Assembly: GCA_963789265.1 (NCBI GenBank)
Contig: CAWBKB010000001.1
Span: forward strand, 1,824,001-1,888,000
Length of the DNA stretch: 64,000 bases
Origin: an uncultured delta proteobacterium
GTDB taxonomy: Bacteria > Desulfobacterota > Desulfomonilia > Desulfomonilales > Desulfomonilaceae
Direction of reading: 5' to 3'
In this document: piece by piece, positions 1 through 64,000 of the stretch
How positions within the stretch are numbered: position 1 is the stretch's first letter
Layout: the number at the start of each line of letters is the position of its first letter
Translations under genes and position numbers: made by a program
The notes under the pieces: generated by a model
Databases searched by the model: none
What the model saw: the letters and a program-made list of their open reading frames with translations, nothing else
What the model was told of the DNA's origin: nothing

Positions 1-348
1 TAACTCACTTTGAATACGGGTGATTTTACCGACCTTGGTTTTCACGCCGTTTACATTTACGGGTACGCTGGAAATGAGATGTATGATCTCCGACCGCTTT
101 GCATCAATCTGATGACTCAGCTTAACGAACTCGGGTTTCGAGCGGTTAATCTGCTCAAGAATCGGCTTTGTCTGCTCACGAGTCAGGCTCAAATCCTCTC
201 GGAGAAACTTCTTCACCGGCTTCTGAGCCAGGGACATCTCTGTCGCTTGCGATTGACTCGTCCACCATGAGAAGGCTAGAGTGGCCGCAGCAGCCCCATT
301 GAGAGCCAGCGAGAACGTGAGCAAGTATATGAGGGAGGTCCTTTTCAT
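1..348 (-). CDS. Periplasmic Spy/CpxP/ZraP-like (heavy-metal sensor family) protein, 3'-truncated by window edge
   Basis: Not in the ORF track; read by hand. ATG at 348 overlaps the anti-sigma stop (ATGA). Sequence MKRTSLIYLLTFSLALNGAAAATLAFSWW...FLREDLSLTREQ... is open to base 1, with an N-terminal hydrophobic segment and an L-x-L-T-x-E-Q motif. Confidence 0.7.
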   Translation of the reverse strand, partial: MKRTSLIYLLTFSLALNGAAAATLAFSWWTSQSQATEMSLAQKPVKKFLREDLSLTREQTKPILEQINRSKPEFVKLSHQIDAKRSEIIHLISSVPVNVNGVKTKVGKITRIQSEL

Positions 349-821
349 CGCTCGCCTCCATTACCATCAGTCCAAATAAAATCTAGGGATGAGCCTCGCT
401 CTCTCGCCCCAATCCCGGCCTGAGTGAGGAGGTCATAAGAAGAACCAGTGAAATCCGAGATTACCGAACGGGACAAGTTCAGACCGGTCCAGATTCCAAG
501 TACGATGCCAAACACCAAGAATACGCCAGGCACCATCGGCCTGAAGTAATTAAGGAAGCCCAAAGAGGGCAGAAATCTTCTCCCCAAAGACTCTTCACCC
601 ATGACTCCGATTACGTGAGACACAATCTTCTCTTTGAGAAATGGCGGCATGGGCGGTTCAGGCGACTGGAGCAGAGCTTTGTCCACGAGTGAAAATTTCT
701 CAGCCACGCCCCGGCAACGAGCACAACCCTCCAGATGTCGGGCAAGAGCTGCCTCATCTTCTTGACCCAGCTTCTCCCCTCGCATTCGGAGTATTCGGAC
801 TTGCCATTTCCGACAGCTCAT
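345..821 (-). CDS. Membrane-anchored zinc-finger (zf-HC2) anti-sigma factor
   Basis: HLEGCARC (HxxxCxxC) motif, one transmembrane helix, directly downstream of an ECF sigma factor. Confidence 0.85.
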   Translation of the reverse strand: MSCRKWQVRILRMRGEKLGQEDEAALARHLEGCARCRGVAEKFSLVDKALLQSPEPPMPPFLKEKIVSHVIGVMGEESLGRRFLPSLGFLNYFRPMVPGVFLVFGIVLGIWTGLNLSRSVISDFTGSSYDLLTQAGIGARERGSSLDFIWTDGNGGER

Positions 822-885
822 GATTCCGTCTCCTGTCTTTTATACGGATGGTGAGACAAAAAGCCTGCGGCCTGTCGCTAAAAAA

Positions 886-1455
886 TTATAAATCAAGTAA
901 TTTTATAAGGTTGCGTTTTGCTCTCACGAGCAAAGATTCTACCGAAGAAAGGGTTCTTTCCATGACCTCTGCGATTTCCTTAGTGGGCAATTCTTCATAA
1001 TACTTCAGTATTACCGCGGTTCGCTGTTTCTCAGGAAGGGATCGGACAGCAGATGCAACCCTGTCCGCAGTTTGTTTGAACGAGTAACTTTCCTCGGGGT
1101 TTTGGGCCACCCAAACCAGAGGCTTTCCTTCGCCTTCAAGAAAATCGGTCGAATCTGAAGCATCAAGGGAATGGACCTTGCGGTACGAGTATGATCTAGC
1201 CAAGTCGATGCTCGTGTTGCGGACAATTCTGATCAACCAGGTTTTGAAGGACATTCCCGCCTTAAAGCGCCGGGCATGGCGATAGAGTTTCAGGAACACC
1301 TCCTGAGCGATGTCCTGAGCAAGGGACTCATCACCCGTGTAGCGCACGGAAAATCGATAAATGGATGCTGTGTGCCTTTCCACCAAGGCTCGTAAGGCGT
1401 TTTCGTCTCCGTTTCCCAGGGCTCGAATAAGTTCTTCGTCAGATGACTGACGCAT
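886..1455 (-). CDS. ECF RNA polymerase sigma-70 factor
   Basis: Region 2 (AQDIAQEVFLK...FKTWLIRIVRN) and region 4 (LPEKQRTAVILKYYEELPTKEIAEVM). Confidence 0.95.
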   Translation of the reverse strand: MRQSSDEELIRALGNGDENALRALVERHTASIYRFSVRYTGDESLAQDIAQEVFLKLYRHARRFKAGMSFKTWLIRIVRNTSIDLARSYSYRKVHSLDASDSTDFLEGEGKPLVWVAQNPEESYSFKQTADRVASAVRSLPEKQRTAVILKYYEELPTKEIAEVMERTLSSVESLLVRAKRNLIKLLDL

Positions 1456-1763
1456 TGGTACATTGCCTCTTCAATATCTAATTGTCATTCCATATAGAAT
1501 GTGCCATTGGGTTCCGCTCGTGCCAAAGATTTCCAGCCCGTTATTGATCCCCGCCTTGTATACTTATCCTGCTTATTATCAGGCTGCAAATTTCCCGAAA
1601 GAGCTGGCAATATCTTGAACATCCTACCCGGCATTCGCAGGGAATTCCGCGGGCACCCAATCCAACTGGAATTGCGGTTTGAGAATAGTAAGGTATCCCT
1701 TCATCACATTCGAAAAGAACTTGAGACAAGTGTTATAATTTGGAGTGTACTGAAGAAGTTTGA

Positions 1764-2096
1764 TTTCCTTTTAGGTTTTCAGTTCAGGATTCTCCTTCAG
1801 ACAGCCAATTCGTTCAATTGATTTTGGCAATGCGCCTCTTTCTGCCGGAGGTGGGCTTCAATCTCTCCACACGTGAAAGAGCCGATCTTCGTGACAGATT
1901 AATCCCGCTCGGAACAACTCACATCAGCGCAGGTTCTTCAACACGTCCTGGCGGTTACTCATCTTGTGGTGGGCAAACATTGTCTCAGTTCGAGATCGAG
2001 GATGACCGAAGCCCCGCCGAGGTTGTCGCTGCTATTCGCAACGCGGGTTGCGACCCTGTATGGAAAGATTTCGATCGCGGTTTTCACCCGGCTTAA
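1764..2096 (+). pseudogene. thiH: C-terminal fragment of 2-iminoacetate synthase ThiH (BATS region only)
   Basis: LSTRERADLRD...ISAGSSTRPGGYS...QFEIEDDRSP...DPVWKDFD resembles the ThiH C-terminus. There is an in-frame stop at 1761 and no radical-SAM CxxxCxxC domain upstream. Confidence 0.8.
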
Positions 2097-2168
2097 GAGG
2101 AAACCGCTGGGCAGGTGGCCCATTCACGTACACGGGGGATCTTCTGCGCGCAGTCCTTTCGAGAAATG

Positions 2169-2245
2169 AATGGTGTGGCAGGCTTCCAGCCTGTCTGTTG
2201 GGATGACGGGCAACCCCGCGTTCCGCGCGGGGCGTCGCTACCAAG
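2169..2245. repeat. REP-like palindromic repeat cluster
   Basis: Hairpins GGCAGGCTTCCAGCCTGTC and CCCCGCGTTCCGCGCGGGG; ends resemble the element at 11769-11820 in reverse orientation. Confidence 0.6.
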
Positions 2246-2264
2246 CCATTTTCTCTTTCCGTGA

Positions 2265-2528
2265 TTACTTTTGAGAATCGCTATAATCATGTAATTCCGA
2301 GGCAGGGACCTTGAAGGCTAAGTGGTTATATGAGCGCTCAGCCGCCGGTTCGCCCTCCATAAGTGCTGTCCACATCCCAGCGACTATGAAGAATTTTTCA
2401 CGGGAGAGCGAGAAATTCTTGGCCGCGCTGTCATAAACTTCTTCAACGTCGAAGATTTCACGAAGGAACAGCGATGTTCTGTCCAGGTCTCTGACCACGA
2501 AGGTGATGTGGCTTATAGATTCGATCAT
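2265..2528 (-). pseudogene. Truncated FosX/FosE-family VOC fosfomycin-resistance hydrolase
   Basis: MIESISHITFVVRDL...FSLSREKFF...LMEGE...RSYNHLAF resembles the FosX N-terminus. It ends after about 87 aa, without the C-terminal YFYDxDNHLFELH segment. Confidence 0.75.
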
Positions 2529-2624
2529 TATGAGACTCCGTCGGATTACCCAATTCCCTGCGACCATCAATCATACCGTTTCCCACAAGAACTACAATAA
2601 CGCCTATGCAAACATATACCGGAA

Positions 2625-2769
2625 GTATCCATTCACTTACGCGCGGCGAAACATTGTCATTGCGAGCGAAGCGAAGCAATCTCTTCCCCTAATGACTTAG
2701 ATTGCTTCGTCGTTTCACTCCTCGCAATGACAGGGGTTCGACAATTCCCCCTCGTAAGTGAATGGTTAC
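2625..2769. mobile_element. MITE (145 bp) with 17-bp terminal IRs and 8-bp target duplication
   Basis: IRs GTATCCATTCACTTACG / GTAACCATTCACTTACG (reverse complement). TACCGGAA is duplicated at 2617-2624 and 2770-2777. Internal TGTCATTGCGAG...CTCGCAATGACA palindrome at 2655-2732. Confidence 0.8.
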
Positions 2770-3179
2770 TACCGGAATTCTGACGCGTCCGCAGCTTTCG
2801 GAGCCCTGAAGGCAGTGATCGGTCACCCAAATCCAATTGTTGCACGGACCTCAATTGGCCGCAGAGTCGTGTTTAGTGTGGACCCAATCGCGCGCTATTT
2901 TTTGCCGGTACACTTTCAAAAGCGGCACGCGAGCATAACAGACTGATATTGTCTGTTAAATAAGCCATTGTACTCAAATTATTTTTAATATATGCTTCAC
3001 ATCGCGGGCAAATCTCATACCCAACTTGTCGCGCATGTGGCCAGTGAAGTTATCTGGTGGGCTCGGCGACGCTGAGCGTGCAAGAGCCATGGGAATGACT
3101 CGTTCAATTTGATGTGCAAGATTACAAGGCCACTCAGTGCGAGAATTTTTTGATTGGGGTCTTCAAAGGGGGCCTACTG

Positions 3180-6100
3180 ATGACCGACGAAGACGAGGCC
3201 GGCAAAGAGCTCATCACCGCATTACGAGAGAGAGTTGCCAAGTTAGAGCAATCGCTGGATCTGGCTCGCGAAAGCGCGAGCGGGCATCAGGCCGAAGAGA
3301 GATTCAAAGCTATGGTGAAAGCTTTCGACGGCTTCATTTACGTGTGCTCTTCCAACTATGAAATTGAATTCATCAACCAGCGATTCATCCATCGAATAGG
3401 ACGCAATCCAATAGGGGAAAAATGCTATCAGGTGATCCATGAGGTGGGGGATACTTGTCCCTGGTGTGCCGTAGGGACGCTACAACTGGGGGAAATCGAG
3501 CGCCGGGAGCTTCAAAGTCCCAAAGACGGCCGCTGGTATCGCGGTGCAAGCACTCCGATCCGTGGTTCGGACAACACGATCTCCTGTTTGGTTATGCTAG
3601 AAGACATTACGGAGCGCAAGCGAATGCAGGAGGCATTGAGAGAGAGTGAACAGCGCTTTCGATCCATTCTTGAAAATCCCCACACCGTGGTGCTCATTAT
3701 TGATCCGGAGACAGGCAGAATTGAGGACGGCAGCCTCGGAGCTTGCAGTTTTTACGGCTATAGTAGGGATGATCTGAGGCAGCGGAATGTCTTTGACATC
3801 TCCACCCTTCCTCCTCAGGCAATATTCGAAAGAAAGCGAATGACAGGGCTTCAGCCGTGCAGGTATTTGGAATCCCGGCATCGCATGGCTAGCGGAGAGT
3901 TCCGAGATGTCGAGGTATGCTCGTGCCCAATGGTTATTAGTGGAAAGGTGCTAGTGTTCACCTTGGTGAACGATGTTACGGGCCGCAAGATGGCTGAGGA
4001 AGCTTTGCGGAAAAGTGAAGAACGATACCGGGACCTCTTTGATTCCGCTCCCATCTCAATCTTGGAACACGATTTCTCTGAAGTACAGGCCCGCTTTGAT
4101 CGGTTGCGCTCTTTGGGAGTTGAGGATTTCAAGACCTATTTTGAGAATCACCCTGAGGAAGTCAGATCCTGCGCATCTATGGTGAAAAACCTGGGGGTAA
4201 ACCAGGAGACTGTTGCTCTCTTTCAGGCCCCCGGGAAAGAAGACGTCCCTCATTACGTGACCCCTTACTTGGAGGAAGAGTCGTGGAACGTCGTGAAAGA
4301 TGCCTTTGTGGCATTAGCTGAAGGCAAAACTCGATTTGAAGGAGTGGGTACAATCTCGACTCTCACCGGCGAGAAGAAGACCCTTGCTTTCAGAATGTCA
4401 GTGGCCGAGAGACGAGAAAATGCACCGTTGAGGGTTCTGTTGTCTTTGATAGACGTTACGGATCGCAAAAGAGCGGAGCAACGACTCGAAAGGTCTGTTT
4501 CGCTCCTTCGTTCCACTCTTGAAGCTACGAACGACGGCATTCTCGTTGTCGGCAAGGATAAGAACATTGTAGCTTACAATCAGAGGCTCCTGGATATGTG
4601 GCAGGTGCCGGAAAACATTGTCGCGAACCGCGATGTTTGTGAAGCAATATCCTTTGCACTGGCAGACTTGAAGAATTCTGACACGTTCAAGGACCACCTT
4701 GGTGGTTTTCTCAACTGTGACGAATCAGACGGCTTAGATGTGCTCGAATTCAGAGACGGACGAGTCTTCGAGTGCTATTCTCGGCCTCAACGCATCGGAG
4801 AGCAAATGATTGGGCGAGTATTGAGCTTTCGCGATGTGACTGACCGCGAGCACTGGGGAAATGCGCTACAGGAATCAGAACAGAGAAATCGTCTCCTGAT
4901 TGAAGAGTCACCGGTCGGCATCGTGCTCGTACAAGATAAAAAGCTCACCTACGCCAACCCCGTGGCTCTGGCCATGTTAGGTTATAAGGATGCGGCCGAA
5001 GTCCTGGGCCGAACCGCGGAAGACTTCCTCGCACCTGAGGAACGAGAGCGAATCGAGAAACTGAGAGAAGACCGTTTGGCCGGTGGGCAGATCTCCGTTC
5101 CTCTAGAGTTAAGAGGTGTCAAGGAAAATGGCGAGGTGCTCGAGTTGGCCGTCTGGCCACGCGAAATCAGTCACCTCGGACAGCCGACCACTCTGGCGTT
5201 CGTCACGGACAGAACCGAAGCCAAGAATCTGTGGGCGCAGCTCCTTCATTCCCAGAAGATGGAAGCCATTGGCACTCTAGCTGGAGGGATCGCGCACGAT
5301 TTCAATAACCTCCTGACGGTGATCCTGGGCTATTCGGAACTCATCCTTTCGGAAAAAGACAAAGAAGATCGAGAATACGAAGACCTCAAGAAAATAGTGG
5401 ACGCGGCACAAACAGCGGGGAACATCGTTCGGCAAGTGCTCGCATTCGGCCGCAAGACCGACGTCAAACTGAGCCCTCTCAACCTGAATCGCCAGGTGGA
5501 ACAGCTACGAAAGATGCTTTCCAGGCTGATTCCTAGGAACATAAAAGTTCAAATCAACCTAGACCCGGATCTTCCCACGGTCAATGCAGATCACGCACAG
5601 ATGGATCAGATTCTGATGAATCTTGCCGTCAATGCACGGGACGCAATGCCTAACGGTGGAAATCTCACCATTGAAACCAAGCTCGTGGACCTGGGCGAAG
5701 AATATTGCCGCTCCCATGTTGAATCTTCCCCGGGACCGCACGTCCTTGTGAAGGTCAAGGATACTGGTATTGGGATTGATAAAGCCTCGATGGACCGAAT
5801 TTTCGAGCCCTTTTACACTACAAAGGAATCGGGACAAGGAACAGGACTTGGTCTCAGCACGGTTTACGGTATAGTAAGATCCCATGACGGGCACATAAGC
5901 TGTGACAGTGAACCTGGTGTGGGAACCACCTTTAGCATATATCTGCCGGTGCGCAGGATCGAAACTGAGGCGGATTTGGAAACCAGCCGGGAATTCTCGG
6001 CTTTCGGAACGGGCACGATTCTTCTCGTCGATGACGAGGCATCTATCCGAGACTTCGGGAAGAAAGTGCTGGAAAAGGCAGGATACAATGTAATCACAGC

Positions 6101-6377
6101 CTCGAACGGCCGCGGAGCAATAGAAGCTTACAAAAAGAAAGGGGCGGCAATCTCTCTGGTTATTCTCGATCTCAACATGCCGGTTATGGATGGCGCGCAA
6201 TGTCGCGAGCAGATCCTGAAGGCAGATCCGGAGGCAAAAATCTTGATAGCATCCGGATATTTCTCTGACCGAGCACCCAGAGAGGTAATAGAGTCAGGCA
6301 AAGGATTCATTGGAAAGCCGCTCAAAGCAAAAGAGCTTCTCAAGGCCGTTCGGAATGTCTTGAACGAGGGGTCATAG
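3180..6377 (+). CDS. Multi-PAS hybrid sensor histidine kinase/response regulator
   Basis: Several PAS/PAC repeats, H-box AHDFNNLL, HATPase (NLAVNARDAM, DTGIG, GTGLGL) and a C-terminal receiver (ILLVDDE...LDLNMP). Start moved to ATG 3180 after GGGGG. Confidence 0.95.
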   Translation: MTDEDEAGKELITALRERVAKLEQSLDLARESASGHQAEERFKAMVKAFDGFIYVCSSNYEIEFINQRFIHRIGRNPIGEKCYQVIHEVGDTCPWCAVGTLQLGEIERRELQSPKDGRWYRGASTPIRGSDNTISCLVMLEDITERKRMQEALRESEQRFRSILENPHTVVLIIDPETGRIEDGSLGACSFYGYSRDDLRQRNVFDISTLPPQAIFERKRMTGLQPCRYLESRHRMASGEFRDVEVCSCPMVISGKVLVFTLVNDVTGRKMAEEALRKSEERYRDLFDSAPISILEHDFSEVQARFDRLRSLGVEDFKTYFENHPEEVRSCASMVKNLGVNQETVALFQAPGKEDVPHYVTPYLEEESWNVVKDAFVALAEGKTRFEGVGTISTLTGEKKTLAFRMSVAERRENAPLRVLLSLIDVTDRKRAEQRLERSVSLLRSTLEATNDGILVVGKDKNIVAYNQRLLDMWQVPENIVANRDVCEAISFALADLKNSDTFKDHLGGFLNCDESDGLDVLEFRDGRVFECYSRPQRIGEQMIGRVLSFRDVTDREHWGNALQESEQRNRLLIEESPVGIVLVQDKKLTYANPVALAMLGYKDAAEVLGRTAEDFLAPEERERIEKLREDRLAGGQISVPLELRGVKENGEVLELAVWPREISHLGQPTTLAFVTDRTEAKNLWAQLLHSQKMEAIGTLAGGIAHDFNNLLTVILGYSELILSEKDKEDREYEDLKKIVDAAQTAGNIVRQVLAFGRKTDVKLSPLNLNRQVEQLRKMLSRLIPRNIKVQINLDPDLPTVNADHAQMDQILMNLAVNARDAMPNGGNLTIETKLVDLGEEYCRSHVESSPGPHVLVKVKDTGIGIDKASMDRIFEPFYTTKESGQGTGLGLSTVYGIVRSHDGHISCDSEPGVGTTFSIYLPVRRIETEADLETSREFSAFGTGTILLVDDEASIRDFGKKVLEKAGYNVITASNGRGAIEAYKKKGAAISLVILDLNMPVMDGAQCREQILKADPEAKILIASGYFSDRAPREVIESGKGFIGKPLKAKELLKAVRNVLNEGS

Positions 6378-6385
6378 CGGGGAAC

Positions 6386-6522
6386 GGGGTAATACATTAA
6401 AGGGCCTTGTTTCTGGCTTTTTCCCTTTCGCCCTGCACAGTCGTGCTCACGGTGAAGTAATGGAGTCCATATATGCTGGGATCTTCTGCCGCAAAAAACA
6501 AGGCCTTTTAATGGGTGACCCC
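6386..6522. repeat. MITE-like element with imperfect ~27-bp terminal inverted repeats
   Basis: GGGGTAATACATTAAAGGGCCTTGTTT versus reverse complement GGGGTCACCCATTAAAAGGCCTTGTTT. Confidence 0.6.
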
Positions 6523-6544
6523 AGTACTGCCGTTTGTTGGTCAG

Positions 6545-6570
6545 TAATTAAGTATGGTGTACCCGGAACT
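6545..6570. repeat. 26-bp element end, identical to 9083-9108
   Basis: TAATTAAGTATGGTGTACCCGGAACT occurs twice. Confidence 0.85.
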
Positions 6571-6578
6571 ACGGCATG

Positions 6579-7283
6579 TCACGCTGCTTCCTCAGGATAC
6601 ACAATCAATGTCTTGCCTTCTTGCGCCAACCGACCCGACTCTTTGAGCGCTTTCAGCGCCCTAGTGATACTAACCCTGTGTGCCCCGACAAGAAAACTCA
6701 GTTCCTCATGTGTTAGGGGAAACTGGATTCTGAACCCGTTACGACTCCTCACACCGTGCTCTTTGGCAACAGTGACGAGCACATTGTACAGTCGGGTTTC
6801 CAGGCGGGTCAGCGACATATTACTAACACGGCTTGTCAACGAATCAATCCTGAGGCTCAAGTTTTTGATTACCTGTAGCCCTATGGACGGATGTTCTAAA
6901 ACAAGTTTTTCGAAAGCCGCTTTGCTGAAACCGCAGGTGAGAGTGTCTTCCATGCATACGGCTGTCAACGAATAATCGGCATCTTCGTTCAGGACACTTT
7001 CTCCTATAATGTCGCCGCCTTTACGAATATCAAGCGTAAATTCGGAGCCGTCCTCCATCAATTTCGTCAATTTGACCCGTCCAGCCTTTATCAGGAACAT
7101 CTCGACCGCTCTGTCCCCCTGATAGAACATGATTTCCCCAGGCCGGAGTTTCTTGCGTAAGGCAGCTTTTGCGAGGGCTGTCATGTCCTCGGCTACAAGG
7201 TTTTGGAAAATCCATAAGCTGCCAATACACGTCGGATTTAGCTCTATACCTGAGCCCGCCAGTTGCTCACAAAGACATTCCAT
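6579..7283 (-). CDS. Crp/Fnr-family transcriptional regulator
   Basis: cNMP-binding domain (FYQGD...GDIIGE) and C-terminal HTH (LTHEELSFLVGAHRVSITRAL); N-terminal Cys residues. Confidence 0.95.
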   Translation of the reverse strand: MECLCEQLAGSGIELNPTCIGSLWIFQNLVAEDMTALAKAALRKKLRPGEIMFYQGDRAVEMFLIKAGRVKLTKLMEDGSEFTLDIRKGGDIIGESVLNEDADYSLTAVCMEDTLTCGFSKAAFEKLVLEHPSIGLQVIKNLSLRIDSLTSRVSNMSLTRLETRLYNVLVTVAKEHGVRSRNGFRIQFPLTHEELSFLVGAHRVSITRALKALKESGRLAQEGKTLIVYPEEAA

Positions 7284-7773
7284 TTGCTATCACTTTCATA
7301 ACCTTATAGAAATTCTTGATGCCTCCATGAACCCCGTATCTGACTTTGCCGGGGAAATCCCTCTATCATGGCCCTCCTGGTGGGGCCATGTTCGCGATAA
7401 ATACGGCTGACGGGACTATGAACAATCTCGCTCATCGGCTAGTCCCTTGACGGACAAATTTCAGGCGCTGAACTACTTCAGCGCCCGATATTAAAGGACA
7501 TGCAAAAATAGGATCTCACTTCTTCTTTTCTTCCGATTTCGGATCGTCGGCCAATTTAACCTTTTTGCCGCAGAGATCACAATTACCTTCCTCTGTGATA
7601 CACGGCTGTTTGGGCGCCTCTCCTCCGCAGATTCCGCACTTAGACATTCACGATCACCTCCTTTTATTATGAAGACTCCCAGTCCAACAGGCAATCGGAT
7701 TTCTTTGAATAAGCGTTTCACATTACAAGTCTTTCTTGAAGCGTTCAGTGTATTTTCTTGATATAATGAAATG

Positions 7774-8353
7774 TTATTCCAATAATTGCAGCAACATACG
7801 GTGAAAGGGTTCCAGGCTTATGGATTCAACCTCTACGGGAACTTGTACCAGGTCGAAAAATTCCAATATTTCCTCGTCTGTAAGGGGTACGAGACCAGGG
7901 TCGAGCACAAGAATCCGCTCATATCTCCCCAGGTTTATGCGGAAATCGACTTCGGTCCAACCGAGGAGTCTTTTCATAGATTCGGGCCAGAGCCTCACCC
8001 ATGAAGGCGTCATTACCATAGTGTGATTCTGTTCATATTCTTTCACCTTATCTCCAACAAATGCTCCCAGGCAGTTATTTGCGGAAGGGATCGACACCCC
8101 CTTTTGCTGGGCCAGTAAATCAATTCCTGGTAGACAACCCCAACCATACAAGACTCGAACGTGGCTTTCTGCCGTGCCTTTCGACTCGTCGATGGCTGAT
8201 GTCAATTTTTTTTCAAGGAGAGCAGGGTCTGAATGAAGCCCCACGTCCATCCAGAACCATTTCAACATCCAAGGATTCCCGTTCCTTTTGCAGGACGTAG
8301 TTGATTTCTTCCTCAAATATTTTGCACGCAACCAAGATTCTCTTTTTCTTCAT
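7774..8353 (-). pseudogene. DUF1638 domain protein with a +1 frameshift near 8255 (possibly a sequencing error)
   Basis: MKKKRILVACKIFEEE...EMV joins WMDVGLHSDP...LYGWGC...NNCLGAF if one base is removed. Confidence 0.75.
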
Positions 8354-8464
8354 CGGTCCCTTCCCGTGTTGCAAAACAGCTCCACGTGGAGTCGGTTTAG
8401 GCATTGGCGCGCTCTCCAAGACCTGGCAGGCGTTGGAAACAGCATCTGTTCTACAATCTTGCAA

Positions 8465-8704
8465 TCATAGCCCGGCCCGCTTTAGAATCGTCTCGGCCAC
8501 CTGCTCCGCGCTGGTAAAGGGAAAATCGTCTGGTTTGAGCAGCTTTCCCGCTTCGCCCGCTGTCATTTCGATTTCCCTCGACTTGCATTTGGTGTCGGCA
8601 CCTTGCGGGAAGGCCGCAAGAAGGGCCCCTGGCGAGCCGATTGGAAAATTGGCGCGGGCAAGAGCACCAATAATTTGATTTCGGATATCCTCTTTGATAG
8701 ACAT
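8465..8704 (-). CDS. MTH865-like family small protein
   Basis: ANFPIGSPGALLAAFPQGADTKC...TAGEAGKLLKPDDFPFTSAEQVA; AGGAG Shine-Dalgarno upstream of ATG 8704. Confidence 0.8.
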   Translation of the reverse strand: MSIKEDIRNQIIGALARANFPIGSPGALLAAFPQGADTKCKSREIEMTAGEAGKLLKPDDFPFTSAEQVAETILKRAGL

Positions 8705-8967
8705 GACAAAACTCCTGAATTTGTTGGGTGACGGGGCTAGGTTCGCTCCTACCCCCATTTAGTTGAAAAGATCCGATGAGCACTTAAGCACATCCCGATC
8801 ACATACATGAACTCAGGCTTTCTCACCTCCGTTTCTTCAGGGATTTGGGATACCCACGAGTTTGATCAATAGATTATCAAAGCCGAAGCGTGGATTCAGT
8901 AGCGGTCGCTACAATCTGAGGAAATTTCTGTTTTTTTTCGGCTCCCCTCTTCCAGGGCCTAATCCGT

Positions 8968-9107
8968 GTTCTGGGTACACCATACTCAATTCCCTTTGGG
9001 GGTTCCTTTTGGTCCGAGGGTTTCCGCCTATGCAATACTCTGGCAAGCTCGCCTTTCACGATATCTTGCATTTGTTTGTCAATAATTAAGTATGGTGTAC
9101 CCGGAAC
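8968..9107. mobile_element. Non-autonomous element (140 bp) with 24-bp IRs, probable REP-associated tyrosine transposase remnant
   Basis: GTTCTGGGTACACCATACTCAATT / reverse complement GTTCCGGGTACACCATACTTAATT. The internal minus strand reads ARVLHRRKP-(GPKG), like RAYT C-termini (inference). Confidence 0.6.
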
Positions 9108-9137
9108 TTCTTTCCACCGCAGAAGAGAGGCTTCGCT

Positions 9138-9440
9138 ATGAACAAGAAGATGATGCCTGCTAAAGATCGACCGACCAGGCCGATTACGATTCGCATGCCT
9201 GTGGATGTCTTGGAGGATCTTAAACGTGTAGCTCCAACGAAAGATCTGCCCGGATATCAGTCGCTCATCAAGGTCTACATTAGACAAGGTTTGAGACTAG
9301 ACATGGAACGGCTCTGGGAAACTGAAGAAAAATCCGGGAGGTTGGATGCTGTTCTCACCGAAATCGGACTAAAAAAAGAGGAGAAGAGCAAAATTTGGGA
9401 GGCACTAGGTGGTGAACATCCGCGAACCGAAAACGCTTAG
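9138..9440 (+). CDS. BrnA/CopG-like ribbon-helix-helix antitoxin
   Basis: RPITIRMPVDVLEDLKRVA...GYQSLIKVYIRQGL. Confidence 0.75.
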   Translation: MNKKMMPAKDRPTRPITIRMPVDVLEDLKRVAPTKDLPGYQSLIKVYIRQGLRLDMERLWETEEKSGRLDAVLTEIGLKKEEKSKIWEALGGEHPRTENA

Positions 9441-9480
9441 CCCCGATTGCCGCCAAATCTTCGACGAAGCCAACTTCCCG

Positions 9481-10854
9481 TCAATCAGCGGCCCGGTTCG
9501 CGACCATAATGCGGGCCCAACACGGCCACACCACATTAATTTTTGCGCGTCCGTTGCGCATCGCGAATTCTTCCCCCGGATTTAATAAGTCAATCAATTT
9601 GTTACAGTGACAGTCCGGAATGGCCAAGTCAAAAGAAGCCGGCTTATCAGATGCATTGACTAACACGACCACGCATTCTTCCGGCGTATGCCTGGCAAAA
9701 GCAAGCTGTTCGTGACGGACTACCAGTTGACGATAGTCTCCATATCTTAGAGCCTGAGACTCGCGGCGGATTCGCGCCAACCGGGAAATGGTTTTTACCA
9801 GGTCGCCATGCGGACTGGTTTGCGAAAGCATCGCGATATCAAGTTCCGGCCGCAATGCACTGTCGTCCCCGTTTTGCCTGATTGCCTGTATGCCCCATTC
9901 GCTCCCATAGTAGATCGAAGGAATCCCCGGCATAGTGAAAAGCAAACAGTATAATGTGTAAAGGTGCGCCGGATTGGTGAGGTTGCTGGCCACGCGATTG
10001 ACATCATGATTGTCGGCAAAATTATAAAGCGGCATATCGCGATACAGTCCGCGGTCACCAAACTGACGTTTCAGAGAATATGCAATTTCAAAAAAGTTGC
10101 GGTCCACGTGACTCGAATACAAGCCCTTGAAGCACTCGTAATTGGTCACCGAGTCAAGTGTTTCCGCATTGGCCCACTTCCGATAATCGCCGGCGACAAT
10201 CTCACCCATTAACCAAAAGTCGGATCGCATGCTTCGGCAGAACTTGCGAAGTTCCTTCAGAAAATCAATGTCAATGCAGTCTGCTGCATCCAACCGAAAG
10301 CCATCGACATCAAATTCTTGAATCCACATTTCAACGGCTCGGAAAAGATGGTCTTTAACCGCTGGATTGCGTAGATTGAGTTTCACAAGGTCGTAGTTAC
10401 TGTGCCAACCTGTGTAAGTAAACGGATCGCCAAAAGGGCTGCGCTTTCCAAAGCGAAGGTCATGAAACCAATCACGGTACGCTGAATGCTCATTATGCTC
10501 CCGGACATCGCGAAACGTCCAGAAATCCCGACCGACGTGGTTGAATACAGCATCGAGTATTACTCGGATTCCGTTTTGGTGCAGAGCGGAAATTACCTCC
10601 GATAGAGTGCGGTTGTGTCCCAGGCGACGGTCAACCAGGTAGTAGTCTGCGGTATCGTAACCGTGAGCGCTTGACTCAAACACAGGCCCCAACCACAGGG
10701 CATTTGTCCCGAGATTTTGTAGATGGCCGATCCAAGAGTATAGCCGCTCCAACCGCGGGGTTGCAGGCGAGTGAAAATCGTTGCGTTGCGGCGCGCCGCA
10801 CAAACCAAGCGGATAAATGTGGTAAAAGACGGAATCTCGTGCCCAATGTCTCAT
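9481..10854 (-). CDS. GH13 alpha-amylase family protein (cyclomaltodextrinase/neopullulanase-like)
   Basis: HGYDTADY, DAVFNH, DGFRLDAA, GEIV and DNHD conserved GH13 regions. Confidence 0.95.
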   Translation of the reverse strand: MRHWARDSVFYHIYPLGLCGAPQRNDFHSPATPRLERLYSWIGHLQNLGTNALWLGPVFESSAHGYDTADYYLVDRRLGHNRTLSEVISALHQNGIRVILDAVFNHVGRDFWTFRDVREHNEHSAYRDWFHDLRFGKRSPFGDPFTYTGWHSNYDLVKLNLRNPAVKDHLFRAVEMWIQEFDVDGFRLDAADCIDIDFLKELRKFCRSMRSDFWLMGEIVAGDYRKWANAETLDSVTNYECFKGLYSSHVDRNFFEIAYSLKRQFGDRGLYRDMPLYNFADNHDVNRVASNLTNPAHLYTLYCLLFTMPGIPSIYYGSEWGIQAIRQNGDDSALRPELDIAMLSQTSPHGDLVKTISRLARIRRESQALRYGDYRQLVVRHEQLAFARHTPEECVVVLVNASDKPASFDLAIPDCHCNKLIDLLNPGEEFAMRNGRAKINVVWPCWARIMVANRAAD

Positions 10855-10894
10855 TGATAATCCTCTCTAACGCTTTTGGAAGAGATCGGCACCC

Positions 10895-10912
10895 CTATAC
10901 CGATAGGTATAG
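10895..10912. promoter_or_regulatory. Putative TetR operator upstream of the GH13 gene
   Basis: CTATACC-GATA-GGTATAG palindrome; the same arms occur in the tetR promoter. Confidence 0.7.
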
Positions 10913-10934
10913 TGAGAAGACAAAAAAAAGCCGA

Positions 10935-11501
10935 TCAGGAATAAATTCCGTGCATATACTGATGAACTGCCTTGTAGGTCAATTCGTCATTCAGCTCGAT
11001 ATATCCGTTAAGCCATAAGCCGATATAGGTATTGATCATTCCCAGGAAGGTGGCGGCATAAGCCTTATGGCGTCCCTTCATATTGCCGTGGTCCCGTGCG
11101 GCCTGGATAAACAGGCTTTCCAGAAGCTTCTGCTGTTTCTCACCCAATCGAGCCACTGCCTTGAACGCGTCGCTGTCAGGAGGAGCAAACCACGCGGACA
11201 ACTGCATTCGATAGAGGAGTTTGTGTTCCTTTGCATAGTGAAAGTAAGCCGCAGCAGTACGGTAAAGAGTAAGAGGCAAATCGCGATGGTATTCGGCCGC
11301 GTGCTCTATTGACTGGTAGAAGACCGCAAAATGCTCGGCCAAAAGTGCATCCAACAGCCCACGCTTGCTGCCAAAATAATGATAAAGCGTGGGTTTGGTG
11401 ACATCCGCCTCGTCTACGATTTCCTGCACCCCGACCGCGTCATATCCGCGCGATGCGAATAACTCCAGAGCTTGGGCCAAGATGTTGGAGCGATTGTCCA
11501 T
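10935..11501 (-). CDS. TetR/AcrR-family regulator
   Basis: GYDAVGVQEIVDEADVTKPTLYHYFGSK HTH. Confidence 0.95.
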   Translation of the reverse strand: MDNRSNILAQALELFASRGYDAVGVQEIVDEADVTKPTLYHYFGSKRGLLDALLAEHFAVFYQSIEHAAEYHRDLPLTLYRTAAAYFHYAKEHKLLYRMQLSAWFAPPDSDAFKAVARLGEKQQKLLESLFIQAARDHGNMKGRHKAYAATFLGMINTYIGLWLNGYIELNDELTYKAVHQYMHGIYS

Positions 11502-11540
11502 GTAGAGCTTCCACCCAGACCTCTCCGCAAGACTGGAGTC

Positions 11541-11569
11541 AGTATACCTACCGGTATAGAACATGTCAA
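11541..11569 (-). promoter_or_regulatory. Sigma-70 promoter of tetR with overlapping operator
   Basis: TTGACA-N17-TATACT on the minus strand, with the palindrome TATACC-N4-GGTATA overlapping spacer and -10. Confidence 0.75.
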
Positions 11570-11651
11570 GGGCAGATATGCCGGCTATCTATGAGATCTC
11601 AAAAGTTCTGTCTTTTTTTGATTGAAATTCGGCTAATAAGGGTTGCCTTTT

Positions 11652-11723
<72 letters not shown>

Positions 11724-11832
11724 CAAACAATTCGGTGCTGACTTTCGAGAACTGCTATGGTAATGACTTGGTGGCGACGGGCTATCCGTCCGCCCATCAG
11801 CGACAGCCTGTCCCACCAATCTAAACTGGGTA

Positions 11833-12489
11833 TCAGCCAAGGAATTTCCGTATCTCGGCGATTATCCCTTCGAGAGCGCGAATAGATTTAACAATATCGC
11901 CCGGGATCTCCAGGCTGTGATCGGCGTCCTCAATTACCATCGCCTCTCCACCGGTTGCTTGCTGCACTTCGGCCAATTTTACCGGGTCGTAATGTGAATC
12001 AGCCGTGCCCACTACGAATAAGGATGGGCATGGCCTCTGTATTATCTGGGCACACAATTGGTCATTGCGTAAGATAGGTGTCAGCCAGACGCACTGTGGG
12101 GAGGGTAACGGCTCTGTGCCCGTCAATAAATGCCCCATACCTCGTGTACCGATTGACTTACCGACTAATGTCACCCGTTCATAGTCGCGTTGGACTAATG
12201 CAGCTTCATACGCTGCCATCGTGTCCGTACGCAACCAAACATCGCGTTCTTCATCAGGCGCGGACCTGAAGTCCGGACGCTGGAAATAGTTGTATCCGAC
12301 TAACAGAACATCGGCTCCGGATTGTAGAAGTAATCGTCCTGGATAATACATGAGCGGCATCTGGGCGGTATAACCGAACCCCGGGAATATGACGGCAATG
12401 TGGACGGCCTCATCCTTTTGACGAAAAAAAGTGGAACGTAAGACCTCATTGCGGTGACCAATGATGTTCAGTGTTTCAATAGAATGCAT
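11833..12489 (-). CDS. Alpha/beta-fold hydrolase
   Basis: GKSIG nucleophile elbow, GTADS acid, ADHSL His. Confidence 0.85.
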   Translation of the reverse strand: MHSIETLNIIGHRNEVLRSTFFRQKDEAVHIAVIFPGFGYTAQMPLMYYPGRLLLQSGADVLLVGYNYFQRPDFRSAPDEERDVWLRTDTMAAYEAALVQRDYERVTLVGKSIGTRGMGHLLTGTEPLPSPQCVWLTPILRNDQLCAQIIQRPCPSLFVVGTADSHYDPVKLAEVQQATGGEAMVIEDADHSLEIPGDIVKSIRALEGIIAEIRKFLG

Positions 12490-12757
12490 GGTCCATACTC
12501 CAAGAAGTAAGATCGGTAGCGGTCCTTACCCACGCAAATTCGACGAAACCTTTAGCAGTTTAAGGGCGTACTTTCGGTCAATATACAGGAAATGCCGGCG
12601 GGAAGAAAATAGGATATGTCGCCCTGCGCGCTAATTCAATGTCGGAATTCAGGGATCCATCCCGAGACTGGGGGGAGGCGGTCTCCCCTTCCACCTCCCC
12701 CTGCCCTATCGTAATTGGCGACGATTTGACTTGTCCTTATGAACAGTGGAATATCTT

Positions 12758-14042
12758 CTATTGGTCTTTTTCGAACTTGTCAAACATCCACACTACCGGC
12801 TGCTGTGCAGCGATTTGCGCCTGCTGTATAGTTTTGTTGAAATCGCCCCGGGTTTTCAGCCACCACGCCACCAGGCGCACCGGGCTATATTTGCCTGCGG
12901 TTCCGATTGTCTGCACTGATCCGGGAACTTCCATACGCCCTGCCGGTGTGATCCCATAGAATTCCGATGGAAACTCGCTCCCTCGAAGGGGAAACGCTTT
13001 CGGCAATGCCGCCCGAATTGCAACAGGATCCTTCACAGTGCCGGCAGCGACCATGGCCCTCGCCAAGGCGTTCATTGCACAATAATTGAGCACTACTTCC
13101 CAGGTCAGCATATGCTTGTACTCGCTCGTGTATTTTTTGTTAAAGTTCGCCGCTGCGGGTGTAGGAGACTGCGCCACGGCCGCTACTCCAATGGTGTTGC
13201 CCATCAACTTGGTCCCCTTGAGAACATGGGCAATGTAATCCATCTTGGCTTGATCGATCAGAACAAATCCACCCTTGTATCCCAGACCCCTGGCCTGCTC
13301 GATGACCAGCGCCGTAGTGGGGGATGGACCACCAATGAGCAGGAAATCCGGCTTCGTTGCCAGGGCCGCGGTCAACTGCGCGGAAAAATCAGTTTCAGTA
13401 TAGTAGTTCGCCGGTTTGTCCGCAGTGATCTGACCGCCTTTTGCCAACCAATATTTCTTGAAAACCTGCCGCCATTCGTCTCCTGTACGCCCCAAGGGTC
13501 ACCACCATAGCTGCCTTGCGCCATCCCTTTTTCCAAGCGAGCTCACTAAAGCTGCTCACGTACACAGTGAACGGTGGCGGGATGGCAGAAAGCAATTTGT
13601 TCTTCATCTCAACCACCTTCGGCGTGCTGGTGTAAGCCATCACTAGAAACTCATGCCCCTTCTCCTGGTTGATTCTGGCCATAGCTGCAAGGGTATTGAA
13701 CACAGGGTTGAACACTGCGGGCGCCTTGTACTCATCCAGCAACTTCCGCGAGTTGTTGACTGCTTGGGTGGGATCGATTCGATCGTCAAGCTTGACCAGC
13801 TTGAAAACGCACTTCTCTCCACCAACAGTGATGCCTCCGGCAGTGTTGATTTCCTTGATGGCCATATCCACCCCGTTTGAGCAGTCCTGGCCGTATTCCG
13901 CAGCCACACCGCTCAAGGGTCCGGAAAACCCGATCACCACTTCTTTCGCCCCCTGTGCCAATGCACCGGCGGCGAGCCAGACCGAGACAAAACCTACTGC
14001 CAGGAGCAACACTAATCCTGTGAATCCTTTAGAGTTCCTCAT
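12758..14042 (-). pseudogene. Liv-type ABC substrate-binding protein, +1 frameshift at ~13484 (possibly a sequencing error)
   Basis: Two ORFs join into a close paralogue of 17803-19080: TAC-A-GGA-GAC versus TAC-GGA-GAC. Confidence 0.85.
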
Positions 14043-14354
14043 CGCTTTACCCCCTTTTGTGTGTTGAATTTGACTGAATGCCTGTTTCCCGAAGTTGCCG
14101 GCCGGAAACATTTCACAACCGACGAGTATGACAGCTCTTATGAATGGAATTTCAGTTTGCTGTAAAAGAGAGTCAGGTCCACCGCTACCTAGTAGCAATC
14201 CTCTCGGGGCCAAGCCGCAAAAGAATTGCGGGAATTGCCCGAATTTCGGGGATGAGGCTCCTGCCCTGCGCAGTCAATGAATCATTTGCACGGGCCCTCT
14301 GCCATAGCCCACGCCATTCCGATTCATGTTTAAGCAGGGCGACATGGAATCCGC

Positions 14355-15065
14355 TCACGTTCCGATATATGCCTTTTTAACTTTGTCGTCATTCATCAAC
14401 TCGGAACTTGGTCCATGCAGCACAATCCTTCCGCTCTCGAGGACATAGCCGCTGCTCGCTACCATCAAGGCCATGTTCGCATTCTGCTCGGACAAGAATA
14501 TCGTGGTTCCCGCTTCATGTATGGCTTTGACAACCTCCCCGATGATCTGCCGAACCACAATCGGGGCCAACCCCATGGAAGGTTCGTCGAGCAGCAACAT
14601 TTCCGGCTTGGACATCAGAGCACGGGCGATGGCCAGCGTCTGCTGTTCCCCGCCACTGAAGGTCCCGGCCAGTTGGTTTGTCCGTTGCTTCAAGATGGGG
14701 AACAGAGCATAGACCTGTTCCAGGGATTGCCGAACGCCGTTTCGATCCTTGCGACGTGCATAGGCACCCAGCATCAAGTTTTTTCGGACCGAGAGCTGAG
14801 GAAAGAGTTGGCGCCCTTCCGGACACAATGAAAGACCCAAGCTCACGATCCTGTGGGCCGGCATTTCGTCGATACGCCGCCCCTTGAATTCAATCGTCCC
14901 GTTGGACGGCTTGATAGCCCCGGCAATGGTCCGGAATAAAGTAGTTTTGCCGGCGCCGTTGCTTCCCAGGAGAGTGACGCAATCTCCCTGTGGTATTTCT
15001 AAAGAAATATCTCGGACTGCCTCGAATCCGCCAAGGACCGTGGAAACATTGGTAAGTCTAAGCAA
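14355..15065 (-). CDS. ABC transporter ATP-binding protein (LivF-like)
   Basis: GSNGAGKTT, FSGGEQQ, LLDEPSMGLAP. Confidence 0.95.
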   Translation of the reverse strand: MLRLTNVSTVLGGFEAVRDISLEIPQGDCVTLLGSNGAGKTTLFRTIAGAIKPSNGTIEFKGRRIDEMPAHRIVSLGLSLCPEGRQLFPQLSVRKNLMLGAYARRKDRNGVRQSLEQVYALFPILKQRTNQLAGTFSGGEQQTLAIARALMSKPEMLLLDEPSMGLAPIVVRQIIGEVVKAIHEAGTTIFLSEQNANMALMVASSGYVLESGRIVLHGPSSELMNDDKVKKAYIGT

Positions 15066-15825
15066 CGTATTTCTCTCCCAGATAGGCCTCGATCACCTCA
15101 GGATTGTTGCCGATTTCTTCAGGCGATCCCTCTGCGATCACCCTACCGAAGCTCAGAACGATGATGCGGTGGACCAGGCCCATCACCATTCGCATCTTGT
15201 GTTCCACGAGGCAAACTGTGATCCCTGCGACCCGATGGATCTTCTCGATCAACCTGGTGATTTCATCGGTATCCTCTACGATTAGGCCGCCGGTAGGCTC
15301 GTCAAGCAGGATCATCTTCGGTTGACGGATCAGCGCCACCCCGATCGACAGCCGCTTCTGCTCCAACTGAGAGAGGGTGGAGACGTAATGAAGCGCCTTC
15401 GTTTCCAGTCCGATGAAATTCAATGTCTCTGCAACGCGAGCGTTGGTTTCGGCCTCGTCGCACTTCCAGCGGCCGGTATGAAAGAGAGTGGACCAGAAAC
15501 CGCTCTTCGTGTTCAATCTGTAACCCAGAGCGAGATTGTCCGCGACTCGTAACTGGTCAAATAGAGCCGTTGTTTGAAAGGTACGGGCGATTCCTTTGGC
15601 CGCGATCAGATGGGGCTTCAGATTGGTAATGTCCTCCTCCTGAAGACGTATCTTCCCGGAAGTGGGCTTAAGCAGACCGCTGATCAGGCCGAACAGAACA
15701 GATTTTCCCGCTCCGTTGGGTCCGACAATGCCCAGTATCTCCCCCTCGCGAACGTTCAGAGACACGCTCTCCACTGCGGCCAGGCCGGCAAATCGTTTGG
15801 TGAGATTCTCAACCTGCAACAGCAC
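15058..15825 (-). CDS. ABC transporter ATP-binding protein (LivG-like)
   Basis: GPNGAGKS, GIARTFQ, LLDEP, VEHKM, VIEAYLG; GTG start at 15825. Confidence 0.95.
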   Translation of the reverse strand: MLLQVENLTKRFAGLAAVESVSLNVREGEILGIVGPNGAGKSVLFGLISGLLKPTSGKIRLQEEDITNLKPHLIAAKGIARTFQTTALFDQLRVADNLALGYRLNTKSGFWSTLFHTGRWKCDEAETNARVAETLNFIGLETKALHYVSTLSQLEQKRLSIGVALIRQPKMILLDEPTGGLIVEDTDEITRLIEKIHRVAGITVCLVEHKMRMVMGLVHRIIVLSFGRVIAEGSPEEIGNNPEVIEAYLGEKYVA

Positions 15826-16816
15826 TCTTCTCTCCCCTCTTTCGGTCTTGAAAGACCGACACTCTTTGTTGCAAATCATTTATTGCGCCCATGATCCCAC
15901 GGGGAAAGTAGATGATAACCGCGATCAACAGGAAACCAAAAATAATCATTTGGTACCCTTCCAGAAACTGAAGGTGCTCCATTAGCACAGGAATGGCAAA
16001 GGCACCGACAATGGGGCCCGCGAGGGTTGCGGCTCCTCCCAGTAGCAGATATACAAGCCAGTTGAAGGTCAGGTCGATGGAGGCAGTGCTGGGGCTGATG
16101 CTTCCTACCAGGCTCGCATAAATACCACCGGCTATTCCGGCAAAAAAGTTGCCCACTACAAAAGAAAGAACCTTTGCGGAAAACGTGTTGATCCCCACTG
16201 ACTCGGCCAGAATTTCATTGTTTCGAATTGCCATGAAGCTGAGCCCCAAGAGCGAATAGACAAGACGGTGCATAGCCAGCAGGGTGAAGAGCAAGAAAGC
16301 CAGGACCAAATAGTACTGGGCGGTCATAGATTCAAAACTGATTGTCCCGATCCAAGGAATGTGGAGCGGGGTGGGCGACGGGATCCCGACTATGCCTGTG
16401 TATCCCCCTGTGAGGTCAATCCAGTTTCCTGCCACGATGGAAACAATGACCCCGAAACAAAGCGTGGAAATAGCAAAATAGGAACCCCGGGTGCGAAGGG
16501 TCGGCAACCCGATCAGAAAGCCGACCAACGCCGCAAGTAGCGCTGACAACGGGAGCGCCAGCCAAAAAGAGACGCCGCTGTTCGTCATTAGGGCCACTCC
16601 ATAAGACCCGATGCCGAAAAAACCTGCGTGGGCCAACGAAGCCTGGCCGGTATAGCCCAAGATCAGGTTCAGACTAAGGGTGCAAATCGAGAAGAGGCAG
16701 CCCATGATCACGATCTGGAACGCGTAGCGGTCGGTGATCAATAATGGCAATGCCAGGGCCAAAACCAGCACAAGCAGATAAAACCACTTAACACTTGAGG
16801 ACGTTCCGGTCGGCAT
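15809..16816 (-). CDS. ABC transporter permease (LivM-like)
   Basis: LNLILGYTGQASLAHAGFFGIG, LRTRGSYFAISTL, AIRNNE. Confidence 0.95.
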   Translation of the reverse strand: MPTGTSSSVKWFYLLVLVLALALPLLITDRYAFQIVIMGCLFSICTLSLNLILGYTGQASLAHAGFFGIGSYGVALMTNSGVSFWLALPLSALLAALVGFLIGLPTLRTRGSYFAISTLCFGVIVSIVAGNWIDLTGGYTGIVGIPSPTPLHIPWIGTISFESMTAQYYLVLAFLLFTLLAMHRLVYSLLGLSFMAIRNNEILAESVGINTFSAKVLSFVVGNFFAGIAGGIYASLVGSISPSTASIDLTFNWLVYLLLGGAATLAGPIVGAFAIPVLMEHLQFLEGYQMIIFGFLLIAVIIYFPRGIMGAINDLQQRVSVFQDRKRGEKSAVAG

Positions 16817-17679
16817 CAGTTCATCTCCCTTCCGAATAAACCGGTGGGTCTGATGGCCAGTATCAGTATCAGAGCGCCGAAGGCATACACATCTTTATAC
16901 GCGGCGGAAAAATACCCGCCTCCGAGGGTCTCGATCAGTCCCAACATGTATCCTCCCACGATTGCTCCAGGAATGCTGCCCAGCCCTCCCAATATGACAA
17001 TGATGAAGGCCTTCATTCCCAGAAGAGCTCCCATCGTGGGGGAGATCATAAAGATGGGAGCCACCAGACAAGCCGCCGCGGCGGCCGTAGCAGCCGAAAT
17101 TGCAAAAGTCAATGAAGAGACCCGATTTACGTTGATTCCGACGAGCATAGCCCCTTCGCGGTTCTGGGCCACCGCTTCGATGGTTGTCCCGGTAGTGGTC
17201 TTCTTGATCAGGATCTGGAGCAGGACGATTAAAAAGATCGCAGCCCCGATGACGAGCAACCGCTGGTAGGTCATGGTGATCCCGAAGACGTCCACGCTCC
17301 CCGGATAGGGAATGTCCATTCGCTGCCCCTGTGGACCCCAAAATGCTATTACTCCAGTTTCCAGGATCATCAATGCCCCGATAGCCGAGATGAAGGAATT
17401 AATGTGAGGCTTGCCCCGCAAGGGGCGAAAGACCAACCGTTCCATCACCATCCCAACGGCGGCCAGGATCACCATTGAAGCAATTAAGGCTGTCCAATAA
17501 CCGAATCCGTAGAGGGTCATCAAAAAGAAACTGATGTAAGCGCCCAGCATGTAAAGGTGCCCGTGAGCAAAATTGGGTACGTTTAAGATCCCAAACACCA
17601 AAGTCAGCCCCAAAGCCACTATCGCATAGGTGCTACCCAGCATGATGCCATTGAACATCTGTTGCAGGAAAAGTTCCAT
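16816..17679 (-). CDS. ABC transporter permease (LivH-like)
   Basis: YAIVALGLTLVFGILNVPNFAHG, KAFIIVILGGLGS. Confidence 0.95.
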   Translation of the reverse strand: MELFLQQMFNGIMLGSTYAIVALGLTLVFGILNVPNFAHGHLYMLGAYISFFLMTLYGFGYWTALIASMVILAAVGMVMERLVFRPLRGKPHINSFISAIGALMILETGVIAFWGPQGQRMDIPYPGSVDVFGITMTYQRLLVIGAAIFLIVLLQILIKKTTTGTTIEAVAQNREGAMLVGINVNRVSSLTFAISAATAAAAACLVAPIFMISPTMGALLGMKAFIIVILGGLGSIPGAIVGGYMLGLIETLGGGYFSAAYKDVYAFGALILILAIRPTGLFGREMN

Positions 17680-17802
17680 ACGCCTATCACCCCTGGGACC
17701 AGCAAACGGCTGCACGCCGAGCGGTCGTCACGACATACATAGACTATCAATCCACAATCATGACCTCTCACCTTTGCGAGAAGCCTGGATCGGATCCGCG
17801 CC

Positions 17803-19080
17803 CTACTCTTCCTTTTCGAACTTGAAAAACTGCCACCTCGCGTTCTCGACCGGCGTTGTCCTTGACTTAAACTTGTTGAACTCCTCCTTGGTCTTCAACC
17901 ACCAGGCACACATTTCTATCGGGCCATATTTCCCCTTGTCATTAATTGCCTGCACAGATCCGGCGATCTCCATGCGGCCCCCTGGAGTAATCCCGAAGTA
18001 TTCGACAGGGAATTTATCACCGGTGAGAGGAAAGGCCTTGGGAAAGGCTGCCCGAATTTTAACGGCGTCCTTCACGGTTCCGGCCTTAACCATAGCTCGG
18101 GCCAGGGCCCGCATAGCACAGTAATTGAGGGCTACTTCCCAGGTTTGCATGCGCTTGTACGTCGCCACGTATTTTTTGTCAAAGGCCGGTGCCGCTGCCG
18201 TAGGAGACAAGGCAACGGCCGCTACTCCAATGGTGTTTCCCATCAACTTGTTACCCTTAAGAATATGGGCAATGTAATCCATCTTGGCCTGATCTATCAG
18301 AACAAATCCCCCATTGAATCCCAGACCTCTGGCCTGCTCGATTACCAGCGCCGTGGTAGGGGAAGGTCCACCAATAAGCAAGAAATCCGGCTTGGTTGCC
18401 AGAGCCGCTGTTAGTTGCGCGGAAAAATCCGTCTCTGTATAGTAATTTGCCGGTTTGTCCGCGGTAATCTTGCCGCCTTTTTCCTGCCAATATTTTTTGA
18501 ATGCCTGACGCCATTCGTCTCCGTAAGCTCCGAGGGTTACCACCATCGCGGCCTTTCGCCAGCCCTTTTTCCACGCCAGGTCGGAAAAACTCTTCACGTA
18601 CACGGTAAATGGGGGCGGAATTGCGGCCAGCAATTTGTTGCCCATTTGTACTGCCTTCGGCGTGCTGGTATATGCCATGACGAGAAACTCGTGCCCCTTC
18701 TCCTGGTTGATTCTCGCGATCGGCGCAATGGTGGTGAAGACCGGGTTAAACACTGCCGGCGCCTTGTACTCATCCAGCAACTTGCGAGCGTTGTTAACTG
18801 CCTCGGTGGGATCCGCGCGATCGTCGAGCTTCACTAGTTTGAAATCGTACTTTTCCCCGCCGACAGTAATGCCTCCGGTAGTGTTAATGGCATTGATCGC
18901 CATTTCCACTCCGTTCACGCAATCCTGACCGTATTCTGCCGCCACGCCGCTGAGAGGTCCGGTAAATCCTATCGCTACTTCTTTTGCTGTCTGTGCAGAG
19001 GCATCGGCAGCATACCAGGCCAACCCGAGAGCCGCCGCAAGGAAGAACGCAAGACCGACGAATCCCGCCCTATACCTCAT
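17803..19080 (-). CDS. Liv-type ABC substrate-binding protein
   Basis: Signal peptide, IGFTGPLSGVAAEYG, TDFSAQLT. Confidence 0.95.
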   Translation of the reverse strand: MRYRAGFVGLAFFLAAALGLAWYAADASAQTAKEVAIGFTGPLSGVAAEYGQDCVNGVEMAINAINTTGGITVGGEKYDFKLVKLDDRADPTEAVNNARKLLDEYKAPAVFNPVFTTIAPIARINQEKGHEFLVMAYTSTPKAVQMGNKLLAAIPPPFTVYVKSFSDLAWKKGWRKAAMVVTLGAYGDEWRQAFKKYWQEKGGKITADKPANYYTETDFSAQLTAALATKPDFLLIGGPSPTTALVIEQARGLGFNGGFVLIDQAKMDYIAHILKGNKLMGNTIGVAAVALSPTAAAPAFDKKYVATYKRMQTWEVALNYCAMRALARAMVKAGTVKDAVKIRAAFPKAFPLTGDKFPVEYFGITPGGRMEIAGSVQAINDKGKYGPIEMCAWWLKTKEEFNKFKSRTTPVENARWQFFKFEKEE

Positions 19081-19238
19081 CTCTGTTTCCTCCTCTCATT
19101 GAATTGGAGGCCGTGCCGTTCCCGTCCCCTTCTTGAAGCTCGGGGGGCCTGGGATTCCGGCCTCAAATAAAAACACAAAGACAGTTTTTGCGCCAGGACG
19201 TTTTCCGAACGGCGTGAAACGGCGCCATCCGACTCAGC

Positions 19239-19985
19239 CTACTCGTGCGCCTTCGTCTCAGGCTCCAAGAACGGCGACGACATAATCTCGTAAACTTCAC
19301 GAGAGAGCTTCCGATAGAGGTGGTAAAAGAACATTCCCGTAATCTCCCTCGCCTGCACACTTCGCAGGCTGTATTCCTGGGGAGAGAGCTCGCCCGAGCC
19401 TGCCTGTCTGTAATACTTGTGCGTCATGATCACAATCTCCCAGAATTGGTCGCGGTAGCGTTTCAGGGCCTCGGGATCGAAGCCGTCTTTAGGCCCCAAT
19501 CCGATCCTGTCCATGTCTACGATGACCTTGCCCAATGCAAGATCGTCCTGGGAGTAGACCTTGCGACCGTTGCGGGTCTCCGGGGTTATAATCCGCCATT
19601 CCTCGAACTTGGCTAACCATCGCCAACTCAGGCCGGTGGCCTTGCGGAAATCCTCCTCTCCGACTATTTCCATGGGAAGAAGCTTGTCCACAGGGCGAAA
19701 GTAGTAAGTATGAAGCTGTAGGAGCCACTCCCGTTCCGGAGAGCCCTTCTCGTATTTGAGAATCCTTTTGATGACGGACAGGGGGAGAAAACAGTGGTCT
19801 TGGAATTCCTTGATGAGTCGTATCCGTTCCACATAATTCCCATTATAGTCAGCAACGTTTTTCCCGAATTTTCGAGGTCGTGGCAGAAGTCCCTCGCGGA
19901 TATAATAGTGGATCGTCTCCTTGGACACCTGGGTCTGCTTAACCAACTCGCTGATCTTCACCGGATTCCTCGACGTGAGTCGCAC
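19239..19985 (-). CDS. MerR-family transcriptional regulator
   Basis: KISELVKQTQVSKETIHYYIREGLLP, plus a second MerR-like HTH. Confidence 0.9.
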   Translation of the reverse strand: MRLTSRNPVKISELVKQTQVSKETIHYYIREGLLPRPRKFGKNVADYNGNYVERIRLIKEFQDHCFLPLSVIKRILKYEKGSPEREWLLQLHTYYFRPVDKLLPMEIVGEEDFRKATGLSWRWLAKFEEWRIITPETRNGRKVYSQDDLALGKVIVDMDRIGLGPKDGFDPEALKRYRDQFWEIVIMTHKYYRQAGSGELSPQEYSLRSVQAREITGMFFYHLYRKLSREVYEIMSSPFLEPETKAHE

Positions 19986-20076
19986 GGTCCCTCTTCTTGT
20001 CCGTCAGGAGAGGGGAACTTCAGCTCAGACGCTCGTGCCCGCTCTGAGAGTGTGGGTCAAATGATGATAAGCGCAG

Positions 20077-20105
20077 TTTATAGGACATTCGGCCCGGTCT
20101 GTCAA
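20077..20105 (-). promoter_or_regulatory. Sigma-70 promoter of the merR-liv operon
   Basis: TTGACA-N17-TATAAA on the minus strand. Confidence 0.6.
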
Positions 20106-20249
20106 ACAAAAAAAATTCTAGATAACATATAGGCTGATGTTTTCGCGTGACTTTTTCATGAAGTATATAGTAACACTTATCGTTATGAAGTTCGCGGCGC
20201 CTGTCAAGGGGGCCTTATCACTAATCAGCAGTGACTGGAGGTAGCAAGC

Positions 20250-21915
20250 ATGGAATCCAAACCATGGCAGCGGCACTATGACTACAACGTCCCCGTCACA
20301 ATCCGATACCCTCGCATTCCACTCCACGATCTGCTGGGTATCCCCGCCGGCTCGCTCCCGGATAAGGCGGCTCTGAATTTTTTCGGTACCGAGATCACCT
20401 TCTGGGAACTTCGCGACCTCGTATTGCGGATGGCGACTGTCCTGACAAAACTGGGAGTACAAAAAGGGGATCGAGTCGGTATGCACCTTCCCAATTGTCC
20501 CCAGTACGTTATCGCCAACTACGCGGCCCTCTCCCTTGGGGCTGTTGTGGTTAATTTGAACCCGATGTACACCTTCGACGAACTTAAGCTCATTTCTCAA
20601 AAGACGGGAATGACGACGCTCTTCACCTTCGACATGGTCTTGCCCAATATCCGCGCCTTGTGCCAGGCGGTGGAGATCCCCAGGGTAATCGTGACCAAAG
20701 TGACGGACTTCATTAAAGGGATGAGCCCGAGCACCAAGGATAGCCTGGAACTCGATCCGAATTGGCACCACTTCTCCGAGTTGTTGGATGGCTGTCCGGT
20801 AGGTCAACGCCCGCGAGTTCAGGTGAACCCGGGGGACCCATGCATGATTCAATTCACCGGCGGAACAACGGGTACCCCCAAGGCCGCAGTGCTCACCCAC
20901 GCTAATCTTGTGGCCGCTACCTTTCAATGTGCCCTGTGGGGAACTCCCACAACCAGTCTGACTCCCCCGGAGCGGCGTTCCGTGCTGGCAGTTCTCCCAT
21001 TTTTTCATGTGTACGGGAACATTGTGGTTATGAATTGGGCTTTACTTACGTGCTCTACTCAGATCTTGGTTCCCAGGTTTCAGATCGACGAGTTCATGGG
21101 AATCCTTGGCAACTTCAATGAGATCACTTTCTTTCCCGCTGTGCCCACCATGATCACAGCGATCATCAACCATCCCAAAGCTCCTGAGCTTGATTTGGGC
21201 AAAAGATTGGGCCTCCTTAACTCGGGCGCCGCGCCCATGGCCGCGGAACTCATTGAACAAGTCAAAGACATGGGTATCTTTTTCAGCGAGGGATGGGGTA
21301 TGAGCGAAACGACATCTCTGGGGACCGCCAATCCCATCATGGGCCTCAAGAAGGTTGGAAGCATCGGCGTCCCGTTTCCGGACACGGACATTAGAATCGT
21401 GGATGTTGAGGAAGGAGTAGAGGATGTAAAGCCGGGCGAGCCGGGCGAGCTTCTCATCAGGAGCCCGTTGATTATGAAGGAGTACTGGGGAGACCCCGAG
21501 GAGACGGCCGGTCAGCTTAAAGACGGCTGGCTGAGTACCGGCGACATAGTGGTGCGCGACGAGGACGACTATCTATTCATTGTGGATCGCAAGAAAGATA
21601 TGATTATAGCGGGCGGATTCAACATCTACCCGAGAGAGATCGACGAGGTGCTCTTTCAGCATCCCAAGGTAATGGATGCCGTCTCTGTGGGCATTGCAGA
21701 CCAGTACCCGAGGGGAAACTGTCAAGGCCTATGTCGTGCTCAAGCCCGGAGAGACAGCCAGCGGTGAAGACATCATCGCTTTTTGCAAAGAAAAGCTGGC
21801 AGCATACAAAGTGCCCAAGCTCGTGGAATTTCGGGACTCTCTCCCCAAATCCGCGGTAGGGAAGATACTACGCAAGATCCTGAGAGCTGAGGAACTGGAC
21901 AAAATGAAAGGTTGA
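20250..21915 (+). pseudogene. Long-chain-fatty-acid--CoA ligase (FadD-like), +1 frameshift at ~21708 (possibly a sequencing error)
   Basis: FTGGTTGTPK, GWGMSET, TGDI, DRKKD. The C-terminus [12 protein letters not shown]...[11 protein letters not shown] is in the shifted frame. Confidence 0.85.
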
Positions 21916-22119
21916 GGCAATACTAAGGTACTGCTTGCCGCCTAGGGAATCTTAACGACGGCAACCAGAGCTGGAGTCAAGCCCAAGGCCTTCCGGACGC
22001 GCCCGCATTAGGATCGGGAGAACGTGTTTACCTCACCACCCGGCCGGCAAAAGCGACTGATTCCCCTCACGATTCATTTGGAATCCGTGACACTGTATTT
22101 CTAGACGGAGGTTGCTCAG

Positions 22120-23442
22120 ATGAGCATGCCCAAAGTGGCGATTGTTCGTTACGATAAGCCCCTTGAATCTGTAAAGAAGGCCATCGATCTTTCCCAGGGC
22201 CTCGATCGGCTCCCCAGTGGGGCCAAGGTTTTTATCAAACCTAATATTGTCTTCTGGACTCGTCTGGTTTCATTTCCCAAATGGGGCGTGATAACTACTT
22301 CCCGCGTGATAAATGATGTGGTTCATTGGCTCAAAGAGCGCGGAGTCGATGACATCACCATCGGAGAAGGCACCGTTGTTTACGACCCGAAAGATCGTGA
22401 AACAGCCGTGCACGCTTTTGAAACCCTTGGCTACGGCAATCTCCGAAAGCGTTACGGCGTAAAATGCATGAGCGCATTCGAGCGACCTTTTGAAAAGATA
22501 GATTTGGGCGGAGGAGTGGAGCTTGCTTATAACACCGACATTCTCCATAGCGATTTTGTTGTGAACGTCCCTGTTATGAAAACTCACGCACAAGCAATCG
22601 TAAGCCTCGGAATCAAGAACCTCAAGGGCATGATCGACGTTACATCGCGGAAGAAATGTCACTCCGCGGATGCTGAAAAGGATCTACATTACATGATATC
22701 GAAGTTGGCGAACAAGATACCTCCTTCGTTCACCATTCTCGACGGCATTTACACTAACGAGCGCGGGCCCTCTTTTGACGGAAAGATCAGGCGAAGCAAT
22801 ATTCTTGTGGCCTCTCCGGATCTGCTTTCCGCGGACAAGGTGGGGGCCGCAGTCCTGGGACACGAGCCATCTCAAGTCCCCCACCTGGTGCACGCGGCTA
22901 ATGATATGGGGAGAACGTCAGACCTCTCCGACCTCGAGATAGTGGGTGAAAAGCTCGAGGATGTTGCCTTGAATCTGGCCCATGCGTTCGCTTACAATGA
23001 AAGCGGCACTCTCCCTCTGCCCATGGAAAAAATGGGAATAAAGGGTCTCTCTTACCCGACCTACGATCTGACTATATGCACGTATTGTTCAGGGCTCACA
23101 GGAGTTGTCTTAACCGCCATAGCTTACGCGTGGAAAGGCAAACCGTGGGACGATGTGGAAATCCTCACAGGCAAGATCATGAAACCCACACCCGGCCGTA
23201 ACCATACGATTCTTTTAGGTAAGTGCATGTATCAGGCAAACAAGGACAATCCGGACATAAAACACATGATCGCGGTCAAGACGTGCCCGCCGGCCCCTGA
23301 AGCGGTAGTGGATGCGCTGCACCAGGCCGGGATTGAAGTGGACCCGGCAATTTTGGCTGGAAGGGAAAAGATTGTGGCACTCTACATGAAACGGTACGAG
23401 GGTAAACCGGAATTTGACGAGTCCTTGTTCAGAATTGACTGA
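22120..23442 (+). CDS. DUF362 domain protein with Cys-containing C-terminal extension
   Basis: VFIKPN, VNVPVMKTH, SLGIKNLKG; C-terminal CTYC...GKC...CPP. Confidence 0.85.
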   Translation: MSMPKVAIVRYDKPLESVKKAIDLSQGLDRLPSGAKVFIKPNIVFWTRLVSFPKWGVITTSRVINDVVHWLKERGVDDITIGEGTVVYDPKDRETAVHAFETLGYGNLRKRYGVKCMSAFERPFEKIDLGGGVELAYNTDILHSDFVVNVPVMKTHAQAIVSLGIKNLKGMIDVTSRKKCHSADAEKDLHYMISKLANKIPPSFTILDGIYTNERGPSFDGKIRRSNILVASPDLLSADKVGAAVLGHEPSQVPHLVHAANDMGRTSDLSDLEIVGEKLEDVALNLAHAFAYNESGTLPLPMEKMGIKGLSYPTYDLTICTYCSGLTGVVLTAIAYAWKGKPWDDVEILTGKIMKPTPGRNHTILLGKCMYQANKDNPDIKHMIAVKTCPPAPEAVVDALHQAGIEVDPAILAGREKIVALYMKRYEGKPEFDESLFRID

Positions 23443-23630
23443 TATTAATTTTAGCGATGGCTAGCAACGCATCTGAGGAGTGGGTTCAGATACCTACGTG
23501 AAGAATTGGCCCAATGCTGCAGTTCCCGCAGGTTAGTGATGGGGTCGATGCGCATTTGGTGCCCAGACGATTATTCGAGAAACCTTCGTCTGACCCAAGT
23601 TCGCTATAAAATAAGCGAGAATCGACATAC

Positions 23631-23716
23631 AGCAAACGGCACTGACCTGGCGCCATGACGGCGCTCAGGTCAGTGGCACCCAACATCCACTCATAAGTCC
23701 TGGGTGCCATCCCGCC
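23631..23716. repeat. Dispersed palindromic repeat, second copy at 62526-62612
   Basis: AGCAAACGGCACTGACCT...CAGGTCAGTGGCACCCAACATCCA...GGGTGCCAT shared by both copies. Confidence 0.8.
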
Positions 23717-23754
23717 AAATCGTTTCCTCGGTAAATGCCTACCGTAAGAATCTT

Positions 23755-23950
23755 TCTCGTTCCTAGGCTCCGCCTGGGAATGCCTGTCGCGAGGCTCTCG
23801 CTTCGACTATTATAGAGAAATAATGCCAGTTTGCGGGCAGAGCCCGCGAGATATGGATTCCCAGTCCCGCGAGACGCGGGATTGGGAACCGGAAGCCTGG
23901 CGAATTTCGTGGCACGATCTCCACTCAGTCCGCACTTTTGAGACACTTTC
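23755..23950. repeat. REP hairpins followed by an IS1182-type element end
   Basis: TTCCTAGGCTCCGCCTGGGAA and TTCCCAGTCCCGCGAGACGCGGGATTGGGAA hairpins; ends in CGTGGCACGAT...TTTTGAGACACTTTC. Confidence 0.6.
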
Positions 23951-24105
23951 GGAAAGCCTGCCCCGCTGAAGTACTAGGTTTGTGAATACTTACAGGCTAC
24001 CAATAATGTGCATTGAGGACTGCGGAAATTCTGTGATAGAATCCGTTCTTACACTCGGTTACGCTCCTCTCGTGATGATCCAAAACCTTTCTAATGGAGT
24101 GTCCC

Positions 24106-25689
24106 ATGCATGTGCCAATGTCACCGGTTAGAATTCTTAGGCGGGCAGTGAAGCTCTATCCCCACAAGGCGGCTGTGGTGGATGGCGACTTGCGACTGAC
24201 CTATCTGGAACTTCATGAACGGGTTAACAGGGCCACTAACGCAGTCAAGGACCTGGGAATCCCTCCCCAAGGCCGAATCGCCATGCTGGACTACAACACT
24301 CATCGCTATATGGACTTGTACTTCGGTATAGCTCAGTCAGGCAGGGTGCTTCTTCCGTTGAACACACGCTTGTCAGTTGCCGAGTATGCTTACATCTTGA
24401 ACGATGCTGAAGCCGAAGCCATTGTATTTCATGCCGATTTCAAACCAGTTATGGATAAGGTTCGACACAATGCTAGGACCGTCAAGAATTACATTATTTG
24501 TGACGGAGTAGCGAATGAACCGTGGATAAACGGTACGTATGAGGACTTTTTGGCCCACGCGTCGAGCGTTGCTGTCGATTATGAGCCCGCGGACGAAAAC
24601 GAGATGTTGAATCTGTATTACACGAGCGGTACGACGGGCCGTCCCAAGGGAGTGATCCTTACCCACAGAAATATTTATGCGAATGCCCTTACCACTATCA
24701 TATCCTTCAAGCTTGAAGACGCCACTGTCTGGTATCACATAGCCCCCCTATTCCATTTGGCGGATGCGTTTTTTGCCTGGTCGGTTACATTTCAGGGCGG
24801 ACAGCACATTATGCAACGTCAGTTCAATCCCAGGGCCGTTTTGGAGACCATCCAGAAAGAACGGATTAGCTGCTGTATGATGGTTCCCACTATGATCAAC
24901 TTTATCTTGAACGAACCGAATATTGACCGGTACGATCTTTCTTCGCTCCAATGGATCATGGTAGGCGGTGCGCCGATGTCTCCGGCTAACGCCAAAAGGA
25001 TGATGCAGCGGCTGGGCTGCCGATACATATCGGGCTACGGACTTACCGAAACCAGCCCTCTCCTGACGGTCGGAAACATTAAAGACACTCTTGCGTCGGA
25101 ATCCGACGAAGTGAAGGTGAATTATCTGACACGGACAGGCCTTGAAGCGGTTGGTGTTGACCTCAAGGTGGTTGACACCACAGGGAAGGATGTCCCGTGG
25201 GACAACAGAACCGTAGGTGAAATCATCGCCCGAGGAGACAATGTAACAAAGGGCTACTGGAAACTCCCCGCAGAGACAGAAAAGGCATTTCTCGGCGGGT
25301 ATCTTTATACCGGCGACCTTGCCACCGTGGACGCCGAGGGCTACATCCTCATTGTAGACCGGGCTAAAGACATAATTATCAGCGGAGGCGAGAACATTGC
25401 CTCGGTAGAAATCGAAAATGTGATCTACACCCATCCCAATGTCTTGGAATGCGCAGTGATTGCCTTTCCGGACGAAAAATGGGGAGAGGTCCCGAAAGTG
25501 ATTGTCGCGCTGAAACCCGGTACTGAGCTAAGCGAGCAAGAGTTGATTAACTACTGCCGCGAGCGTTTGGCACCGTTCAAGGTGCCGCGCCTTGTGGCCT
25601 TTGTGCCGGAACTCCCCAAGACCGGCTCAGGGAAAATACTCAAAGGAGAACTCCGGAAATCCTACGGTGAGAGACGTCCCAAAAGTTAG
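24106..25689 (+). CDS. Acyl-CoA synthetase (AMP-forming)
   Basis: YTSGTTGRPKG, YGLTET, TGDL, DRAKDIIISGGENI, LPKTGSGKI. Confidence 0.95.
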   Translation: MHVPMSPVRILRRAVKLYPHKAAVVDGDLRLTYLELHERVNRATNAVKDLGIPPQGRIAMLDYNTHRYMDLYFGIAQSGRVLLPLNTRLSVAEYAYILNDAEAEAIVFHADFKPVMDKVRHNARTVKNYIICDGVANEPWINGTYEDFLAHASSVAVDYEPADENEMLNLYYTSGTTGRPKGVILTHRNIYANALTTIISFKLEDATVWYHIAPLFHLADAFFAWSVTFQGGQHIMQRQFNPRAVLETIQKERISCCMMVPTMINFILNEPNIDRYDLSSLQWIMVGGAPMSPANAKRMMQRLGCRYISGYGLTETSPLLTVGNIKDTLASESDEVKVNYLTRTGLEAVGVDLKVVDTTGKDVPWDNRTVGEIIARGDNVTKGYWKLPAETEKAFLGGYLYTGDLATVDAEGYILIVDRAKDIIISGGENIASVEIENVIYTHPNVLECAVIAFPDEKWGEVPKVIVALKPGTELSEQELINYCRERLAPFKVPRLVAFVPELPKTGSGKILKGELRKSYGERRPKS

Positions 25690-25976
25690 ACTACTTCGCG
25701 TGCAAGAAACCGATCAAACCAAATCGTCGAAGGCAGAAGCGCTGCCTTACTCAAGTATAGTGTCTGCCAATAGTTTTGCCCGATTTGTCCCGCGTTTCGC
25801 GAGGTCATCCCTGACTCCGACTGAGGGGGCATAAGGTAGGTCGGGCCATGCCCGACGCAATGAGGCGGCCACGGCCGCTCCGCTTGATTCTCGTCAACTG
25901 GGAATGGGGCTATGTATCATTACGATCGGTGGATTGATCTTATCATTGTTGTACGGTGAGGGCATGGAGGAGAAGA

Positions 25977-26469
25977 ATGCAGGACGTACGAGACTTATTG
26001 GAAGGGCTTAGACGAACCCCCGTGATATTATCTGAATTCGTAAAGACTATTCCGGAAGCCGGACTCGACTTGCGAAGAGGCCAGGGCTTTTGGACCATCG
26101 CCGAACATGTCAGCCACTTGGCTGAAGTCCAGCCGATGTTGTTGGGGCGTTTTCAGCGATTCATGAATGAGGATCGCCCTGAGTTTGTCCCGTACATTCC
26201 AGAAGATGATAAGGAGGCGTCTGATACTCCTCTACGAATGAATATGACCGCTGCCCTGGGACAGTTCGGACTCTACCGCGGCAAACAACTCGATCTCCTT
26301 GAATGCGCTGATGACGTGATATGGCAAAAGACTGCAATACACCCGGAATATGAGATGTATTCCTTTTACATTCTGGCCAGGCATACTCTGATGCATGATT
26401 ACTGGCACATGTACAGGATAGAAGAAACTTTGGCTGACAAAGGATGCTTATCTGAAAAGAATGGAATAG
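25977..26469 (+). CDS. DinB-family protein with a +1 frameshift near the 3' end (~26426)
   Basis: WTIAEHVSHL and HDYWH motifs; removing one A gives RIEELWLTKDAYLKRME* ending at 26469. Confidence 0.75.
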
Positions 26470-26531
26470 CCGATGCGGTGAAGCCGGCATCTCGCGGGAT
26501 GAACCGCATGGCATTGACGGGACGGGCATCC

Positions 26532-26709
26532 GAAAGTGTCTGAAAATCGAAGCATGAACGAAATTCGTAGCACGATGCGTCCCTTTTCCCGGCAATCCCG
26601 CGTTCCGCGCGGGACCGGGCTACTATCCTCGGTCCCTTCGGGACGCTTGCGTTTGAGCCCCATCGGGGCGAAAGATAGTAGACCGGTGCTTTAGCGCCGG
26701 GTTGCTATC
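26532..26709. repeat. Partial copy (inverted) of the MITE at 50642-52529
   Basis: GAAAGTGTCTGAAAA end; the reverse complement aligns with 50692-50703 plus 52384-52529. Confidence 0.75.
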
Positions 26710-26834
26710 TATTTCATCCTGCCTGCCCCGCCATTCCTTATCCAGACATATTCATAACAGGACTCGAATGATGCGTTTCCTCGGAATTCCGCCGGATTCA
26801 CCACATCCTTGCTACAGAGCTTGGGAACCAGAGC

Positions 26835-27758
26835 TTATTGCGGGGGCACTTCGTGCAGATTGCCGTTAAAATGTTCCTTGATAACCAGGAGGAATGCCTC
26901 TGCAGCCGGCGATAGCCGTTCTTCCCGGTTTACCAGAACGTCGATGGCCCCCATCCTGATATCACCGCCCTCAATCTGAACAACCCTCAGGCATCCTCGA
27001 GCAACCTCTTCGCGGATATTCGGCTCAAACATGAGAGCTACCCCTTTCTTTTGGCGGGCCAGCTCCTTGCCTAGCTCGATATTGTTTATCTCAGCCCCAA
27101 TCAGAGGTTGAAGCCCCCTTTTCTTAAAATGGTGCAGAATGATTGCCCGAGAGGCTGACCCCTCTGACTGAATTATCAAGGGATGGGAAATTAACTCGGC
27201 CCATTTTACGGGCTTGTCCAGGGGCAGGGGGTATTCCGGGCTGGCGACAAGAAAAAGCCTTTCTTCCACGGGAATGCGGTACAGGCGAAGTCGCTCGCTG
27301 TAAGGATACAGCACGCCTATAAGGCAGATGTCCTGTTTGAAATCGAGTAGGTCTTCGACCATTGCTCCGGACGGACCTTCACGTATGGAGAGCCGAATGG
27401 ACGGATGAAGCTCCTTGAATTTGTCTATAAGCGCTGTGAAATACAGCATCAACGGGCTGGAAATCCCTACGGAAAGATTGTTAAACCGGTAGCTTTTGAG
27501 GAAGTTCTCTGTCATTACCGCCTGATTGAGCAGTTCTTCCGCGTAAAGGAACAGCCTTTCACCAGCCCTTGTCAGGGTGACTCGTTTCTTCTTCATGTTT
27601 ACCAGCTTAACTCCAAACTGAACCTCCAAACCATGTACATGCTGAGTTATCGCAGGCTGAGTCATTGAGAGCTTCTCGGCGGCGCGGCTGAAGCTCTGTT
27701 CCTTTGCCAGGAAATAAAATGAGATCACATGGTGAAGGTTAAGCTGGAAACGTCCCAT
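26835..27758 (-). CDS. LysR-family transcriptional regulator
   Basis: SFSRAAEKLSMTQPAITQHVHGLE HTH plus substrate-binding domain; divergent from the carboxylase operon. Confidence 0.95.
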   Translation of the reverse strand: MGRFQLNLHHVISFYFLAKEQSFSRAAEKLSMTQPAITQHVHGLEVQFGVKLVNMKKKRVTLTRAGERLFLYAEELLNQAVMTENFLKSYRFNNLSVGISSPLMLYFTALIDKFKELHPSIRLSIREGPSGAMVEDLLDFKQDICLIGVLYPYSERLRLYRIPVEERLFLVASPEYPLPLDKPVKWAELISHPLIIQSEGSASRAIILHHFKKRGLQPLIGAEINNIELGKELARQKKGVALMFEPNIREEVARGCLRVVQIEGGDIRMGAIDVLVNREERLSPAAEAFLLVIKEHFNGNLHEVPPQ

Positions 27759-27805
27759 GAGTTGATTGTCATATACGTTTGTACACCAGTCAAGTGCTGT
27801 GTTGC

Positions 27806-27835
27806 CTTATGAAATCATTAGTAGATTGCTATTGC
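27806..27835 (+). promoter_or_regulatory. Conserved 30-bp regulator-binding motif, copy 1
   Basis: CTTATGAAATCATTAGTAGATTGCTATTGC; 21/30 positions identical in all three copies. Confidence 0.75.
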
Positions 27836-27939
27836 ATTAATTTTGCCCATCTCTAAGAATCTTTTTTGAAAGCGCAGAAAGTACCAGCGGGAATTTCCAG
27901 GAACCTCACCCGATAATGTGCTCAAACGAGGACAAAAGA

Positions 27940-28302
27940 ATGAAACGAAGAATCACCGAAAATCTTGACGTGGATCTGGAACGAGAAATGTGGACTTGCC
28001 ACTATTGCGGCAAGGATCTGATTTCCGCAAGGCAAAATTTTAAAGAAGGCTGCCTCGTGTATGCACGAGATCCGAGGGATATATATCGCCCGCTAATTGA
28101 AGGTGAATATAGCTTCTCGCCCAATCCTGAATGGGTTCGTATCGTGGAGTTCTATTGCCCCGAGTGCGGGGTCATGATCGAGAATGAAATCCTGCCCCTT
28201 GGCCATCCTTTGACCTACGAGATCGAGCTGGATGTTGATGCGCTGAAAGAAAAATATTTGCAGAAAGAGAGCGTGAGATATGGGGGCACATATCGATATT
28301 GA
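27940..28302 (+). CDS. Acetone/acetophenone carboxylase small Zn-binding subunit (ApcB/AcxC-like)
   Basis: WTCHYCG...IEGEYSF...RIVEFYCPECG...LPLGHP. Confidence 0.9.
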   Translation: MKRRITENLDVDLEREMWTCHYCGKDLISARQNFKEGCLVYARDPRDIYRPLIEGEYSFSPNPEWVRIVEFYCPECGVMIENEILPLGHPLTYEIELDVDALKEKYLQKESVRYGGTYRY

Positions 28303-30427
28303 TACAGGTGGCACGTTCACAGACGTCGTGGTCGCCGTGGGCGGACGTCTAGTCTACGCCAAGGCCCCAACAACTCCTCACAGGCTTGCAGAAGGCTGCA
28401 TGAAAGGCGTGGAAATTGCTGCGCAAGATTTGGGGATGTCTCTCGAGGAATTGCTCCGGAATACCGAGAGTTTCATATTTTCCACCACCTTTGCCACGAA
28501 CGCGCTGATTCAGAAAATTGGTCCGAGGCTGGGGTTAATCACTACTGAAGGCTTTGAAGATCTTCTGGTTATAGGAAAGGGGTCGAGTTGGTCGGACAAA
28601 ATGACCGTCAAGGAGATGCGCAATATCGCTCGAGTCGAGAAACCCAAGCAGCTCATCCCCCGCGATATGACCGTCGGTGTAAAGGAGCGTATCGACACGC
28701 GAGGCGAAATCATCAGGCCCCTCGATGAGGACGACGTCCTAGGGAAAGTCAGGTCTCTCGTGGACAAAGGCGCAGAAGGGTTTGTGGTGAGCCTCCTCTA
28801 CTCCTACCTGAACCCCGAGCACGAGCAGAGGATCAAGAAGCTTATTCAAGATGAGTTTCGAGGACACTGCCTCGCCTCGGCTTTCCCGATAGTCTTATCT
28901 TCCGAAGTTTGTCCAAAGCGAGGCGAATACACCCGGACGACTACCACAATACTGAATGCCTACCTCCAGAAGCCAATTCAGGGGGGCATGATGGACCTTG
29001 CGGGAAATGTCCGGAGCAACGGGTACACAAAGAGCCTCCTCGCCATCCACTGTACCGGGGGAATGGCCCCGATATACCGCTCAACACCTCTCCAGACTTA
29101 CAGCGCCGGCCCCATTGCCGGTCTCATGGCCGGTTCCTACTTCGGGAAAATGCTTGGCTTCGACCACGTTGTGGTTGGCGACATGGGAGGCACAAGCTTC
29201 GACTTGTCGCTCGTGATCCAGGGGAACCCGCGCTTTTACGAGATCAAGCCTGTTGTGGAAGATTGGTGGGTGGACATGACCATGCTGTGGCTCCGCTCCA
29301 TCGGGGCCGGCGGTGGCTCGATTGCTTGGATCAACAAGACATTGAATAACCAGCTTGAAGTAGGACCTCGAAGCGCCGGCGCTTCGCCCGGTCCGGCGGC
29401 CTACGATAGAGGCGGGCACGAACCGACTGTCACGGATGCTGACATCGTACTCGGGTACATTAACCCCGACAATTTCTACGGCGGCAAAATGAAGCTTCGC
29501 AAAGACCTCGCGTGGGATGCCCTGAAAACCAGGATAGCCGAGCCTCTGGGCATTGATCCCGTCGACGCGGCCTGGCGCATCAAAAAAGTGGCCGACGCGA
29601 ACATGGGCGACACGATCGTCAAAGAGACGTATTTGAGGGGCTTCGACCCAAGAGACTTTGTGCTCTTCGCTGCAGGGGCTGCCGGTCCCACTCACTGTTG
29701 TGGTTTCGGTTTCTACGGAAAGCTGAACAGGATCGCCATCTTCCCGTTTTCCCCTGTCTTTTGCGCCCTTGGGTCCGGGGGAATGGACATTATCCACATT
29801 TACGAGCGCTCTCGTAGCCTAACGCTCATGAAGCCTTTGAGTCAGGGGTATCTCGAAGATTATGAAGATTACAATGCGATCGTGCAGGACCTCCAGAAAA
29901 GGGCCCTCACGGACGTAAAGCTCGAGGGGTTTAACGCCGACGACGTAATATTCAGGCTGGAACTTGAAATGAAGTTTGGCGGCCAGGTCCACACGCTCAG
30001 GATCACATCTCCGCATCTCCAACTTCGGAGCGAGGACGACGTGAAGGTGGTGTGCGACCAGTTCATACTGAACTTCAGCGAAGTTTACGACAAGATAGCC
30101 CTTTACCCCGAAGGAGGTATCGAGACCCAACATTTCATTCTCCACACTATACTGCCGCGCCACAAGATCGATCTGCCATCTTACCCCCTTGCGGGGGAAT
30201 TGGTCTCCAAGAGCGCGATCAAGGGGAAAAGGGACGCATTCTGGGAGGAGTACAACGGGTTCCACCAGACGCCGATTATAGACCAGTCGGGACTAAAGCC
30301 CGGCAACATGCTTGAAGGCCCCGCGATTGTTGAATCGAAAAATACCACACTGGTCCTGCCTCCCGGTGCACGAATGAAGGTTGATAAGTATCTGAACTCG
30401 ATCATAGAGAACCTTATGGAGCGATGA
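28280..30427 (+). CDS. Hydantoinase A/oxoprolinase-family ATP-binding subunit (ApcC-like)
   Basis: IDIDTGGTFTD, GDMGGTSFD, GAGGGSIA, GPRSAGASPGP, PTVTDAD. Confidence 0.9.
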   Translation: MGAHIDIDTGGTFTDVVVAVGGRLVYAKAPTTPHRLAEGCMKGVEIAAQDLGMSLEELLRNTESFIFSTTFATNALIQKIGPRLGLITTEGFEDLLVIGKGSSWSDKMTVKEMRNIARVEKPKQLIPRDMTVGVKERIDTRGEIIRPLDEDDVLGKVRSLVDKGAEGFVVSLLYSYLNPEHEQRIKKLIQDEFRGHCLASAFPIVLSSEVCPKRGEYTRTTTTILNAYLQKPIQGGMMDLAGNVRSNGYTKSLLAIHCTGGMAPIYRSTPLQTYSAGPIAGLMAGSYFGKMLGFDHVVVGDMGGTSFDLSLVIQGNPRFYEIKPVVEDWWVDMTMLWLRSIGAGGGSIAWINKTLNNQLEVGPRSAGASPGPAAYDRGGHEPTVTDADIVLGYINPDNFYGGKMKLRKDLAWDALKTRIAEPLGIDPVDAAWRIKKVADANMGDTIVKETYLRGFDPRDFVLFAAGAAGPTHCCGFGFYGKLNRIAIFPFSPVFCALGSGGMDIIHIYERSRSLTLMKPLSQGYLEDYEDYNAIVQDLQKRALTDVKLEGFNADDVIFRLELEMKFGGQVHTLRITSPHLQLRSEDDVKVVCDQFILNFSEVYDKIALYPEGGIETQHFILHTILPRHKIDLPSYPLAGELVSKSAIKGKRDAFWEEYNGFHQTPIIDQSGLKPGNMLEGPAIVESKNTTLVLPPGARMKVDKYLNSIIENLMER

Positions 30428-30499
30428 CGGCATCCGCTCCGGTCTCGACGCCTACCCTGACCTGAAGTGAAACAAAAGAGGAGAGAGAAGGAGATTCCG

Positions 30500-32563
30500 A
30501 TGCGTCCGGATTTCGACAAGCTACTCGCCTGGATGAAGGTTGAATCGGCCACTGAGGAAGAGATCGAAGGGATGAAACTTCTGAAGCCGGGAGATCTTGA
30601 GATCTATACGGAAAAGCTGAACCAGTTCCTCTCGGAAGGCTACATCGTCTTCGAAAGGACAGGCATCAGCATGATGATACGTTCAGGGGATTGTGTGGTG
30701 GGGCTGTACACCGTGGAAGGCGACCTGGTCAACTGCTCCACGGGCTTGCTGATGCATGCAATATGGCCTGAACTCCTGTTGAAATGGTTGATCGAGAATT
30801 ATGTGATGAACCCGGAATCGAACGTAAAAGTCAAGGCGGGAGACATTTTCTACTCGAATGAGCCCCTTTACGGAGGCGTGCACTCTCCCGACCAGACCGC
30901 AATCATGCCGATCTTCAATGATGGAGAGCTAATCGGCTGGGCACTGGCCGCAGCACACACACCGGAGACGGGAGCCGTTACGCCCGGAGGGATGCCGCTT
31001 AGGGCGCTCAACCGATTTTACGAAGGCATGCGGCTCCCGCCGGTACGAATCGGTGAGAACTACGAGTTGCGGGATGACATGATGGAGATGATCTCCGATT
31101 ATATGATGAGGACCTCACGGGAGGCGATGAACGATGTAAAGGCAAGGGCCACAGCCTGTCGCCGGCTTGAAATGAGGATGGGCGAGTTCGCTCGTGAGAA
31201 AGGCAATCGGTTTGTCAAGGGACTAATGCGAAAGATGATCGCGGTTGGCGAAGAAGCCGCTCAAAAGCGGATCGCGAGCATTAATGACGGAACCTACAGG
31301 GCCATTACTTTCATCGATCACGTGGGCACAGAGGAGGCACTCTTGAGGTGCAGTGTCACGGCCAGGAAAAAGGGAGACAGCATAGAGTTCGACTTCACGG
31401 GAACGTCTCCCGAACATGATGCGGGCTCCTACCTTGCATTCCCACACATTGCGGTGGCCCATACAGCCATCTATGTCTTGCAGTATATTTTCTACGATCT
31501 TCCCATCGGAACCGCCGCCTATTCTCAGTTCAGGTGGTATTTCCCCAAGGGCTGCATCTTCAACGCCGACGAGATGGCCCCCACTTCCAGGGCACCCTCG
31601 CTCTGTGCCATCGTGTTCAATGCCTTCTACGATCTATTTGCAAAGATGTTGTTCGACACGGATCTGCGCCCGCAGATTGCAGCTGCCACTGGAGTCGGCT
31701 CATCTATGAACATTGCTGGTGTGACTCAAAAGGGTGTGCGTGTTTCGGACATGCTGAACTACCCATTTAACACCGAAGGGCAAGGTGCGCGGTACGAACT
31801 GGACGGCTGCGACAGCAATTCCTTTTTGTTTACACCGGTATCACGCGGGTACGATGCCGAGGAGACGGAAGAAGAAATGCCGCTATTACACCTTTACCAG
31901 AGGCACCGGACCGACAGTTGTGGATTCGGGAAGTACCGCGGAGGATCGGGGGTCGAGTCGGCGTATGTAATCCACCAGGTTCCTGAGGTCGCCATGTTCA
32001 GTGGAGGAAGGGAGACACATATTCGTACGACCAGGGGGCTCTTTGGCGGTTATCCGGGGAGTACCAAACCGGGAATTGAGATCCACGACACAGATGTTTG
32101 GAAAAAACTGGCCAATGGGGAAAAAGATATCCCGACGTCAACGGCAGAACTTATTACCGACAGGAAAATTGTCGGCCAGTACAAAGTCACCCATAACACT
32201 CGCGAATACCACCTTGTAAAGAATGGCGATGTGATCGTCCACCTTAATTCCGGAGGGGCCGGCTATGGAGACGTGCTGTTCCGCGAGCCCGAGAAGGTGA
32301 TGGAAGATCTACGAGATCAGATCATATCGCACTGGACCGCTCAGAATGTCTACAAAGTGGCATACGATCGAGAGACTCTCGTACCCGACGTCGAGGCAAC
32401 CGAAAGAGAGCGCCGCAAGGAGCGCGAGACTAGGATAGAACGCGGAAAACCCTATCGAGAATTTGAGCGGGAATGGCTGGTGAAACGGGCCCCCGAACAG
32501 GCGCTGAAACACTGGGGCACATGGCCGGACGGCAAGCAAACGAAACGTATAGTGAGATTTTGA
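30500..32563 (+). CDS. Hydantoinase B/oxoprolinase-family catalytic subunit (ApcD-like)
   Basis: NEPLYGGVHSPD...AHTPETG metal-site motifs, GKYRGGSG, GGAGYGD; AAGGAG Shine-Dalgarno before ATG 30500. Confidence 0.9.
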   Translation: MRPDFDKLLAWMKVESATEEEIEGMKLLKPGDLEIYTEKLNQFLSEGYIVFERTGISMMIRSGDCVVGLYTVEGDLVNCSTGLLMHAIWPELLLKWLIENYVMNPESNVKVKAGDIFYSNEPLYGGVHSPDQTAIMPIFNDGELIGWALAAAHTPETGAVTPGGMPLRALNRFYEGMRLPPVRIGENYELRDDMMEMISDYMMRTSREAMNDVKARATACRRLEMRMGEFAREKGNRFVKGLMRKMIAVGEEAAQKRIASINDGTYRAITFIDHVGTEEALLRCSVTARKKGDSIEFDFTGTSPEHDAGSYLAFPHIAVAHTAIYVLQYIFYDLPIGTAAYSQFRWYFPKGCIFNADEMAPTSRAPSLCAIVFNAFYDLFAKMLFDTDLRPQIAAATGVGSSMNIAGVTQKGVRVSDMLNYPFNTEGQGARYELDGCDSNSFLFTPVSRGYDAEETEEEMPLLHLYQRHRTDSCGFGKYRGGSGVESAYVIHQVPEVAMFSGGRETHIRTTRGLFGGYPGSTKPGIEIHDTDVWKKLANGEKDIPTSTAELITDRKIVGQYKVTHNTREYHLVKNGDVIVHLNSGGAGYGDVLFREPEKVMEDLRDQIISHWTAQNVYKVAYDRETLVPDVEATERERRKERETRIERGKPYREFEREWLVKRAPEQALKHWGTWPDGKQTKRIVRF

Positions 32564-32573
32564 GGGAAACACC

Positions 32574-33383
32574 ATGAAATTGAACGCGGCAATACGAATA
32601 AACGTTTCACAAACGGACGCGACCTTTGAAACTGATGAAGGCCGAGCGATACAGGTGGAGTGCGTCAATGGCAAGGATCCTTCTTTCGACTGCTTTGTTC
32701 AAGCTATAGAACAGGGGGCTAACATCCTGGAGCAGACGCCTGAAGAGATGGTCAGGCAACTTGCGGTCGTGCGTGTGTCCGTGCCCGCTGTAGCAGACAC
32801 GATCGTCGCCAAGAGGCTCGGGACTCGAATTGGGCTGATAGTTACCCGGGCGGAAGAGACCACCGCTCAATGGAAAACAGCCACGGCAGATCCAGAGTTT
32901 AATTTTGTCATTTCCCCGGAAATGATAGTCACTGTAAGGGAGGAAGTAAGCGATGCGGGGCAAAGGATCATCGCACCAGATCGCGATGAGATCAGGGACA
33001 AGGTGAGGTACCTGCTCGAACGCGGTGTTGGCGCCCTTGTCGTTAGTTTCCGAAATGGCCGAATCAATCCTGCGAATGAGAAAACAGTTAAAGAGTTCAT
33101 AGAATCGGATTATCCGAGACATTACCTCGGTGCGGTGCCGGTGTTCATAGCGAGTGATTTCTCGGCAGAGCAGGATGACTTCCGCAGGGCCAAGGGCTGC
33201 CTGCTCAATGTCTACTGCTGGGCGGGCGTGGACGATGCAATTGGCAGGATGCAAACCTACCTCAGAGAGCGAAAATTCGTGGGATCTTTCTTTATCTCGG
33301 ACGCCACAGGGGATTCCTTTTCAAGAGCGGGCCTGATCCCTCTCAGCACCTCCGGTGCGCTGGCCTCGCTGCATCTGTCATAG
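32574..33383 (+). CDS. Hydantoinase N-terminal-domain-only protein (truncated ApcA-like)
   Basis: RIGLIVT, VVSFRNGRINPANE, DYPRHYLGAVPV; degenerate phosphate-1 motif; 269 aa. Confidence 0.75.
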   Translation: MKLNAAIRINVSQTDATFETDEGRAIQVECVNGKDPSFDCFVQAIEQGANILEQTPEEMVRQLAVVRVSVPAVADTIVAKRLGTRIGLIVTRAEETTAQWKTATADPEFNFVISPEMIVTVREEVSDAGQRIIAPDRDEIRDKVRYLLERGVGALVVSFRNGRINPANEKTVKEFIESDYPRHYLGAVPVFIASDFSAEQDDFRRAKGCLLNVYCWAGVDDAIGRMQTYLRERKFVGSFFISDATGDSFSRAGLIPLSTSGALASLHLS

Positions 33384-33417
33384 GCACGGCAGCCGTCGCG
33401 AAGGAGTTCAAGCCGGT

Positions 33418-34680
33418 ATGGCGAAGACAATCGTAATAATTGGTTCACTGGATACCAAGGGAGAGCAAATTCGGTTTCTGAAAGATCGAGTTCAAGCCAG
33501 AGGCCATCGGGCGCTCATCATGGACGTGAGCATGGGGTCAAGCTCTGGATTCGAAGGAGATATTACCCCTCGAGAGATCGCGAGTCTTGTGGGCAAAGAC
33601 ATTGCCGAGATCGTGGGATCCGATGACAGACTCTTCAAGACAGATGTCATGACCGCTGGCGCTCGGCAGAAAATGCTCGACCTCCTTGCAAAAGGCGAGG
33701 TAGATGGAGCTGTGGCGCTGGGAGGGGCCACGATCACGCTCCTTGGGTCCCGCGCGATGCAAGTGCTTCCCTTCGGAATCCCCAAGGTGATTGCGACGTC
33801 CGCGGCCATGCCCGTGTATGTCAGTCAGTGGTTCGAGGCTATGGATATCCTCGTCATGCAGATAATCATGGAATTCACCGGGATGAATGAATTGCTCACA
33901 CACGCACTCGGGCAAGTGGCGGGGGTTATTTCGGGCATCGTAGAAGAAAGCCGTCATCCTTCATCGCTTCGCCTGCCTTACCCCTCAATCGCCATAACCG
34001 AAATAGGGTTTTCTCCTCAATGCACACGGCAAGTCGAGAGTCTGCTCGAGGCCAACCAGTGGAACGTGTTCACCTTTCATGCCCAGGGTATCAGCGACAG
34101 GGCAATGGATCGTCTTATTTCCCAAGGTTTTTTTGACGGCGTCATTGACGTCGTGCCCGCCGGCGTCATCGAGGAAATGTTCGGCGGCAATCGTGCTGCG
34201 GGAAAAGAAAGGCTTGATGCAGTCTGCGAAAGAGGTATTCCGATGGTGCTCGCCCCCTGCTGCATTAATCTAACCGGGTGCGGAGCCACTCGAACCAATC
34301 GCGAGAAGTATGCTTCCAGACCCCATATAAAAATAGATGAATTAAGGGCCATGACACGTTTTGACGATGGAGAACTCACCGCGGCTGCGCGGGCTTACGC
34401 TGATAAGCTGAACAGAGCAAAGGGACCGGTGCGCTTCGTGGTGCCCTTGAAGGGTTGGTCTGCCATCGATAGGGAAGGTACCGTTCTATACAATCCGGAA
34501 AAGGACCGGATATTCATTGACAAGCTTAGGGAAAAGCTCAATCCGAGCATCCGGATCGTGGAAGTTCCAAACAACCTGGAAGACATGGACTTTGCCAGGG
34601 CGCTTGTTGATAACTTTACCGAGATTTTCAACGGACAAACCACCGATGACCGTGGCCGGAAGGCCGCAGGGGTAGAATAG
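33418..34680 (+). CDS. Tm-1-like ATP-binding domain protein (UPF0261)
   Basis: IIGSLDTKGE, LPFGIPKVI, FHAQG, PLKGWSAID. Confidence 0.9.
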   Translation: MAKTIVIIGSLDTKGEQIRFLKDRVQARGHRALIMDVSMGSSSGFEGDITPREIASLVGKDIAEIVGSDDRLFKTDVMTAGARQKMLDLLAKGEVDGAVALGGATITLLGSRAMQVLPFGIPKVIATSAAMPVYVSQWFEAMDILVMQIIMEFTGMNELLTHALGQVAGVISGIVEESRHPSSLRLPYPSIAITEIGFSPQCTRQVESLLEANQWNVFTFHAQGISDRAMDRLISQGFFDGVIDVVPAGVIEEMFGGNRAAGKERLDAVCERGIPMVLAPCCINLTGCGATRTNREKYASRPHIKIDELRAMTRFDDGELTAAARAYADKLNRAKGPVRFVVPLKGWSAIDREGTVLYNPEKDRIFIDKLREKLNPSIRIVEVPNNLEDMDFARALVDNFTEIFNGQTTDDRGRKAAGVE

Positions 34681-34737
34681 GATCAAAGAAAAAGGTGACT
34701 GTTCACAGGGAAAGCGGCCTGTCCGCCTTTGAACTCG

Positions 34738-34806
34738 GCCGCCAGAGACGCCGGCCCCACCTGCAACCGTAGGAACGCCCTCCGTGCCGGTTCCCGGATG
34801 CCGGTA
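34738..34806. repeat. GTAG/GTGG-type REP doublet
   Basis: GCCAGAGACGCCGGCCCCAC...GTAGGAACGCCCTCCGTGCCGGTTCC...ATGCCGGT; related to the flanks of the 50642-52529 MITE. Confidence 0.55.
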
Positions 34807-34855
34807 AACCGTCACGAAAGAAATTCAGCCGGGGTCAAGGCAAGGGAGATGATGG

Positions 34856-36295
34856 ATGGCAGGTATTCTTTCGTACGGAACATATATCCCTCTTTGGCGA
34901 CTGAGCCGGACAATGATCGAGCCTGGCGGAAAAGGTGAGAAAGTCGTTGCCGGGTATGACGAGGACAGCGTCACGATGGGCGTTGCCGCCGGTCTGGAGT
35001 GTCTCAAGGGATTGAACAGGCAGTCCGTCGACGGCTTGTATTTCGCTTCGACGACGGCTCCGTATAAAGAGAAACTCGCGGCAACCATTGTGGCGACAGC
35101 TCTGGACCTGCGCCGGGACTTGCTGGTGGCTGATTTTGCCAATTCCTTGAGAGCCGGGACGATAGCGCTCAGGGCGGCTCTTGATGCGGTCAAGGCCGGC
35201 ACGGCGGGTCAGGTGCTGGTAGTTGCGGCGGATTGTCGCCTGGGTGCTCCTGGGTCTGAATGGGAGCAGAAGTGTGCTGACGGTGCGGCGGCCGTGCTGA
35301 TAGGCGGATCGGGGCTGATTTCTGAGGCGGGGCACTGCTTCTCGGTCTGTGATGAAATACTCGACGTGTGGCGGTCGCAAGAAGATCGTTTCGTCCGGGC
35401 ATGGGAGAACCGGTTCGTGGCTGCCGAAGGGTACGTCAGAGTGACAAGAGATGCAGTGACGGGTTTGATGACAAAGTACGGTCTCAGCCCCGACGAATTC
35501 ACCAAGATTGTGATTGCAGTGCCTGATAAGCGGAGGCAGGCTCAGCTTGCCGGAATACTCGGATTTGATGCCGCGAGGCATTTGCAAGATTCTTTGCTGG
35601 ATTCGGTCGGGGACTGCGGCACTGCATATCCGCTCATGCTCCTCGCTTCCGCACTGGAACGGGCGGCCGCGGGCGACACGATCCTCCTGTCCGCATACGG
35701 AAACGGGAGCGACGCCTATACGTTCAAAGTAACAGACCGGGCAGCCGCACCAGTGGACAGGCGCACCATAGACGACTACCTGCTGTCAAAGAAGACAATT
35801 CCCAGCTATGCCGCATACCTGCACTGGAAAGGGCTATTGCCGGAGCAGAATCCGCCATATCCTCTCGGCGAGATATCTGCTCCTGCGCTATGGAGGGAGC
35901 GTGAACAGAATATGCGGCTCTATGCAGGCAGATGCACGGTATGCGGCGCCATCCAGCATCCTCCGCAGAGGGTCTGCGTCAAATGTCGGGCCAAAGACCA
36001 GTTCGAATACGTGAGACTTTCCGACAAGAGGGGCGAATTGGTCACCTACTCGGTTGATTACGTGGAAGGCAATTCAGGCGTGCCCGCAGTCCTCTGCGTC
36101 GTCAACTTCGAGGGCGGAGGCCGGATAGACTGCTCCATGACAGATTGGACTACTCTTGAGGAGATTAAGATCGGCATGACCTTGGAGATGACCTTCAGGA
36201 AACTCTATGTGAGGGACGGAATCCATCAGTATCTCTGGAAATGCGCGCCACCGAGGACATGCGGATCGACAGGGAACAGCCAATGGAAAGCATAA
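34856..36295 (+). CDS. HMG-CoA-synthase-like/DUF35 (Zn-ribbon + OB-fold) fusion, thiolase partner
   Basis: DEDSVTMG, FASTTAPY, ADGAAA; C-terminal CTVC...CVKC and OB fold. Confidence 0.85.
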   Translation: MAGILSYGTYIPLWRLSRTMIEPGGKGEKVVAGYDEDSVTMGVAAGLECLKGLNRQSVDGLYFASTTAPYKEKLAATIVATALDLRRDLLVADFANSLRAGTIALRAALDAVKAGTAGQVLVVAADCRLGAPGSEWEQKCADGAAAVLIGGSGLISEAGHCFSVCDEILDVWRSQEDRFVRAWENRFVAAEGYVRVTRDAVTGLMTKYGLSPDEFTKIVIAVPDKRRQAQLAGILGFDAARHLQDSLLDSVGDCGTAYPLMLLASALERAAAGDTILLSAYGNGSDAYTFKVTDRAAAPVDRRTIDDYLLSKKTIPSYAAYLHWKGLLPEQNPPYPLGEISAPALWREREQNMRLYAGRCTVCGAIQHPPQRVCVKCRAKDQFEYVRLSDKRGELVTYSVDYVEGNSGVPAVLCVVNFEGGGRIDCSMTDWTTLEEIKIGMTLEMTFRKLYVRDGIHQYLWKCAPPRTCGSTGNSQWKA

Positions 36296-37464
36296 AAGAC
36301 AAAGTTGCCGTCATCGGTATGGGCTGCACGCAGTTCGGTGAGTTGTGGGACAAAGGTCCGCACGACCTTATCGTCGATGCTTGTTCCGAGGCGCTCGAGG
36401 ATGCGGGGATCGAATCCACCGACATACAGCATGCGTGGTTTGCCAGTCTCGTGTCCGGCGCGTCAGGGGCTCGCCTGTCAAGCGCATTCAAGCTCCCGTA
36501 TATACCTATTACCCGGGTCGAGAACTTCTGTTCAGGCGGCAGCCATGCTTTCGGAAACGCGTGCTACGCTGTTGCCGCAGGTGTATGCGATATCGCTCTT
36601 GCCTGTGGGGTGGAGAAATTAAAGGACCGCCCCGGCGGTTTCGCTTATCCGAACCCCGAGCCGTTCGACTCAAGCAAAATCATATCCGAGTTGCTCCCGG
36701 CAAACATGTTCGCTCATATTGCCGTCAAGTACTTCGAAGAGAAGAGTTGGACCTGTGAAGAAGGCAGGCGGATTCTGGCCAAGATCGCGGTAAAGAACCA
36801 TCATAACGGGACGCTCAATCCTAAAGCCCATCTTCATCGCGAGATCACGGAAGACGACGTGCTGAGAGCTCCTATGGTGGTCTACCCCTTTGGACTTTAT
36901 GACTGCTGTGGTGTCAGTGACGGAGCGGCCGCGGCAATCATCTGTAGGGCCGACATGGCCAAAAGCTTTCGCGACGACTACGTACTGGTCAAGGCTGTAT
37001 CCTTTGCTTCCGGATCCGGTGAATCGCGCTTCTGCGACGACTATGACTATCTCGACATCCCTGAGACCACAATAGCTGCCAAAAGGGCGTATGAGCAAGC
37101 CGGAATAAAGAACCCGCGCAAGGAGATTTCCCTTGCCGAGATTCATGATTGCTTCACCATCCACGAGTTAGTCCTGTACGAGCAGCTTGGTTTCAGCCCG
37201 CGATTGAAGGCTTCGCAAGACGTTGAAGCAGAGGCCTTTACGTTGAATGGAGAACTGCCGGTCAATCCCGACGGCGGTCTGAAATGCTTCGGCCACCCGC
37301 TTTCCGCGACCGGCTTGCGTATGATTTACGAGGTGTACAAGCAGCTTCAAGGAAAGGCGGGCCAGCGACAGATCAAGAATGCATCAATAGGACTTACTCA
37401 GAATGTCGGAGGAATGGTGGGGTTCTTCAACGCGGCTGTACTGCTCTTCGGCACGAGGTCATAA
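36283..37464 (+). CDS. Thiolase (SCP2/archaeal-type acetyl-CoA acetyltransferase)
   Basis: RVENFCSGG, KNHHNG, SDGAAA, AEIHDCF, GHPLSATG. Confidence 0.92.
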   Translation: MESIKDKVAVIGMGCTQFGELWDKGPHDLIVDACSEALEDAGIESTDIQHAWFASLVSGASGARLSSAFKLPYIPITRVENFCSGGSHAFGNACYAVAAGVCDIALACGVEKLKDRPGGFAYPNPEPFDSSKIISELLPANMFAHIAVKYFEEKSWTCEEGRRILAKIAVKNHHNGTLNPKAHLHREITEDDVLRAPMVVYPFGLYDCCGVSDGAAAAIICRADMAKSFRDDYVLVKAVSFASGSGESRFCDDYDYLDIPETTIAAKRAYEQAGIKNPRKEISLAEIHDCFTIHELVLYEQLGFSPRLKASQDVEAEAFTLNGELPVNPDGGLKCFGHPLSATGLRMIYEVYKQLQGKAGQRQIKNASIGLTQNVGGMVGFFNAAVLLFGTRS

Positions 37465-37482
37465 ACTGTCAGGGGGTTTGTA

Positions 37483-39075
37483 ATGGAAGTTTCCGTACCA
37501 AGGGTCCTGGGAGAACTGATCGCGGACAGGGCAAAGACGAACAAGGATAGAATCTTCCTACGTTTCAAGGACCGGAATATTACTTATGGACAGATCGATC
37601 GTTTCTCGAACCGCTGTGCTAACGCATTTCAAGAGTTGGGAATAGCCAAAGGGGACAAGGTGAGCATTATGCTCCCGAACTGCCCCGAGTTTCTATATGT
37701 CTGGTTCGGCCTGGCAAAGTGCGGAGCAGTGGAAGTTCCGGCCAATACATCCTATAAGGGGGAGTTCCTGAGGCATATTGTCGATCAGTCGGATTCCAGG
37801 TTCCTTGTCATAGCTAATGAATTTCTGGACCGCCTGACGCTGATCCAGGATCGGTTGAAGAAGCTCGAAAAGGTGATAGTCCTGGGAGGACCGCCAAAAC
37901 GGGAAGGTAACGGACTAAAGTTCCCTATCATGGGCTTTGATGACTTCTTCGACACCAGCGACTCTCCGGTCGATATAGTGGTCCATCCCTCCGACTCGCT
38001 CAGCATAATCTACACTTCGGGGACAACCGGCGTCTCAAAGGGTGCCTTGGGATCCCATAATTTCTGGATAATCTGCGCTGAAAAAATGCTTGCGTACAGG
38101 GAAGGCGGAAAGGAAGACATTTTCCTGACCTTCTTGCCGCTATATCATTTCAATGCACAAGTCCTCACCACTGTTACAGTTCTTGTGGCGGAAGCGGAGA
38201 TGGTCCTCCTGGACCGCTTCAGTGCGTCTCGTTTCTGGGATGAGGTACGTCATTACGGAGCAACTCAGTTCAACTATCTGGGAGCGGTGATGCCGATTCT
38301 GGCCAAGCAGCCCGAGCGGAATGACGACGCGGACAACCCGGCCCGCATTGCCCTGGGCGCAGGGTGTCCTCCGTCAGTTATGGAAGAAGTGGAAAAAAGA
38401 TTCGGCATAAAGTGCTTGGAAGGATTCGGCATGACGGAGATAGGTATTCCGATCCATGTGGACGCCGGCGACAGGAGGCACGGTTCCTGTGGAAAACCGA
38501 TGGATATCTACGAGGTAAAATTATTTGACGATCATGACAAAGAGGTACCGGCAGGAGAAATTGGCGAGATCGTATTTCGGCCTCGGGTACCGTTCGTGAT
38601 GATGTCCGAATATTACAACATGCCTGAAAAGACCGTGGAAGCCTGCCGGAATCTGTGGTTTCACACCGGCGATTTGGCCAAGAAGGATGAAGACGGTTAC
38701 TTCTATTTTGTTGACAGAAAGAAAGATGCACTCAGAAGACGGGGGGAAAACATTTCTTCTTTCGAGGTGGAGAGGGCGATCAATACGCATCCCGGAATTC
38801 TCGAATCAGCAGCCGTTGCTGTCCAATCCGAGTTAGCCGAAGATGAGGTGAAAATATGCGTTGTGCTGAAGCCGGGCGAGACCCTCGCCCCCGAAGAGTT
38901 GGTGGCGTATGCCAATGACAGGATGCCTTACTTCGCTGTGCCGCGATATGTGGAATTTATGGAGAGTCTGCCGAAGACCCCGACGGAGCGGGTGCAAAAA
39001 TATTTACTCAAACAGGCAGGCGTTACGGCGAACACATGGGATAGGGAAAAGGCCGGGGTGAAAGTTTCAAGATGA
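37483..39075 (+). CDS. ATP-dependent acyl-CoA ligase (CaiC-like)
   Basis: YTSGTTGVSKG, RFSASRFWD, FGMTE, DRKKDALRRRGENISS. Confidence 0.93.
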   Translation: MEVSVPRVLGELIADRAKTNKDRIFLRFKDRNITYGQIDRFSNRCANAFQELGIAKGDKVSIMLPNCPEFLYVWFGLAKCGAVEVPANTSYKGEFLRHIVDQSDSRFLVIANEFLDRLTLIQDRLKKLEKVIVLGGPPKREGNGLKFPIMGFDDFFDTSDSPVDIVVHPSDSLSIIYTSGTTGVSKGALGSHNFWIICAEKMLAYREGGKEDIFLTFLPLYHFNAQVLTTVTVLVAEAEMVLLDRFSASRFWDEVRHYGATQFNYLGAVMPILAKQPERNDDADNPARIALGAGCPPSVMEEVEKRFGIKCLEGFGMTEIGIPIHVDAGDRRHGSCGKPMDIYEVKLFDDHDKEVPAGEIGEIVFRPRVPFVMMSEYYNMPEKTVEACRNLWFHTGDLAKKDEDGYFYFVDRKKDALRRRGENISSFEVERAINTHPGILESAAVAVQSELAEDEVKICVVLKPGETLAPEELVAYANDRMPYFAVPRYVEFMESLPKTPTERVQKYLLKQAGVTANTWDREKAGVKVSR

Positions 39076-39155
39076 CGGTGTGCGAATACCGGCCGGGGTT
39101 TTCGATTCCAAGAGGTGCCGGGAAGAGGGCAACAGGCAATTTGAACTAAACTTGG

Positions 39156-39185
39156 CTTATGACTTCATAAGCAAATGGCTCTTGC
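39156..39185 (+). promoter_or_regulatory. Conserved 30-bp regulator-binding motif, copy 2
   Basis: CTTATGACTTCATAAGCAAATGGCTCTTGC. Confidence 0.75.
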
Positions 39186-39784
39186 CTAAGTCTTTGCATG
39201 TGCTAAAAAAGTCAAATCAAGAGATGAACGCCTGCCGGCGGACAGCTTTCCGATTCCCCTGCCGTGCGCTGTTCCGTACCGGAGATAGCAGTATCAGGGT
39301 CATAGACAAGTAACTCTTTTTCCATCATTTCTCCACCTGTTGTTGTTCTGGGTCCGAGATAGCAGTGTCAATGTCATAGATATGGTCTGTGCCACGGCTT
39401 GTGTCTGATATGTCATGAGCCCTCGGCGGCGATTTTCCGCTCCCAATAGTGTCGGACCGTTGGAGACAATGCCTGGGATCTCGGCGATGAGAATAGATCC
39501 GACGAATCAGCTCTTCGACCCGATGGTAAACCGGTATGACGAGATAAGGGCTGAAAGGAGGTGGATAACTGCGGGTACTGAATGCGATTTCCCGGATGAT
39601 CCAGCCTTTTCGGCGGCGGATGACCGCCAAAGGGCACTCTTTAGGGACTGAGTGAGAGGGGGAGTCTCCGCGTGAAATGAAAATCGGGAACATAGGGACG
39701 CCCGGCTTTGGTGGCGTGGAGAGACTCTGCGAGTCGCGGAAGAGGCTCCTTGAACCACTCCCAAACGGACAAGGAGGAGCACTT

Positions 39785-41095
39785 ATGAAATATTATCAAA
39801 AACTCACAATCCTGCTCGGCTTAATCTGGGGCTTCATCGCGATCCAACGAGTCGTTATCGCCATCATCATGCCTGCAATTCAAGCAGACATGAAGTTCAC
39901 TTACACGGACGTCGGCATGATCATATCAATCACCGGCCTCGTCTGGGCTTTCGGAACTATTATCTGGGCAAGCATCGGCGATAAATACGGGCGCCGGCCT
40001 GTGATCGTCTTTTGTGCCATTCTTGCTTCCGTGTTTTCCTTTGCCACCGGATTGGTAAACACCTTGGCCCAAATGCTGGCTATTCGGGGTACCCTGGGTT
40101 TTTTTGAAGGTGGCCCCTGGGGCCCGGCTGTCGCCTCCGTAGGAGAAGAAGCGCCTGAAGACCGGAGAGGAATGCTGGTAGGTTTCATCCCGGGCAGTTT
40201 CATGCTCATCGGTGTGTGCTTGGGTCCCATGCTCGCCGTCTGGCTTTTGGGCCACTTCGGCTCTTGGCGGCCGGTCTTCTACATCATATCCGCACCTGGC
40301 GTCATCCTGGCCATCATCTGCGCTTTCTTTATGCATGAACCGCCTTCAGTGGCAGAGGGCATCAAAGCGCGGAAGGAAGGTCGGGAGAGGATCGTGACCC
40401 AACAGGGCCAGAAGGTGAAACTGACCGACGTGCTCAAGTACAAGAACGTGATCGTATCGACTATCAACAGCATCCCCGTCATGGCTTGGCTCTGGATTTA
40501 CAGCGGCTTTTCCGCTTTATTTCTTGCCAAGGTTCATCACCTCAGCATGCAGTCGATCGGTCTCGCGATGGCCGCCTCCGGTCTGGGTGGATTCATCGGC
40601 ATGGTAATGATGGGCCGCCTTTCGGACGGCATAGGGCGCAAATCTGCAATGATTCTTGCCGGGCTCCTTTGTTGCGTGTCCGGTCTGGCCATAATCGCAA
40701 TGCCGATTGGTGGGTCTTTAGCGGTATTCTGCGTGCTGTACTTCTTCTGGGGGATGTTCGGCGGTTCCTCCTTTCCGCTCTATCTTGGCACCCTGCCGAC
40801 AGAGGCCGTACCTCCCGAATTTGCAGGAACAGCCGTTGGTGTCCCTACCGCAGTGGGTGAGATTCTGGGAGCAGCCGTTATGCCTACCATCGCCGGCGCT
40901 CTGGCGGATAAGTTCAGCCTCTATGCCCCCATGTGGATGGCAGCTATAGCAGGGTTAGTGATTATGATCGTCTCTCTCGCTTATGTGGAAACCGCTCCAA
41001 AGAAGCTTGCAAAAATGGCGGTAAAGCCGACCCGCGAAGATCATTTGCTGAAACCGTTCAGGGGGAAAGAGTTTGCGGACCTCCCCGAGGTTTAG
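39785..41095 (+). CDS. MFS transporter
   Basis: About 12 hydrophobic segments, GDKYGRR and SDGIGRK motifs; AAGGAGG Shine-Dalgarno. Confidence 0.93.
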   Translation: MKYYQKLTILLGLIWGFIAIQRVVIAIIMPAIQADMKFTYTDVGMIISITGLVWAFGTIIWASIGDKYGRRPVIVFCAILASVFSFATGLVNTLAQMLAIRGTLGFFEGGPWGPAVASVGEEAPEDRRGMLVGFIPGSFMLIGVCLGPMLAVWLLGHFGSWRPVFYIISAPGVILAIICAFFMHEPPSVAEGIKARKEGRERIVTQQGQKVKLTDVLKYKNVIVSTINSIPVMAWLWIYSGFSALFLAKVHHLSMQSIGLAMAASGLGGFIGMVMMGRLSDGIGRKSAMILAGLLCCVSGLAIIAMPIGGSLAVFCVLYFFWGMFGGSSFPLYLGTLPTEAVPPEFAGTAVGVPTAVGEILGAAVMPTIAGALADKFSLYAPMWMAAIAGLVIMIVSLAYVETAPKKLAKMAVKPTREDHLLKPFRGKEFADLPEV

Positions 41096-41330
41096 TTTCA
41101 TCCGGACGGACCTTCACTTCTAAGGCCGTTCAGGGCGAGACAGCAAGTGGCTGATGTGTCCCTAACGATGTCCCTTGCTCGTTGCTTGGTTCACCACGAG
41201 GAGGGGATGCAGTTTCGATGGAGGCCGGATGCCCAGCCGCAATTGTGTCTTGTACAAACGTGAGCGAGATAAGATGGTACGGGACCTCCAACAACCAAAG
41301 GGACATGCATAATGAAATAGAGGGAGACGA

Positions 41331-42614
41331 ATGACAAATACTAAGCTTGATGCTGCAGAAGCGAGAGGAGTCGACGATTTTGTCAAGCCGGATCATCTGA
41401 TATCACCGGAAACCAAGATGTTCGTACAGACCTTGAGGAGGTTCGTGGACACAGAGATTCTGCCGCACGAAGCCGAGCTTGACGAGTACTGGGATTGGTC
41501 GGAGCGGCAACATAACTTCGTTCATGACATCTGGAAGAAACTGTTCATTGACTTAGGCTTGCAGAAATCTTTCGTTCCGCCTGAGTTCGGAGGATCCGGG
41601 GGAGCCTCAACTGTTGACATGCTTACAATGGTCGAAGAACTGTCAAGAGGAGATTATGGCGCTGCCACCACGGGCTTCATAACTCCCTGGTCGATCGCGG
41701 CGCTCACCATCCCCAAGCCGAATGAAGTCCTTTTGAAGAAATTCGCCCCAATGTTGTGCGGAGACAAAGAATACGTGATTTGCAGCGCCATTACGGAGCC
41801 TCATGCAGGGGGATCGGTAGAAGACATGAGATTGAAGGGATCTCAGATCAGAACCAGAGCGCGCTTAGAAGGAGATGAGTGGGTGATCAACGGTCACAAA
41901 TTGTGGCCGTCCGCCTACAGGGAAGCGAAGTTGTTCCGGGTCTTGTGTGTTGTGGAGGGACAAGAGTTCCCCAACCTTGCCCAGATATTTGTACCGGTTG
42001 ATACGCCCGGCGTGGCAACGAGCAAGCCCTATCGAAAAATGGGCACCAGTATCGATACGAATGGTGACATTTGGTTTGACAACGTAAAGGTCCCGAAAGA
42101 GAACCGTGCCCATGAAGATCCTGAAGACGAGCTAAAATCAGTTATCGCTAATGTAACCATAGGCCGCCTCACTTCAGCCGCTTTCCCGATGGGAATAATG
42201 AAGCGGGCTTATGAGATCTTGAAAGCATACGTGAACAACAGGGAAATAGCCGGCCGGCCGATGAAGGAGCACGGATCAATCGTTCACGAATTAGGACAGA
42301 TCGCCAAAGACATCATGGCCGCCGAAGCTTTCCTTTACTATGTCGGTGACAGGATGGATCGCCCAGAGATCTATGGTTTCCCGTGGGAGCCGAAGATCCT
42401 GGCGGCAGCCAGTGCAGTTCAAAATACGGTAGCCGATCTCGGCTGGGCCGTGGTCAACCGCTGCCTGGAGTTGATGGGATCTTACGGCTACTCAAGAGAA
42501 GGGAAAATGGAAAAGCTGGTCAGAGACCTCAAAATCACACAGATTGTGGTGGGAGGCCCCATCCTTCGCCTTGTCGAGCTGTCACGATACTATTTCGGGA
42601 CGGAGACAATCTAG
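41331..42614 (+). CDS. Acyl-CoA dehydrogenase-family protein (atypical active site)
   Basis: VPPEFGG, ITEPHAGGS, WVINGHKLW, MGSYGYSRE, EKLVRDLKITQI. Confidence 0.9.
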   Translation: MTNTKLDAAEARGVDDFVKPDHLISPETKMFVQTLRRFVDTEILPHEAELDEYWDWSERQHNFVHDIWKKLFIDLGLQKSFVPPEFGGSGGASTVDMLTMVEELSRGDYGAATTGFITPWSIAALTIPKPNEVLLKKFAPMLCGDKEYVICSAITEPHAGGSVEDMRLKGSQIRTRARLEGDEWVINGHKLWPSAYREAKLFRVLCVVEGQEFPNLAQIFVPVDTPGVATSKPYRKMGTSIDTNGDIWFDNVKVPKENRAHEDPEDELKSVIANVTIGRLTSAAFPMGIMKRAYEILKAYVNNREIAGRPMKEHGSIVHELGQIAKDIMAAEAFLYYVGDRMDRPEIYGFPWEPKILAAASAVQNTVADLGWAVVNRCLELMGSYGYSREGKMEKLVRDLKITQIVVGGPILRLVELSRYYFGTETI

Positions 42615-42672
42615 TAGACGTGATTCGCTTTCACGGCGGTCGGTCGGAGTAATTGTGTTCGGAGGTAGCGAT

Positions 42673-43497
42673 ATGAGACTGAAAGAAAAGGTGGCACTCG
42701 TCACCGGCGGAGGCACCGGCATAGGAGCAGCAATCTCAAGGCGGTTTGTTGCCGAGGGCGCGAAGGTTTGTATCGCCGGCCGCCGCCAAGAAATGCTCGA
42801 CAAAGTGGCTGAATCACTCCCCGCAGGAGCTGTGACGACCTGTTCGGGAGATGCATCAAAGGATGAAGATGTGGCCCGAATGGTGTCCACGACGGTTTCA
42901 TTTGGTGGCAAACTCGATGTGCTGGTCAATAATGCAGCGATAAGTGCACAAGGACCGGTTGGCGACATGGACCGTGCCGTTTGGCGACAAGTGATTGATG
43001 TGAACCTTACCGGGCCCTTTATGCTCATGCAGGAGGCAATACCGCACATGATAAAGTCCGGCGGAGGCTCCATCATAAATATCGCTTCCGTCGGCGGACT
43101 TCGTTGCCTGCCCGGTATGCCGGCATACTGCGCATCAAAAGCGGGCCTTATCATGCTAACTCAGCAGGCGGCACTGGATTACGGCCCGCACAAAATCAGG
43201 TGCAATGCGGTGTGTCCCGGCGGCGTCAAAACGGAGATGACCGAGAAAGAGTTCGGACAGTTTGGGAAAATGCTCGGCATGGATACGGACGGTTTCTTTG
43301 CCATGATATCAGCGGAGATTCCTTTGCATCGCTTCGGAATCCCCACTGAACTCGGCGGTATTTGCACGTTCCTCGCGAGTGACGACTCATCATTCATGAC
43401 AGGAGCCGCTCTGGTTATCGACGCCGGAACTTCCATCGTCGATGTTGTAGGGGCTTCTATCATGGGAGCACTCAGGCGAGGCGGTGTCTTGAAATAA
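42673..43497 (+). CDS. Short-chain dehydrogenase/reductase
   Basis: TGGGTGIG, NNAA, YCASK. Confidence 0.95.
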   Translation: MRLKEKVALVTGGGTGIGAAISRRFVAEGAKVCIAGRRQEMLDKVAESLPAGAVTTCSGDASKDEDVARMVSTTVSFGGKLDVLVNNAAISAQGPVGDMDRAVWRQVIDVNLTGPFMLMQEAIPHMIKSGGGSIINIASVGGLRCLPGMPAYCASKAGLIMLTQQAALDYGPHKIRCNAVCPGGVKTEMTEKEFGQFGKMLGMDTDGFFAMISAEIPLHRFGIPTELGGICTFLASDDSSFMTGAALVIDAGTSIVDVVGASIMGALRRGGVLK

Positions 43498-43618
43498 GGA
43501 TGAAGAAGACCAAAAGTCGGGATTCTACACAGAGATGAGCGCCTAACGGCGAAAGTCTTCGAGGTTAGGACTACATGCTTCGGGATCTGAGCAGGAACAT
43601 CCATAAGAGAAGTGGGAG

Positions 43619-45307
43619 GTGGCCATGTTACACGATGCGTATGATTTGAGCTTTTACGAATTTGACGATGAAAGAGACCCGAAAGAGTACGGAGTGCTAC
43701 TCTGCGACGTTGTCCACGGCAGACCGCCTATGAAGCCCACGTACATGGGAATCGGCTGGTACTGGTACTACCACGGTGTCCGTTACGGCGCCGCGCATCT
43801 GAGCCTACCGACCACACATGGGTGGGATTCGAGGTTCGTCAAGGGTTACCCATATATTACGGCTATAAAGACGACGCCTGAAGAGGCAAAAGAGCGTGAG
43901 CCCATCTTCAGAGAGAAGATAAAGCCCCTTCTCGAGAATTTCGACGCAGTTTGGGACGCGTATAAGACTGACCTTCTCCGGATGTACAAGACCGCGAAGG
44001 AATCTCGGGGCCTCAAAGAGTGGAACGACATAAGGAAACTGGACAACAACGAACTCCTTTCCTTCTTCCTGGACTTCGCCTTTGTCCTCAATAGGAAGGA
44101 AGGAGAGGTCCACTTCATCATGTTGATGGCCTCATACTATATTAGCGGCGTCTTTCAGGATTGGTGGCGCACGTTGTTCGGTACTGAGGCATCTATTGAC
44201 CAAAATTTTCACCATGTGATGACAGGCTTCGAGGCGAAAGACACCGAAGTGGTTCGGGAGCTGTGGCGGCTTGGCAGGAAAGCCAATGAGATGGGTCTTG
44301 AGGCGGTTTTCCAGACGAGCGATAATGACGATGTGATTGACAAGCTGAAATCCAGTGACAAGGGGATGCAGTGGGTGGAAGCGTACCACGAATTTCTCCT
44401 GGAAAACGGGTGGAGATGTGACCGGATGCACGCTTACGACACCCCTGCGTGGATTGAAAAACCGGGTCTTGGTATCAGCCGAATAAAAATGCTCATGGGG
44501 CAAGAAATCTTCCCCTTCGACTCAGAACGTGAGCGTGTCAATCGAGAAAGGGAGCAAGCAGAGAAAGGGGTTCTCGCCAAAGTTCCCGAAGAGCAGCGAG
44601 AATCGTTTTCTCTTCTCATGCGAGCGGCTCAGAAGTCAGGCTACTGGAGCGAAGATCACACCTTCTACTGTGACTTTTACATAGGAGCCCTGGGAAGGTG
44701 GATTATCACCGAATTCGGCAGACGATTCGTTGAAGCAGGGTGCATCGATCAACTCGAAGACGTGCACTATCTGCATCCAAACGAGATCCGAAAGGCTGCA
44801 ATACCTATGGGCAGGATAAATCTTCGCCCTTACGTGGAGCGTCGGAAGAAACTCCATGAAGAGTACCTTGAGATCGAGCCTGCGCCGTTCTTGGGTGACA
44901 TCAGCAAAGCGCAGGAGGTACTGCGAAGCGATCCCACTCTTGTGGTTTCCACGCAAGTTCCGTTGGTGAGAGAGGAGCTCAAAGCAGACCTATACGGCGC
45001 GGCGGGATCTCCGGGAGTGGTCGAGGGTATTGCCCGTGTGATCATGAGTCATGACCGTCTGTCGGAAATAAAGCCGGGAGAAATACTGGTGGCCCCCGGT
45101 ACTTCTCCTTCCTGGTCGGCGGTTTTCAGCGTTGTCGCGGGACTTGTAACCGACGGCGGTGGAGTCCTTTCTCATCCCGTTATTATGGCTCGCGAGTTCG
45201 GGCTTCCCTGTGTGACCGGTTGCGTGGAGGGCACGCAAAAAATCAAGACTGGTGACCGCATTCGAGTCGACGGCGATCAGGGAGTAGTGTATATTCTGGC
45301 CAAATAA
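43619..45307 (+). CDS. PEP-utilising enzyme, phospho-His/substrate subunit (phenylphosphate synthase A / HpeH / AcvA-like)
   Basis: C-terminal swivelling His domain GSPGVVEG...TDGGGVLSHPVIMAREFGLPCV; no ATP-grasp domain. Confidence 0.85.
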   Translation: MAMLHDAYDLSFYEFDDERDPKEYGVLLCDVVHGRPPMKPTYMGIGWYWYYHGVRYGAAHLSLPTTHGWDSRFVKGYPYITAIKTTPEEAKEREPIFREKIKPLLENFDAVWDAYKTDLLRMYKTAKESRGLKEWNDIRKLDNNELLSFFLDFAFVLNRKEGEVHFIMLMASYYISGVFQDWWRTLFGTEASIDQNFHHVMTGFEAKDTEVVRELWRLGRKANEMGLEAVFQTSDNDDVIDKLKSSDKGMQWVEAYHEFLLENGWRCDRMHAYDTPAWIEKPGLGISRIKMLMGQEIFPFDSERERVNREREQAEKGVLAKVPEEQRESFSLLMRAAQKSGYWSEDHTFYCDFYIGALGRWIITEFGRRFVEAGCIDQLEDVHYLHPNEIRKAAIPMGRINLRPYVERRKKLHEEYLEIEPAPFLGDISKAQEVLRSDPTLVVSTQVPLVREELKADLYGAAGSPGVVEGIARVIMSHDRLSEIKPGEILVAPGTSPSWSAVFSVVAGLVTDGGGVLSHPVIMAREFGLPCVTGCVEGTQKIKTGDRIRVDGDQGVVYILAK

Positions 45308-45358
45308 CTGCTGGGAAGATGTGAGAATACCGCAAAAAGGGGTAGTGAACATAGGAAC

Positions 45359-45970
45359 ATGGAAGCGTTGAGGGCCAAAATCCTCCCGGCGCAGACGGCT
45401 CTTATAATCATCGACATGCAGAAGGATTACTGCTGTAAGGGGGGGATCTTCGACAGACGGGGGTTCGATGTCACTCCTTGCCGGCAACTGGCAGTGCGGC
45501 TCAGTCGATTTCTGAACGACGCCCGCAAGGCACTTAAACACATTGTTCATGTGAAGATGTCCAAGATCCCCGGTCTCCTTTCACCGCCGAGGGAAGAGCA
45601 CTACAGACGTTTGGGCATCGACAGAAAGTACGATCCGACCTACGGAGAATTTTACAAGATTCTCCCGCTGGCCGGGGAGACAGTCATCGGCAAGTATAAC
45701 TATTCGGCGTTTGTCTCAACCTACCTCGATCAGTTTTTGCGGTCCAATGGCATCAAGACTATGCTCATCGCCGGCGTTGCCACAAATGTCTGCGTAGAGT
45801 CAACCGTACGAGACGGCTTCATGCGGGATTACTACATTGTGGTCCCTTCAGACCTGACGGAGGGGACGAGTCCGGAGGCCAAGAAGTGGTCCCTGGCCAA
45901 CATTGACATGTTTTTCGGGGAAGTTGTTAATTCCGACGACGTGCTGCGATGCTGGAGGATCAGAGAGTGA
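45359..45970 (+). CDS. Cysteine hydrolase (isochorismatase family)
   Basis: IIDMQKDY, KYNYSAF, GVATNVCVESTVRD (Asp-Lys-Cys triad). Confidence 0.92.
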   Translation: MEALRAKILPAQTALIIIDMQKDYCCKGGIFDRRGFDVTPCRQLAVRLSRFLNDARKALKHIVHVKMSKIPGLLSPPREEHYRRLGIDRKYDPTYGEFYKILPLAGETVIGKYNYSAFVSTYLDQFLRSNGIKTMLIAGVATNVCVESTVRDGFMRDYYIVVPSDLTEGTSPEAKKWSLANIDMFFGEVVNSDDVLRCWRIRE

Positions 45971-46393
45971 AGCTGTGCGAAGTCTGAGAGCCTTGGGTAC
46001 TAAGGAGTCCCGCTCTGAACGCTACAGGTATTTCTGCATTCGTTAATCTCCTCTCCCATGCCTTGATCGACAAGTTATCCGATTCAGGGACTAGCTTCAC
46101 CATGATTCGCGTGCTACGCACCAGTTTGAGACCATTGCATAGGAATCCGGAGTGAGGTGGTTTAAATATTCTTAACACGTTCAGGCTTCAAGAATTCTAC
46201 TTTGGTATAATTTACACGGGTGATCAGGTCTATCATAATTATCTGGCATGATATTTTCCACACGAACCTTGAGTTATGGAATTCTCCACATCGAGACGTA
46301 ACACGCGCAATATACAAGCGGAACAGCACGACATTTCAAGAAGCACGGGCCTGTTTCGAATCTACTGCAAAATTTAGGAATAGGAGGGAATCC

Positions 46394-47629
46394 ATGACCA
46401 ACTACTCGTACTTGGATGTTTTCCTCAAGAAAGAGGACTACATGCTACAGGAAATGCTCGGCAGTTTCGTCGACAAAGAGATTATGCCTGTCAGGCAGCA
46501 GATCGACGAGGACAAAGACCACGTGATCGTGAAGAGAATCCTGCAGGGTCTGACCGACCTAGGGATGCAGAAATCGCCGTTTCCCCCTGAATACGGTGGA
46601 ATGGGCGCCAGTTCGGCCGTTACGGCAGCCATAGTGCACGAAGAACTGAGCCGCGGCGACAGTGGTATATGTACGGCCGCCAACGTCACCACGTGGGCAT
46701 GGATTCCTGCCATTGCGGCGAACAACAAAGCAGTGCTTGACCGTTTCGCGAGTGATTTCACAGCAAAGGAACTCAGGATGGGATGCTTTAACATGACCGA
46801 GCCCGGCGGGCCTCATGGAGGTGGGGGCTGTGACATTGAGAACCCGAGCTTGCAAGGACGGAAGTTAAGAACCATCGCTAAGCTCGAAGGCGACGAATGG
46901 GTGATCAACGGTCAGAAGATGTGGGCATCCAACAGTGGCGTCGCCGACCTCTACTGCATGGTCTGTACTACAGATCCCAAGTTGGGAGACGACGGCGTTG
47001 CTCTCGTCGATGTACCGAAAGACGCGAGGGGAATTAGTTTCGGCAAAGATGAACATAAAGCAGGTATGGCAGGCGACAAGAACCATCCCATGTTTTTGGA
47101 GAACGTAAGGGTCCCAAAGGGATGGCGGGCGGCAGGGGCAGGAGCAGATGCCGACTTGTTGCATAACAACCTTGTCATCGGGCGTCTCGTTACCGCCGCC
47201 ATGGCTGTGGGGCAGGCCCAGGGAGCGTTTGAAACCGTGCTAAAATACACGGGTGAGAGGATTGTTGCCGACAAGCCGATCAGACAGCACTCCATCGCGG
47301 CCGGAATCCTGGCGGATATGGCCATCGGCATAGAGACGGCCAGATGGTCCTGCCTTTCGGCGTGCTGGATGTACGACCATCCTGAGAAGTATGGCCCACC
47401 CACGTCGAATTTCATGCTATCCAGGGCGAGTATTGCCAAGGTGTACGCAGCTGATGTGGCCGTATCGGTCACGAACAGGGCCATGGAGCTGATGGGTTCC
47501 TTCGGCTATGTGAGAGATTACGATGTAGAGAAATACTGGAGGGATTGCAAGATCATCCAGTTATGGGAAGGTGGCGCACAGTTGGGGCGCCTCGATGTAT
47601 GCCGCGGTTACTACGACTGTAATTTGTGA
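46394..47629 (+). CDS. Acyl-CoA dehydrogenase
   Basis: PPEYGG, MTEPGG, WVINGQKMW, EKYWRDCKIIQLWEGG. Confidence 0.93.
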   Translation: MTNYSYLDVFLKKEDYMLQEMLGSFVDKEIMPVRQQIDEDKDHVIVKRILQGLTDLGMQKSPFPPEYGGMGASSAVTAAIVHEELSRGDSGICTAANVTTWAWIPAIAANNKAVLDRFASDFTAKELRMGCFNMTEPGGPHGGGGCDIENPSLQGRKLRTIAKLEGDEWVINGQKMWASNSGVADLYCMVCTTDPKLGDDGVALVDVPKDARGISFGKDEHKAGMAGDKNHPMFLENVRVPKGWRAAGAGADADLLHNNLVIGRLVTAAMAVGQAQGAFETVLKYTGERIVADKPIRQHSIAAGILADMAIGIETARWSCLSACWMYDHPEKYGPPTSNFMLSRASIAKVYAADVAVSVTNRAMELMGSFGYVRDYDVEKYWRDCKIIQLWEGGAQLGRLDVCRGYYDCNL

Positions 47630-47683
47630 AAGAAGCGTATTTTACAATTCGAACGGTCAATCACGCGATCATAGGAGTCGGAA

Positions 47684-50398
47684 ATGATTAAGACGAACAT
47701 CAATCTCAACGGCGTAAACAAAATAGTGGTCTCGGACCCGGAGGCTTCGCTGGCGGATGTCGTGCGAGGTCAATTGGGTCTGACCGGCACGAAGGTCGGA
47801 TGTGGAAGTGGCCAGTGTGGGTCTTGTTCGGTCATTATGAATGGTAAGCTTATCAAGTCCTGCATCACCAAAATGAAGAGGGTGCAGGACGGTGCCAAGG
47901 TTGTCACTATAGAAGGAATCGGGACACCCGATAATTTGCACGCTTTGCAGTTGTCTTGGACCGTTCACGGCGGGGCTCAATGTGGATTTTGCTCTCCGGG
48001 ATTTATAGTGTCCGCAAAAGCACTTCTGGACGAGAACAAGAGCCCCACGAGAGAGCAAGTAAAGGATTGGTTTCAAAAGAATCGAAACGCGTGCCGGTGC
48101 ACCGGGTACAAGCCTCTCGTGGACGCGGTCATGGACGCGGCGAAAGTTGTTCGAGGGGAAATGCCCCCAGCCGAATTAGCGTACAAACTCCCGGCTGACG
48201 GCAGAATCTGGGGGACCAACTACCCGAGACCGTCTGCAGTTGCCAAGGTCACAGGGACCATTGAATACGGCGCAGACCTCATCTGCAAGATGCCTCCCGG
48301 TACGTTGCACCTGGCATTGGTCCAGTCCAAGACTTCCCACGCGAAGATTCTCTCCATTGACACGTCTGAAGCCGAAAAGATGCCCGGTGTGGAAAAAGTG
48401 GTTACGCACAGGGACGTTAAGGGAAAGAACAGATTCGCCGGCCTTGTTACTCTGCCGACTAACAAAGGAGATGGCTGGGACCGACCGATTCTCTGCGATG
48501 AGAAAGTGTTCCAGTTTGGAGACGCAATAGCTATCGTATGTGCCGACACTGAGGCCAATGCCAGAGCGGCTGCGGACAAGGTTGAGGTAACGGTTGAGGA
48601 CCTTCCCGCTTACATGAGCGCACCGGCAGCGATGGCCGAGGATGCAATCGAGATCCATCCCGGAACGCCCAATGTCTATTACGAGCAGAAGCGGGCCAAG
48701 GGTCAAGACACCAAGCCTCTGATGGATTCAGCGGCTTACGTAGTGGAAGGGGATTACTACTTGCAGAGGCAGCCTCACTTGACCATGGAACCGGACGTCG
48801 GGTTGGCCTATTTTGACGAAGAAGGGCGCCTGACAATTCATTCCAAGAGCATCGCCATTCATCTCCACCATGCCATGATTTGCCCCGGGCTGGGGATTGA
48901 ACCGGAGAAACTTCGGCTCGTTCAGAATCCCGCGGGTGGTACATTCGGGTATAAGCTGAGCCCAACTTTAGAGGCACTTGTCGGAGCCGCGGCAATGGCG
49001 ACCGGCAAGCCCGTGGCTCTGAAATATGATTACCATCAGCACATAACCTACACCGGCAAGCGCTCTCCTTTCTTTATCAAGCTCAAATACGGGGCGGACA
49101 AGGACGGTAAGATCATTGCCATGGAAGGCGACTGGGTAGTGGATCACGGTCCCTATTCGGAGTTCGGCGACTCGCTGGCCGTGCGTGGGGCTCAGTTCAT
49201 TGGTGCGGGTTACGGAATACCCAACATCAGGGGTCTCGGCCGAACCGTATGCACCAACCACGCATGGGGCGCTGCGTTTCGGGCCTATGGTTCTCCTCAA
49301 AGCTTTTTTGCCTCTGAAAGTCTGATGGATGAGCTTGCAGTAAAAATGGGCAAAGATCCGTTGGAGCTGAGATACCTCAATGTGTATCGTCCCGGCGATA
49401 CCACGCCGACCGGGCAGGTACCAGAGGTTCTCAGCTTTCCGGAGATGATAGACAAGCTGCGTCCTCTTTATCAGGAGGCCCTCAAAAGGGCGCAAAAAGA
49501 ATCCACGTCCGAGAGTAAAAAGGGCGTGGGAGTTTCCATCGGAATATACGGGTGCGGTATCGACGGGCCGGATACCTCCGAAGCCACGGTGGAGCTTGTT
49601 CCGGACGGAGTGGTATTGTACGTATCATGGGAGGACCACGGTCAGGGAGCCGATATGGGGGCTCTGGGAACCTGCCATGAGGCTCTGCGTCCGCTGGGCA
49701 TCACTCCCGACAAGATCAAGCTGATTATGAACGACACGGCCATCACCCCGAACAGTGGGCCTTCAGGTGCAAGTCGTCAGCAGGTGATGACCGGAAACGC
49801 AATCAAGAACGGCTGCGAGATGCTCTTGAATGCAATGCAGAAACCCGACGGCACGTACCGCACCTACGAACAAATGACCGCGGAAAACATTCCGTTGAAA
49901 TATTCGGGGAAATGGACTGCGTCCATGTGCACTCCGTGCGATGAGAACGGCCAGGGAAGTCCTTTCTCGGTCTACATGTACGGTGTGTTTATGGCTGAAG
50001 TGGCCGTAGACACCAAGACCGGAAAGACACAGGTGGAGAAGTTTACGGTTGTTGCAGACATCGGCAAAATCAACAACAAGCTTGTCGTGGACGGCCAAAT
50101 CTACGGGGGAGTCGCTCAGGGCATCGGTCTGGCTCTTTCCGAAGACTTCGAGGACTTGAATAAGCACACAAGTCTGATAGCGTGTGGCCTTCCGTTTGCA
50201 AATGATATACCTGACGATTTCAAGATTATCTATGTTGAAAACCCCAGAGAAAACGGGCCGTTTGGGGCTGCGGGCGTCGGTGAGTTGCCGTTGACGTCGC
50301 CGCATGCCGCAGTGGTCAACGCCATTTACAATGCTACGGGCGTGCGGATCAGGAGTCTGCCCGCACTGCCGGAAAAGGTTCTGGCCGGTCTCAAATAG
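47684..50398 (+). CDS. mop: Molybdopterin-dependent aldehyde oxidoreductase (Desulfovibrio Mop type)
   Basis: Two [2Fe-2S] motifs (GCGSGQCGSC; QCGFC...CRCTGY), AFRAYG, GVGELP; 904 aa. Confidence 0.92.
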   Translation: MIKTNINLNGVNKIVVSDPEASLADVVRGQLGLTGTKVGCGSGQCGSCSVIMNGKLIKSCITKMKRVQDGAKVVTIEGIGTPDNLHALQLSWTVHGGAQCGFCSPGFIVSAKALLDENKSPTREQVKDWFQKNRNACRCTGYKPLVDAVMDAAKVVRGEMPPAELAYKLPADGRIWGTNYPRPSAVAKVTGTIEYGADLICKMPPGTLHLALVQSKTSHAKILSIDTSEAEKMPGVEKVVTHRDVKGKNRFAGLVTLPTNKGDGWDRPILCDEKVFQFGDAIAIVCADTEANARAAADKVEVTVEDLPAYMSAPAAMAEDAIEIHPGTPNVYYEQKRAKGQDTKPLMDSAAYVVEGDYYLQRQPHLTMEPDVGLAYFDEEGRLTIHSKSIAIHLHHAMICPGLGIEPEKLRLVQNPAGGTFGYKLSPTLEALVGAAAMATGKPVALKYDYHQHITYTGKRSPFFIKLKYGADKDGKIIAMEGDWVVDHGPYSEFGDSLAVRGAQFIGAGYGIPNIRGLGRTVCTNHAWGAAFRAYGSPQSFFASESLMDELAVKMGKDPLELRYLNVYRPGDTTPTGQVPEVLSFPEMIDKLRPLYQEALKRAQKESTSESKKGVGVSIGIYGCGIDGPDTSEATVELVPDGVVLYVSWEDHGQGADMGALGTCHEALRPLGITPDKIKLIMNDTAITPNSGPSGASRQQVMTGNAIKNGCEMLLNAMQKPDGTYRTYEQMTAENIPLKYSGKWTASMCTPCDENGQGSPFSVYMYGVFMAEVAVDTKTGKTQVEKFTVVADIGKINNKLVVDGQIYGGVAQGIGLALSEDFEDLNKHTSLIACGLPFANDIPDDFKIIYVENPRENGPFGAAGVGELPLTSPHAAVVNAIYNATGVRIRSLPALPEKVLAGLK

Positions 50399-50703
50399 GC
50401 TTGAACTGAGGCGACTTTTCTGCGGAAGACCCATTTTGATACGAATTTGTTTTCAAAATCTCCCCGGTCCCCTTTACAAAAGGGGGGAACTCCTTCAGAC
50501 GCGAGGTTAAGTCAACGTCTATGCGGCAAAACAGGGCTTATCATTTTGCGGTTAGGTCTGGAACTGCTCTGGGGCTGTGCTCACGACGTGAGCGTTCAGC
50601 GGGAAAAAGGTTTACCCGGTTCCAGGTTTAGCAGGCAGAGAGAAAGTGTCTCGAAACTATTTTGATGCTCGGAATTGTGGCACGATGGCAGCCCGGCACT
50701 AAA

Positions 50704-52379
50704 GAGAGTGTCTCAAAACGGTTGTAGTGGCACGATGACGACTCTCGGGGTGGTAGGGTGCGGTTAATCTCGCACCTTGGCCTCCCTTGTCTCCGACGAG
50801 CCGGGGCCGGCTATGAGTATGCCTCAGGCAGCCATGAGTCACTCTCCGTCCTGATGTCTTAGGCCGCGGTTAGCACCAGACGCCCCGTCAGCCAATGGCT
50901 GTAGAGCTTCTTGAGATTCAAGGTGGCGCACATCAAAGACCATTGAGCCCTCGCATTGGATAATCCGGACACGGTCCACCGTCTAAAGTCCAAGTGGCTC
51001 TTTATCCATGCAAAGACCGGCTCAATGATCACCTTGCGGGCTCGGAGTAGCGTCTTGCTTTCCGGGACCTCCCGTTTCTTGCGGTGGCGCTCAACTGCGT
51101 CACGATAGATGTTAATGTCTATGAGACGGCCATTCTTGCTCTTGCTGCACTTCCACCGTTCAGGACACGTCAAGTAGTCCCGGCATCGATACCGCCGGAT
51201 CTCGTTTCCGTTTTTTCCTGTGACTTTCTTCTGAAGAAAGTTCAGCGATGCGCCTTGCGGACAAATACAGACGTCTCGCTCTTGGTCGTAGACGAACTGG
51301 GAAGCGTGATAAGGGTCCCATTGAGCGCCTTTTTCCGCAGCGGACTCTCCCGACGACTTGGCGACCAAGACCTCGTACTCCTTCTCTTCGGCCAACGCGA
51401 TTTGAGCCGATGCGAAGTATCCTGCGTCCGCCACGGTTTCCTCTGCGGTTGCGCCCAAATTTTCCTGAACTCGATCCAGCATGGGAACAAGCTGCCCATT
51501 GTCATTGCCTTCGTCGACCACTTCCTCAGCCACAATCATGCCGCTTTGTTGGTCTGCCACCGCTTGAGCATTGTAAGAGGGCTCAGTAGACCGCCGGTTC
51601 TTCATGTACCGGGCATCCGGCTCGCAGGGATGGACGACCTTCTTGTCAGTCTTATCCAATTCCTGCAAGGCCTTCTGTATCCGCTCCTTGCGTTTCAACT
51701 CGTCCTGCAGGGCTTCGGGAAGACGCCATTCGCCACCCTCCTCTTGCTCGCACCTCTCTGTCTCCGTCATGACGTCGGCAACGCACTTGTCCAAATTCTC
51801 AAGCATCCGCTCCAACTGATCTTGGTTCTTGAACTTCTCCCGAGATGATCCGACAGGGATCTTGGTTCCATCCAATGCATGAACCGCCATACCTATCAAC
51901 TCGGCTTTGACTGCCACTTGAACCGATTGTTTGAATATTCCCTTGAAAACCTTCTTGTTGTCCCTCCAGAATCGCCACAGGGTATTATGATCCGCTGCAT
52001 TCATACCCGTCAGCCAAATCAATCCCATGTTCTCCATGCATGCCTTCTCAAGCTTGCGCGATGACCTGATTCTGCTGAAATAGCCGTAGAGCCATGCCTT
52101 CAACAAAAGATCGGTACTATAGGGAGGACGGCCCGTTTCGCCATTCGGAACTCGAAAACCCAGCACCTCCAAATCCAAGGAATCCACAAAGTCTCCTATG
52201 AAGCGCGCTGGATGATCAGGCCCTATCCAGTCATCTATAGCGGGCGGAAGCAGAAACACCTGCTTGTAGTCGGCTCTGATTTGCGGCATAATCCTTTCCC
52301 TCTCCGATTCTCTTTTCACATCTCATTAGTAGAATCGGTTGAGAATCGCGAGCCCAAAATCGACTTTTGAGACAGTTTC
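50704..52379 (-). mobile_element. IS1182-family insertion sequence (1676 bp)
   Basis: IRs GAGAGTGTCTCAAAA / TTTTGAGACAGTTTC; TAAA duplication at 50700-50703 and 52380-52383. Confidence 0.9.
50859..52289 (-). CDS. IS1182-family DDE transposase
   Basis: HPARFI, GRPPY, IRSSRKLE, LDGTKI, YNAQ, ADAGY, IEPVFAWIK. Confidence 0.93.
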   Translation of the reverse strand: MPQIRADYKQVFLLPPAIDDWIGPDHPARFIGDFVDSLDLEVLGFRVPNGETGRPPYSTDLLLKAWLYGYFSRIRSSRKLEKACMENMGLIWLTGMNAADHNTLWRFWRDNKKVFKGIFKQSVQVAVKAELIGMAVHALDGTKIPVGSSREKFKNQDQLERMLENLDKCVADVMTETERCEQEEGGEWRLPEALQDELKRKERIQKALQELDKTDKKVVHPCEPDARYMKNRRSTEPSYNAQAVADQQSGMIVAEEVVDEGNDNGQLVPMLDRVQENLGATAEETVADAGYFASAQIALAEEKEYEVLVAKSSGESAAEKGAQWDPYHASQFVYDQERDVCICPQGASLNFLQKKVTGKNGNEIRRYRCRDYLTCPERWKCSKSKNGRLIDINIYRDAVERHRKKREVPESKTLLRARKVIIEPVFAWIKSHLDFRRWTVSGLSNARAQWSLMCATLNLKKLYSHWLTGRLVLTAA

Positions 52380-52607
52380 TAAAGTACCGGTCTACTCTCA
52401 ATCGCCCCAATGGGGCTCAAATACTGGCGTCCCGTAGGGACCTGAGACAGTAGCCCGGTAATTCATTACCGGGGAAAAGGGTCATTCGTGGTACGATTTC
52501 GTCCAGTTCACGGGTTTTGAGACCGTTTCGAGACACCGGCCCTACTACGATCTCGGTAGGACCGGACTCTCGGGATGCCGGTCACAAAGTCCCCATTGAA
52601 CGCTTAC

Positions 52608-52637
52608 CTTATGACTTTATTAGCACATTACTATTGC
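52608..52637 (+). promoter_or_regulatory. Conserved 30-bp regulator-binding motif, copy 3
   Basis: CTTATGACTTTATTAGCACATTACTATTGC. Confidence 0.75.
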
Positions 52638-52744
52638 GCAAAATTAACCTTTGGCCGAGACTTCTTATGAAAAACACGGATGTTTGTCTTTAAAGTCTCT
52701 TAAACCATTTTTCTGGGTTTTGATAGGACGATTGGAGACTCCCT

Positions 52745-53338
52745 GTGAAAAACGACCCTCCTGTTCAGGTGGTCTTTGTGTGCGTCAGCAACCGCGGTCG
52801 GAGCGTTTTCGCTGAGTTCGCTTTTAGAAAGATGATCGGCGAACGAGATGGAAGGCTTCTTGAGCTGGTCTATGTGTCGTCCGCCGGCTTTATCCCTCGG
52901 GCCCTAAGAGGGCATGTGGCAAAACTGGGTATAAGCTTTCCCGAGCCCTTTTACAGCCGTCCCATGCCTGAAACGACACGTACTTTTTTGTCCGAGAGAG
53001 GCATAGTAGTCTCACCGGATTGGAGGTCGAAAGCGCTCACTTCAGTAATGGTGCAAGAGGCCAATCTCATTGTCACTGCCCTACCCCAGCAAAAAGAAGA
53101 CCTCCTTAATCTTTATCCGAATGCGAAGGGCGAGATTCTCACAATTAGAGAAATATCTCAATGGACCGGGTATCTTAGATTCGAGGATTTATCGGGACTC
53201 CCGACAGATGGTACGTACTGGAACTATGTCGAGGAAGATGCTGATTATGTTTCGGAAATACTCGTCGAGATGGAACAGAGCTTGACGCGGGCATTCCCGC
53301 ATATCCTCGGACGGCTCGGGCTTGGTGGCGATTCGTGA
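52745..53338 (+). CDS. Low-molecular-weight phosphatase-fold protein (LMW-PTP/ArsC-like)
   Basis: VVFVCVSNRGRSVFAE P-loop (CX5R), VSSAG. Confidence 0.8.
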   Translation: MKNDPPVQVVFVCVSNRGRSVFAEFAFRKMIGERDGRLLELVYVSSAGFIPRALRGHVAKLGISFPEPFYSRPMPETTRTFLSERGIVVSPDWRSKALTSVMVQEANLIVTALPQQKEDLLNLYPNAKGEILTIREISQWTGYLRFEDLSGLPTDGTYWNYVEEDADYVSEILVEMEQSLTRAFPHILGRLGLGGDS

Positions 53339-53440
53339 CCTCGTCTGATACGCAACAGGCAATAGTTCACCGCGGAGACCGCGGGGACCGCTGCACTGTT
53401 TGCCCGTCGAATTGTTACCAACGCAACTAGGAGGGTCTAC

Positions 53441-55072
53441 ATGGCGGACAAAAGTTATGATGCAGTGGTCGTAGGCGGAGGTCATCATGGCTTGATAACG
53501 GCTTGTTACCTGCAAATGGCGGGGATAAAAACTGCAATATTCGAATTGAAGCCGCATTTGGGAGGATCGGTGACCAGCGCGGAAGGGCCGGCACCGGGAT
53601 TCACTTTTAACGTCAGTTCCAGTTGGACACGCTTTTACGGCCACCCGGCCTACAGTGATTTCAATCTTCGAGAGAAAGGCCTGGAATACATTTTCCCCGA
53701 GGGGAATGAGGCCATGATTTTCGACAACGATACCTGCCTGATCGGTTACTCCGCCTTGAAAGTCGTTGACCCTCTGACCGGAAAGACCGAGATATCTCAC
53801 GAGAATTTGCAGAAGACTCTCAATGAAATCAGCCGGTTTTCCCAGAAAGATGCTGAGACCGCGGTAGAGCTTTTTCGAAGGTACATGAAGAAATGGAAAT
53901 CCGCGATGGGAGATTATCGGCTCCGGCCCCCGGTTCCATGGGGAAAAAAGAATGAATTGGAAAAGCTGTGTGACGACCCCGAGGACGGCATTGACCCCAT
54001 ATATCAGTTCATGACTACTCAGCAACTGGCCTATGATGTTTTCGAAAGCGAAGAACTGAGGACACTGTTTATCAGAGCAGCCATGACCTCTTTTGGCGGC
54101 GCCCCTCATGATGTTATCGGCCTACATGGCTTCATCCACGCCATCGGGTTGGTCCTTTCGTGGGAGCCTGCGGCCATTGCCAAAGGAGGCAGCCAGAGCA
54201 TATCGAATGCCCTGCAAGAGGCATTCACGCAAATGGGCGGCGAGTTCTTTTGCCGCAGCGACGTGGTCAAACTCGTAATCGAGAATAACAAGGCAAAAGG
54301 GATTCGACTGAAAGATGGAACGGAGATAAAAGCCGAGAAGCTCGTGGTCAGCGACCTGAGCGCTCTTCAATCCGTTCACCTTATTGGTGAAGAGCATCTT
54401 GATTCCAAGATTGTCAACCGTGTGAAAAACATCAGATATGATCGGCACACTATTGTTTGGGCTATGGTCGCCATGCACGAGTTGCCGCAGTACAAGGCGG
54501 CTTCATTTAACTCGGACTGCGGATCGCAACCCAGGATGTACATAGGACCGCGAAACGCAGATTACATGGCGAACCAATACCTTTCCGAGATATTCGTTAA
54601 AGGTATCGCAGACCGGCTCTTCATGTTTGTTGGTCCTGACAGCATCTGGGATAGCTCCAGGGCCCCTGAAGGCAAGCATATCATTGGGATTGAGGAATTC
54701 TCCGCGCCTGCAAGATTCTTTTCCCCAACCAAGTGGCAAGATCTGAGAAATCAGTTTGAAGCCGCCATCATCAGAGAGTGGCAGAAATACGCTCCGAACA
54801 TGACCAGGGAGAATGTTATCGCCAGTCAGATTGTTACCCCCTACGATATTCAATTGACCCACCCGAACATGCATGAAGGGTCCATAGCCTGCGGAGACAT
54901 GATCGTCTCTCAGATGGATCGATTTCGTCCAACTCCGGAACTATCAGGTTACAGGACGCCCATAAAGAACTTCTATCTGTGTTCCTCCGCCTGCCACAAT
55001 GGAATCGGTACGGGGCGAGGTTCTTCTTACAACTGTTATCAGGTGATCCGAGAGGACTTTTCTTTGAAGTGA
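53441..55072 (+). CDS. FAD-dependent oxidoreductase, phytoene-dehydrogenase-related family
   Basis: YDAVVVGGGHHGL Rossmann motif, GGSQSISNAL, YRTPIKNFYLCSS. Confidence 0.88.
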   Translation: MADKSYDAVVVGGGHHGLITACYLQMAGIKTAIFELKPHLGGSVTSAEGPAPGFTFNVSSSWTRFYGHPAYSDFNLREKGLEYIFPEGNEAMIFDNDTCLIGYSALKVVDPLTGKTEISHENLQKTLNEISRFSQKDAETAVELFRRYMKKWKSAMGDYRLRPPVPWGKKNELEKLCDDPEDGIDPIYQFMTTQQLAYDVFESEELRTLFIRAAMTSFGGAPHDVIGLHGFIHAIGLVLSWEPAAIAKGGSQSISNALQEAFTQMGGEFFCRSDVVKLVIENNKAKGIRLKDGTEIKAEKLVVSDLSALQSVHLIGEEHLDSKIVNRVKNIRYDRHTIVWAMVAMHELPQYKAASFNSDCGSQPRMYIGPRNADYMANQYLSEIFVKGIADRLFMFVGPDSIWDSSRAPEGKHIIGIEEFSAPARFFSPTKWQDLRNQFEAAIIREWQKYAPNMTRENVIASQIVTPYDIQLTHPNMHEGSIACGDMIVSQMDRFRPTPELSGYRTPIKNFYLCSSACHNGIGTGRGSSYNCYQVIREDFSLK

Positions 55073-55305
55073 GACTCGATAGCGATATGTCCACCGCCGC
55101 GAGGTCGTATAAATCAGGTACAGATTGTTATGGTTTACACCGAGAAAATCAACCGCAATCCATTCTTGCCGATTAAATAGGCGTGCCTCGCTCGCTCCCT
55201 CTGGAAGTTGCATAAGCTGTACGGGACGCTGCCGGGTTCGCGAACAAGCTGGTATGACAATACATTTCATGGCCTTGCTCCCGGCTAATGCGAGGAAACA
55301 AGTGG

Positions 55306-56049
55306 ATGAGACTCAAAGATAAGGTGGCCATTGTCACGGGGGCTGCCAAGGGACTTGGAAGAACCTTCGCTATTGCTCTCGCGAGAGAGGGCGCAAAGAT
55401 CATGGCTGTTGATATCGCAGACCCTGCGGAAGTGACAACAGATATCGAATCAGGCGGAGGTGTGGCCAAAGGTTTGCGGGCCGACGTTTCCATCGAAAAG
55501 GAGACCCTCAAGATCGCACGGGAAACAGTAAATGCCTTTGGAAGGATTGACATACTAATCAACAATGCCGCTATCGTTCAAGGGTTGGTTCGAAAACCTT
55601 TCTATGAAATCGAACCGAACGAGTGGGACCGGCTGATGCTGGTGAATCTCAAAGGCCCCTGGCTATGTACAAGGGCCGTATTCCCCTACATGAAGCAGCA
55701 GGGAAAAGGAAAGATAATCAACCTTTCCTCGGAGACTTTCTTCACCGGGTCTCACGGTTTGGTCCACTATGTGGCCTCAAAGGGCGGAATAGTCGGGTTA
55801 ACGAGAGCCCTTGCCATTGAATTGGGTCCCCACAATATCAACATCAACGCTGTTGCACCCGGATTTACAGATACTGAATCTAGCCGATCCATCGCAGATA
55901 TCTCCAAATACGATGTCACTCGGACACCTTTGGGTCGATTGCAGCAGCCCGACGATCTCGTTGGGGCAGTTATCTTTCTTGCCTCTGATGAAAGCGATTT
56001 CATCACCGGCCAAACTCTGTTGGTGGACGGAGGGAGGGTCATGCATTAG
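55306..56049 (+). CDS. Short-chain dehydrogenase/reductase
   Basis: TGAAKGLG, NNAA, YVASK. Confidence 0.95.
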   Translation: MRLKDKVAIVTGAAKGLGRTFAIALAREGAKIMAVDIADPAEVTTDIESGGGVAKGLRADVSIEKETLKIARETVNAFGRIDILINNAAIVQGLVRKPFYEIEPNEWDRLMLVNLKGPWLCTRAVFPYMKQQGKGKIINLSSETFFTGSHGLVHYVASKGGIVGLTRALAIELGPHNININAVAPGFTDTESSRSIADISKYDVTRTPLGRLQQPDDLVGAVIFLASDESDFITGQTLLVDGGRVMH

Positions 56050-56107
56050 TCCTCGCTGTGTTTGCAGGGATTGCGAAAAGTAATGTCCGTTTGAGGCGGA
56101 GGGGCAG

Positions 56108-57139
56108 ATGAGTTCAGAAAAACTATTCTTTTGGTTTGAGGAGCTGCGAGACACACACAACGACCTCGTGGGGAAGAAGTGCGCAAATCTCGGTCAAATG
56201 ATTCACTTGGGATTGGAAGTCCCGCCGGGCTTCGCGATATCCATCGACGCTTATCTGAAATTCATTCGTGAAACGGGCGCTGCGGCGGAAATGTCTCGAT
56301 ATGTGGAGGCCCTGGGCGAATTGAAAGGGCAAGGTATCGGCGTTTTCGAGGAAATCAGTCAAACGATCCAAGGCATCATTGAGAAAACAGAGATGCCCGA
56401 GGGGGTGCAAGGGCCGATAATAGATTATTACGACAGGCTTTGCGACAAAGTGGGGATTCCCGATATGCCCGTGTCGGTCAGATCGGCAGGCACGGAAAGC
56501 AGACCGGGCCTCTTCGAAACCTATCTCAATGTCAAGGGCATTGACGACGTGTTGGATAAGGTGAAGAAAGTTTGGGCCAGTGCGTACACGACCAGAGCGG
56601 TGGCATTCAGGATAAACAAAGGCTTGCCGGTTGTGGGAGACGAACTGGGGGTTGCGGTTCCAAAGATGGTCAATTCGCGCTCGTCCGGAATTTGTTTTAC
56701 GGCCAACCCTGTCACAGGCGATCACTCGAAGATCATTCTCGAAGCCAACTGGGGACTGGGAGAAGGCGTGGTCAGTGGAGCCGAAAGCGTTGATGGGTTC
56801 GTCGTTGACAAGGAATCGCTGCAAATTACGAACGTTCAGATAGGCAGAAAAGCTACGTGCGTAGTGAATCGGGAGAAAGGCGCTGCATGGGCTGATGTTC
56901 CTAAAAAAATGCAGAGTATCTCCTGCATAAGCGATGAAGAAGTCATCGAAATAGCCAGGGTGGCGAGGTCCGTCGAGACAAAATTAGGGCGTCCGCAGGA
57001 CATGGAATGGGCCATCGACAACGATCTCCCCTTCCCCAAGAGCATCTTTTGGCTTCAGACGCGGCCTGCAAAAGTTAAGGCCGCAGCTCCCGTATCAACC
57101 ACAGACCAGATCATCAACATGATGATCAGAAGACTGTGA
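56108..57139 (+). CDS. PEP/pyruvate-binding (ATP-grasp) subunit (phenylphosphate synthase B / HpeI / AcvB-like)
   Basis: VGKKCANLG, VPPGF, VSVRSA, TYLNV, WGLGEGVVSG, QDMEWA, LQTRP; no His domain. Confidence 0.88.
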   Translation: MSSEKLFFWFEELRDTHNDLVGKKCANLGQMIHLGLEVPPGFAISIDAYLKFIRETGAAAEMSRYVEALGELKGQGIGVFEEISQTIQGIIEKTEMPEGVQGPIIDYYDRLCDKVGIPDMPVSVRSAGTESRPGLFETYLNVKGIDDVLDKVKKVWASAYTTRAVAFRINKGLPVVGDELGVAVPKMVNSRSSGICFTANPVTGDHSKIILEANWGLGEGVVSGAESVDGFVVDKESLQITNVQIGRKATCVVNREKGAAWADVPKKMQSISCISDEEVIEIARVARSVETKLGRPQDMEWAIDNDLPFPKSIFWLQTRPAKVKAAAPVSTTDQIINMMIRRL

Positions 57140-57474
57140 GTCATCCCGGCCGCCGGTCCGTCGGTGTGAAAGCAAGTATCTTTTGGAATTCATCTGTGCG
57201 AAAGAATGAGGGCTGACCTCATGGCAAGCCGTTGGGTGGTATTTTCAATAAGAAACGTCGTCTATAGAAATGTCGAGCCCATGCCTTGACGCGGAGAATG
57301 CCTAAGGTCTTCTTTTTTTTGCAAGAAGAGGTGCGGGAAGATGTACAGAGCGGAGTAGACTACCCTTGATCAAAGCCGATCCTGATCGGGATCGGACATC
57401 TTCTAAACTTGACCGAATAGTCATGAGTGAGGTTAAATATAATTCGGGAATAGTGTTGCGGAGGTGACACAAAC

Positions 57475-57972
57475 ATGGGCGAGGAAAGTCCTTTGAAAGG
57501 TAAGGTGGTACTCGTAGTTGACGACGAACCCGATGTTCTCGACACAGTGGAAGAAACGCTCACCATGTGCGTGGTTCACAAGGCAGGCGATTTCGACACT
57601 GCCCTCAGTCTGCTGCAAAAGAATACCTACGATCTGGTTATCTTGGATATTATGGGGGTACGAGGCTTCGAACTTCTCGAGCATTCCGCGGCCAGAGGTT
57701 TTGTGACTGTCATGTTGACGGCGCACGCCGCAACCACCGAGGCATTACGAAAATCGATTAAACTTGGGGCTGCATCTTTTGTTCCCAAAGAATACATGGG
57801 AGAGCTGAGAGAGGTGCTGGAAGACATTCTTCGCGGCGAGGGACAGCGTTTCTGGTGGGCAAAGTCTTTTGATAGGACAAATGCCTACTTTTCCAGAGCG
57901 CTGGGCTCCGACTGGAAGGAAAAAGACGCATTCTTCAAGGAGTTTGCAGAAAAGCTGAAGCACAAGGAATAA
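57475..57972 (+). CDS. Response regulator receiver protein
   Basis: VLVVDDEPD, LVILDIMG, MLTAH, FVPK. Confidence 0.9.
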   Translation: MGEESPLKGKVVLVVDDEPDVLDTVEETLTMCVVHKAGDFDTALSLLQKNTYDLVILDIMGVRGFELLEHSAARGFVTVMLTAHAATTEALRKSIKLGAASFVPKEYMGELREVLEDILRGEGQRFWWAKSFDRTNAYFSRALGSDWKEKDAFFKEFAEKLKHKE

Positions 57973-58045
57973 AAAACTCTTCGGAATTATTCACTTGCCA
58001 AAGGTTCACCAATTCTTAGGATAGGGCAGAAAAGGAAGTGCGTGA

Positions 58046-58648
58046 ATGCTTAAAACATCCTGGATACTGGCGCTGACTGAGGTTTTGCTCTTACTCCTCC
58101 TCGGTCATGGCTTTGGTGCTGAATTGCCGCCAGTGCCTACTCCGGAATGGTCTAAGGTTCACTACGATCCGAAACTTACAGAGGATACATCAATTTTTTT
58201 CCGTTTATTACAATCGATTGTACCACCCTCGTGGAAAGAGTTTTGGCAAACGGACAAGTGCTATTTCACCTCTTCCGGGATTCCGGCCACGTGTGGATTC
58301 AGGATATGGCTAATCAATAAAACTACACGAGCGCATGATATCGGCTTCGACATCGTGAAACAGGAGCCAGACCCGACGATGCCTAGTTGTCTGGAGGACT
58401 GTATTGAAAGGCTATCAGTTAAAATTATGGACGGAAGATTCACGTGTTCTTATTTTAATAGCTGCTGCTGGCGCTACCTGAGTTCACATGTGAAACGGCA
58501 AGAGTTGACTATGGACAAGCAGACGTACCGAATGCGGGACGTCATCACGGGGAGGATTGACTTTGAGTGCTTGGCGGAGTGTCCTCAATGTCAAGATAAA
58601 CCGGAGCCCGTCATCGTCAAAGGAGTCTTCAAAACGATTCTGAAATGA
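58046..58648 (+). CDS. Hypothetical exported Cys-rich protein
   Basis: Signal-peptide-like N-terminus, multiple Cys, AAGGA upstream; family not recognised. Confidence 0.55.
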   Translation: MLKTSWILALTEVLLLLLLGHGFGAELPPVPTPEWSKVHYDPKLTEDTSIFFRLLQSIVPPSWKEFWQTDKCYFTSSGIPATCGFRIWLINKTTRAHDIGFDIVKQEPDPTMPSCLEDCIERLSVKIMDGRFTCSYFNSCCWRYLSSHVKRQELTMDKQTYRMRDVITGRIDFECLAECPQCQDKPEPVIVKGVFKTILK

Positions 58649-58753
58649 CCGTAAACAGCGAGGTTGCGGGGCAATATGTTTTGGAAGATTCAGTCGGTCT
58701 GACGAACCGCCTTTGCCAAGTGCATAGTTCCGAAACTCTTTAGGGCCGGTACC

Positions 58754-59659
58754 ATGAAGCTGACCGCGGATTGTATTGTATGTAACCTGAAGGCCGCCGT
58801 TATGGCGATTCGTGAACTGACGACCGAAGAAGGCGCGGAGAGGCAACTCGTAGCCGAAATTATGCAGATCCCTGCTATGAGAGGCCTTGACTGGAGCATA
58901 ACAGGGTCGCAATTGGTCGAAGAGATGGTCAATAGAATCACTGCCGTCTTTGGAAGCCGCGATCCTTTCCGGCGCCGGAAAGAGAACCAGAACCGGAGGT
59001 GTCTCGAGTTGTACCCGCGGCTGAAAAGCCTCGTGGACGATTCCGAGGATCCACTCTTTGTGGCGGTGAATCTCGCTATTTCGGGAAATTCGATCGATCC
59101 GATGGGATATCTGAGTTGGCAGGACTTGGAAAAGGAGATACAAGGAATTCTTGGAAATCCTGTCCCACGAAGTAATTTTATGGACCTGAAAGACCGATTG
59201 GAACAGAGTAGGCTGGCCATTTACCTTGGGGACAACTGTGGTGAGATTGTCTTTGACAAACTGCTCATAGAAACCATCAAGGCGCAGCATGAGATTGATG
59301 TGGCATTTGTAGTCCGGAGCCTCCCCACTCTCAATGACGCCACTCTCGCAGATGCCAAGTTCGTCGGGATGAGTGACACCGCCACTGTAATGGAAAACGG
59401 TATCGACGGACCTTTACCCGGAACAATCCTGTCGAGATGTTCGGAGCAATTGCAGAGACTGTGGACCGACGCCGATCTGGTCATCTCCAAAGGTGGGGGC
59501 AACTTCGACAGCCTCGATGAGCAAAAGAACATTACAACCCCAATCTATTACATGCTCATGTGCAAATGTGCTCCCTACTCAAACTATTTCAATATTCCCC
59601 TAAATAGTCCTATACTGTTCAGAGCGCTATCGACGGCTGAAGGCGCAGGTAAGGCGTAA
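58754..59659 (+). CDS. DUF89/ARMT1-like damage-control phosphatase
   Basis: CIVC, GNSID, DNCGEIVFD, SKGGGNF. Confidence 0.9.
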   Translation: MKLTADCIVCNLKAAVMAIRELTTEEGAERQLVAEIMQIPAMRGLDWSITGSQLVEEMVNRITAVFGSRDPFRRRKENQNRRCLELYPRLKSLVDDSEDPLFVAVNLAISGNSIDPMGYLSWQDLEKEIQGILGNPVPRSNFMDLKDRLEQSRLAIYLGDNCGEIVFDKLLIETIKAQHEIDVAFVVRSLPTLNDATLADAKFVGMSDTATVMENGIDGPLPGTILSRCSEQLQRLWTDADLVISKGGGNFDSLDEQKNITTPIYYMLMCKCAPYSNYFNIPLNSPILFRALSTAEGAGKA

Positions 59660-59708
59660 TTATCTCCGCTTTGAAAGTCCCGTTGCCAATAAAATCGGAT
59701 TAGCTTGC

Positions 59709-60287
59709 ATGCATGAAACCTTTCTGAAAATATTTGATTTGGCCCGCCCGTTCCTCGACACTCGAGAAAACGAAGAACACGCTAAGATTGCATACAATTT
59801 CGCGGCGCGATTGCTGGACGAGGAGACGGGCGACGCTGACGTGATCTTCCCTGCGGTAATCCTTCACGATGTGGGCTGGAAGAGCATTCCCGAGCAGCTT
59901 CAAATTACGGCCTACGGTCCCGGCAATAAAGACAGGGACCTCAACAGGGTTCACGAGCGGGAAGGCGCAAGAATAGCCGGAGAGATACTCGAGAAGGTCA
60001 ACTACCCGAGGCACCTGATGGTAGAGATCACAGAGATCGTTTTGGGACATGACTCAAGGCAGGAATCGATCTCCGTCAACGACGCGATCGTCAAAGATTC
60101 CGATAAATTGTGGCGATACTCGCAGCATGGGATCAGTGTCCTTATGGAGCGATTCGAAATGTCCTTTCCTCAGTACCTGGATCGCCTGAGGAACAACCTT
60201 GAGAACTGGATGTTAACACGGACCGGCGCAAGAATTGCCGGAGAAGAGCTGCGGTTGCGCGAACAGAGCCTGGAACGGGCGGGATGA
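59709..60287 (+). CDS. HD-domain protein
   Basis: EEH...ILHDVGW...HE...HD...DSDKL. Confidence 0.88.
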   Translation: MHETFLKIFDLARPFLDTRENEEHAKIAYNFAARLLDEETGDADVIFPAVILHDVGWKSIPEQLQITAYGPGNKDRDLNRVHEREGARIAGEILEKVNYPRHLMVEITEIVLGHDSRQESISVNDAIVKDSDKLWRYSQHGISVLMERFEMSFPQYLDRLRNNLENWMLTRTGARIAGEELRLREQSLERAG

Positions 60288-60299
60288 CGAGGGGGCGTC

Positions 60300-61307
60300 A
60301 TGAAATCTTACGCTATCGAATCCGAATTCGGCATTGACAAGTTGAAAATGCTGGAGCGCGACGTACCGAAGCCCGGCTTCGGACGCGTTCTGGTCCAAAT
60401 GAAAGCGGCATCACTCAATTACCGCGATCTTATGGTGATCACCGGTAAGTATTCACGCGGGCTGCCGCTTCCGCTTATTCCGTTCTCCGATGGAGCGGGC
60501 GAAGTAGTGGAAGTCGGCGAGGGCGTGGAACACTGGAAACCTGGCGACAGGGTTGCGGGGATTTTCTTCCAAACCTGGCTTTCCGGCAAGATTGACGAAA
60601 GCGTGGCGAAGTCCGCCCTTGGAGGAGCTATCGACGGTGTCCTGGCTGAATTTGTGGAGTTTCGCGAAGACGGCCTGGTGGAGATACCACCCCACCTGTC
60701 CTATGAAGAAGGAGCCACTCTCCCCTGCGCCGCTGTCACTGCCTGGCACGCGCTCACCAGTGGAGGGCTTACGTGCGGCCAAAGCGTTCTGACTCTGGGC
60801 AGCGGCGGTGTATCGACTTTTGCCCTACTGTTTGCCAAAGCAGCCGGCGCTCAGATCATTGTCACCTCCAGCAGCGAGCAAAAGATGCATCGAATGATAG
60901 ATATGGGGGCGAGTCACGGGGTTAACTACAAGACCCTTCCGGACTGGGAGAAAAGTGTGATCGAACTCACTCAGGGGATCGGCGTTGACATTGTCGTCGA
61001 AGTTGGAGGCGCGGGAACATTCGGAAAATCCCTGCAAGCCGTTCGTTGCGGAGGACATATCAGCTTGATCGGGGTACTGTCAGGTCGATCCGGCGCGGCC
61101 GATCCAATGCCTGCGATCAGGAAGAGTGCGCGGATTCAGGGTATCTTCGTCGGTTCCAGGGAGATGTTCCTGGCAATGAACCGGGCTGTGACGCTACATC
61201 GGATTCGGCCGGTAATTGACCGAGTTTTCCCATTCGAAGCGGTCAGGGAAGCCCTTCGTTATATGGAAAGCGGGGCTCATTTCGGAAAGCTCGTCGTGCG
61301 CTTCTGA
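60300..61307 (+). CDS. MDR-family NAD(P)-dependent alcohol dehydrogenase/quinone reductase-like protein
   Basis: SLNYRD, SDGAGEV, TLPCAAVTAW, GSGGVS, HFGKLV. Confidence 0.92.
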   Translation: MKSYAIESEFGIDKLKMLERDVPKPGFGRVLVQMKAASLNYRDLMVITGKYSRGLPLPLIPFSDGAGEVVEVGEGVEHWKPGDRVAGIFFQTWLSGKIDESVAKSALGGAIDGVLAEFVEFREDGLVEIPPHLSYEEGATLPCAAVTAWHALTSGGLTCGQSVLTLGSGGVSTFALLFAKAAGAQIIVTSSSEQKMHRMIDMGASHGVNYKTLPDWEKSVIELTQGIGVDIVVEVGGAGTFGKSLQAVRCGGHISLIGVLSGRSGAADPMPAIRKSARIQGIFVGSREMFLAMNRAVTLHRIRPVIDRVFPFEAVREALRYMESGAHFGKLVVRF

Positions 61308-61319
61308 CCCGAATCTTAG

Positions 61320-62405
61320 CTAGTGTCCTGTCCCATTAATAAGTTTGCATATTTTCTCGACCTTTCTAAGGATTGAATCCGCTGTGGCCGTCCACACGAA
61401 AGGTCGTGCGTCTTGGTTATAGTTCTTCACGAAGTCTTCAATGCGTTCAACGAGTTGTTTGGTACCTGTAAAGGACCCTCGAACTATGGCCCGCTGGGAG
61501 ATTACCCCAAACCATCGTTCGACCTGATTAAGCCAGGATGCATACGTAGGTGTGTAATGAACGGAAAATCTAGGGTGGCTGGCGAGCCAGTTTTTGACCT
61601 TGTGGTGCTTGTGAGTGCAGTAGTTGTCTACAATAAGGTGCACGTTGAGGTCAGCCGGTACGTTTTTGTCCACCCGTTTGAGGAAACTAAGGAACTCCTG
61701 ATGCCTGTGTCGCTGTTTACACTCTGTGATCACTTGCCCGGTTGCCACGTCCAAAGCTGTAAAGAGCGTGGTGGTGCCATGGCGAAGGTAGTCATGGGTG
61801 ACTCCGTCCACATACCCGAGCCCCAAAGGCAACACAGGTTGACTACGCTCCAGAGCCTGGATCTGGGTCTTCTCGTCCACAGACAGTACCAGGGCCTTGT
61901 CCGGTGGATTCAGGTACAGTCCCACAATATCCCGAACTTTTTCTACAAACTGAGGGTCCGTAGAAAGCTTAAACGATTTAGTGAGATGCGGCTTAATACC
62001 AAAAAGATCCATACACCTTTGCACCGCACTCTTGGAGATTCCGGTCGAGCGCTCCAGACTTCTCATAGTCCATCGATTCCCTTGCGTCGGAGCGGTCTCC
62101 AGGACTGTTTGCAGCAATTGCGCTACCTTCTCGTCGTCATGATCCCTGGGCCGTCCCGGACGTTGCTCCCCATACAGCCCCGCAAGTCCCTGCTCGAGAA
62201 AACGCCTTCGCCAATGGGTTACCGTGCCACCGGATATCCCCAAACGCTGGGCAATAGACGTGTTCGATTCTCCTTCGGACGAGGCCAGAATGATTTGCGC
62301 CCTACGGACAACCCCGTGCCGCGACGTTCGAGATCTGGTCAAATTCTGCAACTCTTTACGCTCCAAATCCGAAAGGACGATTTCCTGTTTCTTGGGACGC
62401 CCCAT
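61320..62405 (-). CDS. IS630-family transposase
   Basis: SVDEKTQIQAL, RHGTTTLF, IVDNYCTH, SWLNQVERWF. Confidence 0.95.
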   Translation of the reverse strand: MGRPKKQEIVLSDLERKELQNLTRSRTSRHGVVRRAQIILASSEGESNTSIAQRLGISGGTVTHWRRRFLEQGLAGLYGEQRPGRPRDHDDEKVAQLLQTVLETAPTQGNRWTMRSLERSTGISKSAVQRCMDLFGIKPHLTKSFKLSTDPQFVEKVRDIVGLYLNPPDKALVLSVDEKTQIQALERSQPVLPLGLGYVDGVTHDYLRHGTTTLFTALDVATGQVITECKQRHRHQEFLSFLKRVDKNVPADLNVHLIVDNYCTHKHHKVKNWLASHPRFSVHYTPTYASWLNQVERWFGVISQRAIVRGSFTGTKQLVERIEDFVKNYNQDARPFVWTATADSILRKVEKICKLINGTGH

Positions 62406-62491
62406 AAGCTTTCGTGCCTCCCTCAGTGATGAGTGGGCACGAATGTAGCAGAAGTCCCTCGCTTTCGCGAGTTATTTGTGGGACAGGACAC
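61323..62491 (-). mobile_element. IS630-family insertion sequence
   Basis: IRs GTGTCCTGTCCCA..AATAA at both ends, flanked by TA (CTAG context). Confidence 0.92.
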
Positions 62492-62525
62492 TAGTTCGCT
62501 CCCAAATGAATGGGAATCGGCATTT

Positions 62526-62612
62526 AGCAAACGGCACTGACCTTGCACTATGAGGGTGCTCAGGTCAGTGGCACCCAACATCCATCCTTGAGATTCCGGG
62601 TGCCATTCCGCC
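62526..62612. repeat. Dispersed palindromic repeat (copy of 23631-23716)
   Basis: Direct sequence similarity to 23631-23716. Confidence 0.8.
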
Positions 62613-62693
62613 TCCCGTGGTGGCTTTGTCAGATCTGCGCTGCATCTATCGTTTGATCGCGAACCGTATCACTTGCTTGAGAGCGAATTCGTA

Positions 62694-64000
62694 TTATTTA
62701 TTGAGTTCTTCGTCGAGCAGGACCCTTCGGAGCACCTTTCCCACGCCGCTCATGGGAAGGGTCTCTCTAAAATCTATATATTGGGGAACCTTGTAAGAAG
62801 AGATTTTATCCTTGGCCCAGCCTGTGATATCCTCGGCTTCGATCTTTCCTTGGAATTCCGGTCTCAAAACCACAAATGCCTTGATTGCTTCGCCCTTCTT
62901 CTCATCCGGGATTCCAATCACAGCGGCATTTTCCACTGCTTCGTGGCGGACAAGGAACGTTTCAACCTCTTCCGGGAACACGCTGAAGCCGGAGGTTTTG
63001 ATCATTTCCTTGCGTCTTCCAAGATAATATAGGTATCCGTCTTCATCGAACTTCCCCATGTCTCCCGTATATACCCACCCATCGACAATGGAGTTTTTCG
63101 TTTCATCGGGCTTATTCCAATAACCTTTCAGAACCGACGGGTTATTTAATACAATTTCACCCATCTCTCCGATGGGGACCTCACGGGTCTTGTCTTCAAA
63201 GGCGACAATCTTGATATCCTGTCCGGGGATAGGAATGCCCTGGCAGCCGGGCACATATTTCGGCTTGTTGAGAGGCATGAAGGTATCGAACGTGTGCGTT
63301 TCTGTGAGGCCGTACGCGGCTTCCACCAAGACACAGCCGCCGGTGTCCGCTTGCCAGCGGTTCGCGATTTCCTCGGTGAGCTGGACCCCGAAGCTTACTG
63401 TCAGGCATAATTTGAGAGAAGAAAGATCGTAATTCTTCCTTTCAGGGTGATTCATAATCCCAATGTTCATGGGCACGGTGGCCTGGAAAAACTCAAGCTT
63501 GTATCTATCGATGGCCTGCATGGCCGCCACCGGATCAAACATTACCATAAGGACTTGTGTGGCCCCTTGGGCAATCATCGTATCCACGCTGCCCAGCATT
63601 CCCGCGATATGGAAGGTGGGAAGCGTCGCAAGGCTGGAGAAGCTGTCACCTTTGTGACCGAGAAAAGCCATGTTTGCGCTGATAATGTTCGACAGGACCG
63701 AAACCTTGAACAGTTTTGATTCGTGGGTCAGGATTGCACCTTTGGGAAGCCCTGTAGTACCACCTGTGTACTGGAGTTGGACAATGTCATCGAGACCGAC
63801 ATCGACCTCGACGGGCTCCGAGGAGTAGCGGCACAGAATGTCCATAAACTCGGTCGTATTTGGATGGGTCACTTTCGGCAAGTTCATCATGGGCGCCAGG
63901 TTCATCGTCGGCACTTCGGGGAGAAAATCATGCAGACTGGTGACGACGATTCTTTCCATTGAGCATTCATCACACGCACCGACCGCCACGGGATACAGGA
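62694..64000 (-). CDS. Long-chain acyl-CoA synthetase, 5'-truncated by window edge
   Basis: YTGGTTGLPKG, YGLTET, TGDMG, GRRKEMIK, LPMSGVGKV; frame open to the window end. Confidence 0.93.
   Translation of the reverse strand, partial: LYPVAVGACDECSMERIVVTSLHDFLPEVPTMNLAPMMNLPKVTHPNTTEFMDILCRYSSEPVEVDVGLDDIVQLQYTGGTTGLPKGAILTHESKLFKVSVLSNIISANMAFLGHKGDSFSSLATLPTFHIAGMLGSVDTMIAQGATQVLMVMFDPVAAMQAIDRYKLEFFQATVPMNIGIMNHPERKNYDLSSLKLCLTVSFGVQLTEEIANRWQADTGGCVLVEAAYGLTETHTFDTFMPLNKPKYVPGCQGIPIPGQDIKIVAFEDKTREVPIGEMGEIVLNNPSVLKGYWNKPDETKNSIVDGWVYTGDMGKFDEDGYLYYLGRRKEMIKTSGFSVFPEEVETFLVRHEAVENAAVIGIPDEKKGEAIKAFVVLRPEFQGKIEAEDITGWAKDKISSYKVPQYIDFRETLPMSGVGKVLRRVLLDEELNK

Follow-up and report, generated by a model that had tools for sequence, protein, structure and literature searches.

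The window analysed here is a 64,000-nt stretch (GCA_963789265.1, contig CAWBKB010000001.1, positions 1,824,001-1,888,000 of the forward strand, i.e. C1:1824001-1888000) from an uncultured delta proteobacterium of the Desulfomonilaceae (Desulfobacterota; Desulfomonilia; Desulfomonilales), a strict-anaerobe lineage; the genome is 95.6% complete. The island under study occupies positions 26835-57139 of the window and every ORF in it is intact. The domain scan with Pfam and NCBIfam covered every window ORF of 100-120 aa or more. The scan bore out the ApcB/C/D-like subunits, CoA ligase, thiolase, LysR regulator, MFS transporter, two SDRs and Mop that an earlier note on this DNA had named, and it added a UPF0261 gene, a gene for a 269-aa protein with a Hydant_A_N region only, two acyl-CoA dehydrogenases, an isochorismatase-family gene, a CrtI/CrtO-like FAD oxidoreductase (FADox) and an IS1182 transposase. 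The conserved core (26835-39075) runs in the order LysR / ApcB-, ApcC-, ApcD-like / 269-aa protein / UPF0261 / HMG-CoA-synthase (HMGCS)-like-DUF35 fusion / thiolase / CoA ligase. As had been claimed, neither a UbiD-type nor a biotin carboxylase was found among the scanned ORFs of the window; genome-wide, UbiD matches are confined to contig C3, and the three Biotin_carb_C matches (C4:234680, C1:1447168 and C5:581435) all lie outside the window. None of the RNA runs searched contains the island locus.

The core opens with a LysR-type regulator (26835-27758, minus strand; Pfam HTH_1 and LysR_substrate) divergent from the operon, which is 76% identical (aa) to its G058 orthologue and 50-60% identical to the LysR proteins upstream of biotin-type operons in seven metagenome loci, with two more weak matches at 27-28%. 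The carboxylase genes follow on the plus strand and encode an ApcB/AcxG-like small zinc-ribbon subunit (27916-28302; PF08882, 108 bits), an ApcC-like, hydantoinase-A-type large subunit (28280-30427; ATP-binding alpha) and an ApcD-like, hydantoinase-B-type large subunit (30467-32563). Both large subunits match Apc best: the ApcC-like protein reaches 716.5 bits with 5l9w_B (Apc gamma), whereas acetone carboxylase beta gives 345.6, 6yra_A 308.9 and N-methylhydantoinase 294.2; the ApcD-like protein reaches 531.7 bits with 5l9w_A, as opposed to 167 for acetone carboxylase alpha and 96.4 for 6yra_B. The next gene on the plus strand (32574-33383; PF05378, 44.5 bits) encodes the 269-aa protein, which matches ApcC positions 12-267 of 733, shows 24% identity to the N-terminal end of the ApcC-like protein, and sits at the position at which a full alpha' subunit (ApcA) would be required in a canonical apc locus; full-length alpha', a defining feature of known Apc, is absent here. 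Conservation of the 269-aa protein is 56-63% (aa) in G052, G058, G057 and L086; L085 includes only a part of it, which is 81% identical. The AlphaFold model of this protein was unusable (pLDDT 49); the protein probably belongs to the Apc-type enzyme.

Hydantoinase_A and Hydantoinase_B domains are common to caprolactamase, oxoprolinase and N-methylhydantoinase, and together with the isochorismatase-family (amidase-like) gene of the island they could point to an ATP-dependent hydrolase that opens rings, such as a lactamase or hydantoinase; this is the alternative of lactam or heterocycle opening that the earlier note had kept. We consider this very improbable, because an Acetone_carb_G subunit is present and the large subunits score higher to Apc than to lactamases and hydantoinases, about twofold for the ApcC-like and more than fivefold for the ApcD-like protein. 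The ApcB-like gene is the single PF08882 (Acetone_carb_G) match in the whole genome, the two other HydA/HydB pairs lacking such a subunit, and the available part of PMC13677872 describes the subunit as specific to Apc and Acx. The ligase and thiolase downstream also suit a beta-keto acid product.

The UPF0261 gene (33418-34680, plus strand; PF06792 and PF23189) has an ORF that is open from 33355, with a start probably at 33418 as judged from orthologues. Its product is a candidate MarK-like ATP-dependent aryl (phenol) kinase. It scores 125.6 bits to 9mpy_A, and MarK D14-T15-K16, G195 and H219 correspond to its D33-T34-K35, G218 and H242, so that D-T-K of the ATP site is kept, as are Gly and His of the phenol site; it counts against the assignment that MarK H304, the third phenol-site residue, aligns with an Ile. 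The gene belongs to the MarK family, which, as far as the available part of PMC12624787 goes, includes the sole characterised UPF0261 enzyme, a kinase that phosphorylates acetovanillone and 4-hydroxyacetophenone and forms ADP. The co-occurrence of kinase and Apc-type genes that the earlier note had looked to is found for UPF0261, which lies between the carboxylase and scaffold genes in G000, G052, G058, L085 and L086, but not in G057, where the orthologous Apc-type operon lacks it and the nearest copy (52% identical) is on a different contig; the UPF0261 kinase is therefore not an obligate neighbour. Even so, no other kinase of the island is as closely linked to the carboxylase as this gene inside the operon, which had been missed before.

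Downstream, positions 34856-36295 (plus strand) encode an HMGCS-like domain fused to DUF35 (zinc ribbon and OB fold), with PhlA as best solved match (131 bits, as compared to 109 for archaeal HMGCS 6esq_I and 55 for DUF35 6esq_E). The catalytic Glu, Cys and His of HMGCS align with Thr, Leu and Ala, and the fusion is, as its residues indicate, a non-catalytic scaffold for the thiolase. The thiolase with a DUF35 partner that had been described is thus present as far as both domains are concerned, but DUF35 is not stand-alone. The thiolase (36241-37464, plus strand) is of the SCP-x/archaeal type (NF004810, 505.6 bits, over the cut-off of 403) and scores 184 bits to 6esq_A, with the nucleophile Cys and the GH His kept in the alignment. 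The AMP-forming acyl-CoA ligase (37483-39075, plus strand; AMP-binding domains), a candidate aroylacetate-CoA ligase, is 82% identical (aa) to that of G058 and about 70% (64-72%) to those of L094-form biotin-type operons in metagenomes. The CX5R phosphatase of the earlier note, a candidate aryl-phosphate phosphatase, proved to be LMW-PTP-like (52745-53338, plus strand; PF01451, 26.8 bits, cut-off 23.2), having a CX5R(S) P-loop, C13-VSNRG-R19-S20. In an alignment with 4egs, its ED..G.P stretch falls on the DP loop. In the window it is separated from the core operon by 13.6 kb and an insertion sequence; its orthologue lies directly 3' of the CoA ligase in the related genomes G058 and G057, and 3' of the thiolase in L087, L097, L099 and L101.

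The remaining genes are on the plus strand except for the insertion sequence. The MFS transporter (39677-41095; MFS_1) is orthologous to the one that ends biotin-type operons (63-80% aa in L087, L093, L094/95, L099 and L101), and the isochorismatase-family hydrolase (45359-45970; PF00857) is likewise a conserved end gene of these operons (61-64% aa in L087 and L094/95). Acyl-CoA dehydrogenase 1 (41331-42614; Pfam) and SDR1 (42544-43497; Pfam, real start probably later) have 76% and 74% identical (aa) orthologues in L110, 6.5 kb downstream of a PEP-utilizers gene (B-type kinase). Acyl-CoA dehydrogenase 2 (46220-47629; Pfam, NCBIfam) and the Mop-type aldehyde oxidoreductase (47684-50398; NF045668, 1678 bits, over the cut-off of 1100; 92.7% paralogue on C4) have no counterpart in the G058 island and are accessory genes outside the conserved core. 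Between Mop and the phosphatase lies an IS1182-family element (50692-52419, minus strand, limits from repeat boundaries; transposase ORF 50859-52319, NF033551, 363.7 bits), which is present genome-wide in 15 full-length copies and 3 interrupted ones. FADox (53441-55072; Pfam, NCBIfam) shares 83.6% identity (aa) with the last gene product of the UPF0261-CT-LMWP-FADox operon on G058:C13, and a FADox is near the UPF0261 gene in 14 of the best 80 metagenome loci; SDR2 (55288-56049; Pfam), 76% identical (aa) in G058, adjoins UPF0261 in 15 of these 80.

Two further genes encode halves of a split PEP-synthase-like kinase. The PpsA/HpeH-like subunit (43619-45307, plus strand; PEP-utilizers, 'B-type', 562 aa) comprises a small-molecule-binding region and a phospho-His swivel domain (PF00391 at residues 484-555); its stretch 228-560 corresponds to positions 544-866 of rifampin phosphotransferase 5fbs, and it is 67-78% identical (aa) in metagenome operons. 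The PpsB/HpeI-like ATP-grasp subunit (56108-57139, plus strand; PPDK_N, 'A-type', 343 aa; PF01326, 267 bits) scores 206.7 bits to PEP synthase 9dae. The former is 82.5% identical to G058 PEPmobB versus 34.8% to PEPmobA, and the latter 74.9% to PPDKN_A versus 46.5% to PPDKN_B, i.e. judged by identity the halves are non-cognate, each orthologous to one half of a different G058 pair. They are 10.8 kb apart with IS1182 between them, and no cognate partner of either was found anywhere in the genome. Both genes of the two-subunit kinase proposed earlier are therefore present, but they are not a matched pair. The two UbiD genes on C3 might suggest that the island kinases serve an unlinked UbiD-type carboxylase, the refuting case foreseen in the earlier note. 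This is highly improbable: the C3 locus also contains UbiX, a CBS protein, a kinase pair of its own (PpsA-like, 610 aa; PpsB-like, 359 aa) and two UPF0261 paralogues, and these kinase and UPF0261 proteins are 26-37% identical to those of the island (26% and 35% for the island halves against the C3 pair).

The LysR-to-CoA ligase block is collinear in G058, which belongs to another genus, at 76-80% nucleotide identity, and is also found in G052 and G057. Among the best 80 metagenome loci holding the island's UPF0261 subfamily, a PycB-like carboxyltransferase was near UPF0261 in 21, an Apc-type carboxylase in 2 and both in none; neither was seen in 57, most contigs being too short to show a carboxylase. 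The L094 operon reads LysR / CT-BCCP / biotin carboxylase / UPF0261 / PPDK_N / PEP-utilizers / CoA ligase / HMGCS-like-DUF35 / thiolase / DUF2284 / MFS / isochorismatase, with LMWP in the DUF2284 slot in L087, L097, L099 and L101, and the window orthologues are 44-80% identical (aa) to genes of such operons. G058:C13 and G057:C227 have the same operon start, UPF0261 then CT; LMWP and FADox come after CT in the former, and the latter contig ends soon after CT. In a quick UPF0261 tree the four Apc-linked rows group as a single clade (SH-aLRT 95; 99 if L088 is included) that lies within biotin carboxylase-linked rows, which bears on the direction of the carboxylase exchange. By sequence and synteny, Apc-type genes occupy the slot of a PycB-type biotin carboxylase in an otherwise orthologous operon frame. 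Because orthologous metagenome operons have the biotin enzyme in the Apc slot, the 'hybrid' locus of the earlier note is supported as a carboxylase swap, with aryl-kinase- and aryl-phosphatase-type genes in the same conserved operon and ligase and thiolase downstream; the kinase with the closest link to it, however, is the UPF0261/MarK-like one, the split pair being mismatched in this genome.

In relatives, the DNA retrieved around canonical apcA-B-C-D loci contains neither a kinase nor a phosphatase gene; Apc-type enzymes do not generally depend on either. An ordinary ketone pathway could be built on this: the Apc-type enzyme would carboxylate an unphosphorylated ketone (acetophenone-like or aliphatic), followed by ligase and thiolase, UPF0261 and the LMW-PTP-like protein would act on another compound or in regulation, and the split kinases would be separate neighbouring modules with FADox, SDR and Mop. 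The G057 operon without UPF0261 fits. So does a paralogous module on C6 in which split kinases again accompany FADox, SDR and Mop-like genes, a grouping also seen in metagenome loci with no carboxylase in view. We regard this explanation as unlikely, if a serious competitor, given the position of UPF0261 within the operon in the five cases above; the same LysR/UPF0261/ligase/thiolase/LMWP set moreover goes with a PycB-type biotin carboxylase elsewhere, and this type needs a phosphorylated substrate in the single enzyme tested (available part of PMC9618137).

Compared with G058, the window has the 13.6 kb and the IS inserted between ligase and phosphatase and is without PEPmobA, FAD_binding_3, ETFab and PPDKN_B. 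Since the phosphatase is detached and the split-kinase halves are without cognates, part of the pathway may be decayed. In its full form, i.e. a mosaic in which IS1182-mediated rearrangement orphaned the kinase halves and detached the phosphatase, leaving the pathway incomplete or only the core (carboxylase, UPF0261, ligase, thiolase) working, this explanation appears to us quite doubtful. The abundance of full-length IS1182 copies agrees with it, but the island ORFs are all intact, the inserted MFS, PEPmob B and isochorismatase genes are orthologues of biotin-type operon members, and PpsA-like and PpsB-like halves of different lineages might still cooperate.

We lean, with modest confidence, towards reading the island as a catabolic pathway for para-hydroxylated aryl methyl ketones that follows the Xcc/Hpe/Acv plan with the carboxylase exchanged. 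The substrates would be of the 4-hydroxyacetophenone or acetovanillone type, i.e. lignin-type phenolic methyl ketones, and the SDRs may supply the ketone from a secondary alcohol. The MarK-like UPF0261 kinase, possibly along with a PpsAB/HpeHI-like dikinase, would phosphorylate the phenolic OH; the biotin-independent, ATP-dependent Apc-type enzyme (ApcB/C/D-like subunits and probably the 269-aa protein) would carboxylate the acetyl methyl group; the LMW-PTP-like enzyme would take off the phosphate; the ligase would activate the aroylacetate; and the thiolase, on its catalytically dead HMGCS-like/DUF35 scaffold, would free aroyl-CoA and acetyl-CoA. Each step, as well as the order of carboxylation and dephosphorylation, is a prediction from gene content. 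An Apc-type enzyme (2 ATP) together with a kinase and a ligase is costly for a strict anaerobe, which counts against the pathway. If true, a known phosphorylate-carboxylate-dephosphorylate route would run with an Apc-type in place of a biotin enzyme, a combination without prior description: in agreement with the earlier note, the literature searched contained no paper describing it.

It is useful to compare the island with known systems. Firstly, Apc (acetophenone carboxylase) of Aromatoleum aromaticum (ApcABCDE, PDB 5L9W), after which a benzoylacetate-CoA ligase acts, provides the best solved matches of the ApcB/C/D-like subunits, and in the island, too, a CoA ligase gene is downstream. According to the available part of PMC13677872, the chemistry of Apc is ATP-dependent and biotin-free, as that of the island would be. 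The island differs in having the 269-aa HydA-N paralogue instead of full-length alpha' and no recognisable epsilon, and all three subunits are under the NCBIfam equivalog cut-offs (NF042974 (ApcB), 165 bits against 250; NF042975, 757.8 against 1500; NF042976, 579.9 against 1500) and share 35-49% identity with the four-gene, canonical apc loci found in relatives. It also adds the MarK-like kinase gene, and orthologous operons add the LMW-PTP-like phosphatase gene. Secondly, the 4-hydroxyacetophenone/acetovanillone pathways Hpe (Rhodococcus rhodochrous GD02), Acv (Sphingobium SYK-6), MarK-AcvCDEF (Novosphingobium aromaticivorans) and Xcc (A. aromaticum EbN1), as described in the available parts of PMC9618137, bioRxiv 10.1101/2022.04.28.489975 and PMC12624787, share with the proposed pathway the logic of kinase, carboxylase, phosphatase, CoA activation and C2 cleavage. 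The UPF0261 kinase is as in MarK and the split PpsAB-like kinases are as in HpeHI/AcvAB. The carboxylase, in contrast, is Apc-type and not BC/BCCP/PycB-like CT (AcvE and XccA are PycB-like according to the available part of the preprint), the phosphatase is LMW-PTP-like and not HAD/NagD-like, cleavage would be by the thiolase with its scaffold and not by a hydrolase such as HpeF, and the host is from a strict-anaerobe lineage. In the available part of PMC9618137, HpeCBA carboxylates the phosphorylated ketone only and HpeD prefers the carboxylated product. Thirdly, the uncharacterised biotin-type metagenome operon (e.g. in L094, L087 and L099) has LysR, UPF0261, PEP-utilizers, ligase, scaffold, thiolase, LMWP, MFS and isochorismatase in common with the island, but carries a CT-BCCP fusion, a biotin carboxylase and an adjacent cognate PPDK_N where the window has the ApcBCD-like and 269-aa proteins and another gene order. 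Split PEP-synthase-like subunits and phosphorylation before carboxylation are shared with phenylphosphate synthase PpsABC and the UbiD-type phenylphosphate carboxylase (Thauera, Desulfatiglans), although the window is without UbiD, UbiX and a PpsC-like gene, the true Pps/UbiD locus of the genome being that on C3. Finally, the archaeal thiolase/HMGCS/DUF35 complex (6ESQ) and the PhlACB acyltransferase (5M3K) have the same three-part architecture, with thiolase Cys and His kept; unlike in 6ESQ, the HMGCS-like part of the island no longer has the catalytic Glu, Cys and His, a loss shared with PhlA, and it forms one protein with DUF35.

The island was mapped from the ORF listing together with Pfam and NCBIfam scans, and apart from a LysR gene (26835-27758) and an IS1182 transposase gene (50859-52319) all the island genes named below are on the plus strand. 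Every gene listed in the earlier note is present, and there are several that it did not name, among them one for a UPF0261 protein (33355-34680, likely start 33418). Downstream of the core, which ends with a CoA ligase gene (37483-39075), are genes for an MFS transporter (39677-41095), an acyl-CoA dehydrogenase (41331-42614), an SDR (42544-43497), an isochorismatase-family protein (45359-45970), a second acyl-CoA dehydrogenase (46220-47629) and a Mop-type aldehyde oxidoreductase (47684-50398). The Mop-type gene has a second copy, 92.7% identical, at C4:145812-148523, and the genome contains many further paralogues of the xanthine dehydrogenase family. As the note had stated, ORF scans of the 64-kb window found neither UbiD nor biotin carboxylase, and the genome has UbiD only on contig C3; the other parts of a biotin-dependent carboxylase (BCCP, PycB-like carboxyltransferase) are absent from the window as well. 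A HAD (NagD-like) phosphatase such as HpeD/AcvF was not found in the island with Pfam, and there is a LMW-PTP-like gene instead (52745-53338).

The nature of the carboxylase was judged by comparing scores against solved structures and NCBIfam models, in place of a phylogeny. The ApcC-like protein (hydantoinase A, 28280-30427) has 5l9w_B as its top match (716.5 bits, as against 345.6 for acetone carboxylase, 308.9 for the lactamase-type 6yra and 294.2 for N-methylhydantoinase), and the ApcD-like protein (hydantoinase B, 30467-32563) has 5l9w_A (531.7 bits versus 167, 96.4 and 91.2 for the other solved matches), i.e. by score both large subunits are far nearer to acetophenone carboxylase than to any other solved enzyme. 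The homologues of the ApcD-like protein carry generic names only among the 120 listed, and the metagenome clusters P0003-P0016 match it at 64-75% identity. The alternative that the complex opens a lactam or heterocycle at the expense of ATP is disfavoured by these scores and by the ApcB-like small subunit (27916-28302; PF08882 108.3 bits, cut-off 21). This Acetone_carb_G (gamma) subunit, treated as peculiar to Apc and Acx in the available text of a 2026 study (PMC13677872), is the sole copy in the genome; the other two HydA/HydB pairs (C1:50.7-54.5k and C5:193.6-197.3k) are without it, which argues for a carboxylase rather than a lactamase. The predicted carboxylase is not a canonical Apc, as judged from subunits below the equivalog cut-offs (ApcB-like 165 bits against 250 in NF042974; ApcC-like 757.8 and ApcD-like 579.9 against 1500 each) and from the absence of a full-length alpha' (ApcA). 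ApcB-, ApcC- and ApcD-like subunits are common to the island and to the Apc of A. aromaticum, but the second full-length HydA paralogue of the latter (alpha', ApcA, part of a heterooctameric core) has no counterpart in the island.

The place of alpha' is occupied by a 269-aa protein (32574-33383) which has the Hydant_A_N region only and is a homologue of the N-terminal third of a HydA subunit. Its size and position are also as expected for the detachable epsilon subunit of Apc (~30 kDa); epsilon subunits are too divergent for recognition according to the available part of PMC13677872. AlphaFold, given an alignment of 4 rows, produced an unreliable model of the 269-aa protein (mean pLDDT 49.3). 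An epsilon-like gene was sought after apcD in the canonical loci of relatives, where a sigma-54 activator and a URO-D-like gene are found instead. These canonical apcA-apcB-apcC-apcD sets, found in relatives of the same order, include an ApcA-like gene and are 35-49% identical to the window proteins. Genes for UPF0261, a scaffold, a phosphatase or a split kinase are absent from the 14-40 kb examined around them, and CoA ligase and thiolase are present in two of the loci. In four Desulfomonilaceae genomes (G032, G047, G058:C3 and G065; loci L044-L051) the canonical set is duplicated in tandem, with 9-12 kb between the copies.

Three other genomes, from two other genera of Desulfomonilaceae, encode close orthologues (88-90%) of the ApcD-like protein, and a search of genome contigs with this protein returned only these three close relatives. 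A sample of 401 genomes of the phylum added a single new one, G334, where a 2.3-kb contig has a partial copy (75%) with no gene context; this genome is 85% complete and its best UPF0261 match is 30% identical. The related genome G058 matches the window collinearly from LysR through the CoA ligase (76-80% nucleotide identity). The LMW-PTP-like gene directly follows the ligase in both G058 and the related genome G057, while in the window an extra 13.6 kb (MFS through IS) separates the two; in a third relative, G052, the contig ends inside the ligase gene. Downstream, G058 has genes for a PpsA-like protein, SDR2, FAD_binding_3, Zn-ADH, a PpsB-like protein, ETF alpha and beta, a FAD oxidoreductase and a response regulator, and farther on a second PpsB-like/PpsA-like pair of adjacent genes. 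The Apc-type operon of G057 is without UPF0261, the nearest copy (52% identical) being elsewhere in that genome, which counts against a kinase-coupled reading.

It is useful to compare the UPF0261 protein of the island with MarK. According to the available text of Hall et al. 2025 (PMC12624787), MarK is a UPF0261 protein that phosphorylates acetovanillone, 4-hydroxyacetophenone and related phenols, converting ATP to ADP, and its operon also encodes a biotin carboxylase (AcvCDE) and a phosphatase (AcvF). The window protein contains both UPF0261 domains, N- and C-terminal (Pfam), and scores 125.6 bits against the MarK structure 9mpy_A. The ATP-site residues D14-T15-K16 of MarK are kept as D33-T34-K35, and of the phenol site G195 and H219 are kept as G218 and H242; H304 of the same site aligns with Ile, which counts against phosphorylation-assisted catabolism. 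On the basis of this alignment we regard the protein as a candidate aryl kinase that may fill the kinase slot of the Hpe, Acv and Xcc systems.

The two-subunit PEP-synthase-like kinase of the earlier note is a more complicated case. Dikinase-like halves are present: residues 228-560 of the 562-aa PpsA-like (PEP-utilizers) protein (43619-45307) match the substrate-binding and swivel region of rifampin phosphotransferase, the 343-aa PpsB-like (PPDK_N) protein (56108-57139) matches the ATP-grasp domains of PEP synthase, and both look like parts of a small-molecule dikinase. What did not hold is that they form a cognate pair, since they fall into different orthologue groups, and they are 10.8 kb apart with IS1182 in between. 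In an all-against-all comparison with G058, the PpsA-like protein is 82.5% identical to the subunit of the second pair (B-type) and 34.8% to that of the first (A-type), the PpsB-like protein is 74.9% identical to the A-type and 46.5% to the B-type subunit, and tblastn over the whole genome (95.6% complete) found neither an A-type PpsA-like nor a B-type PpsB-like gene. The window therefore holds one half from each of two ancestral pairs. The other tblastn matches were a third pair on contig C6 (41% and 51%), the Pps pair that belongs to the C3 UbiD locus (26% and 35%) and copies more distant than these. The island differs from phenylphosphate synthase with its UbiD carboxylase in having no adjacent cognate PpsA/PpsB pair, UbiD being confined to C3. 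IS1182 (50692-52419) is present in 15 full-length copies (at least 99.5% amino acid identity) and 3 interrupted ones in this 6.06-Mb genome; it is recently active, and its activity may have caused the mosaic state of the island.

Two other kinase loci of the genome deserve a short description. The one on C3 (972001-992000) is a canonical phenol-type activation locus with UbiX, PpsA-like (610 aa), PpsB-like (359 aa), UbiD, CoA ligase, UPF0261, CBS and HD protein genes, and with LysR, UPF0261, UbiD and UbiA on the opposite strand, so that a UPF0261 gene is beside or close to each of the two UbiD genes. The one on C6 (245700-256800) is a paralogous module of two FAD oxidoreductases (the second apparently frameshifted), a truncated SDR (161 aa), PpsA-like (41%) and PpsB-like (51%) proteins, a 244-aa protein that belongs to no family and a Mop-like oxidoreductase (38%); upstream are a divergently oriented LysR gene and an MFS gene.

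As for the later steps, the thiolase (36241-37464) keeps the nucleophile Cys and the His in an alignment to the archaeal 6esq_A. The HMG-CoA-synthase-like part of the DUF35 fusion (34856-36295) has Thr, Leu and Ala in place of the catalytic Glu, Cys and His of 6esq_I, as also seen in the non-catalytic PhlA, and is therefore taken to be a scaffold; its fused DUF35 recalls the archaeal thiolase/HMGCS/DUF35 and PhlACB complexes. LMW-PTPs hydrolyse aryl phosphates. In the LMW-PTP-like protein the P-loop C13-X5-R19-S20 is near the N-terminus, PF01451 matches the N-terminal part only (26.8 bits, cut-off 23.2), and the DP-loop Asp is probable from one weak alignment, of 'FEDLSGLP' with 'VEDPYGMP' of 4egs.

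A scan based on five aligned UPF0261 proteins of the subfamily detected a relative in 307 stretches of metagenome contigs; the best 80 (57-88% identity) were searched with the proteins of the island and of contig C13 of G058, and the neighbours were tallied. Among these best 80 of 307 loci a PycB-like carboxyltransferase is near UPF0261 in 21, Apc-type genes in two (L085 and L086) and both types in none, and 57 have neither in the DNA covered, many contigs being short. At least one PpsAB-like half is found in 35 of the 80, both halves in 18, SDR2 in 15 and the FAD oxidoreductase in 14. The 15 loci with at least 4 kb on each of the two sides contain a kinase half in 10 cases, the carboxyltransferase, ligase and thiolase in 8 each, the FAD oxidoreductase in 5, the phosphatase in 4 and Apc-type genes in none. 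The complete operon of L094 consists of LysR (minus strand), a carboxyltransferase-BCCP fusion (HMGL-like, PYC_OADA and biotinyl domains), biotin carboxylase, UPF0261, PPDK_N, PEP-utilizers, CoA ligase, HMGCS-like/DUF35, thiolase, DUF2284, MFS and isochorismatase genes; in L087, L097, L099 and L101 a LMW-PTP-like gene takes the DUF2284 position. The carboxylase of this biotin-type operon is of the same type as AcvE, XccA and HpeCBA, the first two being PycB-like according to the available text of bioRxiv 10.1101/2022.04.28.489975.

The window proteins match those of the biotin-type operon at 50-60% (LysR), 63-67% (UPF0261), 69-73% (PEP-utilizers subunit), about 70% (CoA ligase, 64-72%), 44-46% (scaffold), 55-59% (thiolase), 48-53% (phosphatase), 63-80% (MFS) and 61-64% (isochorismatase). 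The orthologous members are common to both, therefore the pathway frame is the same, with the ApcB/C/D-like and 269-aa genes replacing the PycB-type carboxylase. The hybrid locus proposed in the earlier note is supported by gene content, homologies, synteny and the exchange of an Apc-type for a biotin carboxylase. A quick maximum-likelihood tree was made from 76 UPF0261 rows (69 of the best 80 metagenome loci and 7 genome rows; 11 loci with a match below 380 aa or an in-frame stop were left out), with two UbiD-linked paralogues among the genome rows as an outgroup on long branches. The four Apc-linked rows group in a single clade (SH-aLRT 95; 99 with L088) nested among biotin-carboxylase-linked rows; a one-time replacement of the biotin enzyme by the Apc-type enzyme would fit this tree, which we regard as suggestive only.

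A second example of UPF0261 followed directly by a PycB-like carboxyltransferase is found in G058:C13 (L083:5408-11165) and G057:C227 (L084:10394-13181), where the UPF0261 protein is the closest paralogue of that in the window (52-54%). The G058 operon proceeds to a LMW-PTP-like phosphatase and a FAD oxidoreductase 83.6% identical to that of the window (CrtI/CrtO-like, 53441-55072), and the G057 contig ends shortly past the carboxyltransferase. In these carboxyltransferases Pfam found no biotinyl domain, and the neighbouring ORFs scanned include no biotin carboxylase gene; the closest match to the G058 protein in the genome under study is 28% identical (C1:1086384). Another metagenome locus (L133:10001-20182) combines UPF0261, SDR2 (76%) and FAD oxidoreductase (76%) genes with two HGD-D subunits (2-hydroxyacyl-CoA dehydratase/benzoyl-CoA reductase-like), a BcrAD/BadFG ATPase and an A-type PpsB-like/PpsA-like pair; here the aryl-kinase module is linked with an ATP-driven radical enzyme of strict anaerobes.

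By analogy with the Hpe and Acv systems, which serve as the model for every activity, for the substrate and for carboxylation coming before dephosphorylation, the phenol would be phosphorylated by UPF0261, perhaps also by a dikinase, the acetyl group carboxylated by the Apc-type enzyme, the phosphate removed by the LMW-PTP-like enzyme, a CoA ester made by the ligase, and aroyl-CoA and acetyl-CoA released by thiolysis. We speculate that the SDRs (SDR2 at 55288-56049) and the CrtI-like oxidoreductase may supply the ketone, starting from an alkylphenol or alcohol. That a reduced Apc-type carboxylase (alpha, beta, gamma and a mini alpha') replaced the biotin carboxylase in a conserved pathway and acts on an aryl-phosphate-protected ketone is a tentative reading, whose chances we put slightly short of even. 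Against the proposed route, canonical apc loci need no kinase, this genome has a detached phosphatase and mismatched kinase halves, and the ATP cost would be high. No RNA sequencing run is listed as containing the operon; the DNA runs are 8 from 2 studies, only one of them with at least half of the words. According to the available text of PMC13677872, all four organisms studied use biotin enzymes to carboxylate 4-hydroxyacetophenone. As the earlier note had supposed, searches of the literature outside subscription-only papers found no described pathway of this combination, i.e. no link of an Apc-type carboxylase to MarK/UPF0261, HpeHI-type kinases or phenolic ketones.

If true, an Apc-type enzyme would here be linked for the first time with a MarK-type kinase and with a LMW-PTP as a metabolic aryl-phosphate phosphatase, and lignin-derived acetophenones would have an anaerobic route not described before, pointing to Desulfomonilaceae as their anaerobic consumers. 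It would show that biotin-dependent and Apc/Acx-type carboxylases, though mechanistically unrelated, are interchangeable modules in phospho-assisted catabolism of phenolic ketones, widen the Apc substrates past the non-phenolic ketones known to date, and add a second metabolic context for the widespread UPF0261 and LMW-PTP families. For carboxylation by HpeCBA the ketone must be phosphorylated, and the phosphatase favours the carboxylated product (PMC9618137, available text), and the natural swap poses the direct question whether the Apc-type enzyme is likewise phosphate-dependent.

The remainder of the window encodes regulators, a Liv-type ABC transporter, more CoA ligases and a second transposase. 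On the flanks of the island (20250-25689 and 62694-63989) are three AMP-binding CoA ligase genes and one DUF362 gene, and the second transposase (DDE_3, 61320-62405) is at the window end. Two consecutive ORFs of 245 and 272 aa (12758-14213), each with half of a Peripla_BP_6 domain, are probably a frameshifted solute-binding gene beside the intact Liv-type transporter (14355-19080).
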